Source of the DNA: Cyanophora paradoxa CCMP329
Taxonomy: Eukaryota; Plantae; Glaucophyta
Direction of reading: 5' to 3'
NCBI GenBank assembly: GCA_004431415.1
Contig: QPMI01000530.1
Coordinates: 124,001 to 188,000, forward strand
DNA: 64,000 bases
The notes beneath the pieces are model-generated. The model did not search any database. It was not told the origin of the DNA and worked only from the letters and a program-made list of their open reading frames with translations. The translations under genes were made by a program, and so were the position numbers. This document shows, in pieces, positions 1-64,000 of the stretch. Each line of letters starts with the position of its first letter. The stretch's first letter is position 1.

Positions 1-3000
1 CGCGATTCAGGAGGATCTCGAGAACATTGTGGGGCCCTCGGGGGCCCTTCCCGGGACGTTGGGGGGTACCCCCACCTCCGCTCCCGCCACCCCGGACTCC
101 TTCTTCGCTTCCCCCCAGATATCTGTCCGTGTACCCCTCCCCCGGACCTCCCCTCCATCCCCCAAAATACTGATCCGGCCACCAGTCTCCCCTCGTGGGG
201 GCTATCGCAGTAAATATGCGCCTTGGGGCCCTGAGCCGACAGCTCCAGGAAGCAATCCAGGTACCCCCTCCCAGTCGATTCAGTCTATTCTTGGATCTTG
301 CGTACGAGGCCGCCGCGCGCAGGTCCCGGGTACCCTCCTCCTCCTCACCAACGGCCAGGTCCGCCCCCCCCCCGCCCTCCTTCTCTCGTACCCCCTCGCC
401 GACATCGTACCCCTCTCCCAGGGCCGCGTGGTGGCTACGTCCACGCGCGAACTCTCGCATGTAGTGGACGGGAGGATGGTGCGGCATGAATGACGACCAG
501 AACTACGAAGCGCGCTCAGATCGGATCTGATCTGACTGATCTGAGCAGAGGGGAGTGGAGGCTTCCACTTCGCCCCACGCCCTCACGCGGGACCTAGTCG
601 CTCAGGTGAGGCCACCCCCGGCCCGCGCCCAGCCGCTTGGCTCAAAGCTAGGAGAGATTCAGGAGAAGAACGCCCCTAGCATCCAGTTCCCGTACCCCTC
701 TCTTCTCTGGGCCGAGGCGTGGGTCGGACAGGTTGCGGGGGAAGCCCCCGGGGGTACGCGGACGTTTTGGTGCGGGGGGGAGGAGTTCTTCGGATCCCGC
801 ATACCCGTCCGCATGGAGCCCGACCTCGACTGGGTGCGCGGTGTCCTCCGAGGCTCGCAGCTTGGATGGATCTCGCGCACTGCGGCAGCGTCGGGGAGAA
901 GCGGGGGCCGCGCGGGGCGGCGGGGCCTGGAGCTGGGGGGGGGATGGGGGTGGGGAAGAAGCGGAGGGGCGCGCGCGGATCCTCCTACCGATCTCGCAGC
1001 TGACCGCGCCCGCTCGGCCTCGGCCTCGGCATCGCCTCGCCTCGCCTCGCCTCGCAGATGCTCTACACTGCGGTCTCGCGGGACCGGGTCCTGGAGGACC
1101 TCAGGCGCGCCCGCAACACGGCCTTCGGCGTCACCGCCGCCTGGTCCGCCCTTCCCCTCTCATAGGAAGAACTCTTAATGCTAGAACATCAAGAAAGGAC
1201 GTATCACTTAAGTACTTAAGAAAGAGGACATATCTAGCTGTAAGCGTCTGCGCCGCCTGGTCCGCCCGCCCGCCCCCCTCCGACTGATAGGAATACATAG
1301 AATGCAGAAAAGAGGAAAAGAGCATAGAAAGAGGGTGTCTTTGCCGAGCGCTCTCACCTGAGCTGATCCCCCTACACACAGGCTGGTCGTCTCGATCCTC
1401 TGCGCAGGCTACCTAAGCTGGCTCATCACCCGCGTGCGTGTACCCCTCCGCTTCCCCCCCCCCTTCCCGCAACAGCCCGGGCCCGGGTCTTTCTCGTACC
1501 CCGCGAGCGGCCCGCCCGCCGAATCTAACGAAGGCGCCCTCGAATTCTGACCGGCCCGGCCCGCCCCGCCCGCCCGCCCGCCCCACAGCCGATCGAGAAG
1601 ATCAAGGCCTCGATGTCGATCCTTTTGGAGGTCCGAACCTGTACCCCCCGCCCCCCGCCCCCTTCCTCTTCGACGCCCGCCCGATTCACACACCGTTCGC
1701 GCAGACGATGGTGTGCTTTCCGCTCATCCGCTTTGGCAGCGGTACCCCCCCTCGCCCCCCGGCGTCGAATCCCTTCGTTCGCAGACGAACGTGTACGCGG
1801 AGCTCCGACTGCACGTGGACCCGTCCAGCATGGACACGGGTTTGCGGCGTACCCCCTCCCCCCCGCCCCCCTCCCTGGAGCGGGAGGACCTTTTCCTGAA
1901 GCCCGAATCTGCTTCTCTTCTTCTTCTTCAGACTTTCTCAACCGGAGGCGGAGCCGGAACAAGCCGCGGAGCCGATCGTCCTCCTCCTCGTCCAACCCCC
2001 ACCAGGCGAGCCCGCTTCTCCCCCCCCTTCTTCCCCCCCCCCCCTCCTTCCCCCTTCACCCCCCTGACCCTGTACCCTCCCCCCCCCAGAGCGCGATTCG
2101 GGAGCTGACGGCCTTCGACGATTTGGTCGCCGACATGCACCATCGCTTCGTGTCCTTCCAGGAGGTGCCGCACCCGTACCCCCCTCCCGCTCTCCCCCAT
2201 CCCTTTTGAACCCCGGGGGGTACAGGTGGTGTCCGCCGAGGCGAAGATGAAGATCGAGATGGAGGTGCGCTCCGAGGAGACGAAGAAGGTCCGCTCCCCC
2301 CCCCGCCCGCGCGGGTACCCCCCTTTCCCGGACTCGTCCGACCCTACCCCCCCCCTCCCCCTCCGCAGTTCCTCGCGACAGTTTCCCACGTACTTCCTCC
2401 CGCCCCCACTCGTCCCGCGTGCTTTTGACTCGGCCCGCCCCGCCCCGCCCCGCCCCGCCCCGCAGGAGATGCGAACGCCGCTCAACGGCATGCTCGGTGC
2501 TCCCCTCCCCCCCTACTCCCACTAACACTCCCCTCGCCTCCCCTCCCTAACTGCCTTGCCAGGGATGCTGGACCTGGCGCGGGAGTGCGCGCTGCCGGCG
2601 GACGCGGCGGAGTACGTCGAGGCCGCCTCCCTCTCCGGGGACCACCTCCTCTCCCTCGTCAAGTGAGCGGCCTTTCTTCCTTCCTTCCTTCTACTGATAC
2701 TACTAGATACTTCTTCCTTTCTTCATGTCTTTCTTTGTAGATATATACAGGCTAGATACTATAGATCATACTATAGATACTAGATACTAGATACTAGATA
2801 CTAGATGTACAGGCTAGATACTATAGATCATTTCTCCAGAAGCCCGCCCAGTCCAGGAGGACGCGGGCAGGCTTTCTGCAGAAGATGGATGCTACACATA
2901 CAGGCTAGATGCTATAGATCATACTAGCTGGATACAGGCTCGCTGGCTCTCTCGCTCGCGCGAGCCGCCTGACGCCGCCCGCCCGCCCACCCGCCCCGCC

Positions 3001-6000
3001 CCCGCCCGCCCGCCCCCTCGCCCCCCGTATCGACATCCTGGACCTCCTTAAGAAGATAGGTGCTAGATGGACAGGCTAAAGTACTATAGATCAGCGTCCG
3101 TCAGAAGAAGATAAATAGATACATAGATAGATGTCGTCGCCCGCCCGCCCCCGCCTGCCCCCCGCAGGCGTTAGGCAGGGTGGAGCGGAGAAGCGCTGGA
3201 GCGGCGTTGCGCCCTTGCTCCGATAGATAAAATAGACTGACGCCGCCCGCCCGCCCCCCTCGCCCCCGCAGCGACATCCTGGACCTCCAGAAGATGGAAG
3301 CCGGCCTCATCGAGCTCTCCGTGCGCCCGTACCCCCCTTCCCCCTCCCCCCCCCTCCCCAGCCTCTAGCCCGCCCCCCTAGCCAGCGAGCGAGCTCCTCA
3401 CGCGCCGCGCCGCGCCGCGCCGCGCAGTGCGTGCCGGTGGACGTCCGGAGCACGGTGGTCAACGCCGTCCGCATCGTCAAGCGCAGGGCCGACGAGAAGG
3501 TAGGGGGGGGGGGGGGGGGGGAGGAGGGGGGAGAGAAGGGGGGGGGAGGGGGGGGGTCCAGCCCAGCCAGCCATCCAGAGAGCCATCCAGCCTCAAGCGA
3601 GCCTGGGTCTGGCCGTGGGCGAGGGTAGTCAGGCTAGGCCCTCTATCCGACCTCGTTAAAGGCGATCAGAGACGACCGAGACCGCGCCCGCCGCTCTTTT
3701 CCTCTCCTGCGAGCCCGCCCTGAACCCTGTACCCCCGCAGGGACTCGCGGTCTCGATGGACGCGGCGGAGGACGTACCCGTCCTCCTCCTCTCGGACCCC
3801 GACCGCCTCCGCCAGGTCAGATCTGATCTGATCCGATCTGATCTGATCTGATCTGAGTTCTGAGTACGTACTTACCATCGCCCATTGCTCTTGTCAGGTG
3901 TTGCTGAACCTGGTACGTATCAGCGTCCCGAGAACAAAGGGAAGCGCGGTCGGGCCCTTAGAGTCCCCTGCTGACCGGCCCGTCTGTCCCTCGGCAGCTC
4001 TCGAACGCGGTCAAGTACACGATCGAGGGATCCGTCGCGGTGCCCAGTACCCCCCCCCCGCTCCTTCGCGGCATCTGATCTGATCTGATCTGATCTGATC
4101 TGATCTGATGTGATCTGATCTGATCTGATCTGATCTGATCTGATCTGATCTGATGTGATCTGAGCAGGTTCGGGTGGGGGTCCCTGGGCGCCCGGCTACC
4201 CCGATCTCGGGCTCCGGGGGGGCCGGCGCGCTGAGCCTGCGGCGGGCCTCCATCGGCGCCGGCAACCGCATCGTGCTTCGCTTCGAGGTCACCGACACAG
4301 GTGCGCGCGGCCGCTCTCTAATAAGCTCTCTTCCTTTCTTCTAATTAAGATTCTTTATAAGCTTTCTTCTTTCTTGAGCTTCTTCTATTAGCTTTCTCTC
4401 TTTCTTAAGCTTCGATTCTCATGGAGCTACTTTCTGGCAAGAGAGAGCCCGTGCACCTCCTAAAGACGCATAAATTGAGGAGAATAGAGAGAGAAGCTTA
4501 TAGAGAAGCTTAATTAGAAGGGAGGTAAAGAGCCTCGACCTAGAATAGATCTCGAGGCGCATATGTATATTAGGTCGAGTACACGGGGGTGCGGGCAGGG
4601 CGCTTTCTTCCTTTCTTTCTTGAGCTTCTCTTATAAGCTTTCTTTCTCTCTTAAGCTCCTTTTAATAAGGCCGGGCGCCATATATATGTTCTTATAGGGC
4701 CCACGCCCCTCCTGCCTTTGCCCTCTTTGCCCTTGCCGCCCCTCCACCGCGCCGCGCTTCTCTCTGAGCCGCGCCGCTCGCCCCGGCCCGCCCGCAGGCC
4801 CCGGAATCGACTCGGAGCACCAGCGGTGCGCATGCGCAGAGCAGATCGAAATGCGGCGCTCGCGAAATAGACGTGGCGGAGAGCGAATGGATTGGATTAA
4901 TATAAGCGGCTAAGAGCGACTAAGATCAATAGCAGCGAATGAAAATAAGAGCGAATGAGAATTTAGTTTTAAAAAAAGCTGATAGGGCGTCCCTGGGGCC
5001 CGGCCCCCGATCCCGACCGCCGTCCTGTCCCGCGCAGGAATCAGACTGAGATAGAATAAGTGACTAAGATAGAATAATCAGACCACCGAAGATGGAATAG
5101 GTGACTAAGATAGAATAAGTGACCGCCCTCTTTCTTTCCCGCAGGAACCTCTTCCAGCGCTTCTAAGAGCCGCTAAGAGCTACTAAGATCAATAAGAACG
5201 AATGAGAGTTTAAAGCTGACTGATAGGGCGTCGTCCCTGGGGCCCGGCCCCCGATCCCGACCGCCGTCCTGTCCCGCGCAGGAATCTCTTCCAGCGCTTC
5301 TAGCGACTAAGACTAAGCGACTAAGCGACTAGCGACTAATGGATAGAAATAAATAAGCGACTAAGAGCGAATGAGAATAAGAGCGGACAGGGCGTCCTTT
5401 CTAGAGAAAAGATAGCTATATAGAAATCAGTGGCGAAGATGGAATAGGTGACTAAGATAGAATAAGTGACCGCCCTCTTTCTTCTTTCCCGCAGGAACCT
5501 CTTCCAGCGCTTCTTCCGGGTCCAGCAACTCGTCAGCACCCAGAACGACCCGGGCGGCACCGGTACCCACCCCACCCCTTCTTCTCTGCTCCGCCCCGCT
5601 TCTCCGCTCCGCTTCTCCGCTTTTTTTGCTCTGCTCCGACCTTCTCTTATTAGCTTATTAAAGGAGCTTAAGGAAGAAAGAAAGAAAGCTTCTCAAAGAA
5701 GCTCAAGAAGCTCTTTATTCTTTTGGCGCGGCGCCAGGGGAGGCCCTCGACACCCCCCTTCCCCCCCCCCCCCCCCCCCCCCCCCCCGACCTCCTCCGCG
5801 ACCGACCTTGAGCTTCTCTGCGACCTCCAGGCCTGGGCCTGGCGATCAGCCGGGAGATCGTGGAGAAGGCCGGCGGGCGCATCGGGTGCATCTCCAGCCC
5901 GGGCGAGGGGAGGCGCGCTTCGCTTTGTTTCGCTCCGCTTCGCTCTGCTTCGCTTCGCTTCGTTCTCATTTTCTGGTCTTCTTCCCCCCCCCCCCGCAGC

Positions 6001-9000
6001 ACTTTCTGGTTCGAATTGCCCTTCGGCCGGGGTACGCCGTCCCTCCCTCTTTCCTCGCCGTACCCCGGCCCGGCCCGAGCGAGCCGGGCGGCTTCCCCCG
6101 CAGACACCGGGGGCGCCGAGTTCTCGCCGCGGGGCCCGGGCAGCGGCGGGCGGCCTTCGTACCGGCGGCCCTCGTACCTCCCGTCCTCTGCCAGGCGAGT
6201 ACTATATAAGGCTATCGGTTTCTATTACAAATATTCACGTAAAACACGTAACATAAGTACTCGCATATCCACACACTGCTCATTGCTTAAGAGGATCTAT
6301 TATCTGTTCCTGGTACTCGTTTCCGTTCCGAGGCTGATCATGAGCGTCGTCCCTGGTACCGCAGCGGGCGCGCGCTGCCCCACGGACCCCGGAAGAGGTC
6401 CGAGCTCCTAGGAGCCGCCGTCCAGCCCGGCGGCCAGAGCTCACCTGACCTGACCTTACCTGACCTCACCTGAGCAGCGGGAGCGTGCCGGCCACGCCGC
6501 GGGTCTTCGGAGGAGTTCCGGCGCCCCTGTCCCGCTCCGCGTCCGGCATCGGCGGCCTTGCCAGCGTCAACACCCCCCACGTGCGCACCCATATGCATTC
6601 CTTCTTTGCCTAACTTAGAGTCATCCATTTCCCTCGTCGCACTCTTGCTTTACTTTAAGTCTTCCTCAGGACCTTCTCTTCGCCTAGCTAACCTAACCCA
6701 ACGTCTCCCCAGGGCGCCAGCGAGGCCGAGGCCGGCAGCCCCGGCCCGGGCCCCGGACCGGCGGCGTCGCGGGCCGGGAGCTCGAGCGAGCAGGACGGCG
6801 GGGCCGGGGCCGGGGGCGGGCCGGGGCGGTCCCCGCTGGCCGCCCCCGGGCGCGCCCTCTCCGTTCTTGTCGCTGAAGGTTCGCTGGCTTAGACACTTCT
6901 TAGACGCTTCTGCACAAAGCCTTCGATCTCCTTTTGAAGGCCTTAAAGACTAAAGCCTAGAAGTCTCAGAGATAGATAGAGAGCCGGGGAGATAGATAGA
7001 GAGCCGCCCGGGGCGACCAAAACTGCGGTACCATATTACTGCGCTCATATTATATGGCCGCCCCCGGGCGCGCCCTGTCCGTCCTTGTCGCTGAAGGCGC
7101 GCGGGGAGATAGATAGAGAGCTGCCCGGGACGGCCTAGAGTTGAGATTTGAAGGTGACAAGGCAGTGGAGAGCGCTAGGCATGCCCGCAGAGGCAGGCGG
7201 TGTCCCCTCTAGCCGTCCCGGAGAGCGCGCAGCGCGCAAACACGGACCGTGGCCGGCCTAGAGTTGATATATATAAGAACTATATCCGGGGCGGCCTAGA
7301 GTTGATATATATAAGAACTATATCCGGGGCGGCCTAGAGTTGATATATATAAGAACTATATCCGGGGCGGCCTAGAGTTGATATATATAAGAACTATATC
7401 CGGGGCGGCCTAGAGTTGATATATATAAGAACTATATCCGGTCCCCGCTGGCCGTCCCGGGCCGAACCCTCTCCGTCCTTCGATCTCCTCAAAGGCCTTT
7501 AAAGGCTTAAGCCTCCTTTCACGAACTATCTTATGTGGTGAAAGACTTGAACTACATAGACGGCCGAGCCGCTGCTCGCCTGATCCGATACTTCTGATCT
7601 TCTGATACGAAGCCTCGGAAGCTTCTGATCCGGCCCCGGCCCGGCCCGGCCCTTGCTCAACCGCAGACAACGCCACCTCAGCCTCAGTGCCTTAGACACT
7701 TAGACACTTAGACAGTGCCTCCGTGCCTCCTCACGAACGAGCCGTCTAATGTGGGGCCGCAGACAACGCCATGTCGGCGAAAGTCATCGTCTCTATGCTC
7801 AAAAGGGAGGGCCACGCCGTCGCCCACGTCACCAACGGCGCCCAGGCGAGCAACGTCGTTCTCTCTTTATACATTGGAGCACCAAATACATCGCAATAAG
7901 TTAAACCAGCTAGTACTTGCAAAAAGCCAACGTAGCTCTCTAGCTGCATCCCTATTTCTAGTTGGCTGGCTGGCTATAGATCCGCTCTGCAACGTTCTAG
8001 CTGGCTGGTTGGCTCTAGAACGGCCCCCAGGCGAGCAAAGTCGCTCTCTCTTCGTACATTCGGCTCGCTCGCCGGCTTGCTGGCATCCCTGTTCCGTTCC
8101 CTAGCTTTAGCTCTAGCTCTCTCATCTTCTAGTATTGCTCGCCCCCACGTCACCAACGGCGCCCAGGCGAGCTAGCTGCATTCCATTTCTGGCTCGCTTG
8201 CTCGCTGGCTGGCTGGCCGGCCGGCCGGCTGGCTCTAGATCCGCCCTGCGCATGCCGTATCGCCTGGCTCGCTAGAGGTCTAGACTAAGTACTGGCTCGC
8301 CTGCTCGCTTCCTCTTCCTTGGGGGCCGTGCTGACTTCACGCCCCGTCCCGCCGGGCCGCAGGCCGTCCGCCGGGTACAGGAGGGGCTGGAGGGGTGCTC
8401 TTCCGGAACCTGCGCCTACGACCTGTGCGCCTGTACCCCCGCCCCCGCGCCCCCGTACCCCCCTCCGAGCGGTTTCCCCCCCGCAGCGTCTTCATGGACT
8501 GCCTCATGCCCGAGGTGCCCCATCCCCACCCCCATCCCCAACCGCACCCGCTTTCTTCCCCCCCCCCCCCCTCAATCCTCTACGCCCCTCCCCCCAGATG
8601 AACGGGTACGAGGCGACGGAGGCGATCCGGGCGCTGGAGGCGGCGCGGGGGGCGCCCCGCCACCTCATCGTGGCCCTCACGGTCCGTACCCCCGCCGCTG
8701 GGGGGGGTACAAGAAGAAGAAGGGAGGAAGGGAACGAGAAAGAGAGGAGGGGTTTGGGGGAGGTGGCCCGGCCCCTTGCTCCGGCCGCCCGGCCGGCCCC
8801 TACGCCTCGGCCACTCGGTGCTGAGAAGAGGGAGAATCCTAGCCTGCCTTGCTGAAGGTGGATCTGGAAACAGAGGTGGAAGAGTTGAAGGGTGGTCAGG
8901 CCGTAGCTAGTTTCTAGCCTCTTGTCCTCCGAGGGTTCTAGCCTCTAGCCTCTTTCTTGCCTAGAGGTGGACTATTTGAAAACATTGTTTGAAGATTGGA

Positions 9001-12000
9001 AGGGTGGACTAGCCCTTAGCGAGATTCTAGCTTGTTGTCGCCCGAGGGCTCATCGGCGCTTCTGCTCCCGCCGGCCCTCCTCACTCGCTCGCTCCCCCCG
9101 CGCAGGCCATGGCTGGAACCGAGGACGAGGCGGCCTGCCTCCGCGCCGGGATGGACGGTTCGGCCGCTTTGATTTGATTTCTGTTTCGTTCGGACCAGCC
9201 CCGCTTCTATTTGCGTCGCGATCGCGCGGCCTTCCGGCGCCCCTCTGAGGCGCTCTCGGATGGCTTATTTATCCGCGCCCCCGAAGATTCAAAAGAGCTA
9301 GAACTGCCTAGCTTAAAAGATATTCGAAAGAGCTAGAACTGCCTAGCTTAAAAGATATTCGAAAGAGCTAGAACTGCCTAGCTTAAAAGATATTCGAAAG
9401 AGCTAGAACTGCCTAGCTTAAAAGATATTCGAAAGAGCTAGAACTGCCTAGCTTAAAAGATATTCGAAAGAGCTAGAACTGCCTAGCTTAAAAGATATTC
9501 GAAAGAGCTAGAACTGCCTAGCTTAAAAGATATTCGAAAGAGCTAGAACTGCCTAGCTTAAAAGATATTCGAAAGAGCTAGAACTGCCTAGCTTAAAAGA
9601 TATTCGAAAGAGCTAGAACTGCCTAGCTTAAAAGAGATTCGAAAGAGCTAGAACTGCCTAGCTTAAAAGATATTCGAAAGAGCTAGAACTGCCTAGCTAA
9701 ACTGCCTAGCATTCCGGATCCCTGTTTGGGCGAAGCACTCGCTCCCTGACGCGCCCGCCCCGCCCCGCCGCAGCTTTCCTGGCGAAGCCCGTCCGCCGCT
9801 CCACCCTCGACGCCGTCGTACGGCCCTTTCTCTCCCTTTCTTTCTTTTCCTTTCCTTTTCTGATGTCTCTTTCTCTCTTTCTTTCTTGTAATTAGATCGA
9901 CGAGTTCTTCGGGCAGACGGCGCCGCCCTCGCCCAACGTGCTCGCGGTTCGAATCCCGCCGGGTCCCCTTTTTTCGCCTGGCCGCAGCCCCGGGCCGACG
10001 CGCCCCTGCAGCTCGCCGCCGTACCCCCCGCTCCCAGGCCTCCTTCCCCCGGGGTCGCCGCGACACTTTCGCCCCTGCCGTCACTTCCGCCAGCGCCCGT
10101 AGCGCCGGATCCCGAGGTACGGGCTCGAATCCCGCCTCTGTTCACTTTCACTCTCCTGCGATTCACATACCCCGGCCAGCCGGCGACGCTGCGCCCGGCG
10201 GGGGGTACCGCGCGCCTCGCGGCGCCGCCGGTCTTGGCTGTCCTACCCCCCGTGGCCCCGAAGCGCTCTCCCCCCCTCCCCCCCATCTCTTCCTCCGCCC
10301 GAGACCCCCCGACGATCCCGGGCACCGTAGAAATCGTCGCTGAACCGGTACCCCTTATCGATTCCTTCTCTGTCCGTCCGAATTGACCAAACCCGTACCC
10401 CGGCAGGCCGGACCGGTACCCGAGGTGGGCGGCCTTGCAGGCATCGGGCTGGAACCCGACCTCGCACCCGTACCCCCGCAGGCGAGCCCGTATCCCCATT
10501 CCCCGTCCTTTTCCGTGTTCGCCAACCGCGTACCCCGCAGTTCGCCGGGGTACTGGCCGGCGAGGCGGAGGAGTACCCCGAGACGCCCCGAACGGAGAAC
10601 ACCTCCGGATCTGTACCCTTCGGGAGCCCCACCAACCAGCCGCAAGGGGGGGGCGAGTCCCGGAAGCACCGCCGCGACACTCGTGCGCACCGTACCCCCT
10701 CTTTTTTCACGTACCCCCCTGATGGCCGCAATTTCGAAGCGACGTCGCGCGCCTTTTCGGACAACGAGGATTCGACGGAGCGCGAAGTTCGCCTGGCCTC
10801 CGAGGCGGTACCCCCCTTCGCTTTTTTGACGTTTGACGTACCCCCAGCCCCTCTGATTTCCGACGTACCCCCAGATCTCTCTGGGAGGCGTGCCGGGGGC
10901 GCAAAGCGATCGGCCGCGGAGCTCTCCGGCCCTCTCGGTACCGCCCCCCATCCTCTCCCCTCTCTCTTCCTTTCCTTCGGGAACGACCCCTGCCCCCCGC
11001 CTCCCCCATCAGGTGATCTCGAGCTCCTCGTCGGCTGCCGCGGGCGGGGGCGCGGGGGCCCCGGCTTCCGTACCCCTGGACATCCTCGTCGTCGACGACG
11101 TCGAGGTGGGTCCGGTGCCTTTGGGCGGCTCTTTCTATGATCGACGAGGCGATCGATGATGAAACCCTCTAGACTCAGGCTGTAAACGGCCCGCTCGCCC
11201 GCCCGCCCGCCGGCCGGCCCTCGTGCACATAGCTAGCTCGGCTCGGGGCGGTGAGAGCCTCCTGACGCCGCCCGCCCGCCCACGTGCACCCTCCCGCCCC
11301 CCGCAGATGAACCGGCGCGTGCTCGCCACGCTGCTCAAGAAGGAGGGACACCGCGTCACCATCGCCTGCGACGGCCAGGTGCGCCCGCCAGCTCCCCTTC
11401 ACGCCTCCTGCGCGCTTTCCAGAAATCTAGTCCTCGGGAACGGGGGACGCCACCGCTTCTAGAACGAAAGCTCGTCTAGCAAGCTTGCGCCGCCGCCACG
11501 CCCCGCTCCTAGCTGGGGACCTAGAGCTAGCTCCCCCGCCCCCGTCCTACCGTGAAGCCTTCTCTTGGCAGCCTTCTAATCTCTACTTGCCTGCCGCTGA
11601 GCCTTCCTCCTCCTTACATTAGCGCCGCCTTTCCTTTCGATAAAAATTCCTCGTGCGGAACTGAGCCGAACCCCGTTCGAACTTCGTTCGCGCGCGCCTT
11701 CGTTCGCAGGAGGCGGTGGACGCCTTCGAGAAGCGCGCGCGGGAGGCGCAGGCGCGCGGAGCGGCCGGCGCCCTCGCTCTGCAGGTCCAGGCGCGTGGGC
11801 GGGCGGCGCGTGGGTTTCTAGAGGGATAGAAAAGATGCGGGGGCCCAGGCGCGCGTGTGCGCGAAATTTTTAAGGGTTGGGGGGAGGGGGGGGGGGGGCG
11901 GGGACGTGGTTGTCGGTTTTCCGGATGGGGCGGGGCGGGGGTGCAAGGGGCAGAGGGGCAGGCAGGCGGCGCTTCGGACTCGGACTCCGATTCTGATTCT

Positions 12001-12856
12001 GACCGGCGCCCGCGTACCCGGCAGGGCGACGCCGCCGCCGCCGGCCCCGCGGGGCCCAACGCCCTCGCGAAGCCAACATTCGACGTCATTTTCATGTGAG
12101 CGATGCCTCTCCATGTCTTCTTCCTGCCGTTCTGTTCACCTGATCTTCACCTGACGCTCTTTGCTCCCTGGCTGCAGGGACAGTGCGCGGCCCCCGACTT
12201 CCCCCCCCCCTTCCCCCCCCCCTCCCCCTTCCCATGCGTTCTTCTTTGTACGCTGCTCACGCTGGCTTGCGCAACTTCTCTTAGTCTCGATGCCCGTCAT
12301 GTGAGCCGATCCCGCCCCGCCCCGCCCCACGGCCCCCACTTCCACCCGCGGTCGCCAAACGGGGCCGGATCGCCCGCAGGGACGGGTACGGTGCCACGCG
12401 GCGGATACGGCACGTGGAGGAGGGCCTCAAAGGGGTACCCCCCACCCCGATCTGCGCATGCACAGCGCTCTCCTCGTCCAAGGGTACGCAATTCACAGAA
12501 CGCAACCCCGCTCCTTTTTCGCAATCGAGATTCTCGTTTTGTCCAGACCGGGAAGAAATGGTCTCGGCGGGAATGGACGACTTGATCGTGAAGCCTGTGG
12601 CCCGGCAGGTTCGGCCCCGTACCCCCTCCCCTCCGATTCCACTCCGGATCAAATCATGATTTGATCCGATATAATTTGCGCACAGGTGGTCAAGGGGATC
12701 CTGTCGCGCTGGGGCAACCGGCGGAACGGGAGCCGAAGGCGCAGCGTCGGACTCAGCGCGCTTCGGGCCGATCGCGAGCAGCGCAGCAACTCCGTGGGGG
12801 GTACAGGTGTAAACGAGCCGGGCGGGAGCCTCCGGGGGGCCGAGCCCGCCCAGTAG
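1..12856 (+). CDS. Host multi-exon hybrid sensor histidine kinase (HisKA + HATPase_c + two receiver domains), 5' partial
   Basis: Manually spliced GT/GC-AG exons give HisKA FLATVSH-EMRTPLNGMLGMLDLA (2369-2600), NDILDLQKMEAG, DPDRLRQVLLNLLSNAVKYT, FEVTDTG, GGTGLGLAISREIVEKAGGRIG, GSTFWFELPF. REC1 VFMDCLMPEMNGYEAT...IVALTA...GMDGFLAKP (8487-9800); REC2 ILVVDDVEMNRRV...FDVIFMDISMPVMDGYGAT...GMDDLIVKP (11080-12610). Stop TAG 12854-12856. The exon set is not fully resolved. Confidence 0.9.
3817..4163. repeat. (GATCT)n microsatellite tracts in host introns (3817-3856, 4072-4163)
   Basis: Visible tandem gatct/tgatc runs. Confidence 0.9.
7254..7441. repeat. Intronic tandem repeat, 38-bp unit x5
   Basis: ggcctagagttgatatatataagaactatatccggggc; gagttg recurs at 7261, 7299, 7337, 7375, 7413. 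Confidence 0.95.
9286..9698. repeat. Intronic tandem repeat, 35-bp unit x~12
   Basis: gaaagagctagaactgcctagcttaaaagatattc repeated head-to-tail, near-perfect. Confidence 0.95.
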
Positions 12857-14253
12857 CTGTTCTCTTTTTCTTCTTCTTCGAGATCCCGCTTAACGCGAGC
12901 TGTATAGAAAGCATAGACTAGTGTACGCCGCGAGGTTTTCGATTCATTTTCAAGCATGTGTATGTATGTGCTCGGGGGTTACGGGTATCTTGATATTCAA
13001 GGTATCCGCTGTCCGAGCTTTTTAGAGCGATTCGATAATGAAATCGTTCCTTTGTGTAGTAAGCAGCCGCTCTCCAGTTTTCTTAGAGCGATTCCATAAT
13101 AATGAGGTCGTTCCTATTAGTAGAATAAGCTTAAGGTATCAATCCCAGTTTTCGATAATAATCGGTGCTTCTCGTCCTGTCGCACCGAGACAGACCGAGC
13201 CATCGGCGGCAGTCAAGATCAACTCTGTCGGCGGCATCGGCTGCTTTTCCATTTCCAGTCTTCGCTACAGATTCAGTCTTGATCATCAGCTAGTCAGTGT
13301 CTTTCGCGTCTATCACACATACAAATGCAAGCATTCGTATTAAGTATAATTACATGTTTACAACGGATACGTATCATATGCATTGTACGACGTTATTTTC
13401 TTTCATGTCCAGGAAGCCTGCGTGCGCAGATCTCCAGTCGTGTCAGCTGATAAGTAGAGAGCAATTTTAGTTAGGCAGATGGTAGTGGAGTTACAGTGTG
13501 ATTCTACTGGCCTCCGCCTCAATATATTAATGATGAAGTAGCCTTCATGTGCACGCGGCGGCGAGAAAATTCAGAGCATGTGGCACACGTACGTTATAAT
13601 TACCAAATTAATATTGAAGTAAGAGTACTTGTGCTCGAGTTGCGGCCCAACTGATCTCGTACAATCAGTCAACACTGCCAAGCTAGGTTGCTTTGACTGG
13701 ATTACAATTTGCAAGTGCAGCGGCCTAGCTAGGCTAGCGCTCAATTTTACATGAAGGCACAGACGGAGCGGGAAGGCCCTTACGCTTGAGGGCGGCCTAA
13801 GGCCCTAAATCTACTCAACTGCAAGTAACAGGTCTTGAATCTTGATCAAGAGGAAAAGGAAATGGGACGCGGCCCCTATATTTAGCTAATAGTCGTCGGG
13901 GTACGGGTCCTCCTCCACCGCCACGAGGGAGGGCCCGAGCCGCCCGCGCCGCCCGCGCCGGCGGCTCGGGCACTGCGGCACCCAGCGGGCCCCCCCCCCC
14001 GTCGTCGTCCGGCTCGGCTCCAGCAGGGGTCGGGGAGGGGCCGGGCAGGACTCAGTGAGGTGCAGGCGCAGCGACGGCCGGGCGCGGGCGCGGGCGCGGG
14101 CGCGGGGTCGCCCTCCAGGACGGACACGCCCGCGCCGGCCACGAGCTCGAGCCCCGGCCGCGTGGTGGCGTCCAGGCGGCGCCTCGCGAGCGGGTAAAAT
14201 TCAAGCCTCGCGCCCCCGCCGCATCGCGCCAGCATGGCAGCGGCGGGCGCGCG

Positions 14254-14402
14254 ACACATAGGGATACCCCTGATCCAAGCCCTCCGGCCTTCGGCCTACA
14301 GGCTTGGATCAGGGGTATCCCTATGTGTGCGCGTTTCAGGTACTAGGGTAGTAAGCATTTATTTCAGGTCTTAGGGTATTAATCATGTCTTTTTGGCACC
14401 AG
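14254..14402 (+). repeat. Left TIR of outer element with terminal 28-bp hairpin (14254-14281 pairs with 14301-14328)
   Basis: acacatagggatacccctgatccaagcc...ggcttggatcaggggtatccctatgtgt; aligns to the reverse complement of 52597-52743. Confidence 0.95.
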
Positions 14403-14450
14403 TATGTTGGCCGCCTCTGGGGTATTGAACACATGAGTTTGGCATCAGCA

Positions 14451-14650
14451 GGGTGAATGGGGTGAACGGGTTGTTTGTATATTTTCTTAGGAAAAATGCC
14501 TTCTCACGGGAATTTATACAAACAACCCGTTCACCCCGTTCACCCCGTTCACCCCGTTCACCCAGTTCACCCCGTTCACCCTTACACCCTTTACACCCTT
14601 TACACCCTTTACACCCTTTACAATCTTAACAATCTTAACAATCCTTAACA
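14451..14650 (-). promoter_or_regulatory. Inverted 9-bp iteron/hairpin module, copy 1 (putative origin or 3'-end signal)
   Basis: ggggtgaac repeats and their complement gttcacccc flank an AT-rich core homologous to those at 22150 and 52507; followed by (ccctttaca)n. Confidence 0.6.
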
Positions 14651-14665
14651 ACCTTTACAGATGTC

Positions 14666-16035
14666 TCATCCTGCCCTCCTCCTTGATCTCGTGGAAATTG
14701 CTGGAGCTTCATAGGTCTCCTTTGAATTCGAGAAATCTCTATACCACCTTACTGCCTCTGCTCCCCCTGCTAATCTCTCTGTCCCTGCCACCCTCAATCT
14801 TTCCAACTCTCTCCCTTGTTTCTTCTTCTTCCCTGCTCTGTCCTCCAATAAAGGTTTATCCGGCACATTTGGAGCCCTCTCAATCCCCTCTCTGGCCAAC
14901 AGTCGCTCTGTTCTGGCCTCTTTCTTTGCCTCTTCAATGACATTTATTGATGGGGCTTCCAGAAACTCCACGGCTTCCACTTTCTGTAATTCGTAGTGGG
15001 CATAAAGTCGATCAATCATTTTTCCGGCAATGTCCCTCAATCTAAACTTGAACCCCTCCACTCCTTCTATTGTAAATATTTCGCGGCTCCAATTATTGCC
15101 CTGCTTGGCGAATGGACCCTTCTCTATTTTAGTTCTCACGTGGGTTCCCGCTGGATAGTCCTTTAGATATTCAATTGACTTCATGAATTTCTCGTTTTCT
15201 TTTGCGAGTATGAGGGGAACATGTACCTCTGTGGTCTCTGCTGGTTTCATCCCTGTTGCTGAGTGGATGGTATTATTGTAGTTGTAGGCAAAATCTTGGA
15301 GCTTGTCGAAAAACTTTACAGTATTATTCGCTATACAATACGAGTTAATTAGCTTCTTTATTGTGCGATTAAAGGCCTCTATTCGGCCTTGGCTATTGTG
15401 ATCTCCAACCTGCGAAACTTGGTGCTCAATCATCTGGGTTTCTAAATGGTCTTTAAATACCTTGTTCAGGAATTCGCTCCCAGCATCACTTTGTATCTTC
15501 ACAATTGGACGAGGGACTTGTTGCTCAAGCTCCTTAAACGCGTTCAATGTGCTTTCTGCTGTCTTTCCCCTCATTGGAATAATAAAGCCCAGTCTGGTGG
15601 TGTTTTCTACAGCTGTGAGGAACGTGTTGTAGCCTTGATTCTGTTTGCTGTATGAGGGAAAGAAGACTAAATCAATAGCGAATGTATCGAGTGGCTGTCT
15701 TATGGGGATATAGGCAGTCTTCTTGGCTGATGGGAGGGGTTTATTTATTTGGTTGATTTCTTGGGCATCATAGAATCTACGGATTGTCTTTCTTGGCACA
15801 TCTGGAAGCTCTTTGGCCAATGAAGCAAGGCCTTTAAATCCTACCTTGGTGTCATAGAATGTCCTTGCTAAGGATCCAAGTGGGGCACAGCAATTGCTGT
15901 TGGGATGTCTGCTGGAACTAATGCTTTGAGGTCACTCTTTTTCTGTATGCGCCCCCCTCTCTCTTCTTGAGGGATTGGGATAGGGAGTACACTCACATCA
16001 TATTCTGTTTGTCTGCGTACGATCTTTGATGACAT
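14666..16035 (-). CDS. Retroviral-type (rve/DDE) integrase of outer element; N-terminus frameshifted
   Basis: FAIDLVFF...IQSDAGSEF...GRIEAFNRT (DDE), YNNTIHSATGMKP, and Polinton-type C-terminus VRTKIEKGPFAK..NWSREIF...ELQKV. In-frame upstream FYDTKVGFKG; probable ATG at 16035 requires a frameshift near 15880-15960. Confidence 0.92.
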
Positions 16036-16046
16036 CTATATTGAGA

Positions 16047-19000
16047 TTAGAAAGCAATCTTTGACATCTTCACATTGAAGGTCTCATTTTCAAGCTTCTT
16101 TTGGACAGTCATTTCGATTTGCTTGGGTTTTTGGTGGAGCACATGGTCTTTATAATCTTGGAAAGACAGATCTGTTTGAATGGTCTCCTTACAAACACCA
16201 GCCAGCTTTTTGATTTCCTCATCATCTGTTTTAATGCTGTAGCATTTCGGCCTCACACCAGCATATTCTGTAATGGTTCTGCCCTCAAACTCATTTTTGA
16301 ACTTCCCAAGCTCTGTGGGTGTGTGTCAATGTCTTGTAGATCCTGTTGGATGGTTGTGGAATTTATTGAAAGGCAGAAAGAATCCGTATCAGTAAATAGT
16401 AGCTTACAGTCTGGCCACTTGCGCTTGATGGTGCTATAATAATAATCAAATAGGCGTAGCTTGGCAAGATCTAAAACAACTGCCCCAATTGCTATGGGCT
16501 TGTCCAGCTTGACGTCTTTCTGTAGCATTTCGAAGGCTACTGCTGAATCACTAAGCCTGGTTTCGGCTTTGAGAAGTGGGGATCTGGCATATTTCATAAA
16601 TTGCTTTTCGTTGGTGGCAATCTTGACATTCGACCTTCCCCTCACTTTCTCAATGGTTTTGCCGAATAGGCTGTTGTTCATGATCTTAAAGAAGTCCTTT
16701 TCGGGTTTGGAGGCGGCTTCTCTGCGGTTTTGGGCATTGGATTCGACGTAGGGCTTCATAAAGGCAGCCTGAGTAAATGTTAGCACCCTGTGGATTTTAG
16801 TGAGCTTCAGGCCTTGAGCTACCATAAACTGGAGCAATGGCTTGGATACTACGTAGTTGGATATGTCTTGGCAGGCTGCTTGTAGCCCATCTCCAGTTCT
16901 CTTGATGACAAGGGGCAGCTCTTTGTGGAGTTCATGGAGGTGCTGGGGATAATGGATGTCAACTTCTAAGATGGCCCCCTCTGCTGATGACAGGTCGTAA
17001 TTTGAGGGTTCTGGGTGCCATTGGAAATTCGAGAGGGGTAGCTTTTGGGACAGGGCATATCCATATAGGTTATTGGCGTCCAAATAGATAATGTGGCTGT
17101 CATTTTCAGCTCTGGCGTATTTATGGTTCATAATCGAAAGGCCTCCCCTAATCATGCCTTCAATCATGTTGTACATATCAAGGTTGGAAAGAAGCTCGAT
17201 TTTAGGCTTGGTGATCGATAGCATGCTGTCCCATGAAAGCCCAGGACTTGAGACATAGTGGGCAGCATCCATTCCAAAGGTCTTGTGGGATTTCTGGCGA
17301 AATAGCTGGAACTTTTCCATTAATCCTTCCACGTTCTGGACACCATAATCAATAAAGTTTTTGATGTCAATGAACTTAAAGCACCCCCATGTGATCGACA
17401 TGTAGTTGTCAAATGATTTCGCAAGAACATCCACCCTTTTTTCGGGATTTAAGGCAACTGCTTTGAATATCTGCGTTCCAGATAGGGACAGATCATTGGT
17501 CACTATGGGAATCTTGGTGAGATTGCTGGTGCGTCTGTGAAGATTACATTTGCGACAAGCAGTTCCCACAAAATCACCTGTTTGATGGTCGTGATCCCTC
17601 ACTTTATAATTGTCTTGGGTAAATTCGCCTTGGCAGATGTAGCAGGTTTTAGCAAGGTAATGGGTACGTTTCTGCTCTTTGGTCAGTGACATTGGGACGT
17701 TGGTAAATAGGGCTTTAAATAGCTCTGGGGCTGCTTTGTCGAGTGTAGATAAAAGCTCGTAGATGCTGGAGTGGGTTTTAGTGAGTACTATTCTATTATT
17801 ATGAAGAGCTGTCAGTGAGATTGATTTGATCTTGAACATACCAGAAATATCTGTTTCATAATCGAAATAGCAATAGGCAATCACGGGGAGGAATACAGTC
17901 TTTGAGAGATGTTTAAGACCAAATTCAATGAATGTGGGTTGTTTTGGGGTCTCTCCAGCACTTGTCTTCCAATCCACACAACGTTTGCTTTGAATGTGGG
18001 ATTGAAGCTTCTCCTCAGTCTTGAAGTGGTTGGAACAGGTTTTACAGAAATGGAGTCGCTGCTTATCATTTTTAGCTAAGACTCTGGACATGCTGAATAT
18101 TGTGGTATAGTGACTGTTACCATTTTCGTCTGTAATTAGCAGCAGATCCACTTGGTGTTTCCTGTTCCTTGAGGAGCTGTTGTGGAGTAGATTAATTTCT
18201 TCTGTAGAGTTAGAGGGGTCGTAAATATTAACAGAGATTGCTGGATTGAGATTTTCAAAGAGATCAATAGTATCAGCATCTGCCTTTACAGGAAACTCAA
18301 TGCCCTCGAAATTTAGTTCTTTTTTGAACCACCTCCTGTATTGGGAAGTCTCATTACGCTTGTGGCTATTTACTTCGTCCTTGTGAATATAAGAAAGGAT
18401 AGCATACTCAAAGCATCTATTGTCCTTGTTGTTGACATTGACAATGGCTCGTTTATTTTTGAGCCACTCTGGGAGTGGGATAAAAGCACCTCCTGAGATT
18501 GGCTTAAAGGAGAGAACAATGACCCTGAGGGCTTGGATGCTATCTAATCTGTAGCTATCTGTGACATTAATTTGCGACTGGCATTCCTTGGCAAGTTTAG
18601 CTGTCTCTTTTGTGAGGATTCGAGATCTTGTCATGATAGCATAGGTGCTGTAAATGTGCTTGGTAATAAAATCTCTCGAATTATTGGCCTTAGAAAAGCG
18701 ACAGACAAATGTAAAGCGAGTTTTAATCGACATTTGTGAATTGATGGCATCTTGGAGCCTTGTGTGGAGTTCCTCAGAGTAGGTGTCTATAAACTCTTGA
18801 GTGGTCAGGATCTGGTGCTGAGCTCTGATTGTGAAATCGATGTATTTATTGTTCAGAGCGCGATGTTCATTAATTAGAGCTGTGTAGTCTTCACCTCTAA
18901 CCTGTGTGGTCGTGGTCTGTTCGACTTGAATGTGGCCAAGGCGATCAGTCTCATCAAGGGCGTCGATTTTCCCTAATAGCTCTCGATTGAGAGCTTGAAG

Positions 19001-19141
19001 CCCCTTGAGCTTTTTGTTGGTTTGCCCTATGTATGATTCATATTCACTTTCACTGATCGAGTGGTTGGCCAGTAGGAACGCCAGATTCCCAAGAATCTTG
19101 TCCTGAAGCTCCTTAATTTGGTAGTGGCTGGGGCGGGGCAT
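16047..19141 (-). CDS. polB: Protein-primed family B DNA polymerase (Polinton type); frameshift near 16290
   Basis: YLDANNLYGYALSQKLP, KIMNNSLFGKT, LFTDTDSF, then RPKCYS...KKLAGV in ORF 16047-16256. N-terminal NNKDNRCFEYA, C2H2 finger and endonuclease-VII-like CYIC..VRDHDH.TG...AC..CN. Confidence 0.93.
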
Positions 19142-19284
19142 GGTTGGGGGGTTGTACTTATATATAGGTACGAAAATAATCTTTAAATGTTTATATTGTG
19201 GACAATTCGCAGCGCTAAAAAACGAATAGAATCAGCATTTAAAGAATAAAATCTTACCTATAGTGTAGAGGAACAAGAATTAAA

Positions 19285-19476
19285 ATGGCATACCATGCGG
19301 CATCTCAAATTGCCTATGTAACCAGACGGCGTGCTGGAGATCCTGCTTTCCGCGAGAGAATGAAGCTTAATAGTCTGAGGAGCAGATACTACAAAGGTGA
19401 TCCCCTTCCCTGTGTGAGGTACCTCTTTGATGAAAGGAGGTGCCTTGTTGGCAGACCAAGGACAGTGGTGTACTGA
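19285..19476 (+). CDS. Small basic protein (putative DNA-binding, GRPR motif)
   Basis: 63 aa, Arg-rich, AT-rich upstream region; similar to 24413-24643 and 38227-38484. Confidence 0.6.
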   Translation: MAYHAASQIAYVTRRRAGDPAFRERMKLNSLRSRYYKGDPLPCVRYLFDERRCLVGRPRTVVY

Positions 19477-19488
19477 GTGGGGGTCGCC

Positions 19489-19497
19489 AAAAATTGA
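19489..19497 (+). promoter_or_regulatory. AAAAATTGA, Mimiviridae-type early promoter motif upstream of the primase-helicase
   Basis: Intergenic, sense orientation, ~85 nt before ATG 19582. Confidence 0.5.
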
Positions 19498-19581
19498 TTG
19501 TTTTATTTAATGATTCTATAAACTACTTAAGGACAAGGGCGCTTATAGAATCATCAAATTATTTTCTCATCCTATTGTAAA

Positions 19582-22056
19582 ATGACATCCACTGGCACCT
19601 TCCTAACAAGCATTATTAGCAGCCGTGAGGCCAGCACTGTGACCATGAGAGTCACTGAGGCACTCAAATTGATTGCCTCAGGCAACAGGCACATGGCTGA
19701 GTACTTGAGTGGCCATAAATTCACCAAGCTCTACATTGATTTCGAACAGGTCCTGCCTGTTGATGAGGTTGATGATGAGGGACTTGAGCTTATCAACTCC
19801 AAGGCTGAAAAGCTGGCCAAGGCACTTGGTGTCCACATCAGCACCATTGCCATCTCCACCAGATCAAGATTGCTGATCAAAAAAGACACACAGGATCCAT
19901 GCTACAAAGTGAGTGCCCACATGGTATGTACCACCCTTCATGGCATCTACAGGGACTTCCCTGCTATCCTCCAGAAGGTTGGATTAAAGGCAGATGTTGA
20001 CTATGATCCATCTGTTTACAACAACAATAGGGCGCTTGTGTGCCTTGGTTGCTGTAAAGAGAAGGCTCTTGCTGACAAGAGCAGCACCTATGAGGAACCT
20101 TGCTGGGACACTGTGTTCACCAAGCTAACATCCCATGAGGACACTGATTTCTTTGTCCAGCTTCTCACTGGCAAGGAGGCCCTGCTCACTCTTCCAGAGA
20201 AGGAGGAGCCTGCCCAGCAGCTGCCCAAAAATAATGATTATTCCAGCGAAATCATCACCACTGAAGAGCTGGAAAAGCTTGTGATGGGGCTTAGTGAAAA
20301 CCGAGCTGATGGCTATGCTGACTGGGTTAATGTTGGTTTGGCCCTGACAAGCACTATGAAAGACAAGAAAATGCCTGAAGACAAACTACTGGCAATCTGG
20401 CACAAATTCAGCCAAAAAAGTAGCAAATATAGTGCTGAGGCATGTGACAAGGCTTGGCAGAGCTTCCAGAAGGGCAGCTCATCCAAGCCTCTGACATATG
20501 CTTCTCTGGTCTTCTGGCTCAAAGCTGATAATCTGGATCTATTTATTCAGCTGTTTGCCAACAAGGGAGACCTCAAGCAGGCCATTAAAAATGCCATTGC
20601 TTCTAATGGAGGTCATTACAATGTGGCTGAAGTTTTGTATCATACACAGAATGACCAATTTCGCTATGATGCCAAGCAGAAGGATGTTTGGTATGTGAGA
20701 GATAAGGTAACTGGGCTCTGGAGGGCTGAAAGGGAGCCGCATACATTGCGTAAAGTGCTTTCTACTGATGTCATGAAGGTCTTCATGAAAGAAGCCATGG
20801 AGAACTCTCGAGCAGCTGTTGCTAATCCAGAGGACAGCACAAAGTATGAGGAGAATGCCAAGAAATGCCTTGAGATTGCCAGACAGCTCCTTAAATGTGG
20901 TTTTAAAGATTCAATTATTAAAGAGGCGAAAGCTCTCTTTGCTGACACTGAAATAGCTGACAAAATGGATGAGTGTAAGGAGCTGATTGGGTTCAGCAAT
21001 GGAGTTTATGACCTCCAAAACAAAGTATTTCGCACTGCCAAAACTACTGAGTATGTCAGCAAGACAGTGGGCTATCCATATGCTCCTATGATTAATAGGG
21101 ATGTAATGGAAGAGGTGAAGAAGATTGTGTATGAGCCATTTGAAGATAAAGAGACCGGAAATTTTGTCCTTAGGACATTGGCATCAGCTTTGTCTGGAAA
21201 AGGAAACAAAGACCAGCGCTTCCACATATGGACAGGCACAGGTTCCAATGGTAAATCCACTGTTCAGGAGCTGGCACTAAGGGCACTTGGTGATTATGCC
21301 CAGCCCCTTGACAGCTCTTATTGGGTCAGTGGCAAACCCAGGTCTGGAGCCCCTGTTCCTGAGCTGGCTGATAAAAAGGGTGTGAGGGTCATCTTCTCCA
21401 ATGAGCCAGAGGCCACTGACAAGCTTCAAGTGGGCAAAATCAAAGAGATCACTGGAGGTGAGAAAATAGCAGCTCGTTTACTACATGCTAACCTTATCAC
21501 ATTTACACCCCAATTCATTCCTTTCCTGCTTACAAATGACATTCCTAAGCTATCTAAGGTTGATGGTGGAATTCAAAGGAGGGCACATGTCACACCCTTC
21601 CAATTTCAATTCAAGGAAAACCCAATTCAAGGCCAGAAGAAGGCAGACCCTGGATTGATGGGCAGGATTAGGGATGATGAGAGATATCATCAGGCTTTCA
21701 TTTGGCTTCTTATTGACATATACACTACAGAGGTTGGTTCTATGGGTTTCATCCCAGTGCCTGAATCTGTGAGGGAGGCCAGCAAGGAATATATTACTGA
21801 GAATAACCCAGTGCTGACATGGCTCCAGGCAAACTTTGAAATCACCCTCAGCAGCAGTGACGTCATCAAAGCAGCTGATCTATTCAAAGAGTATTCCAGA
21901 GTGGATAAAGAAATGAGCCAAACAGCCTTTGGAACATCTATGACTGTGATCAATGGGATTCCTAAGAAGGTTGTAAGGCTGGGAAAGAGTACACCTATGT
22001 GCTACATTGGATTGAAGAGCAAGATTGCTATTGAGAGTGATAGTGACATGGAATAA
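19582..22056 (+). CDS. AEP primase / PriCT-2 / D5-like SF3 helicase
   Basis: LYIDFE, SAHMV, DPSVYNNNR (AEP-like); RADGYADWVNVGLAL..WHKFSQKSSKY (PriCT-2); IGFSNGVYDL (D5_N); Walker A GTGSNGKST; IKEITGGEKIAAR; intact 824 aa. Confidence 0.93.
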   Translation: MTSTGTFLTSIISSREASTVTMRVTEALKLIASGNRHMAEYLSGHKFTKLYIDFEQVLPVDEVDDEGLELINSKAEKLAKALGVHISTIAISTRSRLLIKKDTQDPCYKVSAHMVCTTLHGIYRDFPAILQKVGLKADVDYDPSVYNNNRALVCLGCCKEKALADKSSTYEEPCWDTVFTKLTSHEDTDFFVQLLTGKEALLTLPEKEEPAQQLPKNNDYSSEIITTEELEKLVMGLSENRADGYADWVNVGLALTSTMKDKKMPEDKLLAIWHKFSQKSSKYSAEACDKAWQSFQKGSSSKPLTYASLVFWLKADNLDLFIQLFANKGDLKQAIKNAIASNGGHYNVAEVLYHTQNDQFRYDAKQKDVWYVRDKVTGLWRAEREPHTLRKVLSTDVMKVFMKEAMENSRAAVANPEDSTKYEENAKKCLEIARQLLKCGFKDSIIKEAKALFADTEIADKMDECKELIGFSNGVYDLQNKVFRTAKTTEYVSKTVGYPYAPMINRDVMEEVKKIVYEPFEDKETGNFVLRTLASALSGKGNKDQRFHIWTGTGSNGKSTVQELALRALGDYAQPLDSSYWVSGKPRSGAPVPELADKKGVRVIFSNEPEATDKLQVGKIKEITGGEKIAARLLHANLITFTPQFIPFLLTNDIPKLSKVDGGIQRRAHVTPFQFQFKENPIQGQKKADPGLMGRIRDDERYHQAFIWLLIDIYTTEVGSMGFIPVPESVREASKEYITENNPVLTWLQANFEITLSSSDVIKAADLFKEYSRVDKEMSQTAFGTSMTVINGIPKKVVRLGKSTPMCYIGLKSKIAIESDSDME

Positions 22057-22090
22057 AGTTGAATAAAACCTTTTCTGATTTTTTGTTGAT

Positions 22091-22245
22091 AGTGTTGAGG
22101 GTTGTTGAGGGTTGTTGAGGGTTGTTGAGGGTTGTTGAGGGTGTTGAGGGTTATATGTAAAATTTCCCGCGAGAGATGATTTCCTTAGAAAAGTTTACAA
22201 ACAACCCTCAACACCCTCAACACCCTCAACAACCCTCAACACCCC
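22091..22245 (+). promoter_or_regulatory. Inverted iteron/hairpin module, copy 2, directly after the helicase
   Basis: (gttgttgagg)n - gggttatatgtaaaatttcccgcgagag...ttagaaaagtttacaaacaaccc - (accctcaac)n. Confidence 0.65.
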
Positions 22246-22294
22246 CTCTCGCCCCCTCTCGCCCCCTCCCACCCTTCATTGGGGCTGGGGTCCC

Positions 22295-22304
22295 AAAAAA
22301 TTGA
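22295..22304 (+). promoter_or_regulatory. AAAAAATTGA early-promoter-like motif
   Basis: Intergenic, ~55 nt before ATG 22359. Confidence 0.45.
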
Positions 22305-22358
22305 TTCTTGACACCCCCAACCCCCCAAACAGTCTTACATAAGCCCACCAGTACCACC

Positions 22359-22595
22359 ATGGACTCAGATAGCAGCTATGATGACATCCCCCTTGAGGAC
22401 ATGGTTGAACTGTGGGAGGCAGTCAGGCAGCAGTACTATGATGAATATAGGAAGGCACCCCAAGACATCAACCCCCAGACCTGTAAAGAATTGCGCAGAT
22501 TGATGGAGGCATATGAGAACATCATATGTGATAACTATGGCATGGAGGGGTATGCCCTACTCCACAAAGCAAATTTTAGCTGGAGAAAGTCATGA
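22359..22595 (+). CDS. Hypothetical acidic protein
   Basis: MDSDSSYDDIPLEDMVELW..., ATG in a ccaccATGg context downstream of AAAATTGA. Confidence 0.55.
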   Translation: MDSDSSYDDIPLEDMVELWEAVRQQYYDEYRKAPQDINPQTCKELRRLMEAYENIICDNYGMEGYALLHKANFSWRKS

Positions 22596-22766
22596 AAATT
22601 GTAAGTACCCCATCTTAAAATCACCGATTCATCCCGCGTGCCTATCACCGTTGGATTCCTCGTAAAAAGTAGATATTTATAGACCCCAACATCATAGCCT
22701 TACGATGATCTGGTGACGAGCTACGAATATTTTCAGGTTCGCATATACCATATATATGCCATTATG

Positions 22767-23415
22767 ATATATGTATATGATATATCATAATGTCACATGA
22801 CATATATATATAACATAGCTTTCCGGACTCGCCGCGTCATGGCGATCACGGCGCTGTAGTTAGTGCGAAAACGTGTTTTTTTTTATATATATCATATACA
22901 TATGTACGTTCGCGCGTACTGAGCCACGGTACGCACAGGGGCCTGCGTACTGCGCTACGGTACGCACAGGGGCCTGCGTACTGCGCTACGGTACGCACAG
23001 TGGCCTGCGTACTGCGCTACGGTACGCACAGTGGCCTGCGTACTGCGCTACGGTACGCACAGTGGCCTGCGTACTGCGCTACGGTACGCACAGTGGCTTG
23101 CGTACTGGGCTACGGTACGCACAGTGGCCTGCGTACCAGCTAAAGTACGCACATTAAATCTTATAAGACCATATAAGATTTTGAAAAAGAATTCTTATAA
23201 AGACCATATAAGATATAAGACAACTCTTATAAGACCTTATATGACTTAAATTTGAGCGACTTGTATATACCATAGTTATATATGTATATGATATATCATA
23301 ATGTCACATGACATATATATATAACATAGCTTTCCGGACTCGCCGCGTCATGGCGATCACGGCGCTGTAGTTTTTACCAAAACTTGGTTTTTTTCATATA
23401 TATCATATACATATA
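22767..23415. repeat. ~95-bp direct repeats (22767-22861, 23278-23372) bracketing a 31-bp x~7 palindromic tandem array (22916-23152)
   Basis: Unit ggtacgcacagtggcctgcgtactgcgctac at 31-nt period, with internal inverted repeat gtacgca/tgcgtac. Confidence 0.9.
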
Positions 23416-23621
23416 TATGAGCCAGCCTACCGCAGTGGTAGGCGAGCCCGTGTGTCTACCGCAGACCGGTAGGCACAGTCCGCCGGCGGTAGAACAGTAG
23501 GGCCCTGCCTACTCGCCTACCGGTAGAGCCCTCGCGCCTACCGTACAGCAGTAGGCGGCTTTTTCCTTATAGAGCTCTATAAGAATGTTTCTAAAACTTT
23601 CAATTAGAGCCACTTAAGGAA

Positions 23622-23705
23622 CTTCAAACGCGAATATCTCGGCACCAGATTGGCCGTTTTGAGCGCTCTTTTTTTTCCTGTGAAGCTCTCATCAAGCTCT
23701 ACGCA
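23622..23705 (+). promoter_or_regulatory. Conserved 84-nt non-coding box shared with the inner element (33913-33996)
   Basis: Gapless alignment cttcaaacgc...tatctc..caccagatt.....tgtgaagc.ct..tcaagctctacgca. Confidence 0.7.
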
Positions 23706-23750
23706 GAAATGCCCCTTTCGCATTTTTATGCTGCCTAAAAGTAGATTATT

Positions 23751-23987
23751 ATGACAACTCCCATCCATACTCGCCTTGTAGAAATATCCTTTGAGCTCTC
23801 ACATCTGGCGCTGACGTCTCCAAGCCCTGAATTGAGTGACTCCATACATCGCGTCTCTATAGAACTGTACAACCTTGGTCATCGAATAGCCCCCCTGTCT
23901 CCACATATCAAAGCAGCTTTACAAAAAATATCAAACGACCTTCTCATGCTTGGAAACGAGATTAATACCTTCCCTGATGGCCAGTGA
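23751..23987 (+). CDS. Hypothetical small helical-repeat protein
   Basis: 78 aa with recurring I..IS.EL..L pattern. Confidence 0.5.
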   Translation: MTTPIHTRLVEISFELSHLALTSPSPELSDSIHRVSIELYNLGHRIAPLSPHIKAALQKISNDLLMLGNEINTFPDGQ

Positions 23988-24387
23988 TGTGTTCAACCTG
24001 CTCCCTTAAATGGTATGCCCTGATCACCGCATCACTGAAAGCGTCTTGAGCCTCCCTATAGTGATCCCCATATGCGTAAACGTTCCCCCTTTCAGGTGTT
24101 GAAGACCTTGCCTGTAAATGTAGTTGCTCTTGGTACTCATCCAATGCGCTATTTACAGCCTCAACCAATTCCGCGCCATTCACCTCTCCAATAGGTTCTA
24201 AGCTCCCCCTTCGCCCCTCATTGGAGCCAGCCCTGCCAATCACCACATCCAAAGAGTTCCTCCTGGACTCGTTTGGGGAGGAAGATCCAATGCTGACGTC
24301 AATAGTAGTATCACAACAGCTACATTTATAATTGCTGGTCACATGTATATGAAACATATCCAGCAATTGTTGGAGCCATTGCCACAT
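23962..24387 (-). CDS. Hypothetical protein (N-terminal CSCC motif)
   Basis: 141-aa ORF in a tightly packed minus-strand cluster. Confidence 0.55.
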   Translation of the reverse strand: MWQWLQQLLDMFHIHVTSNYKCSCCDTTIDVSIGSSSPNESRRNSLDVVIGRAGSNEGRRGSLEPIGEVNGAELVEAVNSALDEYQEQLHLQARSSTPERGNVYAYGDHYREAQDAFSDAVIRAYHLREQVEHITGHQGRY

Positions 24388-24412
24388 CTTACAAGTAACA
24401 GGACAAAATAAC

Positions 24413-24643
24413 TCAGTTGCTGCTCTCAGTAGTCTGATAATATTTAATTGGCCTCCCTATGGGCCTCACTGCTTCTTTTTGTGCCTTTCGGCGATAGTAT
24501 GATGCCAAGGCTTGCTGTTTCTTAAACTCTCTGTATTCTGGGTCTTCCCGGTATCTTTTTTGGTTTGCTAAAGCGTTTTTAATATAACTCTCAGTCACAG
24601 GGCTATCGACAGTGAACTCCACCAAACTAATGGTATCCTCCAT
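24413..24643 (-). CDS. Small basic protein (GRP motif)
   Basis: NQKRYREDPEYREFKKQQALASYYRRK...IGRPIKY. Confidence 0.6.
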   Translation of the reverse strand: MEDTISLVEFTVDSPVTESYIKNALANQKRYREDPEYREFKKQQALASYYRRKAQKEAVRPIGRPIKYYQTTESSN

Positions 24644-24668
24644 TTATAATATCTATAGAAAAACGCTT

Positions 24669-25403
24669 TCAAAGCCAAACCCGTCGTTTATACACTGTGG
24701 GAGCTACACCTTTGTCCACCTCACCCTTTGTAGCACCTGGCTCAATAGTCCCCTTTTGGGTCTTTGTTTTCATTTCATCAACAGCTTGCTCATCGATTTG
24801 GGTCTCTTTCTTGGCAATAAACTGTTTATCTGGAATCCCAGTGATCCCCATTTTGAACACCTCCTTTCTAAGCATCTCCTTGAGTTTGGACCTCTCTCTC
24901 TTCTCAGTTACATACTGCTCCAAAGCACTTGATTTGGCTTCCAAATCTTTAAGTTTGGCAGTCATTTCGTCCCATTGAGCTTTGGGAACTCTATGAATAT
25001 TCTGGGTGGGAGCAGTCTTGTATGTGACTTCACCCGCCATAGACTGGATAACCTTGTCTGATTCTTTACTGAGGCCTTCACCTTTGCGAGTAAGTGATAG
25101 ATCTTGAAGCCCAAGACCTTTATCATCAGCAGCACCAATAATTCGCCTGGCACCCTCACCCACAGCCTTCATTTTGGAGGCTTCAGGGGAGATGTTGAGC
25201 TGGTCACTGGTGGACGTCTGTGGGGCTTTGTCATCAAAAGATTCCTCATAGGCGGCATTAAGGGGATCCTCTTGCTGTTGTGAGGGCTTTATCTCATTCA
25301 TTCCATTGAATTTAAGCGGGTCTGTGTTAATGGAGCCATTGTTACCACCACCTGAATAACCAACAGCCCCAGCAGGGATGCCTATTTTCCGTTTGGGGGG
25401 CAT
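24669..25403 (-). CDS. Lys/Glu-rich hypothetical protein, possible virion core protein
   Basis: 244 aa, begins MPPKRK (NLS-like), coiled coil; lies in the morphogenesis cluster. Confidence 0.6.
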   Translation of the reverse strand: MPPKRKIGIPAGAVGYSGGGNNGSINTDPLKFNGMNEIKPSQQQEDPLNAAYEESFDDKAPQTSTSDQLNISPEASKMKAVGEGARRIIGAADDKGLGLQDLSLTRKGEGLSKESDKVIQSMAGEVTYKTAPTQNIHRVPKAQWDEMTAKLKDLEAKSSALEQYVTEKRERSKLKEMLRKEVFKMGITGIPDKQFIAKKETQIDEQAVDEMKTKTQKGTIEPGATKGEVDKGVAPTVYKRRVWL

Positions 25404-25431
25404 TGTATCTTTATTAAAGTGAGAGATATTT

Positions 25432-26213
25432 TTATAGACCGCGTTTATATCGCATTAACTTATTACTATGAACTTGGCTTTTCACTTCTTTGCGCCCCTC
25501 TTCTTTCTCTGGTGGTTTAAGCTCATCTTCTTTCTTCTTTGGCTTCCTGTGGAACCGTGGAAATGGGAAATCTTTGACCAAATCCGCTTTATCTACGAAA
25601 TATTTCACAGAATAATCGGCGGATGACCAAATTAGAAACTGATAGGAATGAACGTACTCTTCAAACATTTTATAGAAAACATCTTTGTCCGCATTATATT
25701 ATATTCTTCCTCAATGGCTTCAAGCTCCTTTCTATTGGCAGCGCTTAGGAACATAGCATAATCTGAGTTGACGCGAATGGTCGATGAGACTTTCCTTAGC
25801 TTTTGTGTGATACAGATAATAGATATTTTCAAATGTCTGCCCATAGAGTACAATTTGTTGATTATTTTATCGCGAGTGAGATCGACCAAGTCATTATCAA
25901 TTAGATCGTCCAGTACAACTAAGAGTTGATTAATCGGCTCTCCTTTTTCTATTTTCTGTTGTCGATCTTCCAGAACCTTTTCAATGTAAGGAGCATCCCA
26001 TTTGCCAAGCTGAACACTTGCTACATTGTTCCAAAAGTTGTTAAAAGCCGTTCCACTGATTACAAGGACGACATCAATCTTTTTGGCATCATGAAGCTGC
26101 TTGAGCCAGTACTTTACAGCCTCTGATTTACCAGTAGCAGATTTGCCAATTGCCAAAACGCGGAAAGGGGGGTTTATCATCTCACCAGCATTAAATTCGT
26201 CCAAGTCGCCCAT
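25432..26213 (-). CDS. A32/FtsK-HerA genome packaging ATPase (outer); frameshift near 25690
   Basis: PFRVLAIGKSATGKS, LLVVLDD, GRHLKISIICITQ, IRVNSDY; C-terminus in ORF 25432-25668. Confidence 0.92.
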
Positions 26214-26273
26214 GCTTCCTTCTATAAAGAACCAGATAAAAATAATACGATGTGACTGAATATGGTTTATAGA

Positions 26274-27242
26274 TCAAAGACTTGATAAGAATCGATTGAT
26301 ACACCCCTCTATGTCAGTTTCAGTGTATGGGATTCGCAAAAGTTTAATATTGTTGGCTTCACAGTAGCGAGTCTTGATCTGGTCACGTATTTGAAGTTGC
26401 TCAAATGCTTTCTCTCCACCAAAAACTTCCACAGGTCGAAAATGTTGCTGTCCATCGTATTCAATTGCGATTTTGAGGGCTGGGATATAGAAATCGAATG
26501 GAAGAGCTTTTGTTTTGCGACAATCTTCAAATTTGAACTGCCTTTTGTAATCAAAACCGATTTCTTTCAAGATTGCTTCAATCTCAAGTTCACCTTTGGA
26601 GTTCTTACAGCGGGGGCATCCCATCTTACATAGATGATTGCCGGGCTCCTGATCAAAATCATTGGAACATTTCATACACTTGATGGTCACTTTTGTCTTC
26701 TTGTTGACATACTTAACTTTTGAGTAATCATAGAGATCTCCGTGAGTTTCCTTTGCTTTTGCGATGAATATCTCTGTATTGTCCCTCCTATGGTGTCCAT
26801 TTTGTTTAAGAAAACACACCTTACACCCCTGACCACGTAGATGGGCATACGGTGCTTGATCAAAAGTATTCGTACAATTTTCACATCTAATAGTTATTTT
26901 TGTTCTGGCATTAGTGTAATTGATAGCTGTATAATCATACTTGTTACCATGAAGCATTTTAGCTTGCTCCACAAACAAATCTTTTGGTTTCTTGCGATCA
27001 TTATGAAGTTGCTTATTTCTACAAGGAAGGCACCCACCATTATTAGTGCGTTTAGCCATACAAAGATGACTTCCAGCTTTAATCTCGAAATAGTCCTGAC
27101 ATGCTTTACAGAAGAGCACTACTTTTTCATTGTATGACCTGTAAACAACTCGATCATACCCAAACTTATCACCATGGGCAGCTCTGCTTTTCTCAATGAA
27201 CTGATCAAGAGTTAGGGGCTTCATTGTTATCTTATTGTACAC
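26274..27242 (-). CDS. Vsr/PD-(D/E)xK restriction-like (putative homing) endonuclease with three HG.KYDYS zinc-ribbon repeats
   Basis: FIEKSRAAHGDKFGYD, FVEQAKMLHGNKYDY and FIAKAKETHGDLYDY repeats with CxxC; SKGE...LPFDFYIP..KIAIEYDGQQHF; probable ATG 27224. Confidence 0.85.
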   Translation of the reverse strand: MYNKITMKPLTLDQFIEKSRAAHGDKFGYDRVVYRSYNEKVVLFCKACQDYFEIKAGSHLCMAKRTNNGGCLPCRNKQLHNDRKKPKDLFVEQAKMLHGNKYDYTAINYTNARTKITIRCENCTNTFDQAPYAHLRGQGCKVCFLKQNGHHRRDNTEIFIAKAKETHGDLYDYSKVKYVNKKTKVTIKCMKCSNDFDQEPGNHLCKMGCPRCKNSKGELEIEAILKEIGFDYKRQFKFEDCRKTKALPFDFYIPALKIAIEYDGQQHFRPVEVFGGEKAFEQLQIRDQIKTRYCEANNIKLLRIPYTETDIEGCINRFLSSL

Positions 27243-27323
27243 ACCTTTTCTTTAAGTAGAAATCGATGATGAAAAAACAAATCCAATTGTGAGCAGAACA
27301 GTAAGACAAACATACATTCCTGA

Positions 27324-28693
27324 TCATAGATTAATTTTTCGTAAACCGTCCTTGTCCAAAATGAGGAACGTGTGCATGAGAGCGCGAACATTGACATCAA
27401 TAACCTTGTCAGTGGGCATGTAGAGAGTGAGGAATGAAGATGAAGAATTGGTCAGGTCAACATAGCCAGACTGGGCAATATTGCGAATCGCCTTCTCACC
27501 GTCAAGACAGAAACTCATACCCGAAAGAACATAGCGATCAGCAACCTTATCCATATTAGAGCATTTGAAGACATCAGCAATTAGCTCAGCACCCTTGAGG
27601 AGCGAAATTGGCTCAGTGGCAAAAAGTCGCTGGCCGTTAATTTCCACAGTAAATGTGATCTCTTTGGAGTTGGAATAGGTCTTAAGTACACTGTGGGAAC
27701 CATTTGCTTTGTCAACAGTAGCGTTATCACGAACTGAAACAAGCAGAGCATAAACGAGACCTGAGATTTGGGAGAGGTTAACTCGATTGGGTTGGGCACC
27801 ACCCTTGGCTTTCATATCACTGACATCCACAAATCCAATATCCAGAGCAGGGATAGCCATGCCAGTAGTCTTTACCTTCTCAATAACAGTAGCGAAAAGC
27901 TCATCAGACACATTAACAGCATACATATAAAGGCGAGGAGAAGTAATTTTAATTTCAACGTTTGGCGCACCAAGATTGAAAGTGGTGATGTTTTGGCCAA
28001 CATGTGCCAGCACAGATTCAGCAGGTGCGACGCCAAGCCCATCGTCCTTGTCCCCATCAATGGCTGTGTCCCCAGCCTTAGAAGAGTACGACCACCATAA
28101 GAAGTCTCAACATAACCCTTCCCTACATCCTTGAACCAAACAGTTACTACCATTTCACCAGACAGAGCACCAAGAGGTAGGTAGTGGTTTAGCCAAGGCA
28201 CAGGAATTTCAACAAAGAATGAGCCACCAAGTCGGTTGGTTCCATGGGCGGGGATGCCGTGAAGCATGCCCATTGACCGCTTCTTTTTGGCAAGTTGATC
28301 CTCACTATAATAGACAAGAGGGAAATGAGCAAGGAAATCAGAAGGGATATGGTAGGTGTATGACCCATAGGTAATTTCAAGTCGCTGAACCAAAGCACCC
28401 ACTGGGCGAGTGTACCCATTCCGAACAAGATCCGCATCACCAAAAGTGATAGCTGGAAGGTCAAAGGCAAGTTCGAGTTTGCCACAGAAATTGTAGCGAG
28501 GGAGTTTGAATGAAATGCGATTTCCAACATTATTTTCAAAAGTATTGCTCGGGTTCACAACAACAAGAACGGGCTTAGACTTGGATTCAAGACCAAGCAT
28601 AAGGGAGTTATCCAGAAAGAAGGCCTTGGCCTCCTCTGGGGTTGTTAGGGCTTCTTTCAACGAAAGGCGCTGGAGGGTCGACGTAATATCCAT
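27324..28693 (-). CDS. Major capsid protein (double jelly-roll), outer; frameshifted near 28070-28100
   Basis: ORFs 27872-28693 + 27324-28013 give ~455 aa, colinear with the inner 408-aa paralogue (FKLPR/FDLPR, YHIPSDF/YIIPGDW, YLPLGAL/YFPLCTL, SGLVYALLVSVR/SGLVHSILMTVR, SGYVDL/MGYQDF); lies between ATPase and pentons. Confidence 0.75.
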
Positions 28694-28746
28694 GATTTTC
28701 GCTTTTATTATACTGTAACATAAAAAATTACGAATGATCCTTGTGT

Positions 28747-29778
28747 TTACCCGAAACTCGCAATGACCGGATATGTTGGATGACTTTGCGACATCCGCAT
28801 CTTAAAGTATTCATAGAGAGGGTCACCTGCTGGCTCGTCCCCATAGCGAATTTCAAATGTGAGGTGGACAGGTTGACCCTCAAAATCAATTGGTTCGTTT
28901 ATAGCATTTACTATATCCACAGAGAATGTAGACAAACTCATTTTTTTGTTATAGTATTTGTAAAGTGGGTGGGATTCTGTCGAATTGTAAACCACATGCT
29001 CACCATAGTCCTTGTCAGGAACCACGATTTTATGGAAGTAACCAGTCAGGAGACCATCCCCACACTGAACCAGATCACCCAACTCTTTTACTCTCACAAA
29101 TAAAACACTATCACGGGTTTTCTCGGGTTCAAATGAAGATATAATGCCATTCACCCGTTCACCAGTAAAGATGCCATCAGTAAGAGCATTATAAACCTGT
29201 GATTGGATTGGGGAATTTCCATATCTTCCGGGATCAAGACCAAGCAATCGGGCAGCGCTCAGCAACTTTTGGATCGTTTTCTGGTTTGGATTTCCAGCGT
29301 TAGAGAAGGCTAAATAGAAAGGTTTCTCTGAGTGGAATATAATTCGTTTTAGTGACTCATCCCATTTACAGCGAATAGATGGTTCCGGCTCTCTATCATC
29401 GAATTTCGCATTAATTACATTTACCAATTGCTGGTGGCTTTGAATGGGTTTTTTGCGACTTATGATTAATTGCTTCCAAGGTTCAAAGCCGGCCGCTGGT
29501 CGAGTAGTTGGAATGCCATCAATGCCAGCACCATCGAATTCTTCACTCCAAAAAATGCTGAATGAATTATCAATTGTAATATCCCCTGGTTGCGTTTCAC
29601 CACTCACCATAGGGATACTATTATAAAATTCGGCCGAGACCAGCCTGACAGCCCTCACATTCTCATATATGTTTGGAAGTCGAGCTACAAAGCTTGAAGT
29701 AGGACCGTCACCAGAGATTGTATTAAAAGAGCTCACCTCAATGTAGTCCACGGGCATTCTCCTTTTATCTATATTCAT
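28747..29778 (-). CDS. Minor capsid (penton) protein 1
   Basis: YIEVSS...FVARLPNIYENVRAVRLVSAEFYNS...SVDIVNAINEPIDFEGQPVHLTFEI, single-jelly-roll penton pattern. Confidence 0.75.
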   Translation of the reverse strand: MNIDKRRMPVDYIEVSSFNTISGDGPTSSFVARLPNIYENVRAVRLVSAEFYNSIPMVSGETQPGDITIDNSFSIFWSEEFDGAGIDGIPTTRPAAGFEPWKQLIISRKKPIQSHQQLVNVINAKFDDREPEPSIRCKWDESLKRIIFHSEKPFYLAFSNAGNPNQKTIQKLLSAARLLGLDPGRYGNSPIQSQVYNALTDGIFTGERVNGIISSFEPEKTRDSVLFVRVKELGDLVQCGDGLLTGYFHKIVVPDKDYGEHVVYNSTESHPLYKYYNKKMSLSTFSVDIVNAINEPIDFEGQPVHLTFEIRYGDEPAGDPLYEYFKMRMSQSHPTYPVIASFG

Positions 29779-29786
29779 ATATTAAA

Positions 29787-30722
29787 ATGAACCGGCTTGT
29801 CAATGTTGATAGCAGGGATCGCAGCCAAGGTGAAACCGAAAACTCTTACAGGGTTGCCCTCACAACACCAGTAGAGAGACCTCGAGAGTGTAGGGTTATT
29901 TACGCAGAAATTCCAAACAGCATTTACAATAGTGTGGGAACAGATCATTTAATAGTGGAATTCACCTATCAGGATAGTTCTGTCACTGAAACAGTAACTT
30001 ACAACATCTCTCCTCTGCCAACCGGTTATATCAATCAGGGTCATTTTGGGGTCACCCAACCATACAACTATGGATTGAACTATGTGTTCTATGAGGAAAC
30101 TATAGCAGGAAAAACAGTTGCTTTCGAATTCAAATTATTCTACAATCCAACCACTTATAAAGTGGAGTTCTACAGTAACAGATTTTTCCGTATAAAAGCA
30201 AGCAATAAGCGCATTGGTAAGCTATTGGGTTTAAGCTCAACTGAGTTCCAGTCTTCATTTATGGATGACAATTCGCCCTCTCAATCTCCATATCGCCCTG
30301 AGAATTTTCTAAAGTATGATGGCAAACCTATCACACTCAATCACCCCTTGTGGGGAACTACCTTTTCGGGATCCAGACTTTCATCCACACCTCTTAGATA
30401 TGTTTATTACAGCAATAAGATGGCAGATATGAATGCTGAGCAGTACCTTTATTTACATGTCAAAGAACTTGCTCCCTTTGCCAGCAGACATAATATAGTC
30501 CCAAAATCACAGCCACAAAACCAAGGCGCCATACTGAGACTCCAATTAAGCAAGGATATAGGAGGCTATGTTTACTATAATGGTGAACATGGGGAGTTTA
30601 TTCGAATTAATGACCGACATCTGGTGGTGAGAGAACTAACAGTTGAGTTCAAAGACTACTTTGGTGACATCATTGACATGAATGGAATTGACAATTCTTT
30701 TCAGCTCGAGTTTATCGAATAA
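29787..30722 (+). CDS. Minor capsid (penton) protein 2
   Basis: VNVDSRDR...AEIPNSIYN...QYLYLHVKEL...LTVEFKDYFGDIIDMNGIDNSFQLEF. Confidence 0.8.
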   Translation: MNRLVNVDSRDRSQGETENSYRVALTTPVERPRECRVIYAEIPNSIYNSVGTDHLIVEFTYQDSSVTETVTYNISPLPTGYINQGHFGVTQPYNYGLNYVFYEETIAGKTVAFEFKLFYNPTTYKVEFYSNRFFRIKASNKRIGKLLGLSSTEFQSSFMDDNSPSQSPYRPENFLKYDGKPITLNHPLWGTTFSGSRLSSTPLRYVYYSNKMADMNAEQYLYLHVKELAPFASRHNIVPKSQPQNQGAILRLQLSKDIGGYVYYNGEHGEFIRINDRHLVVRELTVEFKDYFGDIIDMNGIDNSFQLEFIE

Positions 30723-32263
30723 ACGCACCTGTAAAATCGACTCTCATTGTGGGAGCATTCACATAGACAAGGGGATAAATGCGAACATATTTGATTCTCA
30801 AAGAGAACCCTACGTAGAAAGCATCCTTGATGGTGAGAGGGTAACCATTTAATAAAGCTATATCGCCGGAATTATTAGCATTGTTTATATTCTCACAAAC
30901 AAATGTTTTGTTCTGCCCTTCGGCTCGAATAAAAGACCAGTTGACCCATTAGTTGATGTAGCCACATTGAAAGTCTTTATAAAAGCATTGGTGTCCCCTG
31001 ACCCATAGGCAACCACTGAAGAGAGTTCAAAAGTGTATGGGAAAGCAACTTGAAGGTACTCAGTGGGGTCTCCCATATCTGCTCTGGAGCAAATGCCCCA
31101 GCTTCCCAGCCAAATGATGAAGGTCGAGCCATGTGGGCTCTTTACCTATCACAGAGGAGGAGGCAGTAAAAGCATCATCAGCAAGTTTGTACCAATTAGC
31201 ATCCAAAGGTGGTGACAGGGTGAGAGTGGAAGAGATATAAGCTTTTGATGGGTTCTTTAATTCATAGTTTGCTACCAGCAAATCGCAAAGCTTATTAATC
31301 ATGGTGTTGTTTGCTGCTATGTATGTCTCAGTGAACGAAAGCATGTCGGGGATTTTAGAGGTATCATCAAGGGACTTGACTATGTGATTTGGAAGAGGAA
31401 CAGATAGCCTATAGTACCTCCCATAATCCTGATCGTAGTTGTAAGGTAGCAACTCCTCCATCTTGTCAAGAGCTGACAGCTCACTTGCTGCCATGAGCAT
31501 GTTAATCAATGGGCTTCCATCTGTTGAGGCAATCCATGAGAGAATGCCCCAACTGTTCACAGTCTCATAACCATAGCCGAAATAATCAGACTCTAAATAT
31601 GGGTCTACCTCACCACAAGAGATGCTTATAACTATAATGTCATCATCATCACTGTAAATCTTCCTCGCATGGCTATAGCCACACACACTTGGGTTATTGT
31701 TTCCTGAAATAGCACCATCAATAAGGCAAGCAGTTACCCTCGATTAAAATCAACTATACTCACAGGAGAAAGTAGGTGGGAGCAGCAGAGGTAGCCCTTG
31801 CTGCTATTTTACAGGGCAGAAAGTTGTAGTTGTTATCATTTGTGATAAATATAGGTTTCATGTACTGAGTATCAAACGAAGTAATCACAATGTCCTTTAA
31901 GGAATCTTGAATGAGAGATTCGCCAGTAACAGAATAGATTGCGCTTTCCAAAGGAGCCACATCATACTTGGTGTTAAAAAGGGCATTTTCGATTATATTT
32001 CGAGGATTCGCGAAAATCAAGGGCAGCTGAGTGAGGTATATATTATGTAAATCACTGGCTGTGAGTTTGGGTTCGCCTGCCCTATCTGGATGCCTGATGT
32101 TCAACCCAATGGCAATGATCCCACCCGTGGAAGTTCCACTCACAAGATCCACAAGGTCAATGATTCGCCTGCCAGTTCGATTTTCGATTTCTTTGAGCAG
32201 TCTGGTAATGATAATGCCCCTTGCCCCGCCACCTGACAAACTAAGGACTATTTTGTGAGGCAT
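30712..32263 (-). CDS. Patatin-like phospholipase fused to a C-terminal discoidin (F5/8 type C) domain; several frameshifts
   Basis: LSLSGGGARG, GTSTGG, AARATSAAPTYF, LIDGAISGNNNP (~31690-31730). C-terminus DDAFTASSS...YLQVAF...KTFNVATSTNG...KYVRIYP...MRVDF, stop 30712-30714. Confidence 0.82.
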
Positions 32264-32306
32264 CTAATACTTATAAGGAATTTTATAAATCCATATAGTA
32301 AAAGCC

Positions 32307-32667
32307 ATGAGCTTTAACTACCCCCCTAATCTGGAAACAATTCAAGATGATAATTCTAGCAGCACAAAGCATGTGAACTTTGATAATATAAAAGTTAAAG
32401 GTTCAATATCAATCGACCACAGCTCTGACAGTTCTTCAAAGACTCAATCAAGGGAGCATGCTCTTTCCTTAAATCAGACCGATCCAGACAAGGAGGATGT
32501 CAGTATAGCTTTTAGTTTGGGCAATGTGAAAGCCAACCAAGTAGCAGAGATCAAGGCAACCAGAAGGAGACCGAGAAAACTCAAACCAAGTGGAACCCAT
32601 CCAGACATACCATCAAGGTGTGATAGTGGCCGTTTGATTTTCAATGTACAAGATGAGCAGGGAGCTC
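32307..32667 (+). pseudogene. N-terminal part of the outer fibre gene, interrupted by the inner element
   Basis: Joins in frame to 44277 onward when 32668-44276 is removed (...QDEQGAQ|GKQNTGLRIYNEG...VGHFQN). Confidence 0.85.
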
Positions 32668-32904
32668 AGCACTGCGCCGTGTCTCCAAAAAAATCCCCGC
32701 GAAAAAATCAAAAACAAATCAAAAACAAACCATTCCCAGTAACCCTATTCGTATTCAACAGTAATCTCAGTAAGCCTCAGTAACAAAAATCGAATTAATC
32801 GAAGTTATATCTTAAATCTTATTTATCGAAGTTATATCATAATCTCGAATAATTATATTTAATCGAAGTTATATCCTTTTTATCCGCCGTGTCTCCCATG
32901 ATTT
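32668..32904 (+). repeat. Left TIR of inner element
   Basis: Reverse complement of the 43869-44270 units; contains TCGAAGTTAT x3. Confidence 0.92.
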
Positions 32905-33039
32905 ACAAAGTGATTTCAGTTTAAACCTCGTTTGAAAAACCTCTCATTTTTTACTGTATTTTTTGAACGGTTTTTTACTGTATTTTCTACACTAGAAACA
33001 ACGATAGAAACAACAATAAAAACAATATAATTTTAATTG

Positions 33040-33996
33040 CTTTTTAATCGTATATATGTCAATATATCAATGTAGTATATATGATATATATCATCGAAAA
33101 TCGATATATGTTCATACGTATAACATATCGATTTGTGTATATATGATATATCATGACGTCACTAAGACGTCACTATAATCGATTACATGCAATCGATTAC
33201 AGGAAATGGATTACTGCAAGCAATCGATTGCAATGAATCTGAAAGTGTAATCGATTACCACCATGAATGTAAAAAGAAACCGATTGCCGAAATCGATTAC
33301 AATGACGTCATGATGACGATGCATATGTATATGATATATATGACATACCACATGACTCGGGAGATTATGACGATCACGGCGATGTGTATATTGTCATGAT
33401 GTATATGTATATATGTGTGACGCAATCTGATTGGCTCACTGACTTTCAATGTATCCCCCTTCAACTTCTCCCCAGGTTTACATCACAGATAACATCTCAG
33501 ATAATATCTCAGATAATACCTCAGATTATATCTCAGATTATATCTCAGATAATATCTCAGATAATACCTCAGATTATATCTCAGTTAAAATATGTTATCG
33601 AATCTGTTATTGAATATGTTATGAAATATGCCATAAAATTTGATATATAATATGTTATGGATAATGTTTTGGATAAGAAGTAAATCTGATTGGTCCGTGG
33701 TTTTTACCTCAGTTGGGTACGATGTTTGTGATTGAAACCTCTTTTCTTCGAGGTTTTTACCTTGCGAGGTTTGAACCTCATTTTTGTCGAGGTTTCAACC
33801 TCTTTTTTCCGAGGTTTTTACCACGCCGAGGTTTCAACCTCGTTTTTTTGCGAGGTTTTTACCTCGCGGAGGTATTTACCTTTTTTTTTGAACGAGGTTT
33901 CTACCTCGGCATCTTCAAACGCTTGTATCTCATCACCAGATTATGATCTCGCAACGTTCTGCATAGCGTTGTGAAGCGCTTTTCAAGCTCTACGCA
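33040..33996. promoter_or_regulatory. Inner element non-coding control region (ATCGAT motifs, 12-bp atatctcagata array ~33481-33585, gaggttt/acctc cluster 33700-33910, 84-nt shared box)
   Basis: No credible ORF; repeats visible; motifs shared with outer region 22767-23705. Confidence 0.65.
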
Positions 33997-34060
33997 ACTA
34001 CGTAATCATCTTATTGTTTCAAGCTACCTTATCATACAACATTTCTCAAAACTCGTCCTT

Positions 34061-34819
34061 TCACACACTGATTGTGGTCATTTCTCGTTGAATCCGAGCC
34101 ATCTGACCCCTTTTAATTGCTTTTCTTTTCACAAACTTCTTAAAGCCCTTTATATCATCATCTGTTAGTACTGCTCTATCAGTATAGGTCTTGATATCAT
34201 AACCTTGCAGGCTAGCTATGACAGTTTGGTAATTATAACCCCATAGTCTATGCAATTCCTTGTAGGTCTTCTTATCCATACCACCATTGTACTCATCAAA
34301 AGCGCAGTTGAATTCCTTTTCGTTCCCAAGAATATTAAAAAATACAACGAATTCCACATTGCGACGAATGGTAGTAGAAATTGAGCATAAACGCTGAACA
34401 TTAAATATCACCGAGATTGAATAATGTCTTCCACTCGTGACCAATTTAGATAAAACAGCCGAATTATGCATATCCAAATTTGAACCTATCATATCATCAA
34501 GTATAATTACTAGATTATTGCGTTTCTCATTGTTCTCGATTCGTTTCTTTTGCATACTGATCAATCTCAAAACAATGTTATCATCCCACTCCTCATAGAT
34601 GTTATCGGGATGGGTGATGTCATTAAATTGCCCAGTAAAGGCTGTTGAACTAAATATAACGATCTGATCGATCTTGTCACGAAGCTCGTAAAGTAAGTAT
34701 TTTGTGAACATTGTCTTACCTGTATTGGAGCGACCAACATTCAAAATTCTCGTTGGGATTCGAACTGTTTTGCTCGGATCAAACTCCGGTATATCATCTA
34801 GATTTACTGTGTTATCCAT
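34061..34819 (-). CDS. A32-like packaging ATPase (inner)
   Basis: RILNVGRSNTGKT, LVIILDD, GRHYSISVIFNVQ, IRRNVEF; intact. Confidence 0.93.
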   Translation of the reverse strand: MDNTVNLDDIPEFDPSKTVRIPTRILNVGRSNTGKTMFTKYLLYELRDKIDQIVIFSSTAFTGQFNDITHPDNIYEEWDDNIVLRLISMQKKRIENNEKRNNLVIILDDMIGSNLDMHNSAVLSKLVTSGRHYSISVIFNVQRLCSISTTIRRNVEFVVFFNILGNEKEFNCAFDEYNGGMDKKTYKELHRLWGYNYQTVIASLQGYDIKTYTDRAVLTDDDIKGFKKFVKRKAIKRGQMARIQREMTTISV

Positions 34820-34900
34820 TACAGTAATAAGATAAAAAACAAAATAAACTACTCACCTACTTAATTTTTGCGCTTCCTACTCTTACAAAAGAAAAGAACT

Positions 34901-36127
34901 TTAGAAGTTCGAGACTTTCAGGGTAGAGATGTTGTAGCCATTGAGGACCATAACATTGTGTCGGAGGGCATAGATGTCAACCTGAACAGGAGCGGCATCA
35001 GTGCATCCCGAAACAGTGAGATCCATGTAACTCGAGCTGCTGTTGAAGAAATCCTGGTAACCCATAACCGAGTTCCGAAGCGAATCTTTTCCAGACTTGG
35101 AAAGAACAATTCCGTAAACATTTCCAGACTCGAATCCGTAGGTGGTATTGCCCACAGTAACACCCTTGTAATGAGAGGGAATGTGATTGACAGCGGAGAG
35201 GAAACCGGAAATGGGTTTGTTAGAGATATCAAGGGAGCGATTGTTGTGGAAGATCTGGAACTGATCGATTTTAACATCCGAAACATGACCACAGAAATCA
35301 GAATGAGTGTAGGTGTTGAGTTTGTTCACCTCTCGAACAGTCATGAGAATCGAATGAACCAGACCGGAAACATTAGCAAGTGTAACCTCGACCGATTCAC
35401 CAGCATCAGCGGTTTTAAGCGCTCGGGTCTTCTTGTGGATGACCTCTGTGATCGGAATGCGAATGCCACGTTGTTCGTTAGCCATCTTTAGGAGTGTCTC
35501 AGCCTCAGCCGAAGCGATGTTTACGAATTGGCAGATCAGAGAGCAATCCGCAAAGGTAACAGATCCACCAGCAGGAACTTTGACTATCCCAGCATCACGG
35601 AAATCAACCTCAATTGTTGGCATATCCGCCAGTGTGCATAGTGGGAAGTAAGCATCATCCCAGAAAGCAGCGGGGATTTTAACAATGTATTCCATAGCCT
35701 CATCTGTGCTTTCACGATCAAGTTCTTTGAAGTAACCGAGAGAAGCATACATGCTGCCCATGGTAGCATGATCATTGTCGATCAGAGCGTTTACAGTGAT
35801 CCAATCACCAGGGATGATATACTTGAAACCACCATGAACGAAGCGGACCTCATTGATGAAGGAAGAACCACCATTGGGGAGGGTGCAGGCTACCTCACCA
35901 CCAGTGGCAATCTTGAAATAGAGGGAAACACCAGCAAGGAGTTGCTTGCGAGGTAGATCAAAGTAAGCGGTATTCTTAAAGCCAAAAGTATTGCCTCGGG
36001 GACGAACTTGCTCGAGGAATGGTTTGTACTTGGGGTTGGTTCCGATTTGGAGACCAGGGGATAGATAAATTTGATCTGAACCGGGAGTCACGAGGAGTTC
36101 CTTAAGGGTAGTTCCAGTGAGTGCCAT
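34901..36127 (-). CDS. Major capsid protein (double jelly-roll), inner
   Basis: 408 aa, beta-rich, FGFKNTAYFDLPRKQLLAGVSLYF (NCLDV-like MCP N-terminus), C-terminal VDIYALRHNVMV; adjacent to ATPase and penton. Confidence 0.78.
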   Translation of the reverse strand: MALTGTTLKELLVTPGSDQIYLSPGLQIGTNPKYKPFLEQVRPRGNTFGFKNTAYFDLPRKQLLAGVSLYFKIATGGEVACTLPNGGSSFINEVRFVHGGFKYIIPGDWITVNALIDNDHATMGSMYASLGYFKELDRESTDEAMEYIVKIPAAFWDDAYFPLCTLADMPTIEVDFRDAGIVKVPAGGSVTFADCSLICQFVNIASAEAETLLKMANEQRGIRIPITEVIHKKTRALKTADAGESVEVTLANVSGLVHSILMTVREVNKLNTYTHSDFCGHVSDVKIDQFQIFHNNRSLDISNKPISGFLSAVNHIPSHYKGVTVGNTTYGFESGNVYGIVLSKSGKDSLRNSVMGYQDFFNSSSSYMDLTVSGCTDAAPVQVDIYALRHNVMVLNGYNISTLKVSNF

Positions 36128-36179
36128 CTCTTATGTTTAAAATACCAAAAGAAATTTTTAAAATGCTTTATTAAACAGA

Positions 36180-37079
36180 ATGACGCGTCATTACCTTAAT
36201 ATTGATTCTCGGGATCGGGATGATGGAACCCCAACAAACTTCACTTACAAAATTCCCCATGCAATTCAAAATGTGAGAGCCTGCAGAGTGACTAACTTTG
36301 AGATGTTCAATAACATTTACAATCTCAGCGAGAATGGAAGTTTGATTACAGCCACATATGATGCTGGGAATGCTGTTAAGACCAAGAGTAACACCATTGC
36401 AAAAGGGACATATACTTCGGATAGTTTAGTGAATCTCCTTAATGCGAAGCTTGCTTCACAGGCATATGGTGCAGCAGGAACAACCTATACTCGCCATTTT
36501 CGAGTAACCTATGATCCCGTTACAATGTTTCTAAGGTTCATGTGCGATGCAGCATTCAACCTAAGCTTTGGTAGTCGGATCTTAGCAAACTTCCTTGGTT
36601 TCCCAGATCTCAGACCTGAGAGTTCTGAAAATGGTTACGCTTCTGATCTGCTCGATGCAACAGTTACAGTCGGAGCAGTCACTTTTACCCATTATGTTGA
36701 TAGTGTAATACCACTTGATCTTCTGTTTAATTCATACATCCTTCTTCATGTTGACCCACTCAAAGGCAACTATGTAAGCAAGAACACCAGCGATGATAAA
36801 GCCCTTGCAAAAATTGAGATTGACCAAACGGTAGGCAGTCTACTAAAATACGATTCATCGAATAATTCCATGATCACGCATGAGCAAAATGGTTTGGTGG
36901 AAGTTGAAACGCTAAAAGTTCGTCTTACATATTGGAATGGTGCTGAAACCGATATTACCACGGATTGGTCAATGACTCTCGAACTGATTACTGAAGATGA
37001 TAAAGACCTGACAAAGAAAGCATTGAAGAATGTCATTAAAGAGTTGGAGGGACTCTACCTGCCATTCTCACGGTCATAG
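36180..37079 (+). CDS. Minor capsid (penton) protein, inner
   Basis: YLNIDSRDR..TPTNFTYKIP..IQNV....LKVRLTYWNG....DWSMTLELI. Confidence 0.82.
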   Translation: MTRHYLNIDSRDRDDGTPTNFTYKIPHAIQNVRACRVTNFEMFNNIYNLSENGSLITATYDAGNAVKTKSNTIAKGTYTSDSLVNLLNAKLASQAYGAAGTTYTRHFRVTYDPVTMFLRFMCDAAFNLSFGSRILANFLGFPDLRPESSENGYASDLLDATVTVGAVTFTHYVDSVIPLDLLFNSYILLHVDPLKGNYVSKNTSDDKALAKIEIDQTVGSLLKYDSSNNSMITHEQNGLVEVETLKVRLTYWNGAETDITTDWSMTLELITEDDKDLTKKALKNVIKELEGLYLPFSRS

Positions 37080-37115
37080 GAAATACTGTAGAATAATTTT
37101 GTCTCGATATTACAA

Positions 37116-37877
37116 ATGGCTCGCAAGACTCAGCCAAAGAATTTCTTAGCCAAACCAGCAGCTGAAGCGGATGTTGGCAATGGCGAAAACGGAAGAAACT
37201 GGTATAAGAAATCGAAGGGAATCGCTGCATACGGAACTGGTGACCTCGAAAAGGAAGTCCACAAAGAGCGAAACCAATACACCCAAGCCACTACGAAAAA
37301 CAGTAACGATGATAATGCCCTGGTTGACCAAGTCCCACTGAACCGCATGCCTGGAGCCAAACGAGGAATCAAGAAAGGGCAGTTCAAATCATCCACAAAG
37401 GACAAGGTTGCCTCATCATCGACACTGCTGAAACTGCTTGATGGTGGTGAACGACTCTACTCAACCTATTCCGAGAAAGACCATCGCAACCGCTACTTTA
37501 TTCGATCAACCACTGGCGGACTGAAATCTGTGACATATCAGTATGCGAAGAGTCTTGTTGATGGTATTGCAGCAGAGACCAAAAACGAAAACAAGATCAA
37601 GGAACAGCCAATCACAAAGGAAAAGGTTGAGAAGAAACCAGAAGTAACCCATGAAGTTATTCCTGAACCTGTTCAAGTCGTAAAAGATATACCAACTGAA
37701 TTGATTGCGAAGACCATTGAGTATCAAGACTCCAACAAAACGGATTTGCCGGTCCTGAATAAATCGATCCTTCGGGTTGCCACTTCGCAGGCTGATCCAG
37801 TCAACTCGATTCCAAATGCTGCCCCAATGGTCTCAGGGTTTGCCAAGCTTGGTATTAGACCTGGTTATCGCCGTTAA
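37116..37877 (+). CDS. Lys-rich hypothetical protein
   Basis: 253-aa intact ORF after the penton. Confidence 0.65.
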   Translation: MARKTQPKNFLAKPAAEADVGNGENGRNWYKKSKGIAAYGTGDLEKEVHKERNQYTQATTKNSNDDNALVDQVPLNRMPGAKRGIKKGQFKSSTKDKVASSSTLLKLLDGGERLYSTYSEKDHRNRYFIRSTTGGLKSVTYQYAKSLVDGIAAETKNENKIKEQPITKEKVEKKPEVTHEVIPEPVQVVKDIPTELIAKTIEYQDSNKTDLPVLNKSILRVATSQADPVNSIPNAAPMVSGFAKLGIRPGYRR

Positions 37878-38226
37878 GGATCATTTCCGAATTTAAAAAA
37901 TCTTGAACATTGTTAGCGCTACGTAACCAATCCTATCCCGTAGGCTCAAAACTTCTTCATTTTTATGGAGGCGTTGTAGAGCGAAGTGAAATATCCATAG
38001 GTAAATCACTTTAATCACCTGTTCTACCGGGTTCAGTGGTAGAAACTTGCAGCCGACAAGTGAACCTTCTGGGTATCGGTAGCTTTATCATTTTTCCAGC
38101 ATCTTCTTTCGTACTGGATGCTCTGCAATCGGGACCAAAATTTGACAGGAGTTTATTCGCTATATACAGACAGAAAAACTACTTAAAGATTTCTTAACAT
38201 ATATTAAGAGAGTAGAAAAGGACAAC

Positions 38227-38484
38227 ATGCCAATTAGTGAGGCTCAGAAGCGTGCTACTTATCGTTATCGTAAAACTGAAAAAGGTCAGGAATATTTGAA
38301 AAAGTACAATGCCAGATTCGCAAAGCAAATGCGTGACTTATACCATACTGATGAGTGTTACAGAGCCATGAAGATCGTTGAGAGTTCCCAGCGTCTCTAT
38401 GCCTCCAATGCAGTCTGCTTTGTGAAGTATCTTTATGGTGTCCCGTATTCTAACCGTGGTCGCAAATCGAAATATGTCTGTTAA
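38227..38484 (+). CDS. Small basic protein (putative DNA-binding)
   Basis: SEAQKRATYRYRK...CFVKYLYG...RGRKSKY; positional and sequence counterpart of 19285-19476. Confidence 0.65.
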   Translation: MPISEAQKRATYRYRKTEKGQEYLKKYNARFAKQMRDLYHTDECYRAMKIVESSQRLYASNAVCFVKYLYGVPYSNRGRKSKYVC

Positions 38485-38652
38485 TCGTTTTTCTCAGCGC
38501 GATCTGCTCTGAGAAACCCGTGGGAACCGCGCTGGAACCACAAATAAAATCATTCTGTTATTTTTAGAGTTCGATGATCGAGCCAACCCTTTGTTATTTT
38601 TATAAATGCCCTCGACTAAATTTATTTTGTCGGAGACTTTTGGTTTTGCCGG

Positions 38653-38662
38653 AAAAAATTGA
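38653..38662 (+). promoter_or_regulatory. AAAAAATTGA early-promoter-like motif upstream of the inner replication gene
   Basis: Intergenic, ~64 nt before ATG 38726. Confidence 0.5.
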
Positions 38663-38725
38663 CGCGAGTATAAAAGTATTTAAGGAAAACTTTTGTAGGT
38701 ATATATTAATAGAGTGAACGAAGAA

Positions 38726-41700
38726 ATGCCTCGCCCTGGAAACAGAATTGCAAATAAGATAAGAGAAGAGATCATTGGTTACATTACCCAGGGTAGTGTC
38801 CATGGAATTCTGAGCGAGGAGCAAGTGAATTACTTTTTGGAAAGGACGATCAACCGCAGGCTCCGCTTGCAATCATTGATTGATATTCGCGATACTCTCA
38901 ATGGTATCATCAATCCTCGTGTGGTCCGCAAGCAAGAGAAGAAGGAGAAGAGGGCTGAGAGAGCCGCTAAGAATGTTGAGAAGCAAAACAAGAAAGCAGA
39001 GCAAGCGAGGGAGCGGAAGCGATTGACTCCTTTCCAGCAGATGATGGCTAACCTTCGTGAGTTTGTTGAAAACTCACCTGGAAACATGGTCACCCTGAAT
39101 GTGAGACTCTTCCGTGAGTTGCAAGAGGGCGAACAGGCTCCCGCAAATGCGAACAGAGTGACTGAGAATGGTGTGACCTACATCGAATCGAAGAGGCTTC
39201 GGAACAATCGCCCCTTTGGTATCCAGTGTACCAAGGCAGCTTTTCTGAATGCTCTCGGTCTGGTTCAATCCACCTTCAATACGTTCCCATGTGTTGAGGG
39301 GACTGTCATTGCTGAATTTATTGCAGCAGTTATTGAGTTTAACTCGAACAATCAAGATTTCCGCTACCTAAAACTAATTGAGCAAGATACCTACCCTGAT
39401 ATTATGACAATTGAAAGAGTCATCACGACAGATAATGAAGAATACATCCCAAGAAATGAACAAGTCCTCAGAGACAATACAAACGCTCCCATGATTATTT
39501 CGAATTTCATTAAAAACGAAGGGAACCCCCAAGCCACTACATTCAGGGAAATGTTCTTGAAAGGCAACTCATTCAAGGTTGGCAAGTGTGTTTTCGATGT
39601 CCTCATCAAATGGTTTGGAGGAGCATTTGAGAAGGCTAAGACCAAAGGGAAATACAAGCGCATCGATTGGTCTTACAATGGACTTTTTAAGATGGTAAAT
39701 GGGCGCGACCCTGTTGAAGGAGATGATTGGGGCATTTCTTTCAAGTCCATTTCGGAGAAGGTTCTTGACCCACTGCGCCTAGGCATGGTTACAATTGGAA
39801 AGGACGACAGGACCCCTGTCCCTGAACTGACTTTCCTGCCAAGACCAGGAACACACACTTGACCCCTTCTGTTGCATATGTGAAGATTGAGAATGGTCAC
39901 ATGTATTTGTTAAATCACAATATTAAGGCTCTCACACAGTCCTTCAATGGCTCCAAGCCAAAAGATACCAATGTTCCACTCAGTTCTCGTTACAAGATTA
40001 TAAAGCAAAGAAGGTTCAAGGAGTTTGCCACAAATCCCGATGACATTCTGAGAATTGTCAGGTCTGACAATCCAAAGAACCAATCGAGCATTCGAATCTG
40101 CTATGGTGGTTCACTGGATGAACTACTCAGAGAGTTCATTGTGGTGCATAATTATCAGGTCCAACCTGGGTTCTCCCAAATCGGAAAGGCAACCCATATT
40201 CGTTTCACTATTGACGATAAGGATGTTGTCGTGACCCACCTGGTAACGATACAGATGTGGAAACAGCTTTCGAGATTAGCTTCAAGAATGCTGAGTACAG
40301 AGATAAATTCGAGAAACTAAATCTGGATATGTATAGGTCTCTAATCAACACTTCCAACAAGAGTACTTACAATGAGCAAACCATAAATGCATTCAAGAAT
40401 GGAGTGCAGACTGCCCTTCGTGGTCTCTTTGATGTGGATGAGGAGACCTTTGATGAAATTCGCTATAACACAGATATTTACGAGTTCGATATGTGCAAAG
40501 CATACCTTACATTGTAGCCTTGATGATCAAATTCGTTCCTGTTCTCAGCAAGTTCGATGTCTTCAAGAGTGTGACAATCACAGATGCAGAGCAAATCGAG
40601 GAATACAGCTTCTATTACGTGAAACTGGACGACAAATACTTTTTCAAAGCCAAAGACAAGAACGGAAAGGAGTACGAAGCAAACACCTACAACAGATACA
40701 AGAGGATGATCATTGATTCCAAGTACAATGTTGTTCCTGGTTTGGTTCTCAAAAAGCATTTCGAGGATTTCAAGGATGACATCTCCATCAAAGCGGTTCT
40801 GCGACCTTACAAACTCATTCCCAACCTTGCAGGCAACACAGTTGCTCGAATCTTAGATAGCGACCTCGATCCTGTTGATAAGAAGCAGATCTTGGTGAGT
40901 GCAATTGGGCAAACTGGAAAGCAACGAAATAGCAGAGTGAAAACCACCATTTTCCACAACAGAGACGATGCGATCGAGTTCCAGAAACAGAACGGAGGGG
41001 AGGTTAAAATTTACCTCTTTGGTGAGACTCTTGCCACTTATGAGGAGACAGAGTTCGTTCTGTGTGAGGAAGAGATGACCGAACCCCATATCTACTATGT
41101 CAATCAGGTAGCAGAAAAGCAGCTCATTGATGGCTTCATGCCATTGTACACTACCCTCTTGTCAATTATGAGGATGTGTATGTATGAGAAGTGTGTCGAA
41201 CTCGCTAAACAGCAAATCCGACCACTCGCTTTGAACACCGATTGTGTTTATGGGATCGCTTATGAACCCATTGCCCAGTGTCATTCGATCGCAATGCCTT
41301 TGAGAATATTGGAAACTTCAGTGTGAAATGCTGCCCCAATTTTTCTAAAAAGTTTTCAGGTGAGAAGAAAGACCTCGAGGCAAAACGAATTCGTTACGGA
41401 AAGTTTGAGAGAGCGACTGACTTTGTGAAAATCGAGAACTACAGTTATACCAAACACTCTGTGGTTGATGAGTATGACACAACCGCGATTTGTGATTTGC
41501 TGGCTACACAAAAACGATGGGTTCTTCTCGGAGTAGTTCCGGGAGTTGGAAAGACTTACATGACAGTTGATTATGGGAAGCGTTTCCAAAATCCCCTCTA
41601 CATTGTTCCCACCAATAAGCGAGTGAAAGAAATGAAAGAGCAAGGATTGAAAAATGTAAAGACAATCTATGATGCCCTTCACCTTAAAATTGATGAGTCA

Positions 41701-42810
41701 AACATGGATGAAATTGTAGGAGGAAATGCCTCTGGTTTGGTAGAATTTGATTGCATTGTTATTGATGAGATCTGTCAGTTTAAGATTGGGGAACTGGCAG
41801 CCTTGGACCACATCATGAATGAGCAGTTCCCAGATAAGGTATACATCGCCACAGGGGACCCGTACCAAAACCCACCCATCCAAGATATGAGTGTTGACCA
41901 AGATGAGTATTACCTCGATATTCTCCATCGCCTGTTCCCCAACGAATTGTTACTCCAAGTGAACAAGCGACATGAGACTGAGGAAGATCGCAGAAAGGTT
42001 GAGCAGATTCGAATCGATTTGTTCGAGAAAGGTTTGAGTGTAAGTGAGGTCCTTGCGAAGTATGGGTTCAAGGTTGTGGACGAATTGGAAAAGACTGATA
42101 TTGGCATTGTTTACACAAACCGCAAGGGTGCAGAGGTGAACCTAGCCCTTCACAAAATGAACTACGGGGATAATGTTTCCATTTATGCTGGCGGCATCAA
42201 AGTTGTTGCAAAGACTCGGATTGCAAAGGGCGGAAAAATAGTTCATAATGGATTTGTCTACAAGATTGTCAAGCTCTCAAAGGACAGTTTCATTATTGCT
42301 GACATTGCCAACAAGAAAGATGAGATCGTTCTCAGCAGGGATGCAGTCAAACATTTCGCCCTGGCTTATGCAAACACATGCCATGTTGTTCAAGGTGATA
42401 CTATTCGCTGCAAAGGGAACAGGGTAGTTGTGTTCGAAACTGGGGCGCCATTTGTGTCAAAGAAGTGGCTCTATGTTGCTCTCACACGAACCACAAGGCT
42501 GGATGATGTCGTTATTTACCATGATAATTTCGAAATGGCTCACTGGAAGGTGTGGAAGAGAGAGAATAACGAGAAAATATCGACTTACAAGGATCAGGAC
42601 CGAGCAGCAAACAGACAATTCGATGAGCATGATTACATCACATGGGATTGGATCAAGCAGCGATATGGGAAGCAGTATGGGCATTGCCTGCGATGCTACA
42701 ATGCCATGGACTTTGAAGATATTTCGGTAGATCGAATTAATAATGCTGTGGCTCACGTTACCAAAAATTGTTTCCTCTCTCATATTAAGTGTAACTGCGC
42801 CGCCCAATAA
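38726..42810 (+). CDS. Divergent PolB-like domain + SF1 (RecD/Pif1-like) helicase + C-terminal HNH-like nuclease fusion; ~4 frameshifts
   Basis: Abutting ORFs 38714-39862, 39859-40320, 40257-40517, 40493-41326, 41278-42810. Pol-like EFDMCKAY, KQILVSAIGQTGK, ALNTDCVY; helicase GVVPGVGKT, IVIDE, GDPYQNPP, YANTCHVVQGDT, YVALTR; nuclease CLRC...SVDRINN..AH..KNC....CN. Confidence 0.8.
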
Positions 42811-43870
42811 TGGATAGTGTATTATCATTCAAAAAGTATAGGCAGAAACTGATTAATGAAAAAGTGAGTTTTGATGAAAAAGAGTTGAAAAAGAAATTCA
42901 AAAACTCAGAACTCCAGCAAATCTACAAGAAACCAAGGAAACCCAAATCGTTTCTTCGCATAGTGGCAAAGCCTAGATCGTTTCAAATCGATATAACATA
43001 TTTCAGAGGGTTTCAGACTGCCAACAATGGCATTTTCAAAATGCTTAGTTTCGTAGACATACTTAGTCGCAAAGGATTTGTTTATCCTTTTAAAAACAGC
43101 AGTGAGATCCCGAGCATTTTAAATAGGTTCAAGCAAGAAGCAGGCAAAGTTAATGCTCTCTCTGGGGATAATGAGTTCTCCCAAGCAGTATACCGAAATT
43201 GGTGCAGTGAACATGGTGTGATGCTTTACACAGATGTGGCAAAGGATGACCACATCACAGTAGGAGATAAACTGGGATTATTGATAGGTTCACTAGGACT
43301 TTCAAACAGTATCTCAGAAAAACGATGACAGCAAAGGGAACCACGAAATGGATCGATCTACTTAGTGATGTTATTGACTTGTATAATAGCAGTCCCCATT
43401 CGGCATTGAAAAATGACTCACCGAATGCAGTGTATACAAATGAAGATAAACAGTTATTTATTTACATGAGAGATACTGTTCACAACAATCGTGTAAAGGA
43501 GGCTGATACTAATCAAGTGAAACCAGGAGACACAGTTCGAGTTTTGCAACCAAAGGGGTTATTTGAAAAAGAAGGTGCGCAATTCAGTCAGAAGGTCTAC
43601 ACTGTTGCAAAGGCTGATAGGAATCGTTTCAAAGTGCTTGAAGATAATGATGGTGAGGAAACGAAAGAAGTGAAGAGGAGATTTAAGAAGCAAGAATTGC
43701 AAAAGGTGAATAAAGATGATATCATAAAGATCCCATCGCAAAAAAGAATTCAGCAGGTTAATAAGACGAATAAAGTGAATCGATTGGTAGCAAAGGAAGG
43801 CATAAAACCCAATCGAAGTAATGTTGTAAGGAGAAGATACAATCTGAGAAGTGGTTTAACGAAACGCTAA
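42810..43870 (+). CDS. rve integrase of inner element; frameshift near 43280
   Basis: FQIDITYF, FVDILSRKGFVYP, LSGDNEF, (shifted) IIDRFTRT, YNSSPHSAL, GDTVRV...FEKEG..FSQKVYTV...QELQKV. Confidence 0.9.
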
Positions 43871-44270
43871 ATCATGGGAGACACGGCGGATAAAAAGGAA
43901 ATAACTTCGATTAAATATAATTAATCGAGATTATGATATAACTTCGATAAATAAGATTTAAGATATAACTTCGATTAATTCGATTTTTGTTACTGAGGCT
44001 TACTGAGATTTAGTGAGATTTGGAATTGGGTTACTGTGAATGGTTTGTTTTTCTTGGGAATTGTTTTGGAGACATGGCGCATAAAAAAGATATAACTTCG
44101 ATAAGATATAATTAATCGAGATTATGATATAACTTCGATTAATTCAATTTTTGTTACTGAGGCTTACTGAGATTTACTGATATTCAAGATTGGGTTACTG
44201 GGAATGGTTTGTTTTCTGATTTGTTTTTGATTTTTTCGCGGGTATTTTTTTGGAGACACGGCGCAGTGCT
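43869..44270 (-). repeat. Right TIR of inner element containing two tandem ~200-bp units
   Basis: ggagaca(c/t)ggcg at ~43878, ~44067 and ~44252; ATAACTTCGA x5. Confidence 0.9.
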
Positions 44271-44276
44271 GAGCTC

Positions 44277-46597
44277 AGGGCAAACAGAACACGGGTTTAA
44301 GAATTTATAATGAGGGCAGCACCACAAAAACAGAGGTTCCCCAAGTATTACAAGTGGGCCATTTCCAGAACACGAATCAAGTCTGTTCAACTAATGATGT
44401 ATACCCCAAGGATATTACATATGACTTTGCGAGGAATGAACCGTTTGGGTTTTTTACTCCAAATGATGTCCACCAGAAAAAGCCATCAATTACCATCAAC
44501 AGCAGCCCCACTCAACCAGTAGCAATCCATTTACACCCTGATCTTGTCGAAATGGATAGGCACCTTTTACCTTTGGTCACAAACACCAAAGACCTTGGAA
44601 TCAGGACGAGGCAGTGGCGAAATATCCATGGAAGCAATGTGTATGCCAATGGTGAAAAGCTTGTCAGTGAGAAAACTATAAGGGAAATCTTTGAGCATTA
44701 CGGTCCTGTTCCTGTCCCCTTTCCGCTTCCGTGGGATCCACCTGACCTGACACCAAAGAAGCAACCTGGGAGGGAATACACAGCAGAGGAAAATGTAGCC
44801 TTTGGGCAGCACATAGTTAGCTGGGAAAAAGTCAGAAACAAACCAGTATTTACAGATTACAAACAACCAGCTGAGGAGCTTTTATCACCAGATGTAAATG
44901 TTATACCTCTTGAAGATAGGCGATTTGAAGAGGATAATGTCTTACCAGATGGTTTCGACCCAAATCTTGTAACTTATGATCGCTACGAGCCTTACGACGA
45001 GCAGCTGTTACCTGATGGATTCGCTCCCGATCTATTTGATTTTATCATTAATTGGGAAGACATCCGAAATAAACCTGAAACATATCCTCCTGATCCCCAT
45101 ACTCACGATTGGGATGAAATAGATAATAAACCGGATAGATTTCCACCAGAAGACCATAGACATGATTGGGACGAAATCGATAATAAACCAGAAAGATTTC
45201 CACCAGAAGACCATAGACATGATTGGGATGACATTGACGGAATACCAGAACAGTTCCCACCAGAAGACCATAGGCATAATTGGGACGAAATAGATGAACA
45301 ACCCACATTCGCATCAGCAGGCAATATGTTGACAGACTTTCCACTTGGTGTAAGTCTTTATAGAAATATTAACATAGAAGAAAGATTACAATTAAATGAC
45401 CACTACCTTAATCGCATGGGAATAGAAGCAGGCACAGGAATGGAAGCCGAATTATACATTAGACCACCCAGAAGAGATGGTATTTTACCAATTAGTGGTA
45501 ATTTTGGTCTGTATGAGACGAAACCCGGAATTTATTTAACAAGCTTCTACCCTGAGGATATCCCGATGACGAATATATTACCTCCGATACCGTCACTTCC
45601 ATTAGATCCAAATAGTTATGATAACAAAGACGCAGCAATACAAATTAATGTTACAGATGTAAGCGATTTTGACCAATCGAGACCGAAATTAGTATTTAGT
45701 CGGCAGCGTCTTTTACCAAATACTTTTATAGGAGATCGTGATGATTATAGACGATGTGAGATAGCATGGATAAAAACGAAATATAACGGTGGGGTCGGTG
45801 AAGGTTTATTAGAAATCAATCAAAGAGCAAGCGCCAAAAATATACACAATGAAGATATTTCGAGAGTGGTAACAGAAGATTACCTAACGGCTGTTATTCT
45901 CGTTAATTTCGTAACTCTTGCGATGCTTGGAAATTATGTAACAAAACCTGAGCTTGCCGCGGAATTATCAAAATATCTTCCGCTTGTTGGTGGGACAATC
46001 ACAGGAGACCTTACGGTAAATAGTAATATTTACAGTAGCAATATAGAGACGAGTAATTTAAAAGTGAATGGAATTCTAACAATTGGCTCAGCTAATGTAA
46101 ACACATTGCAAGAATTTAACAAAGATTACTACCGCATCACAGCAAGCAATGACCCCGCTTCTAATATTCCAAATTGTCTTTTTGCATGGAAAGCATCAGG
46201 TGTTCACGGTGAATCCGCGTTCAATTCTAATCTTTTCAATAGAGTCCCAAATGCTTTGATTCCATCAATAAAAGTGGCTTTTGGAAACAGTTCTTATTTT
46301 ACATCAAATACAGAAATCAATAACCAATTCACTATAACAACTCCTTCCGTAGACAGTATGGCTGCATTTTCCTATCCGCATGCAACAATAGATTGGTCAT
46401 CAGGATTAACATACTTTGCGATAGGTAAATACAACCAGTCACCCAGTGTTGTTGATCATCTACGAATAATGAGGACAGAATCACCAAACAGAACTGTTCA
46501 ATATGGTATCAAGTCAAATACAATACTTGGAATGACAAGTTTTGTAATATCGGGAGCGCTACAAGCGACCCTTCTATCACTGTTCCTTCTATGCTAA
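44277..46597 (+). CDS. Fibre/receptor-binding protein, middle part (H.HDWDEIDNKP..FPPE repeats, LamG-like domain)
   Basis: ORF 44354-46597 extended upstream in frame; phage-tail-type repeats; YLPLVGGTITGDL motif. Confidence 0.75.
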
Positions 46598-49500
46598 ATA
46601 AATGGTATTACACAGACCAAACAATCACCTCCGATTCTTATACAGTAGGTTTGAATGGTGTAGATATCCAAACTGTCACAGGGACTAATTATTTGCCTAA
46701 TTCCAGAGTAAACTTTTTTGGACTTGGACTGACTGTTGGAGGTAGTATTGCCGAAATTATAGTATTCAACAGAGCATTGACAAATGATGAAAAACGTGAT
46801 GTGAGGTATTATATTCAACAAATGTATGGGTTTCCAATTACTCAACCTCTGACATTTTACAGGGGGTTAAAGATCACATCACCTGAGACAGTGATTGATA
46901 ATCTTACTGTTACAAGTAATGCTAATCTTCCTCATCATCCAACATCAAATGTGGTTCAAGGTTGGATACAAAACCACACACACACGAAAGCGCAAATTAC
47001 AGATTTTCCCCATACTCACACCAAAGATCAGATCACAGACTTTGCGCACACTCACACCAAAGATCAGATCACAGATTTTGCCCATACTCATACAAAAGAT
47101 CAGATCACAGATTTTGCCCATACTCATTTATGGGAGCATATCACAAATCCTCCATTAACCTTCCCACCTGATTCACATACTCATGATTATTCCGAAATCA
47201 CAAACTCTAACCACAGGCACCCATGGAGTCAAATAGATGAAAAACCACGTTTTGCATCGGCAGGTAATTTAGTAAATGGTGATGGATTTTATGGGGTTAG
47301 TTTCTTTCAGAGTGATACTATCGCTGAAAGATTACAATTAAGTGAATATTACCTGAATCGCAAAGGAATAGATGCGGGAACAACTATGGAAGGCGAATTA
47401 TACATTAAACAACCTTCAAGAATACAAATGATTTCAGCAGGTGGGGTGGGAGTTATAGATACCAAACCAGGTCTGTTTTTGACAAGTTATTATAATGAAG
47501 ATATCCCATTAACAGCAGGTTTACCTCCACTTCCATTAGATCCAGTGAGTTATGATGATAAAGACGCCATTTTACAAGTGAATGTAACAGATGTAAGCGC
47601 AACCGATGGATCAAGACCGAAAATCATATTTAGTCGCTCCAAATTCAATTATGCACCACTTGTGGGACAACCAAAAGATGATTTCGGGAAATGTGAGATG
47701 GCGTGGATCAAAACATTAGCAGGTGGCGCCTTAGAAGTCAATCAGAGAATGGCGGCGAAAAACTTACACAATGAAACCCTTTCAGGTATTGTTACAGATG
47801 ATTACCTTGAAAGCAAAAATTATGTAGATGATACAGAACTTGCAGCAATTCGTGAAGATTATGTGACAAAACCAGAACTTCAAGAATATGTGACTGAACC
47901 TGAACTTAATGTAGCATTATCTAATTATCTACCACTCAAAGGTGGAACCATCACGAGCAACTTGGTTGTGACAAGCAACCTTACAGTTGGAGGAAAAATA
48001 CAAATGGGAACCGGAAGCTATTTAGAATCTTATCGTGAAAATAAATATCGAATCACTTCCAATTTTGATCCAGCTTCTAATATTTCAAATTGTCTTTTTG
48101 CATGGAAAGCCTCAGGTGTTCACGGTGAATCCGCGTTCAATTCTAATCTTTTCAATAGAGTCCCAAATGCTTTGATTCCATCAATAAAAGTGGCTTTTGG
48201 AAACAGTTCTTATTTTACATCAAATACAGAAATCAATAACCAATTCACTATAACAACTCCTTCCGTAGACAGTATGGCTGCATTTTCCTATCCGCATGTA
48301 ACAATAGATTGGTCATTAGGATTCACATACTTTGCGATAGGTAAATACAACCAGTCACCAAGTGTTGTTGATCATCTACGGATAATGAGGACAGAATCAC
48401 CAAACAGAACTGTTTATTATGGTATCAAGTCAAATACAACACTTGGAATGACAAGTTTTGTAATATCGGGAGCGCTACAAGCGACCCCTTCTATCACTGT
48501 TCCTTCTATGCTAAATAAATGGTATTACATAGACCAGACAATCACCTCCGATTCTTATACAGTAGGTTTGAATGGTGTAGATATCCAAACTGTTACAGGG
48601 ACTAATTATTTGCCTAATTCCAGAGTAAACTTTTTTGGACTTGGACTGACTGTTGGAGGTAGCATTGCTGAAATTATTTTATTCAACAGAGCATTGACAA
48701 ATGATGAAAAACGTGATGTGAGGTATTATATTCAACAAATGTATGGTTTTCCAATTACTCAACCAATCTTAACTCGGGAAACTCTTAATATTGTAGGAAA
48801 AGACAGATTAACACTTAGCAATTTGGAGATACCCACACACAATCACACAAAAGATCAGATCACAGATTTTGCCCACACACATTCCCGATTAGAGATACCC
48901 GATTTTGCACACGTTCACACAAAAGCTGAGATTTCAGATTTTGACCACACACACACATGGAATAGTATCACAGATAAGCCTTTAACATTTACACCTTCAC
49001 CACATCCACATTTATGGAGTCATATTACGGATAGACCCACCTTATCAGCAGTTGCAACAAGCGGAAATTACGATGATCTGATAAATAAACCAACATACAC
49101 TTCACCGACAAATTTTGATGCTACAAGTGGTATTTCCACAGACCGCACAGGAGATTGGAGAAATTATAGTGGGCAACCATTAACAAATACAGACACTTCG
49201 ACATTCACATGGCCCGATAACAATTTGGATTGTAGTAGCTGTAAGATGTATTGGAATGTTCCAACAGGAATGAAATCATGTTATATCTATTATACGTGTC
49301 AGTATGACAGTAGATACTTTGATGTTGTTGGAATTAAACCATCAACCGATACTTATACTCGTTTACGAGTAAATGCCTATGCTCCTGGATATAATTTTGC
49401 AGAAGATTTTAAACAGTTTGCTGCAATAAATTGTGAAGGACTTGTTAAAGTTGGTGTTCAAGGAAGGATAGGAAGAATTTATCTTCCAGGTCCGATTACT

Positions 49501-50265
49501 GTTGGATGGAGCAAAAACCCCGCTATATCGTCACACAGTGGTTACTTCCATTGGGATAATATATACGGAAAGCCAACAGCTTCTACGACTGTCGGTCCTC
49601 ACTCTCACACAAAATCAGATATCACAGATTTTGCACATTCACACACAAAGGCAAATATCACAGATTTCGCACACACTCACACTAAATCAGAAATCACGGA
49701 TTTCCCAATCTTAGACCCATTTGTAGCCAATACGATCACAGGTAACACAATTACAGCCAACAATACCATGTATGTGGGATCCGGTCAAATTTACCAACCA
49801 GACTCTCCTTTATTCTACGAACAGTGGTTCTTCCACAATTCCGCAAATATTTACGATAAAACGTTATTATGTCGGGGAAATGCTTACGCAAGGGCATACT
49901 ATGCGATGGATGAAACAGATAATACAAAGATCGCAAAACTTGTTTCAGAACAACGGGTCAATAAAGACCAGTATATACAAACAGGGAGTTTCTCAAAATC
50001 TTTAACAATCACAGGTCCAGGTCATTGGGGATTTCCACAGGTTGTCACATTCCCAAAAGCATTTGCGGCAGCCCCAGAAGTGGTTCTCAATCTTAAACAA
50101 GGGTATAATGGTGGTTCATATGTATTGGTATATGGTGTCACAAGTTCCACAACAACAACATTTACTATTCATGCAACAATTTCGGCAAATAGAGAATACA
50201 ATGAAAGCATTGGACTTTTCCACTATCAAATGACTTATATTGCAACAGGGAAGATGGTAGCATAG
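46591..50265 (+). CDS. Fibre/receptor-binding protein, C-terminal part (HTHTKDQITDF repeats, second LamG-like copy, C-terminal fibre-tip domain)
   Basis: Separated from the previous ORF by a 1-nt loss in a C run (gcgaccctt at ~46566 vs gcgacccctt at 48481 in the duplicated copy); GSIAEII.FNRALT; VTFPKAFAAAPEVV...YIATG. Confidence 0.8.
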   Translation: MLNKWYYTDQTITSDSYTVGLNGVDIQTVTGTNYLPNSRVNFFGLGLTVGGSIAEIIVFNRALTNDEKRDVRYYIQQMYGFPITQPLTFYRGLKITSPETVIDNLTVTSNANLPHHPTSNVVQGWIQNHTHTKAQITDFPHTHTKDQITDFAHTHTKDQITDFAHTHTKDQITDFAHTHLWEHITNPPLTFPPDSHTHDYSEITNSNHRHPWSQIDEKPRFASAGNLVNGDGFYGVSFFQSDTIAERLQLSEYYLNRKGIDAGTTMEGELYIKQPSRIQMISAGGVGVIDTKPGLFLTSYYNEDIPLTAGLPPLPLDPVSYDDKDAILQVNVTDVSATDGSRPKIIFSRSKFNYAPLVGQPKDDFGKCEMAWIKTLAGGALEVNQRMAAKNLHNETLSGIVTDDYLESKNYVDDTELAAIREDYVTKPELQEYVTEPELNVALSNYLPLKGGTITSNLVVTSNLTVGGKIQMGTGSYLESYRENKYRITSNFDPASNISNCLFAWKASGVHGESAFNSNLFNRVPNALIPSIKVAFGNSSYFTSNTEINNQFTITTPSVDSMAAFSYPHVTIDWSLGFTYFAIGKYNQSPSVVDHLRIMRTESPNRTVYYGIKSNTTLGMTSFVISGALQATPSITVPSMLNKWYYIDQTITSDSYTVGLNGVDIQTVTGTNYLPNSRVNFFGLGLTVGGSIAEIILFNRALTNDEKRDVRYYIQQMYGFPITQPILTRETLNIVGKDRLTLSNLEIPTHNHTKDQITDFAHTHSRLEIPDFAHVHTKAEISDFDHTHTWNSITDKPLTFTPSPHPHLWSHITDRPTLSAVATSGNYDDLINKPTYTSPTNFDATSGISTDRTGDWRNYSGQPLTNTDTSTFTWPDNNLDCSSCKMYWNVPTGMKSCYIYYTCQYDSRYFDVVGIKPSTDTYTRLRVNAYAPGYNFAEDFKQFAAINCEGLVKVGVQGRIGRIYLPGPITVGWSKNPAISSHSGYFHWDNIYGKPTASTTVGPHSHTKSDITDFAHSHTKANITDFAHTHTKSEITDFPILDPFVANTITGNTITANNTMYVGSGQIYQPDSPLFYEQWFFHNSANIYDKTLLCRGNAYARAYYAMDETDNTKIAKLVSEQRVNKDQYIQTGSFSKSLTITGPGHWGFPQVVTFPKAFAAAPEVVLNLKQGYNGGSYVLVYGVTSSTTTTFTIHATISANREYNESIGLFHYQMTYIATGKMVA

Positions 50266-50305
50266 ATATTCGTTTATTTTTCTATCCTTCTTAGTAAAAG
50301 AAGCA

Positions 50306-51150
50306 ATGGGTGAATACAATCGAGTCCAATTACCAGTTTACGCATTGGGGGCGCCCGCGGTTCACTTTCGACAACACGAAGTGTCTGATGAAATTCGTGG
50401 ACTTGAATCCACAGAACGAGCCAATTCTGGTAATGCTTTTGATAAAAACAGCATGATTCGTGTAAAAGAACTACGCGCGGATAAAAATTCGGGTGTGGTA
50501 AAAACAACTCAGCTCCTTGTAACGAATGCGAACTTCAATGCTGTTATAGGGCAGCCGGATTCCTATAGTGTGGACCTTAGAGGGTTTGATTTTGATGGTG
50601 AACGCGCTGCTGCTGTTGTGAGATCAGGAGGAGCAATTATTGGTGGCGGTTGTCGAGTATCAGGAATGCTTAGTTCATCTGTTTCAGTCAATGACATTCC
50701 TGACACTTTACCAGAAAATGAGGATAATCCACAACGAATTCGAATGTATAATCCATGTGGTGCTGAAGCTTGGGCAATGGCGCAGGTTCGTGTTGAGCTA
50801 ACAAATGTCACAGCAACTCAGCCAAATGGAATAGCTGGTGATTGGTATTATCCAAATATTCCAATCCCAGATCCCTTCACGCAATGTGTAGATCACAAAA
50901 TGGTCTGTTAGGTCCAGCCTATACTTTCTATGTTCAGAGTATGGGTCGTGGGAGGGGTTGGGTTCTATTCCAAAATCTTGCTCAACCGGAATCTTTTGAT
51001 TTTTACGCAACAGAAACTGGAAACTACGATGTTCTTATAATTGGATTGAGAACAGACCAAGCAGCATGGGCATCTTCGCGTGGTCTAAATCCAGATAATA
51101 ACTTAAACAACTTCTACGACGATCCATTCCCGAATGATCCCACACCATAA
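50306..51150 (+). CDS. Hypothetical structural protein, tandem paralogue A; frameshift near 50905
   Basis: ORFs 50306-50911 + 50842-51150; shares GLESTE...ELR.DKN.GVVKTT.LLVTNANFNA...RSGGA with the next gene. Confidence 0.65.
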
Positions 51151-51169
51151 ATATGTTTTGATACATTAA

Positions 51170-52012
51170 ATGGCAGCTCCTGCTCCACCTGAACGCATTT
51201 TAACAGCCCAACTATCATTAGCTGCTCCAGCCAATCACGTTTTACAACATGCTATTATTGATAATGTTGATGGCCTTGAATCCACAGAGATAGCACCAAC
51301 TCTTAATACTTTTGGCGACACTCACATGCTAAGACTAAGAGAATTGAGATGTGACAAAAATAATGGGGTCGTTAAAACTACAAAACTTCTTGTAACAAAT
51401 GCGAATTTCAATGCGTTTCATGGAGATCCTGATAGTTACAATGATGACAACAAGGTAACAAACTTTGCCTATGAGGCAAGAAGGGGAGCAATTAAATGTA
51501 GATCAGGAGGCGCCTATATTGGAGATGGTTTAAGGGTTGGTGGAATTATTGGAGCGCCCTGTTAGTAAATGATCAACCCAATCCTGATGATGTAAATACA
51601 AGAATCAGGACATATGTCCCAGGTATGAATGAGCCCTACATTATAAAAATCAATACGATTATTATAAACCTTCAAACAGCCGTTCTGGATGTATTAGAGC
51701 CTTTGGGAAATCATTATAGGTATATTGAGACATTGCCTGCTGATATTTACTCATTATGTAGACGAACTGATGGAGCAAGACCCGTATTACAGTCCAAGTA
51801 GTCCCAGTAGATAATTTCGGTCTTGCTTTTCATTCATTGCCCTGCTTGACACACAAGATGACCAATATATTATAAGAGCCACACAACAAGGGACTTACAC
51901 AGTAATTATGTATGCTGAAAGAAATGATGAAATCGCAAGAGGAAATCGATATGGACAGTATCTAACCACCAATTTATACAATCCCATTGGTGGAAGTGAT
52001 CCTTTGCCTTAA
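51170..52012 (+). CDS. Hypothetical structural protein, tandem paralogue B; frameshifted
   Basis: ORF 51170-51565 continues in other frames to GTYTVIMYAERND...GSDPLP* (stop 52010-52012), colinear with paralogue A. Confidence 0.6.
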
Positions 52013-52057
52013 ATCGTCAGATGTCTTATTGTTTTTTCTATTCTATTGGTAATCAAA

Positions 52058-52456
52058 ATGCTTGCCAAAGGTTACCATGTGATGCTTGATTTCCAATTCA
52101 GCCAACCAATTAGCGACCATGTGGAGCTCTCTAAATGGCTCATGAATGTCAGTGAAGACATCATCAAGAAATATGGAATACAGGTTGTCCACAAACATGC
52201 TGAGATTTTTGATGGCACCAAATCACCCCCTGGATTTGCCCAAGTATTATTATTAGATGAAAGCCATTGCTCTGCTCATTGCTACAGTGATCAAGGCATG
52301 TTAGCAATAGATATATTCAGCTGTGGAAAACAGGCAGAAAGGAATACAAGTTTAATTGCTTTTGAGCTGGAGGAGGAGATAAACAAGTATGCTATTGGTT
52401 TTGGGGCAGTGATCAAAAAGAGATTACACCATGAGAAGAGGAGGTTTGAGGTTTAA
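52058..52456 (+). CDS. speD: S-adenosylmethionine decarboxylase family proenzyme (short prokaryotic-type, pyruvoyl-dependent)
   Basis: GYHVMLDF...PPGFAQVLLLDESHCSAHCYSDQGMLAIDIFSCG with the ESH autocleavage site. Confidence 0.88.
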   Translation: MLAKGYHVMLDFQFSQPISDHVELSKWLMNVSEDIIKKYGIQVVHKHAEIFDGTKSPPGFAQVLLLDESHCSAHCYSDQGMLAIDIFSCGKQAERNTSLIAFELEEEINKYAIGFGAVIKKRLHHEKRRFEV

Positions 52457-52458
52457 GA

Positions 52459-52592
52459 GAGGGTGTTGAGAGTGTTGAGGGTGTTGAGAGTGTTGAGGGT
52501 GTTGAGGGTTATATGTAAAAATTCCCGCGAGAGAGAATTTTCATAAGAAAGTTTACAAACAACCCTCAACACCCTCAACACCCTCAACACCC
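52459..52592 (+). promoter_or_regulatory. Inverted iteron/hairpin module, copy 3
   Basis: (gtgttgagg/a)n-gggttatatgtaaaaattcccgcgagag...taagaaagtttacaaacaaccc-(accctcaac)n; near-identical to copy 2. Confidence 0.65.
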
Positions 52593-52596
52593 CTTG

Positions 52597-52743
52597 CTGG
52601 TGCCAAAAAGACATATTTATTACCCTAAGACCTAAAATAGATGCTTACTACCCTAGTGCCTAAAACGCGCACACATAGGGATATGCCAGATCCAAGCCAG
52701 AGGGCGAAGCCCGAGGGCTTGGATCTGGCATATCCCTATGTGT
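52597..52743 (-). repeat. Right TIR of outer element with terminal 28-bp hairpin (52671-52698 pairs with 52716-52743)
   Basis: acacatagggatatgccagatccaagcc-agagggcgaagcccgag-ggcttggatctggcatatccctatgtgt. Confidence 0.95.
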
Positions 52744-53245
52744 CGCGCGGCGGCCGCTGGCTTAAAGCCGGGCGCCGGGCGCGACGCGGATCCACCGTTG
52801 GCAATGCGCATGCGCGGGCGCGGGCGCGCCAGCGCCGGCGGACGGATCCCGGAGCGCACGGCCGCAGGGCGGCCGCGGGCTTAAAGCCGAGGTAAGCATG
52901 CTCCAGAACTAGTGGCCCGGCCGCGTTTTGGCGCGCCGGGGGTGCAAGGGGGGAATCTGGTTCTAATGAAAGAGTAGTAGTGGCACAAACATGCACGGGG
53001 CAGATGTAGATCGACCCCGGCCCAGCGCGCGCGGCAGGTTGAAGTAGTAAAGATAGAGACAGATTATATATGATTGTAAAGAGTAGAAAAGGGCTGTTAT
53101 GCAGAGGCTGCGATCTAACCGAATAAAGAAAAGCCTGAATGAACGGCCAGATTGAGCGCACTGTATATGAAAGATTATTGTGGAGCGAAAAAACGCAGCG
53201 CATCATTTGTGTGCGCGCGGCCTACCGCTAACCCTGAACAGCTGG

Positions 53246-54110
53246 CTAAAAGATGATGGTGCTGTCTGCAGAGGGCTCGCCGTAAACATAGGCGATCCAG
53301 GCCTTCTGCAGGGGGTCGGGGCGGAAGTCGACCATGGGGGTGAGCGGCAGCCAGCGGCGCCGGTCATGAAGAGGGCCGTCTTGCGAGAGCATGGTGAGGC
53401 GGCCCGCCGCCTCGAGCGCCCGCAGAGCCACGCGGCTGTCGCGCTGCCCGCTCCCAGCGCGCATCTGGTAGACAAGGTCTTGAATTTCGATATCCGCGAG
53501 GCCGGCGTCACGGAGGCGCTTGAGGACTCCCATGTGGAGGTCCTCGATCGCCGGCCTGCCGTGGCAATCATGAATCAGAGGTGAGATTTAGATATGGGCA
53601 GTCCAGTTGAATGAATGTTCGCGCACCCGACAAAGCGAACGACGAAGCGATCCTGCCGCGCAGCCGCGAGTGCTTCGACGGTTGCTAAAGCGAAGGCGAC
53701 GGCCTCCTCGCGGATGGGGGGGAAGCCAGGCCGGTCGGGGAGCTCGCGGACGAGGATGAGCAGGGGCCTCTCAGCCGCTCCGAGCACGGACACGAGACCG
53801 GCGACGTTGGGGGCTGCTCCAGACGGCCAGGTGGACGCGGCGTGCCGGTATCCGTCGGGCGGGAGCACAAGCGCGACGGCGCCCGCAGAAAGCCGGCCGA
53901 GCGCGAGGCCGAGCCAGGAGGCGTCGTCGGCGGAGGCAACGTCCGTCCGGACAATGTAAGCAAATTCCGCCGTTGCATGATGACGACACCTTGCAGCCTG
54001 CGCCACCCGCCACGAAATCCCGCCCTGGAACGACGTCTCCGTGTACAGAAGCGGCTGCAGCTCGCCGTCCCATCTGATGCGAACTTGCACAGCAACAGAC
54101 TCACGCGCGT
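53246..54110 (-). CDS. Probable host gene exons, unknown product
   Basis: Protein-like stretches (VQVRIRWDGELQPLLYTETSF; LLILVRELPDRP; DFRPDPLQKAWIAYVYGE) separated by short intron-like gaps; boundaries uncertain. Confidence 0.35.
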
Positions 54111-54291
54111 AATTTGGCGAAGCTACTACCGGGCATAAAGCTGCGGCGCAATCTGCCGAAGCAAGCACCGCGGCGAAACCGAAAAGCCGAGCAGCGGAGT
54201 GTCGACCGCAACAAAAGCGGCCGGCCCGGCCGGCGTGCTCGGCTGCGGGCAGCGGCGCACGCGGTTCTGCGGTATAAGCTCGATTTCGGAG

Positions 54292-54443
54292 ACGTGCTGA
54301 GCGCAGCAAGAGAGCACGGTCTAGATCTGCACGGCCGGGCGTGCTCAGCTGCAATCGCAGGTCCTGTACGTGCTGAGCGCAGCAAGAGAGCACGGTCTAG
54401 ATCTGCACGGCCGGGCGTGCTCAGCTGCAATCGCAGGTCCTGT
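54292..54443. repeat. 76-bp perfect tandem duplication
   Basis: acgtgctgagcgcagcaagagagc...gcaggtcctgt starting at 54292 and 54368. Confidence 0.9.
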
Positions 54444-57400
54444 TCGCGGCGCAGCTAGCTATAGGCAGCGGCGCAAGCTTGATGCGGTCAAAAGTAGTCC
54501 AGGCGGAACGGGTACCGTGCGGCGTACGCGGCGCAGTGCGAGGAAGCGGAAATCTAGCACTGCACGCCAAGCCCCTCAGAAATCCGCGACTTGGAGAACG
54601 AAGCAAGGTGTACCCCAAATCTTTGTTGACCAGCCGCGGCCGGAAGCCGGCGTGAGCGCCGGGGGCGCTGCGCTCGCAGTAGTAGTATCGGAGAGCCCAC
54701 CACAGCACTTCGAGCGCCTGGCCGGGCGATTTCGGGCCACTCGGGGTCGGTTCCCGTCCCGGGCCGCCCCGTGCCCCCTTTTTCGAGCCAGCAGCGTCTG
54801 GAACAACTAGTGAGGGTCTAAAAAGAGTGGTTCCTCGTTAAGAACGCCCGCCCGCGCCGCCCGCGGCCCGTGACCCGCTCCGCCTCGTCAGCAGAGACCG
54901 CGCCTTCGTCGGGCTACAGGGCGGTGCCGGAGCATTGTCAACCGTACTAGGATGCATCCTACCGCTCTCGGAACGCGGAGAAGGGCGCCCACGCCGCGAA
55001 TTCAACACAAGATCAAGGAGAGCTCGCTCTGGCACGAGGTTCGCTGCACCTTTCTTGACTCAGCGCGTTGGGTGGGCTGTGACAGCGTTGCCATGTGTGC
55101 GGAGTGTGGTTTCGAAGCTATTCTGCATAGTGTGGCGCGGGGCTCTCGGCCCGTCCGCGGGGCGTTTCGCTTCGTCCGGGTGACCCCCCACGCGTCGCAG
55201 CTAGCGCGGTGCAACCGCCGAGCTCCGGCGCCCCGGTGGCGGCTCCCGGTCACGCCGGTGCGCATCCCTCGCCGCTCGCTTCGTCTCAGACGCATCCGCG
55301 CTGACTTTCCGACCGTCTAGAACTGCCGGTGAAGCTGGCTTATCGTCCAGGAAGCTCAGGATCGACCGCCGAGAACGAGGTGAGGGCCCCGCGCTTGCCC
55401 GCCACCGCGCCCGCCCGCCACCGCGCCGCTGAACGGTTTCCGCGCAGCAAAAGGAGCCGAAAAGGAGCTTTCGTTCTCGATAGAAGCACCTGAGCGCCGG
55501 CAGCAGCAACCGGAGCAGCGAGCGCTCTTGGAGATCGGTGCGCCTGCCTGCGCCGCGCGCGCACGCCCGCCCGCCCAGAGCGCCCGCTGATGTCGCCACC
55601 CGCGGCTCTCGCGCAGAGCGATGAGGCTCCGCGCGGCGTAGGCGGCAGCAGCCGGCGGCGGGATTCGAGAGGGGCAGCTAGACTGCACCACCACCTTAGC
55701 GGGGCTGCATCCCCCCCCTCCTCTGCGGCCCTCCCGGGCTGCGGCCCCCTCCGCCCCGCCTTCTCTCTCTGTTCAGCGCTCTGTCGGTAGAGCGCCAGTA
55801 GCTCGCCAGCGTCCTGAGATCTTGATAATGAGATCGTGATTCTCGAGAAACCTGCCCCGCCTGCGCCGTCTGGGCCAGCGAGCGCTCTGTTAAGCATGCA
55901 GAATGCTGTAAATGCATATATATGATGTATATCTCGCTTCCCGGGCGCTGTCTGCAACCGGGCGGGCGAGAATCGTCCTGGGGGCATGTGGGGCCCCAAG
56001 TTGCAGTGGATTTTGAATTCGGGCCCAGGCTTAAATCGGCGGCCTTCGGTACCACCACAATCGTCTTCAGCACCCTCGAAAACCCCCGGGGACGTGAAAT
56101 CACCGCTGCTGAGTGAGTAGATGCTTCAATAAGGCATCATGAGCAGGTCGGGGTGGCATTTTGGAACTTGAAAACTAGAAAGTACCAGAGAGGGTCCTAC
56201 GAGTAAAGCTCGAAACACCGGTGGGGCCCAAAAACACTTCGGATCACCCTGTATCTTGGAGCAGTGATATAACTACATGTGATAATGATTGTGGCTCAAA
56301 GAGCGGGCCGCTGGGGCCAGCCCGTCGCCCAGAAACTCACTAGCTCTCACTAGCTCACTGACTGTGATCAAGCGATCTCCACTAAGGATGCACCCCTCCG
56401 GGCCGCGATGCATACGCACATGCTCTATCAAGGTGTGCATCGATCTGCGCTAGCGGCGGCCCAGCGAACCCTTGCTGTGTGGAGCGAAATCAAATCGCGC
56501 AGGTGCCCCCACCCCAAGCCTTCTGGAGAAGCAGGCGATCTCCGCTGCGGATGCATGCGCCGGGGCCGCGCTCCAGCTGCGCATGCTCTTTTAAATTGTG
56601 CATCGATCTGCGTTAGCGTCGGCCCGGCGGCCCTCGCAGTAAGCAGCGAAATCGAATCTGCCAGGTGCCACCCCCCCACTGGAGCAGGTGCCGCTGGCGC
56701 GGGGGGTGCGTGCCGCCGCCCGTACGCGGGCTCTGCGCGTGCTCTAGATGTCTCTCATGGCCCTAGACATCTCAGCCCGCACCGCCCCGCCGTCGCAGCC
56801 ATGCCATCTGGAACCGCATGACATGCTTGATTGCACACGAGCGCGCATCTGCCTGAGGCGCGGCAGGACACGCAGGCGGGGCGTTCCCGGGCCTAAGCGA
56901 TGCGGGCGAGCGGTGAGCGGCCTCCGCGACGGCGAAAGATGCCTCGGCGGCGCAGGGCCTGCGAGCGGCGGGTCGGTCAGGGCGCGGAGTGTGCGAGGGG
57001 GTGCGCGCAGGGCTTCACCACGCACTCATTAATGATGCCTGCACTAGCTATGAGCGGCAGGATCGATACGAGGCGCGCGGCGGGCGGCCGGCCGGCCCCG
57101 CGGGCGGCCGAAGGTGCTCGTCGCCTGCCGACGGTCCGAAGCTCACACGGCTCGACCGGGGACGCGGCAAGGTGCGATCCCGACCTTATCTAACACGCTG
57201 AGAACGTTGGTTGCGCTTGCGAGCGACCTGGCTGCGCGGAAGTCGCAAGACGGTGCACGCGAGATGGGTCGCGCGCCGGGAGCTAGCGCAAAGCCGTCGT
57301 AGGTGCTGCCACCATGCTCCCGGGGGCTAGGAGCGTGTCGGCGAGCACCGCAGGGCGCTGCTGTCGGCAAGAGGCGGACCTCAGGCGGTGCTTGTGTATC

Positions 57401-58689
57401 ACAAGCCGGCTAGTTGCAACGTTTTGAGCAGAGAGTTTTTTTCCGGCCCGGCGGCGAGCAGTGAGAGGAGACAGCTAGAGAGAAGTGGTTCCATGCAGAA
57501 CCGCGCAAAGAAGAGCAAGGCGTACGCGGCGCACTGCAGCTGCGACGAAGCCGAAATCTAGAGGAGACAGCTAGGGAGAACTGGTTCCATGCATAACCGC
57601 GCAAGAAATTCGAAGACCGGAGTGAGGAGAAGTTCGTTTTCCCCTCGAAAACCACTTTTCCCCCTCGACTTGGACGCTCGAAAGTCGAAAGCTGACCGGT
57701 CCACCGAGCCAATCGGATCGCGAATAAAGCATCATTTTTTTTCTGGTGTTGCATACTGGACCTCGAAAACGGCCTCATAGAAAACTTTTGGCTGAAGCGA
57801 GGGAACGGGAAGCAAGGGGGGGAAGACCTTCGGTCTTCTTTTCCCCCCTTGCAATATGAGATCTAGACAGGATCGCGCCCGGCAGTTTGTCAGAGCGAGA
57901 ATTATATTCAATAATTACCGTAGTACACTCAGTACTAGCTATCGTAACTAATTATCTAATATTGGATCAAAGAGTTACGTTGCTAAATCCAGCCGATGGA
58001 AATACCATGTACTATGCAATTGTAGCTAAAAAAGTCTTTGCAATTGGAATTTACTTCAGGTCATTGTGATCCACATCTTTACATCGGGACCGTCACGTGT
58101 TGCGATGGGCGAGAAGAGCGGCGACCGTGCAGACGATCAGAGCAGCTGCAGAGAGAACCTGCATGCGCGTCGACATCAATTAGTAATATTCATGATTACT
58201 TGATGATACGCAAACAAAAATCGAAGGGATGAGACTCGAAAGAGCTTACCGCAGCCATAGAGCTGGGGGGCGCCGTCGATGTCGCAGCGCTCAAGTACGG
58301 AGAATACGGGAGAAAGTGGCCGGCGCCAGCTGGAGTCCATCGGAAAGCCTACGCATATGCATGCGCACACCGCTCCAGAGTCAAGCCAACGTTAACGTCA
58401 ACGCTCGTAACCGATCATAAGAGAAGAGATGTATATAATCGCACATTCGCAAGGACTAAGGGGATGAAAGGGGCCTGTCCAGGGGCAGCCTCGATGCGAA
58501 TATCGTACTGCGCAGCATCATGGCATCAAAATTTCGTGCGCTCAACGGATGGAGGCATTTATTCTGACGGCAGAGAAAATCGCAATTGTCTACGGACCGG
58601 AGTATTGATAGAGAATAACAGATGGCGGGCCAAGGCCTGCCGGCGCGAAGACGCTGACATCTTGGGGGCCTCTGCGATTGCAATCATCC

Positions 58690-61598
58690 GAGTTGTAGAA
58701 GGGCGGCCAACTTGAATATTAATCTAAAGAAGCACGCACTGAATCTGAGGACGACGCCCGAGCCGACCTGCTTGACGCTCACTTCCGTCGCCTGAGCTCT
58801 ATTGCCCGCCGAGTCGACGATGTAAACGGCGATTTGCTGGTCGGGCTGCCCGCGGCCGTAACGTGAACCCGTCTCAGTATCATAGCAGAATGAAAAGATC
58901 GCAAAACAATTGCAGTTGCCTGGAGAATGTTGTTCGACATCGGGACGGCAATATCGTCGACTGATCCCGTCTGCGGGCATTTAAAACTTGCGTCAAATTG
59001 AAGGCCATAGTGTCTTGCACGGTTTCCGGAGTTGTGCACTGACGCTAGCTTAACAGTACCAGGTGCACTATCTTAATTATAAAGTAGCCGACCTCGGGGG
59101 CGGAACCGAGTGCTGAGATCCCTTCCAGCTTAAGGTCCAGCTTGAAGAAGAGGGTCGCCCCGTTGCTGTCCGTGACTGCTTTGAACTTGGAGATGTTAAA
59201 CTGCACAAAGCCATTCGATCGAGTTAAATTAAAGTCAACGTCACGATCCTTGCTATAGATCCTAGTCGTTATCGTATACATAATCGGCAATAAATGCATG
59301 CGTTGATCATGATATGTATATATACCTCCATGCATATTAATCGCGCGAAATACCGCTCGCGATCGTGCGAGCTTTGAATTCAATATATTCATCGCACGCG
59401 TACGTATACGCGTGCTGCGCACCGAGAATCCGTTGACGACGACAATTGCAGAGGGAGTTGAAAACACCGGCTGCGCGAGCGTGCGAACATTGTGATTATA
59501 ATTCAGGAGCTGCAGCTGCAGCCGCAGAAAGGCCGAACCAGCGGAGGGAGAGCGGGTGGGGACGGGAGGGGCGAAGGCGCCGGGGTCGCCGATGGTACTG
59601 GCCATGGTGTGGCGCTGCGGGCGCCAGCGACAGCGCTCGTGGGCGCGGACGTCGACGCAATGGAAAAAGCAGAAGCGCTGTAATAAAATGCGAACCTCGG
59701 GACCAAATTCGAAGGGGGGGATGGGGTTGCCGTGGGAGACGCGGAAGCGGATGGAAAGACAGAGCCACCCGGAGGAGAAGGCGAAGGGGGTGCGGGGCCG
59801 GGGGCGGAGGGGGAAGGGGATGGGGAGGGGGAGGCGGAGGGGGAGGGTGAAGGGGAGGGAGAAGGGGAAGGACTTGAGGAGAGCCGCGCATAAATAATAT
59901 TAAATCAATGTATGGTACGCGTGGGGCCAAAATATCACAGAAATACCTCGGCGAAGGCGATGGGCTTGGCGTGGGACAGTACTCTGGCGCGACCGACGGA
60001 CAGCTTAGCACATTCACTTACATGCGCATGTATGCGAAAAGTTGCGGTCGCACCGACGCCAGCTGTAGCCGTCGCGTTGATGGAAGGGAGTTCGGGGTCG
60101 GGGCCATTGCTGGCAACGTCCGAAGTGAATAGGATGAGCATTCCGCTTCCGGGGGCCGTCTTATAGGAGAAGGGGTCGGAAGAAGAGCTGCTGTTTGAGC
60201 CGAGCATAGTCACAGCTCCAGGTCCGGGGCGGGCCGTTGGGTTGATTTCAAAGAACTGCCGGTCGCAAAAATGATGTCAGGTTCAAACTGAAAATTCTAG
60301 AATCTCCGCTATAGCTTTAAGATTACTCACAAAGAACGAATCACAGTAGTTTCTGACATCCGAGGTAGTTTCCGCGTTGAGAGCAAGAATTGTGAGCGTC
60401 AGTCCGGCGGTAGCTGTGCAGCCGGGGGACAGCTGTGGCCTGATGTCCCTGTTCCCATCGCGTGTCAGTTCGGCGAAGGGTTGCGTTGCCTCCGGATCCG
60501 GGCCGGGGCCAACCACATGCGCAGGTGAAAGTCTTCATATGCGCGTGGCCTACTGAATGCCGCTTGCGCCCCCGACGAGATGCTGAGAACCGTTGCGGCG
60601 AAGGACGAGGGGGTATAGTAGGTGTAGTCGTCATTCAGTGTCCCCGCAGGGCTCGCCGGCACTGCCGAACCATGATGATGATCAGTGTCGAAGCGCCTGT
60701 TACAAGGGATCGGAAGACAAGAAAAGAAATGTACGAGCAGACCACTCGAGGCCACGCTTTTGTAAGTGGCATTGAATTTGATCTCAAAATTGTCAGAGCA
60801 CGGATAAGATCCGAGGATGAGAAGCGTGTCCGCCGAGCTTGTGAATGTTGGAGGCGAGCCGGGATTGACCTGGTTGGCCAGAAGGATGGGCGAGGAGGAC
60901 GTGTTCATGTCGATGACCTAAGCACGCGTGCCGCGGTGAGCATTGATTGAATCAAAGCTTGATCACGAGCCGCTTATCATAATTTAGTAAGCTAGCGCTT
61001 TTCCTGTGCGTTGCGACCGGGAGCAACGTCTGACGTTACGTTGTTTTATGCTATATATATATATATAGTGTCCGGTTATTGAGCTTGAGGGCAAACCCGA
61101 ATGTTCATTTCCCCGGACGAAATCGAGTGGAACGTGAGCTGGACGCGATCTCCCGGGTTGGCCGCTGTTATTGTCCTGCGCATGCGCAAGCGATGACGTC
61201 GACTATCATATTTATATGCACCCGTATATATGTATGCATAGATCATCGGACTCGATCATGATCATGATCATGACTCAGTGATCATCGGATCCGGTGAGAC
61301 TTGAGTCCTGATATACTCTATGATACATGCATCGATCGCGATATCTGCGCATGTATGCGCATATGCAGGACCTAACTTAGTAGTAAATTTGAAACCTTCT
61401 GACGAACCAGACGGCCACATCACGGGCGCCAAGGGTCGGGCTTGTGCTTTCCAAGGCCACATTGGCCACGAACGAGCTGTCAGACGCGGTGGCGATGTAG
61501 CCGCCGGGAGAGAGGCCACCGGTGCCAAGCGTGAGGGCAGCGCTGGCTGAGGCGGCGACGAGGGCGATGCAAAGCGCCCTCAACAAGAGGTACGTCAT
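58690..61598 (-). CDS. Probable host multi-exon secreted/surface protein
   Basis: Signal-peptide-like MTYLLLRALCIALVAASASA at 61598; Ser/Thr-rich beta-strand-like exons (60900-60600, 60240-60030, 59250-59090, 58860-58730); 3' end uncertain. Confidence 0.45.
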
Positions 61599-61599
61599 G

Positions 61600-62125
61600 C
61601 TGCCACCGACACTGCAGTCACTGCTTCTGCTGTGCAATGTGCATGTGACGCTGCTTCTGCAGTCACTGATGAGTGTTGGGCACTGGCCAGTGGCCACAGC
61701 ACTATAGCTAGTGCCAGCCTATAGCTAGTGGCAGTGGGCACTGGGCACAGTGGGCAGCTGTTCCGTCTCCGACGTCGACGGTCAGGACTCAGGACTAGAA
61801 CTGCTGCCACACAGGCTGTGTGACACTGTGACACAGCCGGGCCCACAGCCTGGGCGGCCACAGCCTGGCAGGCCGCCGGGCTGCCAGAGCCTGCCACCGG
61901 CCCGGGGCCCAGCCTGCAGCCTGGCAGGCTGCAGGCTGCAGCGGGCCCACGTGCACAGCCTGGCAGGAGCCTGACTGCCACCGCCGCGGCGCCGGCGCCT
62001 GGGCCACAGCGCTACCGGAAGCCTGCCCACCGTGGCACAGGTGCACAGGCTGCCACCGCCTGGGCCACAGCCGCCGGGCCGCTGCGCCTGCCCACATGTA
62101 CAGCCTACAGTACTGACTGTACAGC
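61600..62125. repeat. Low-complexity CAG/CTG/cacag-rich tract
   Basis: Degenerate cagcctg/gcacag repeats. Confidence 0.6.
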
Positions 62126-64000
62126 CTCAGTACAGGGGACCGTCGCCGAGTCGGACCGTCGGACTCGGGGACACACGACGCCGTGACGACGGACAGGGCT
62201 CCCTGAGGCCCATGCGATGATCATGCATCATCATGGCATGAATCATGATGCATGCATGGGCCCGCGGTATACGTACTAGTACCGTAGTAGTAGTACGGGA
62301 CCGGACTCCTAACGGGAGCATCTTGCATTTTGATGCATACCGTAGTACTAGGCACTGAGTACGCACTGCGGGCCGGGTCTGCGGCAGTGTACTACGCACT
62401 GCGGCATGTGGATGTACTACGGTACTACCGTGGTACTAGTACGGTATCATACTTATATAATTAGTACTAATTTAGTAGTATGATTGCATACATACTATAT
62501 ATGCTGTGTATGTGCATTGCGTACCGTGCCGCGGCCGTTAACGTTGACCGTCCGGACGTGCCGCAGGCCCGCAATCCGGAAATTGGGACCGGAATCCGGA
62601 TTCCGGATATCGATATATATATATACAGTATTTCTTATACCGTGTAACACTTAACTTGTGTGACTTATTGTCGTGTCATTGTCGATTTTGGCTCTTTGTC
62701 TTATCTTTCTTCGTGCTCTTGTCTTAGTTCTTTTGCTTTTTTGTCTTTATGCCCCCTGGGCAGCCCCCGCAGTGCTGGTGTCTAGAGACTGTGGCCGGTA
62801 ATTCACCAAAAAAAAAATAACTTGTGTGACTTAAGTAATGCGCGCACTCAAGTAATGGGTAGCATTGGGTACTAGTATAGTTACCAGCTAGAGACTGTGG
62901 CCGGTAATTCACCAAAATAACAAAATGCGCATTGCGCATGCGGTACGCGGACCGTACGCCGGACCTCGCCGGTACCTAATTAATGCGTTCTTCGCTTGTC
63001 CGGGTCCAAAAACGCATTAATTTCTGGCATGGCGCATTAATTAAGTGTTAAATTGCACCGTGGCACGGTATATATAATTAAGCGAAGCTATAGCTAGCAG
63101 CCGTCCCCGGGTCCTCTCGCCGGCTCCCGGAGACTGGGCCGGAGTCCGGGACAACTACTGTAGCCTGTAGCCTGTAGCCTGTAGGACGCCATAACGGCTT
63201 AAATTGCCGTGGTGTAAAATTGCCGAATTCGCCCAAAACCGAACTCGGAATGGCCGGTGGGAGCGGCTAAGGAAATACGTACCCCCCGAGCAATTAATTG
63301 CCGTGGTGCTAAATTGCCGAATTCGGCCTGTCGGCAATTATAATTTACGGCAAACTAAAACTACGGCTAAAAAAGCCGTCCTCCAGTACGTATCTAGCTA
63401 GTAGTACCTAGTACTCGAGCTCGGGAAATCGCCGAGTCGAACCGTCAGCCATGCATATGAACCGTTAATTCCGAAAATGTTAACCTTCAATTGCAACAGG
63501 CTTCAAGCCTCGAGGCCCTCGATCGATCCGGCCCGCGGCGGCGCGGCCTCCGGATCCGAGGCTCCGACTCCGAGGCTCGCGGTGCGTGACGGTTCGATCT
63601 TCGGATTTCCGGACTTCGGAATTCGGAAATCTGCATGGCAGTCGGCAAAAAGTAAAACAGCTGGTACCCGTCTGGATTGCGATCCGAGCCTCTCATATGC
63701 ATAGTATCTCTCTCTGATTATAAATCTCGGTAATTCCGCAAGGGAGCGCATTCTTGCCAAGTTGAATTCGAAGCTTAAGCTCGCTTTACCGCTGCGGCAT
63801 CGCAGCGAAGCTATAGCTAGGCGCCGTCAACGTCGCCCTTCGAATTCCGCCGGGCTTCCCACCTGATCATGACACTCTTCACGTTCATCTGGTGCTCTGA
63901 CTCTAGATCTGATCATAATTAATATAATTCTTACGATCCCGGCCCTTCCCCTGATTCATGTAGAGCCTCGCCCTGTATTAGGCTCAAAATGTCGGACTCC

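Follow-up and report, generated by a model that had tools for sequence, protein, structure and literature searches.

Virus-in-virus nesting of Polinton-like viruses (PLVs) with swapped replication modules is already known from Halocafeteria seosinensis, for which the accessible text of a preprint describes nested PLVs (5) and virophages (9) (bioRxiv 10.64898/2026.07.28.741278). For the glaucophyte Cyanophora paradoxa, the tables used here (PMC10120064 Tables S2, S4) hold 366 capsid loci in two clusters (272 and 94), estimated at 7.3% of 99.9 Mb, and both capsid types treated below are catalogued there. Among 156 glaucophyte elements a second catalogue counts 0 proteases, with rve integrase in 85, pPolB in 49, D5_N in 40, S1H in 34, lipase in 89 and AdoMet_dc in 66 (PMC12220804 Table S6); its accessible text notes PTR-PTR-H_lectin fibres and discoidin-patatin fusions (Bulzu et al. 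2025, PMC12220804), and its profiles recognised an MCP in only 2 of the 156. In their available portions both catalogues give counts and capsid lists, with no anatomy, ends, nesting or shared blocks for the families described here. An inactive pPolB-SF1-HNH fusion has also been published for PLVs (Krupovic et al. 2016, PMC5499653).

The window analysed here is a stretch of 64,000 nucleotides of C. paradoxa CCMP329 (contig QPMI01000530.1), in which an 11,613-bp inner element (32663-44275) sits within the fibre-like gene of a 26,872-bp outer element (14254-52743; Table 1). Both are low in GC (39-43%, against 58-62% in the flanks), and within the window the flanks of the outer element hold no element-like DNA. 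Two host exons in the window are too short for a Pfam match and were read by eye as response-regulator exons, and Rfam and tRNA searches gave 0 matches. The inner element breaks the fibre reading frame in frame, with 117 codons to its left and 774 to its right, and the fibre gene of this outer copy is disrupted. Contigs from host sequencing runs carry the empty site and skip exactly 11,618 bases, that is 11,613 plus 5. The empty fibre site was found in all four runs examined, joined at 32657/44276 in three of the four (contig depths 608-1274, not taken as copy numbers), and in 3 of 3 runs contigs coming from the fibre side continued into the letters of the empty site. The sequence-only reading of an 11.6-kb element inside the fibre gene of a 26.9-kb one is thus borne out by the in-frame break and the empty site. 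Its proposed empty GAGCTC site is not there: the read contigs show a single CAGGG, which rules out GAGCTC as the inner TSD. A long-read assembly may join two repeat families wrongly, and such an error could be suspected here from their high copy number, from the many one-base breaks in the window and from the lack of a read-derived contig bridging the nested junction among the 24 of 97 matches listed. However, CAGGG flanks the insert on both sides exactly where the independent empty-site contigs have one copy, and the insert is bounded at each end by the perfect terminal repeat. The duplication argues against a join error, which would not create a TSD; we regard misassembly as scarcely credible and the nesting as real.

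Table 1. Features of the nested locus, with positions counted from the first letter of the window.
Feature	Position	Strand	Remarks
Outer Polinton-like element	14254..52743		26,872 bp once the insert and one TSD are subtracted; tips known to within a few bases; GC step, TIRs, genes
Outer left TIR	14254..14528		about 290 bp; begins with 74-nt perfect-stem hairpin; flanked by CGCGCG
Outer rve integrase	14666..15931	-	D, D, E residues by eye; Pfam rve E 9e-6; NCBIfam IS481-type E 6e-21
Outer protein-primed family B polymerase (pPolB) with inserted endonuclease VII	15934..19141	-	motifs A/B/C intact; Endonuclease_7 E 6e-6; start approximate
Outer primase-SF3 helicase	19582..22056	+	PriCT_2, D5_N, primase_Cterm
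Outer non-coding region	22596..23750		167-bp direct repeat, 31-bp tandem array, blocks common to inner element
Outer A32-like packaging ATPase	25432..26213	-	Pox_A32 E 3e-13; one frame break
Homing-endonuclease-like gene (outer)	26274..27224	-	PHROG 559 E 1e-74
Outer MCP, two frames	27324..28693	-	61% and 54% identity to C. paradoxa protein P0002
Outer penton-like gene A	28747..29778	-	aligns with inner penton
Outer penton-like gene B	29787..30722	+	24% to inner penton over 318 aa, E 9e-11
Outer patatin-like lipase, then discoidin (F5/8 C) piece	30712..32263	-	several frames; Patatin E 3e-15
Fibre-like gene, 5' part	32307..32657	+	117 codons, cut off by inner element; frame and empty-site contigs
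Inner TSD, left copy	32658..32662	+	CAGGG, 5 bp; frame and empty-site contigs
Inner element	32663..44275		11,613 bp; ends AGCT...AGCT; 32-nt perfect, about 235-bp imperfect TIR
Inner non-coding region	33140..33996		four blocks colinear to outer ones; 12-bp tandem array
Inner A32-like ATPase	34061..34819	-	Pox_A32 E 1e-15
Inner MCP, intact, predicted double jelly roll	34901..36127	-	structure model pLDDT 65.8
Inner penton-like protein	36180..37079	+	low-confidence model, pLDDT 46.8
Two inner genes, 253 aa basic protein and 85 aa	37116..38484	+	no family match
Inner fusion gene, five frames	38726..42810	+	N-terminal region, altered pPolB palm, SF1B helicase, C-terminal HNH-like motif
Inner rve integrase, two frames	42810..43870	+	Pfam rve E 0.007
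Inner TSD, right copy	44276..44280	+	CAGGG, 5 bp; frame and empty-site contigs
Fibre-like gene, 3' part	44276..50265	+	about 2,000 codons; phage-tail repeats, Laminin_G_3, H_lectin
Two paralogous genes without family (outer)	50306..52012	+	51% identity across 121 aa; neither runs in a single frame
S-adenosylmethionine decarboxylase (outer)	52058..52456	+	AdoMet_dc E 1e-11
Outer right TIR	52505..52743		terminal hairpin; stem differs from left stem by 3 fully compensated pairs

Both elements had been described as bounded by TIRs and TSDs. This holds for the TIRs of both and, with CAGGG, for the inner TSD; CGCGCG is a candidate outer TSD. The CGCGCG at the outer ends is a palindrome and may be the terminus instead of a TSD, because at either end its CGCGC forms part of the paired terminal hairpin. 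When alternative outer ends were scanned at shifts of -10 to +59, the fits were limited to CGCGCG (6 bp, at shift 0) and CG repeats of 4 bp. A further hairpin occurs in three copies just behind gene 3' ends of the outer element (14451-14545, 22130-22234 and 52479-52592) and may be akin to giant-virus terminator hairpins. The outer pPolB runs on in another frame in its C-terminal part and gave no DNA_pol_B match in Pfam and 0 matches in a PDB sequence search, the outer integrase gene is probably broken by a frameshift at its 5' end, and the 3' part of the fibre-like gene has a frame break near 46570 and an internal 1.9-kb duplication. The discoidin piece behind the patatin domain matched F5_F8_type_C at E 1e-3, below the cut-off. 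Ten of the 11 frame breaks tested in the window are of the -1 type, and the locus indicates that gene breaks in assemblies of this kind come mostly from slips in sequencing. With this gene set the outer family would replicate by its pPolB and primase-helicase from hairpin-tipped ends and would enter cells by means of fibre and lipase.

The inner-type end has the tip AGCTCAGCAC, and the right end carries a partial tandem duplicate of the TIR at 43868-44052; the element has neither the 3'-end hairpins nor the hairpin tips of the outer one. The model of its MCP superposes on the PBCV-1 capsid (E 3e-17, Z 29.2, rmsd 3.3 over 340 residues), and in the ranking NCLDV capsids reach Z 21-29 with Sputnik (Z 17.7) and mavirus (Z 16.4) far lower. 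With this MCP, 0 of 4,318 candidates passed in a word-index search, a PDB sequence search gave 0 matches, and a full HMMER scan gave 7 matches, 5 of them of MCP length. No relatives came up in viral contigs when these were searched with P0002, P0007, the inner ATPase or an alignment of ATPases, and the terminal motifs had 0 matches in viral contigs and in metagenome contigs. The low-confidence penton-like model had four matches at E<=0.001 (PBCV-1, Sputnik and adenovirus capsid chains and the mavirus penton), the top ones being capsid-minor or penton chains at E 4e-5 to 8e-4; gene position and the mutual homology of the inner and outer proteins agree with the assignment. No fibre or lipase was detected in Pfam and PHROG profile searches of the inner ORFs, and the 34 ORFs and further pieces of both elements, several of them short ORFs without family, gave no family match to a capsid-maturation protease.

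The capsid modules of the two elements are homologous and syntenic, with inner and outer proteins 33.5% identical for the ATPase, 27-28% for the MCP, 24% for the penton and 28-29% for the integrase. Profile matches, the structure model and homology support what had been read from the letters, namely two related, apparently protease-less PLV-type proviruses, each with rve integrase, ATPase, MCP and penton-like gene and with capsid modules diverged to 24-34% identity. The outer element turned out to have two penton-like genes (A and B) where a single one had been named. The integrases are this distant and a TIR-to-TIR blastn match is absent, which argues that each family is mobile on its own.

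The replication modules differ, as had been proposed: pPolB with PriCT_2/D5 in the outer element, an altered pPolB/SF1/HNH gene in the inner one. The same proposal held that the inner element lacks fibre, lipase and an intact polymerase; no such genes or motifs were found, but the replication gene is not decayed in the family, its breaks looking mostly like sequencing slips. Four of its five pieces fall in the right order along a profile built from 5 natural homologues of 1,296-1,587 aa, a 2,352-letter contig covers 39185-41532 with 4 gaps, and read contigs close the breaks, the dominant ones having one additional base at three of them. The PolB-like, SF1 and HNH parts belong to one gene. The SF1 region matches RecD2 at E 1e-10, and no exonuclease was recognised in the fusion. 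Motif B is without its Asn and Tyr and motif C reads NTD, the first Asp being changed; from these motifs we infer a catalytically inactive palm. With pieces colinear on full-length homologues, the gene fits the Tlr1-like/PLV helicase group, defined by an inactive pPolB palm, an SF1B helicase and a C-terminal nuclease in 1,000-1,400 aa, and by its predicted plan is the inactive-pPolB-helicase fusion known from PLVs and Tlr1. A likeness of its first 51 residues to the outer pPolB, seen by eye, was rejected (pairwise E 0.03, -0.6 bits). The inner family would unwind DNA with its own SF1 helicase and may obtain a polymerase from the host or a helper giant virus; a polymerase from elsewhere has already been proposed for PLVs with this fusion.

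The cis-elements that the sequence-only reading saw in both are four short colinear non-coding blocks, 72-91% identical compared to 24-34% for the proteins, at 23285-23307, 23315-23368, 23622-23651 and 23679-23705 in the outer element and at 33140-33162, 33334-33385, 33913-33942 and 33970-33996 in the inner one. The block regions gave 8 blastn matches, where 30 shuffles gave 2 at most; some of the 8 are repeats of one and the same block or lie in ATAT-rich stretches. Block 3 scored 39 against a maximum of 30 in 300 shuffles, its region having been picked after the match was known. Probably the blocks are signals for regulation or packaging that the two sister families, living in one nucleus, have either conserved or exchanged.

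A rival reading of the locus is a satellite pair, in which the fibre-less, polymerase-dead inner virus would rely in trans on the pPolB, fibre or lipase of the outer family and imitate the cis signals of that family, the nesting being a by-product of co-activity. The altered motif B and motif C of the inner polymerase and the colinear blocks above shuffle level fit this scheme, homologous pentons might accept a common fibre, and the absence of fibre and lipase means that something else may supply entry. The outer family also looks more abundant than the inner one, with contig depths of 7,934 (one contig) against 2,015 in run X2, where depth is no copy number. However, PLVs, Tlr1 and transpovirons carry this fusion without a PLV helper, as does an unrelated 17.5-kb TIR element (L001), and the inner element retains its full capsid and integrase module. 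Its different ends without hairpin tips do not mimic the outer replication ends, and a dependent virus would be harmed by destroying the fibre of its helper. The literature searched, largely without subscription papers and bioRxiv supplements, held no report of a satellite or helper relation among PLVs. We consider a satellite pair unlikely.

Both families could instead be virophage-like and silent until a giant virus infects the alga, with the shared blocks read by that helper. In the accessible accounts of Tetraselmis, integrated PLVs depend on a giant virus and combine a conserved structural module with divergent replication and integration genes, and some carry an S1H-inactive pDNAP fusion; the three-copy hairpin behind outer gene 3' ends points the same way. 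Against this, a helper virus is not in evidence here, the inner element is without these hairpins, and inspection of 24 gene starts by eye gave no clear common upstream motif beyond AT richness. A virophage-like life is possible, if doubtful, and is compatible with the explanation that we prefer below.

Could the smaller virus have targeted its relative? Such a site-specific hyperparasite would disarm the outer virus, and the insertion does lie in a coding region and truncates the gene after 117 codons. Both elements nevertheless belong to multi-copy families, outer copies with an intact fibre gene exist, as the empty sites in all four runs attest, and inner ends were observed at other flanks in 3 contigs (run X6). 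The single clean one of these flanks, compared with the window only, had 0 matches there at up to 3 mismatches. The nesting is a single case, and rve integrases of this class are not known to be site-specific. Moreover the published element load leads one to expect several nestings (about 5-7) by chance: 94 insertions into a target of 5.5-7.3% yield 5.2-6.9 (P of at least one >0.99), where the 94-locus cluster is inferred to be the inner type. The fibre gene makes up 24% of the outer element and is its largest target. The proposal of a minimal virus targeting its larger relative finds no support in these observations, and we hold it to be very improbable.

Taken together our results probably reflect two distantly related many-copy PLVs of a unicellular alga, the nesting being an untargeted or loosely AT-biased landing that disabled only this copy, for which the inner integrase would have made a staggered cut at CAGGG. 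A chance landing does not account for the non-coding blocks that both elements have; with the missing entry genes they allow, and do not show, a satellite relation. The locus fixes the ends and 5-bp TSD of a small glaucophyte PLV family and links catalogue counts to two real genome plans. If there were a satellite relation, it would be the first case of one PLV depending on another, found in a capsid lineage that has few relatives outside glaucophytes, and would add a layer to the virus-virophage-transpoviron hierarchy. It would also offer a testable answer to how PLVs with inactive polymerases replicate, in an alga that can be cultured and that harbours both partners in hundreds of copies.

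Compared with known systems, the outer element resembles Polintons/Mavericks in combining pPolB, rve, ATPase, capsid genes and TIRs, but differs in its additional primase-helicase, lipase and AdoMetDC and in that no cysteine protease was detected; the inner element differs from them in lacking an active-looking pPolB. As to the Polinton trait of rve, TIRs and a 5-6-bp TSD, the inner element has all three and the outer one integrase and TIRs. An adenovirus-type cysteine protease was not detected, and we file neither element as Polintoviricetes. Both have the PLV traits of a double-jelly-roll MCP (in the outer by sequence homology) and a Pox_A32 ATPase above cut-off. Transpovirons have no capsid genes, unlike the inner element with its MCP, penton-like protein and ATPase, and virophages (Virophaviricetes) have their own capsid type and a protease, whereas the inner capsid is nearer to NCLDV and no protease was found. 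In the PLV groups Zephyr, Zora and VC40 the capsid fold is likewise closest to NCLDV capsids; Zephyr has pPolB, primase-SF3 or polB-SF1 fusions and lipase domains, and Zora often rve (bioRxiv 10.64898/2026.06.19.733378). Unlike in Zephyr, Zora and Mriyavirus-related PLVs, no VLTF, HUH or Mriya48 was recognised in these elements. According to the available text of Bellas et al. 2023 (PMC10120064), most PLV and Polinton capsids are structurally NCLDV-like, and the elements are therefore not placed by their fold alone.

With Tlr1 and fusion-bearing PLVs the inner element shares MCP, a likely penton, ATPase, rve, the lack of a detected protease and a fusion, here of 1,360 codons with an HNH-like end; Tlr1, from a ciliate, ends in GIY-YIG instead, and the HNH form is known from PLVs, a group that mostly uses a tyrosine recombinase where the inner element uses rve (PMC5499653). 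At 11.6 kb and fibre-less it is smaller than PLVs as quoted in the accessible literature (14-40 kb). The gene combination, at first not recognised, is known in its parts, the fusion from that work and both gene sets from the table of glaucophyte elements (PMC12220804 Table S6). In the accessible text on Halocafeteria we find the same virus-in-virus arrangement, protease-less PLVs, rve, related capsids with exchanged replication modules, pPolB and D5 in one element and terminal palindromes adjoining TSDs; that text concerns another host and capsid lineage, reports no shared non-coding blocks between nested partners and ties its palindromes to elements without pPolB, unlike the present locus, where they sit on the pPolB element (bioRxiv 10.64898/2026.07.28.741278). 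Within C. paradoxa itself, the listed capsids as far as displayed include one in which a comparison by eye with the inner MCP gave 6 differences over the first 188 residues, and another, identical to P0002 in the part shown, that is 54-61% identical to the outer MCP (PMC10120064).

The sequence-only reading had placed a small Polinton-like virus (PLV), the inner element, inside the fibre-like gene of a larger one, the outer element (26,872 bp without the insert), with disruption of that gene, and the host DNA bears this out. Contigs from four host DNA runs were aligned to positions 30501-50500, and in 3/4 runs an empty-site joint passed directly from 32657 to 44276, skipping 11,618 bases, with five letters that fit either side. 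In the window the inner ends read CAGGG-AGCTCAGCAC...GTGCTGAGCT-CAGGG; joint and window letters together delimit an inner element of 11,613 bp, whose terminal repeat is perfect over 32 nt and whose insertion duplicated 5 bp. GAGCTC, first proposed as this duplication, consists of the element's palindromic tip and a single base of the flank, and the empty site gives CAGGG. The fibre gene runs for 117 whole codons before the insertion and 774 after it, until the next frame break, and the insertion is therefore a clean break in a formerly continuous gene. No contig bridging the nested junction occurred among the matches listed (24 of 97 rows), which would suit misassembly of the locus, a danger the sequence-only reading had itself raised. 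Misassembly is nevertheless very unlikely because the exact CAGGG duplication sits exactly where independent contigs carry a single copy.

In 4/4 host runs, 30/30 bins of the stretch 30501-50500 were covered, with 1,589-3,180 contigs per run and many variants; inner and outer elements are therefore both multi-copy families. At the left junction, fibre-side contigs run into the empty-site letters in 3/3 runs, and in at least three contigs of run X6 the inner tip adjoins different flanking DNA. The single clean alternative flank has no occurrence in the window and could belong to another outer subfamily. Bellas et al. 2023 (PMC10120064) count 366 capsid loci in C. paradoxa, divided into clusters of 272 and 94, and put their estimated share at 7.3% of the 99.9-Mb genome. 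Taking the 94 loci as inner type, as we infer, and a target share of 5.5-7.3%, 5-7 nestings are expected by chance, and the fibre gene makes up 24% of the outer element, so that one fibre-gene nesting is what chance predicts. The idea that the small virus targets its larger relative is not supported by these data: with empty sites in other copies, inner tips at other flanks and chance sufficing, a site-specific attack on the outer element is very unlikely.

The inner capsid gene is intact, and its product shows 6 differences in the first 188 residues, counted by eye, from a published C. paradoxa capsid (PMC10120064 Table S2). Its model (pLDDT 65.8, built from a six-sequence alignment) gave its best matches with the capsids of PBCV-1, faustovirus and other NCLDVs (E 3e-17; Z 29.2, rmsd 3.3, 340 aligned); Sputnik and mavirus capsids gave Z 16-18. 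The penton assignment is weaker than that of the capsid; the penton-like model (pLDDT 46.8) has four matches at E<=0.001, all to PBCV-1, Sputnik, adenovirus or mavirus capsid chains.

The inner replication gene is spread over five frames, and four pieces align colinearly to a profile built from five natural homologues of 1,296-1,587 aa (E 6e-7, 6e-5, 7e-33 and 4e-92), the N-terminal piece being not significant on the same profile (E 0.22). Its palm motifs are altered, likewise in homologues. On sequence grounds the protein is the inactive fusion of protein-primed family B polymerase (pPolB), SF1 helicase and HNH that has been described, as predicted-inactive, for PLVs, Tlr1 and transpovirons (PMC5499653), so the gene combination, unrecognised in the sequence-only reading, has been published. 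Dominant read contigs carry one base more at 39838, 40234 and 40504, of 11 frame breaks tested over the two elements 10 are losses of a single base, and at the fibre break the sequence reads CCC where the internal duplicate of that gene has CCCC; most breaks are thus likely sequencing slips, decay of this inner copy also being possible. A single 2,352-letter contig spans inner 39185-41532 with four gaps. Contigs of 3/4 runs, at ~1/8 of main depth, skip part of the inner helicase gene, which suggests that deleted, non-autonomous derivatives exist.

The outer element has terminal inverted repeats (TIRs) of ~290 bp with a hairpin at each tip, and compensation of all stem differences suggests that the fold matters. 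CGCGCG, present at both flanks, may be part of the terminus rather than a target duplication, because it is palindromic and its CGCGC pairs with the hairpin's inner side at both ends; shifts from -10 to +59 gave no alternative exact duplication 5-8 bp long. A three-copy hairpin, directly 3' of the integrase, primase-helicase and AdoMetDC genes, is a candidate terminator. The element encodes an rve-type integrase with D, D, E residues, a pPolB with motifs A, B and C and an inserted endonuclease VII, a PriCT_2/D5 primase-helicase, an A32 ATPase, a capsid (two pieces, 61% and 54% identical to the C. paradoxa capsid homologue P0002), two penton-like proteins, a homing endonuclease, AdoMetDC, a patatin with a weak discoidin piece and a fibre-like protein with phage-tail repeats (PTR), Laminin_G_3 and H_lectin. 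By eye, exonuclease II/III motifs of the pPolB appear altered. Two tandem paralogues directly behind the fibre gene gave no match in family searches. Read joints from host runs show fibre copies with differing repeat numbers, and fibre length therefore varies across the outer family.

Features of the two elements and adjoining host DNA (window positions)
Feature	Position	Details
Inner element	32663-44275	
Skipped helicase-gene segment (inner)	41900-42759	858 bases
Non-coding blocks common to both elements (four)	inner 33140-33996; outer 23285-23705	23-54 bp, 72-91% identical, same order
Terminal hairpins (outer)	14254-14327 and 52670-52743	left and right stems differ at three positions, 3/3 compensated
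Repeated hairpin, three copies (outer)	14451-14545, 22130-22234, 52479-52592	9-bp repeats around conserved AT-rich core
pPolB (outer)	16253-19141	
Fibre gene internal duplication, 1.9-kb	46122-46847 and 48038-48764	94-97% identical
Tandem paralogues (outer)	50306-52012	51% identical over 121 aa
Host gene	8000-12900	many short GT-AG introns
AT-rich tandem arrays in GC-rich host DNA	9217-9771 and 7213-7441	near-perfect; 35-bp and 38-bp units

GC is 39-43% in 14254-52743 versus 58-62% in the flanks, which are intron-rich eukaryotic DNA. The capsid comparisons of both elements point to a glaucophyte as host, likely C. paradoxa. By eye, exons of the host gene resemble a pair of response-regulator receiver domains (hybrid histidine kinase); they are too short for a Pfam match.

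That the pair are related, apparently protease-less PLVs with homologous, syntenic capsid modules was correctly recognised from the sequence. Both have the same divergent ATPase-MCP (major capsid protein) / penton layout, with identities of 33.5% (ATPase), 27-28% (capsid), 24% (penton) and 28-29% (integrase), and searches of 34 ORFs and further gene pieces gave no match to a protease family, several short ORFs being unassigned. Their TIRs have no mutual match. Whole-element blastn gave 8 matches at E<=0.1, which take in repeats and ATAT-rich stretches, whereas none of 30 dinucleotide-shuffled versions gave more than 2. Since the proteins are so far diverged, the common non-coding blocks would reflect either strong constraint or later exchange. 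They are the sole feature that chance landing leaves unexplained, and to that extent leave room for the outer family helping the inner with polymerase and cell entry, a possible but improbable reading; literature searches found no report of a PLV satellite or helper pair. Help from the host or a giant virus with these functions, the standard model, is a tentative possibility and compatible with our main explanation. The latter, which we think probable, is that two sister PLV families, each self-mobile, are co-resident in hundreds of copies; the rve integrase of an inner copy would have made a cut staggered by 5 bp in an outer copy and inserted the inner copy there, disabling that outer copy only.

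Among 156 glaucophyte elements there are 0 proteases, 85 rve, 49 pPolB, 40 D5, 34 SF1 helicases, 89 lipases and 66 AdoMetDC (Bulzu et al. 2025, PMC12220804 Table S6), and the same work describes fusions of discoidin with patatin and, for C. paradoxa, a fibre of PTR-PTR-H_lectin architecture. Glaucophytes are unmentioned in the main text of a 2026 framework that defines NCLDV-like PLV groups (bioRxiv 10.64898/2026.06.19.733378). A Tetraselmis preprint describes giant-virus-dependent PLVs whose structural modules are conserved and whose replication modules diverge. A complete-looking, AT-rich 17.5-kb viral contig (L001, 1-17505; 127-nt perfect TIRs) encodes the PolB-like/SF1/HNH fusion also present in the inner element, together with another large gene of primase-helicase type, with no capsid gene evident by eye among 13 ORFs, and is possibly a large transpoviron-like element.

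In Halocafeteria, 5 PLVs and 9 virophages are nested within other viral elements, replication modules are exchanged, and pPolB occurs together with D5 and terminal palindromes occur (bioRxiv 10.64898/2026.07.28.741278); pPolB with terminal palindromes, as in the outer element, is the less usual pairing in that survey. Tlr1 also has MCP, penton, ATPase and rve and is without protease (PMC5499653). We do not file the locus under Polintoviricetes, virophages or transpovirons; functionally it resembles an element of PLV/Tlr1 type lodged within a PLV that carries pPolB.
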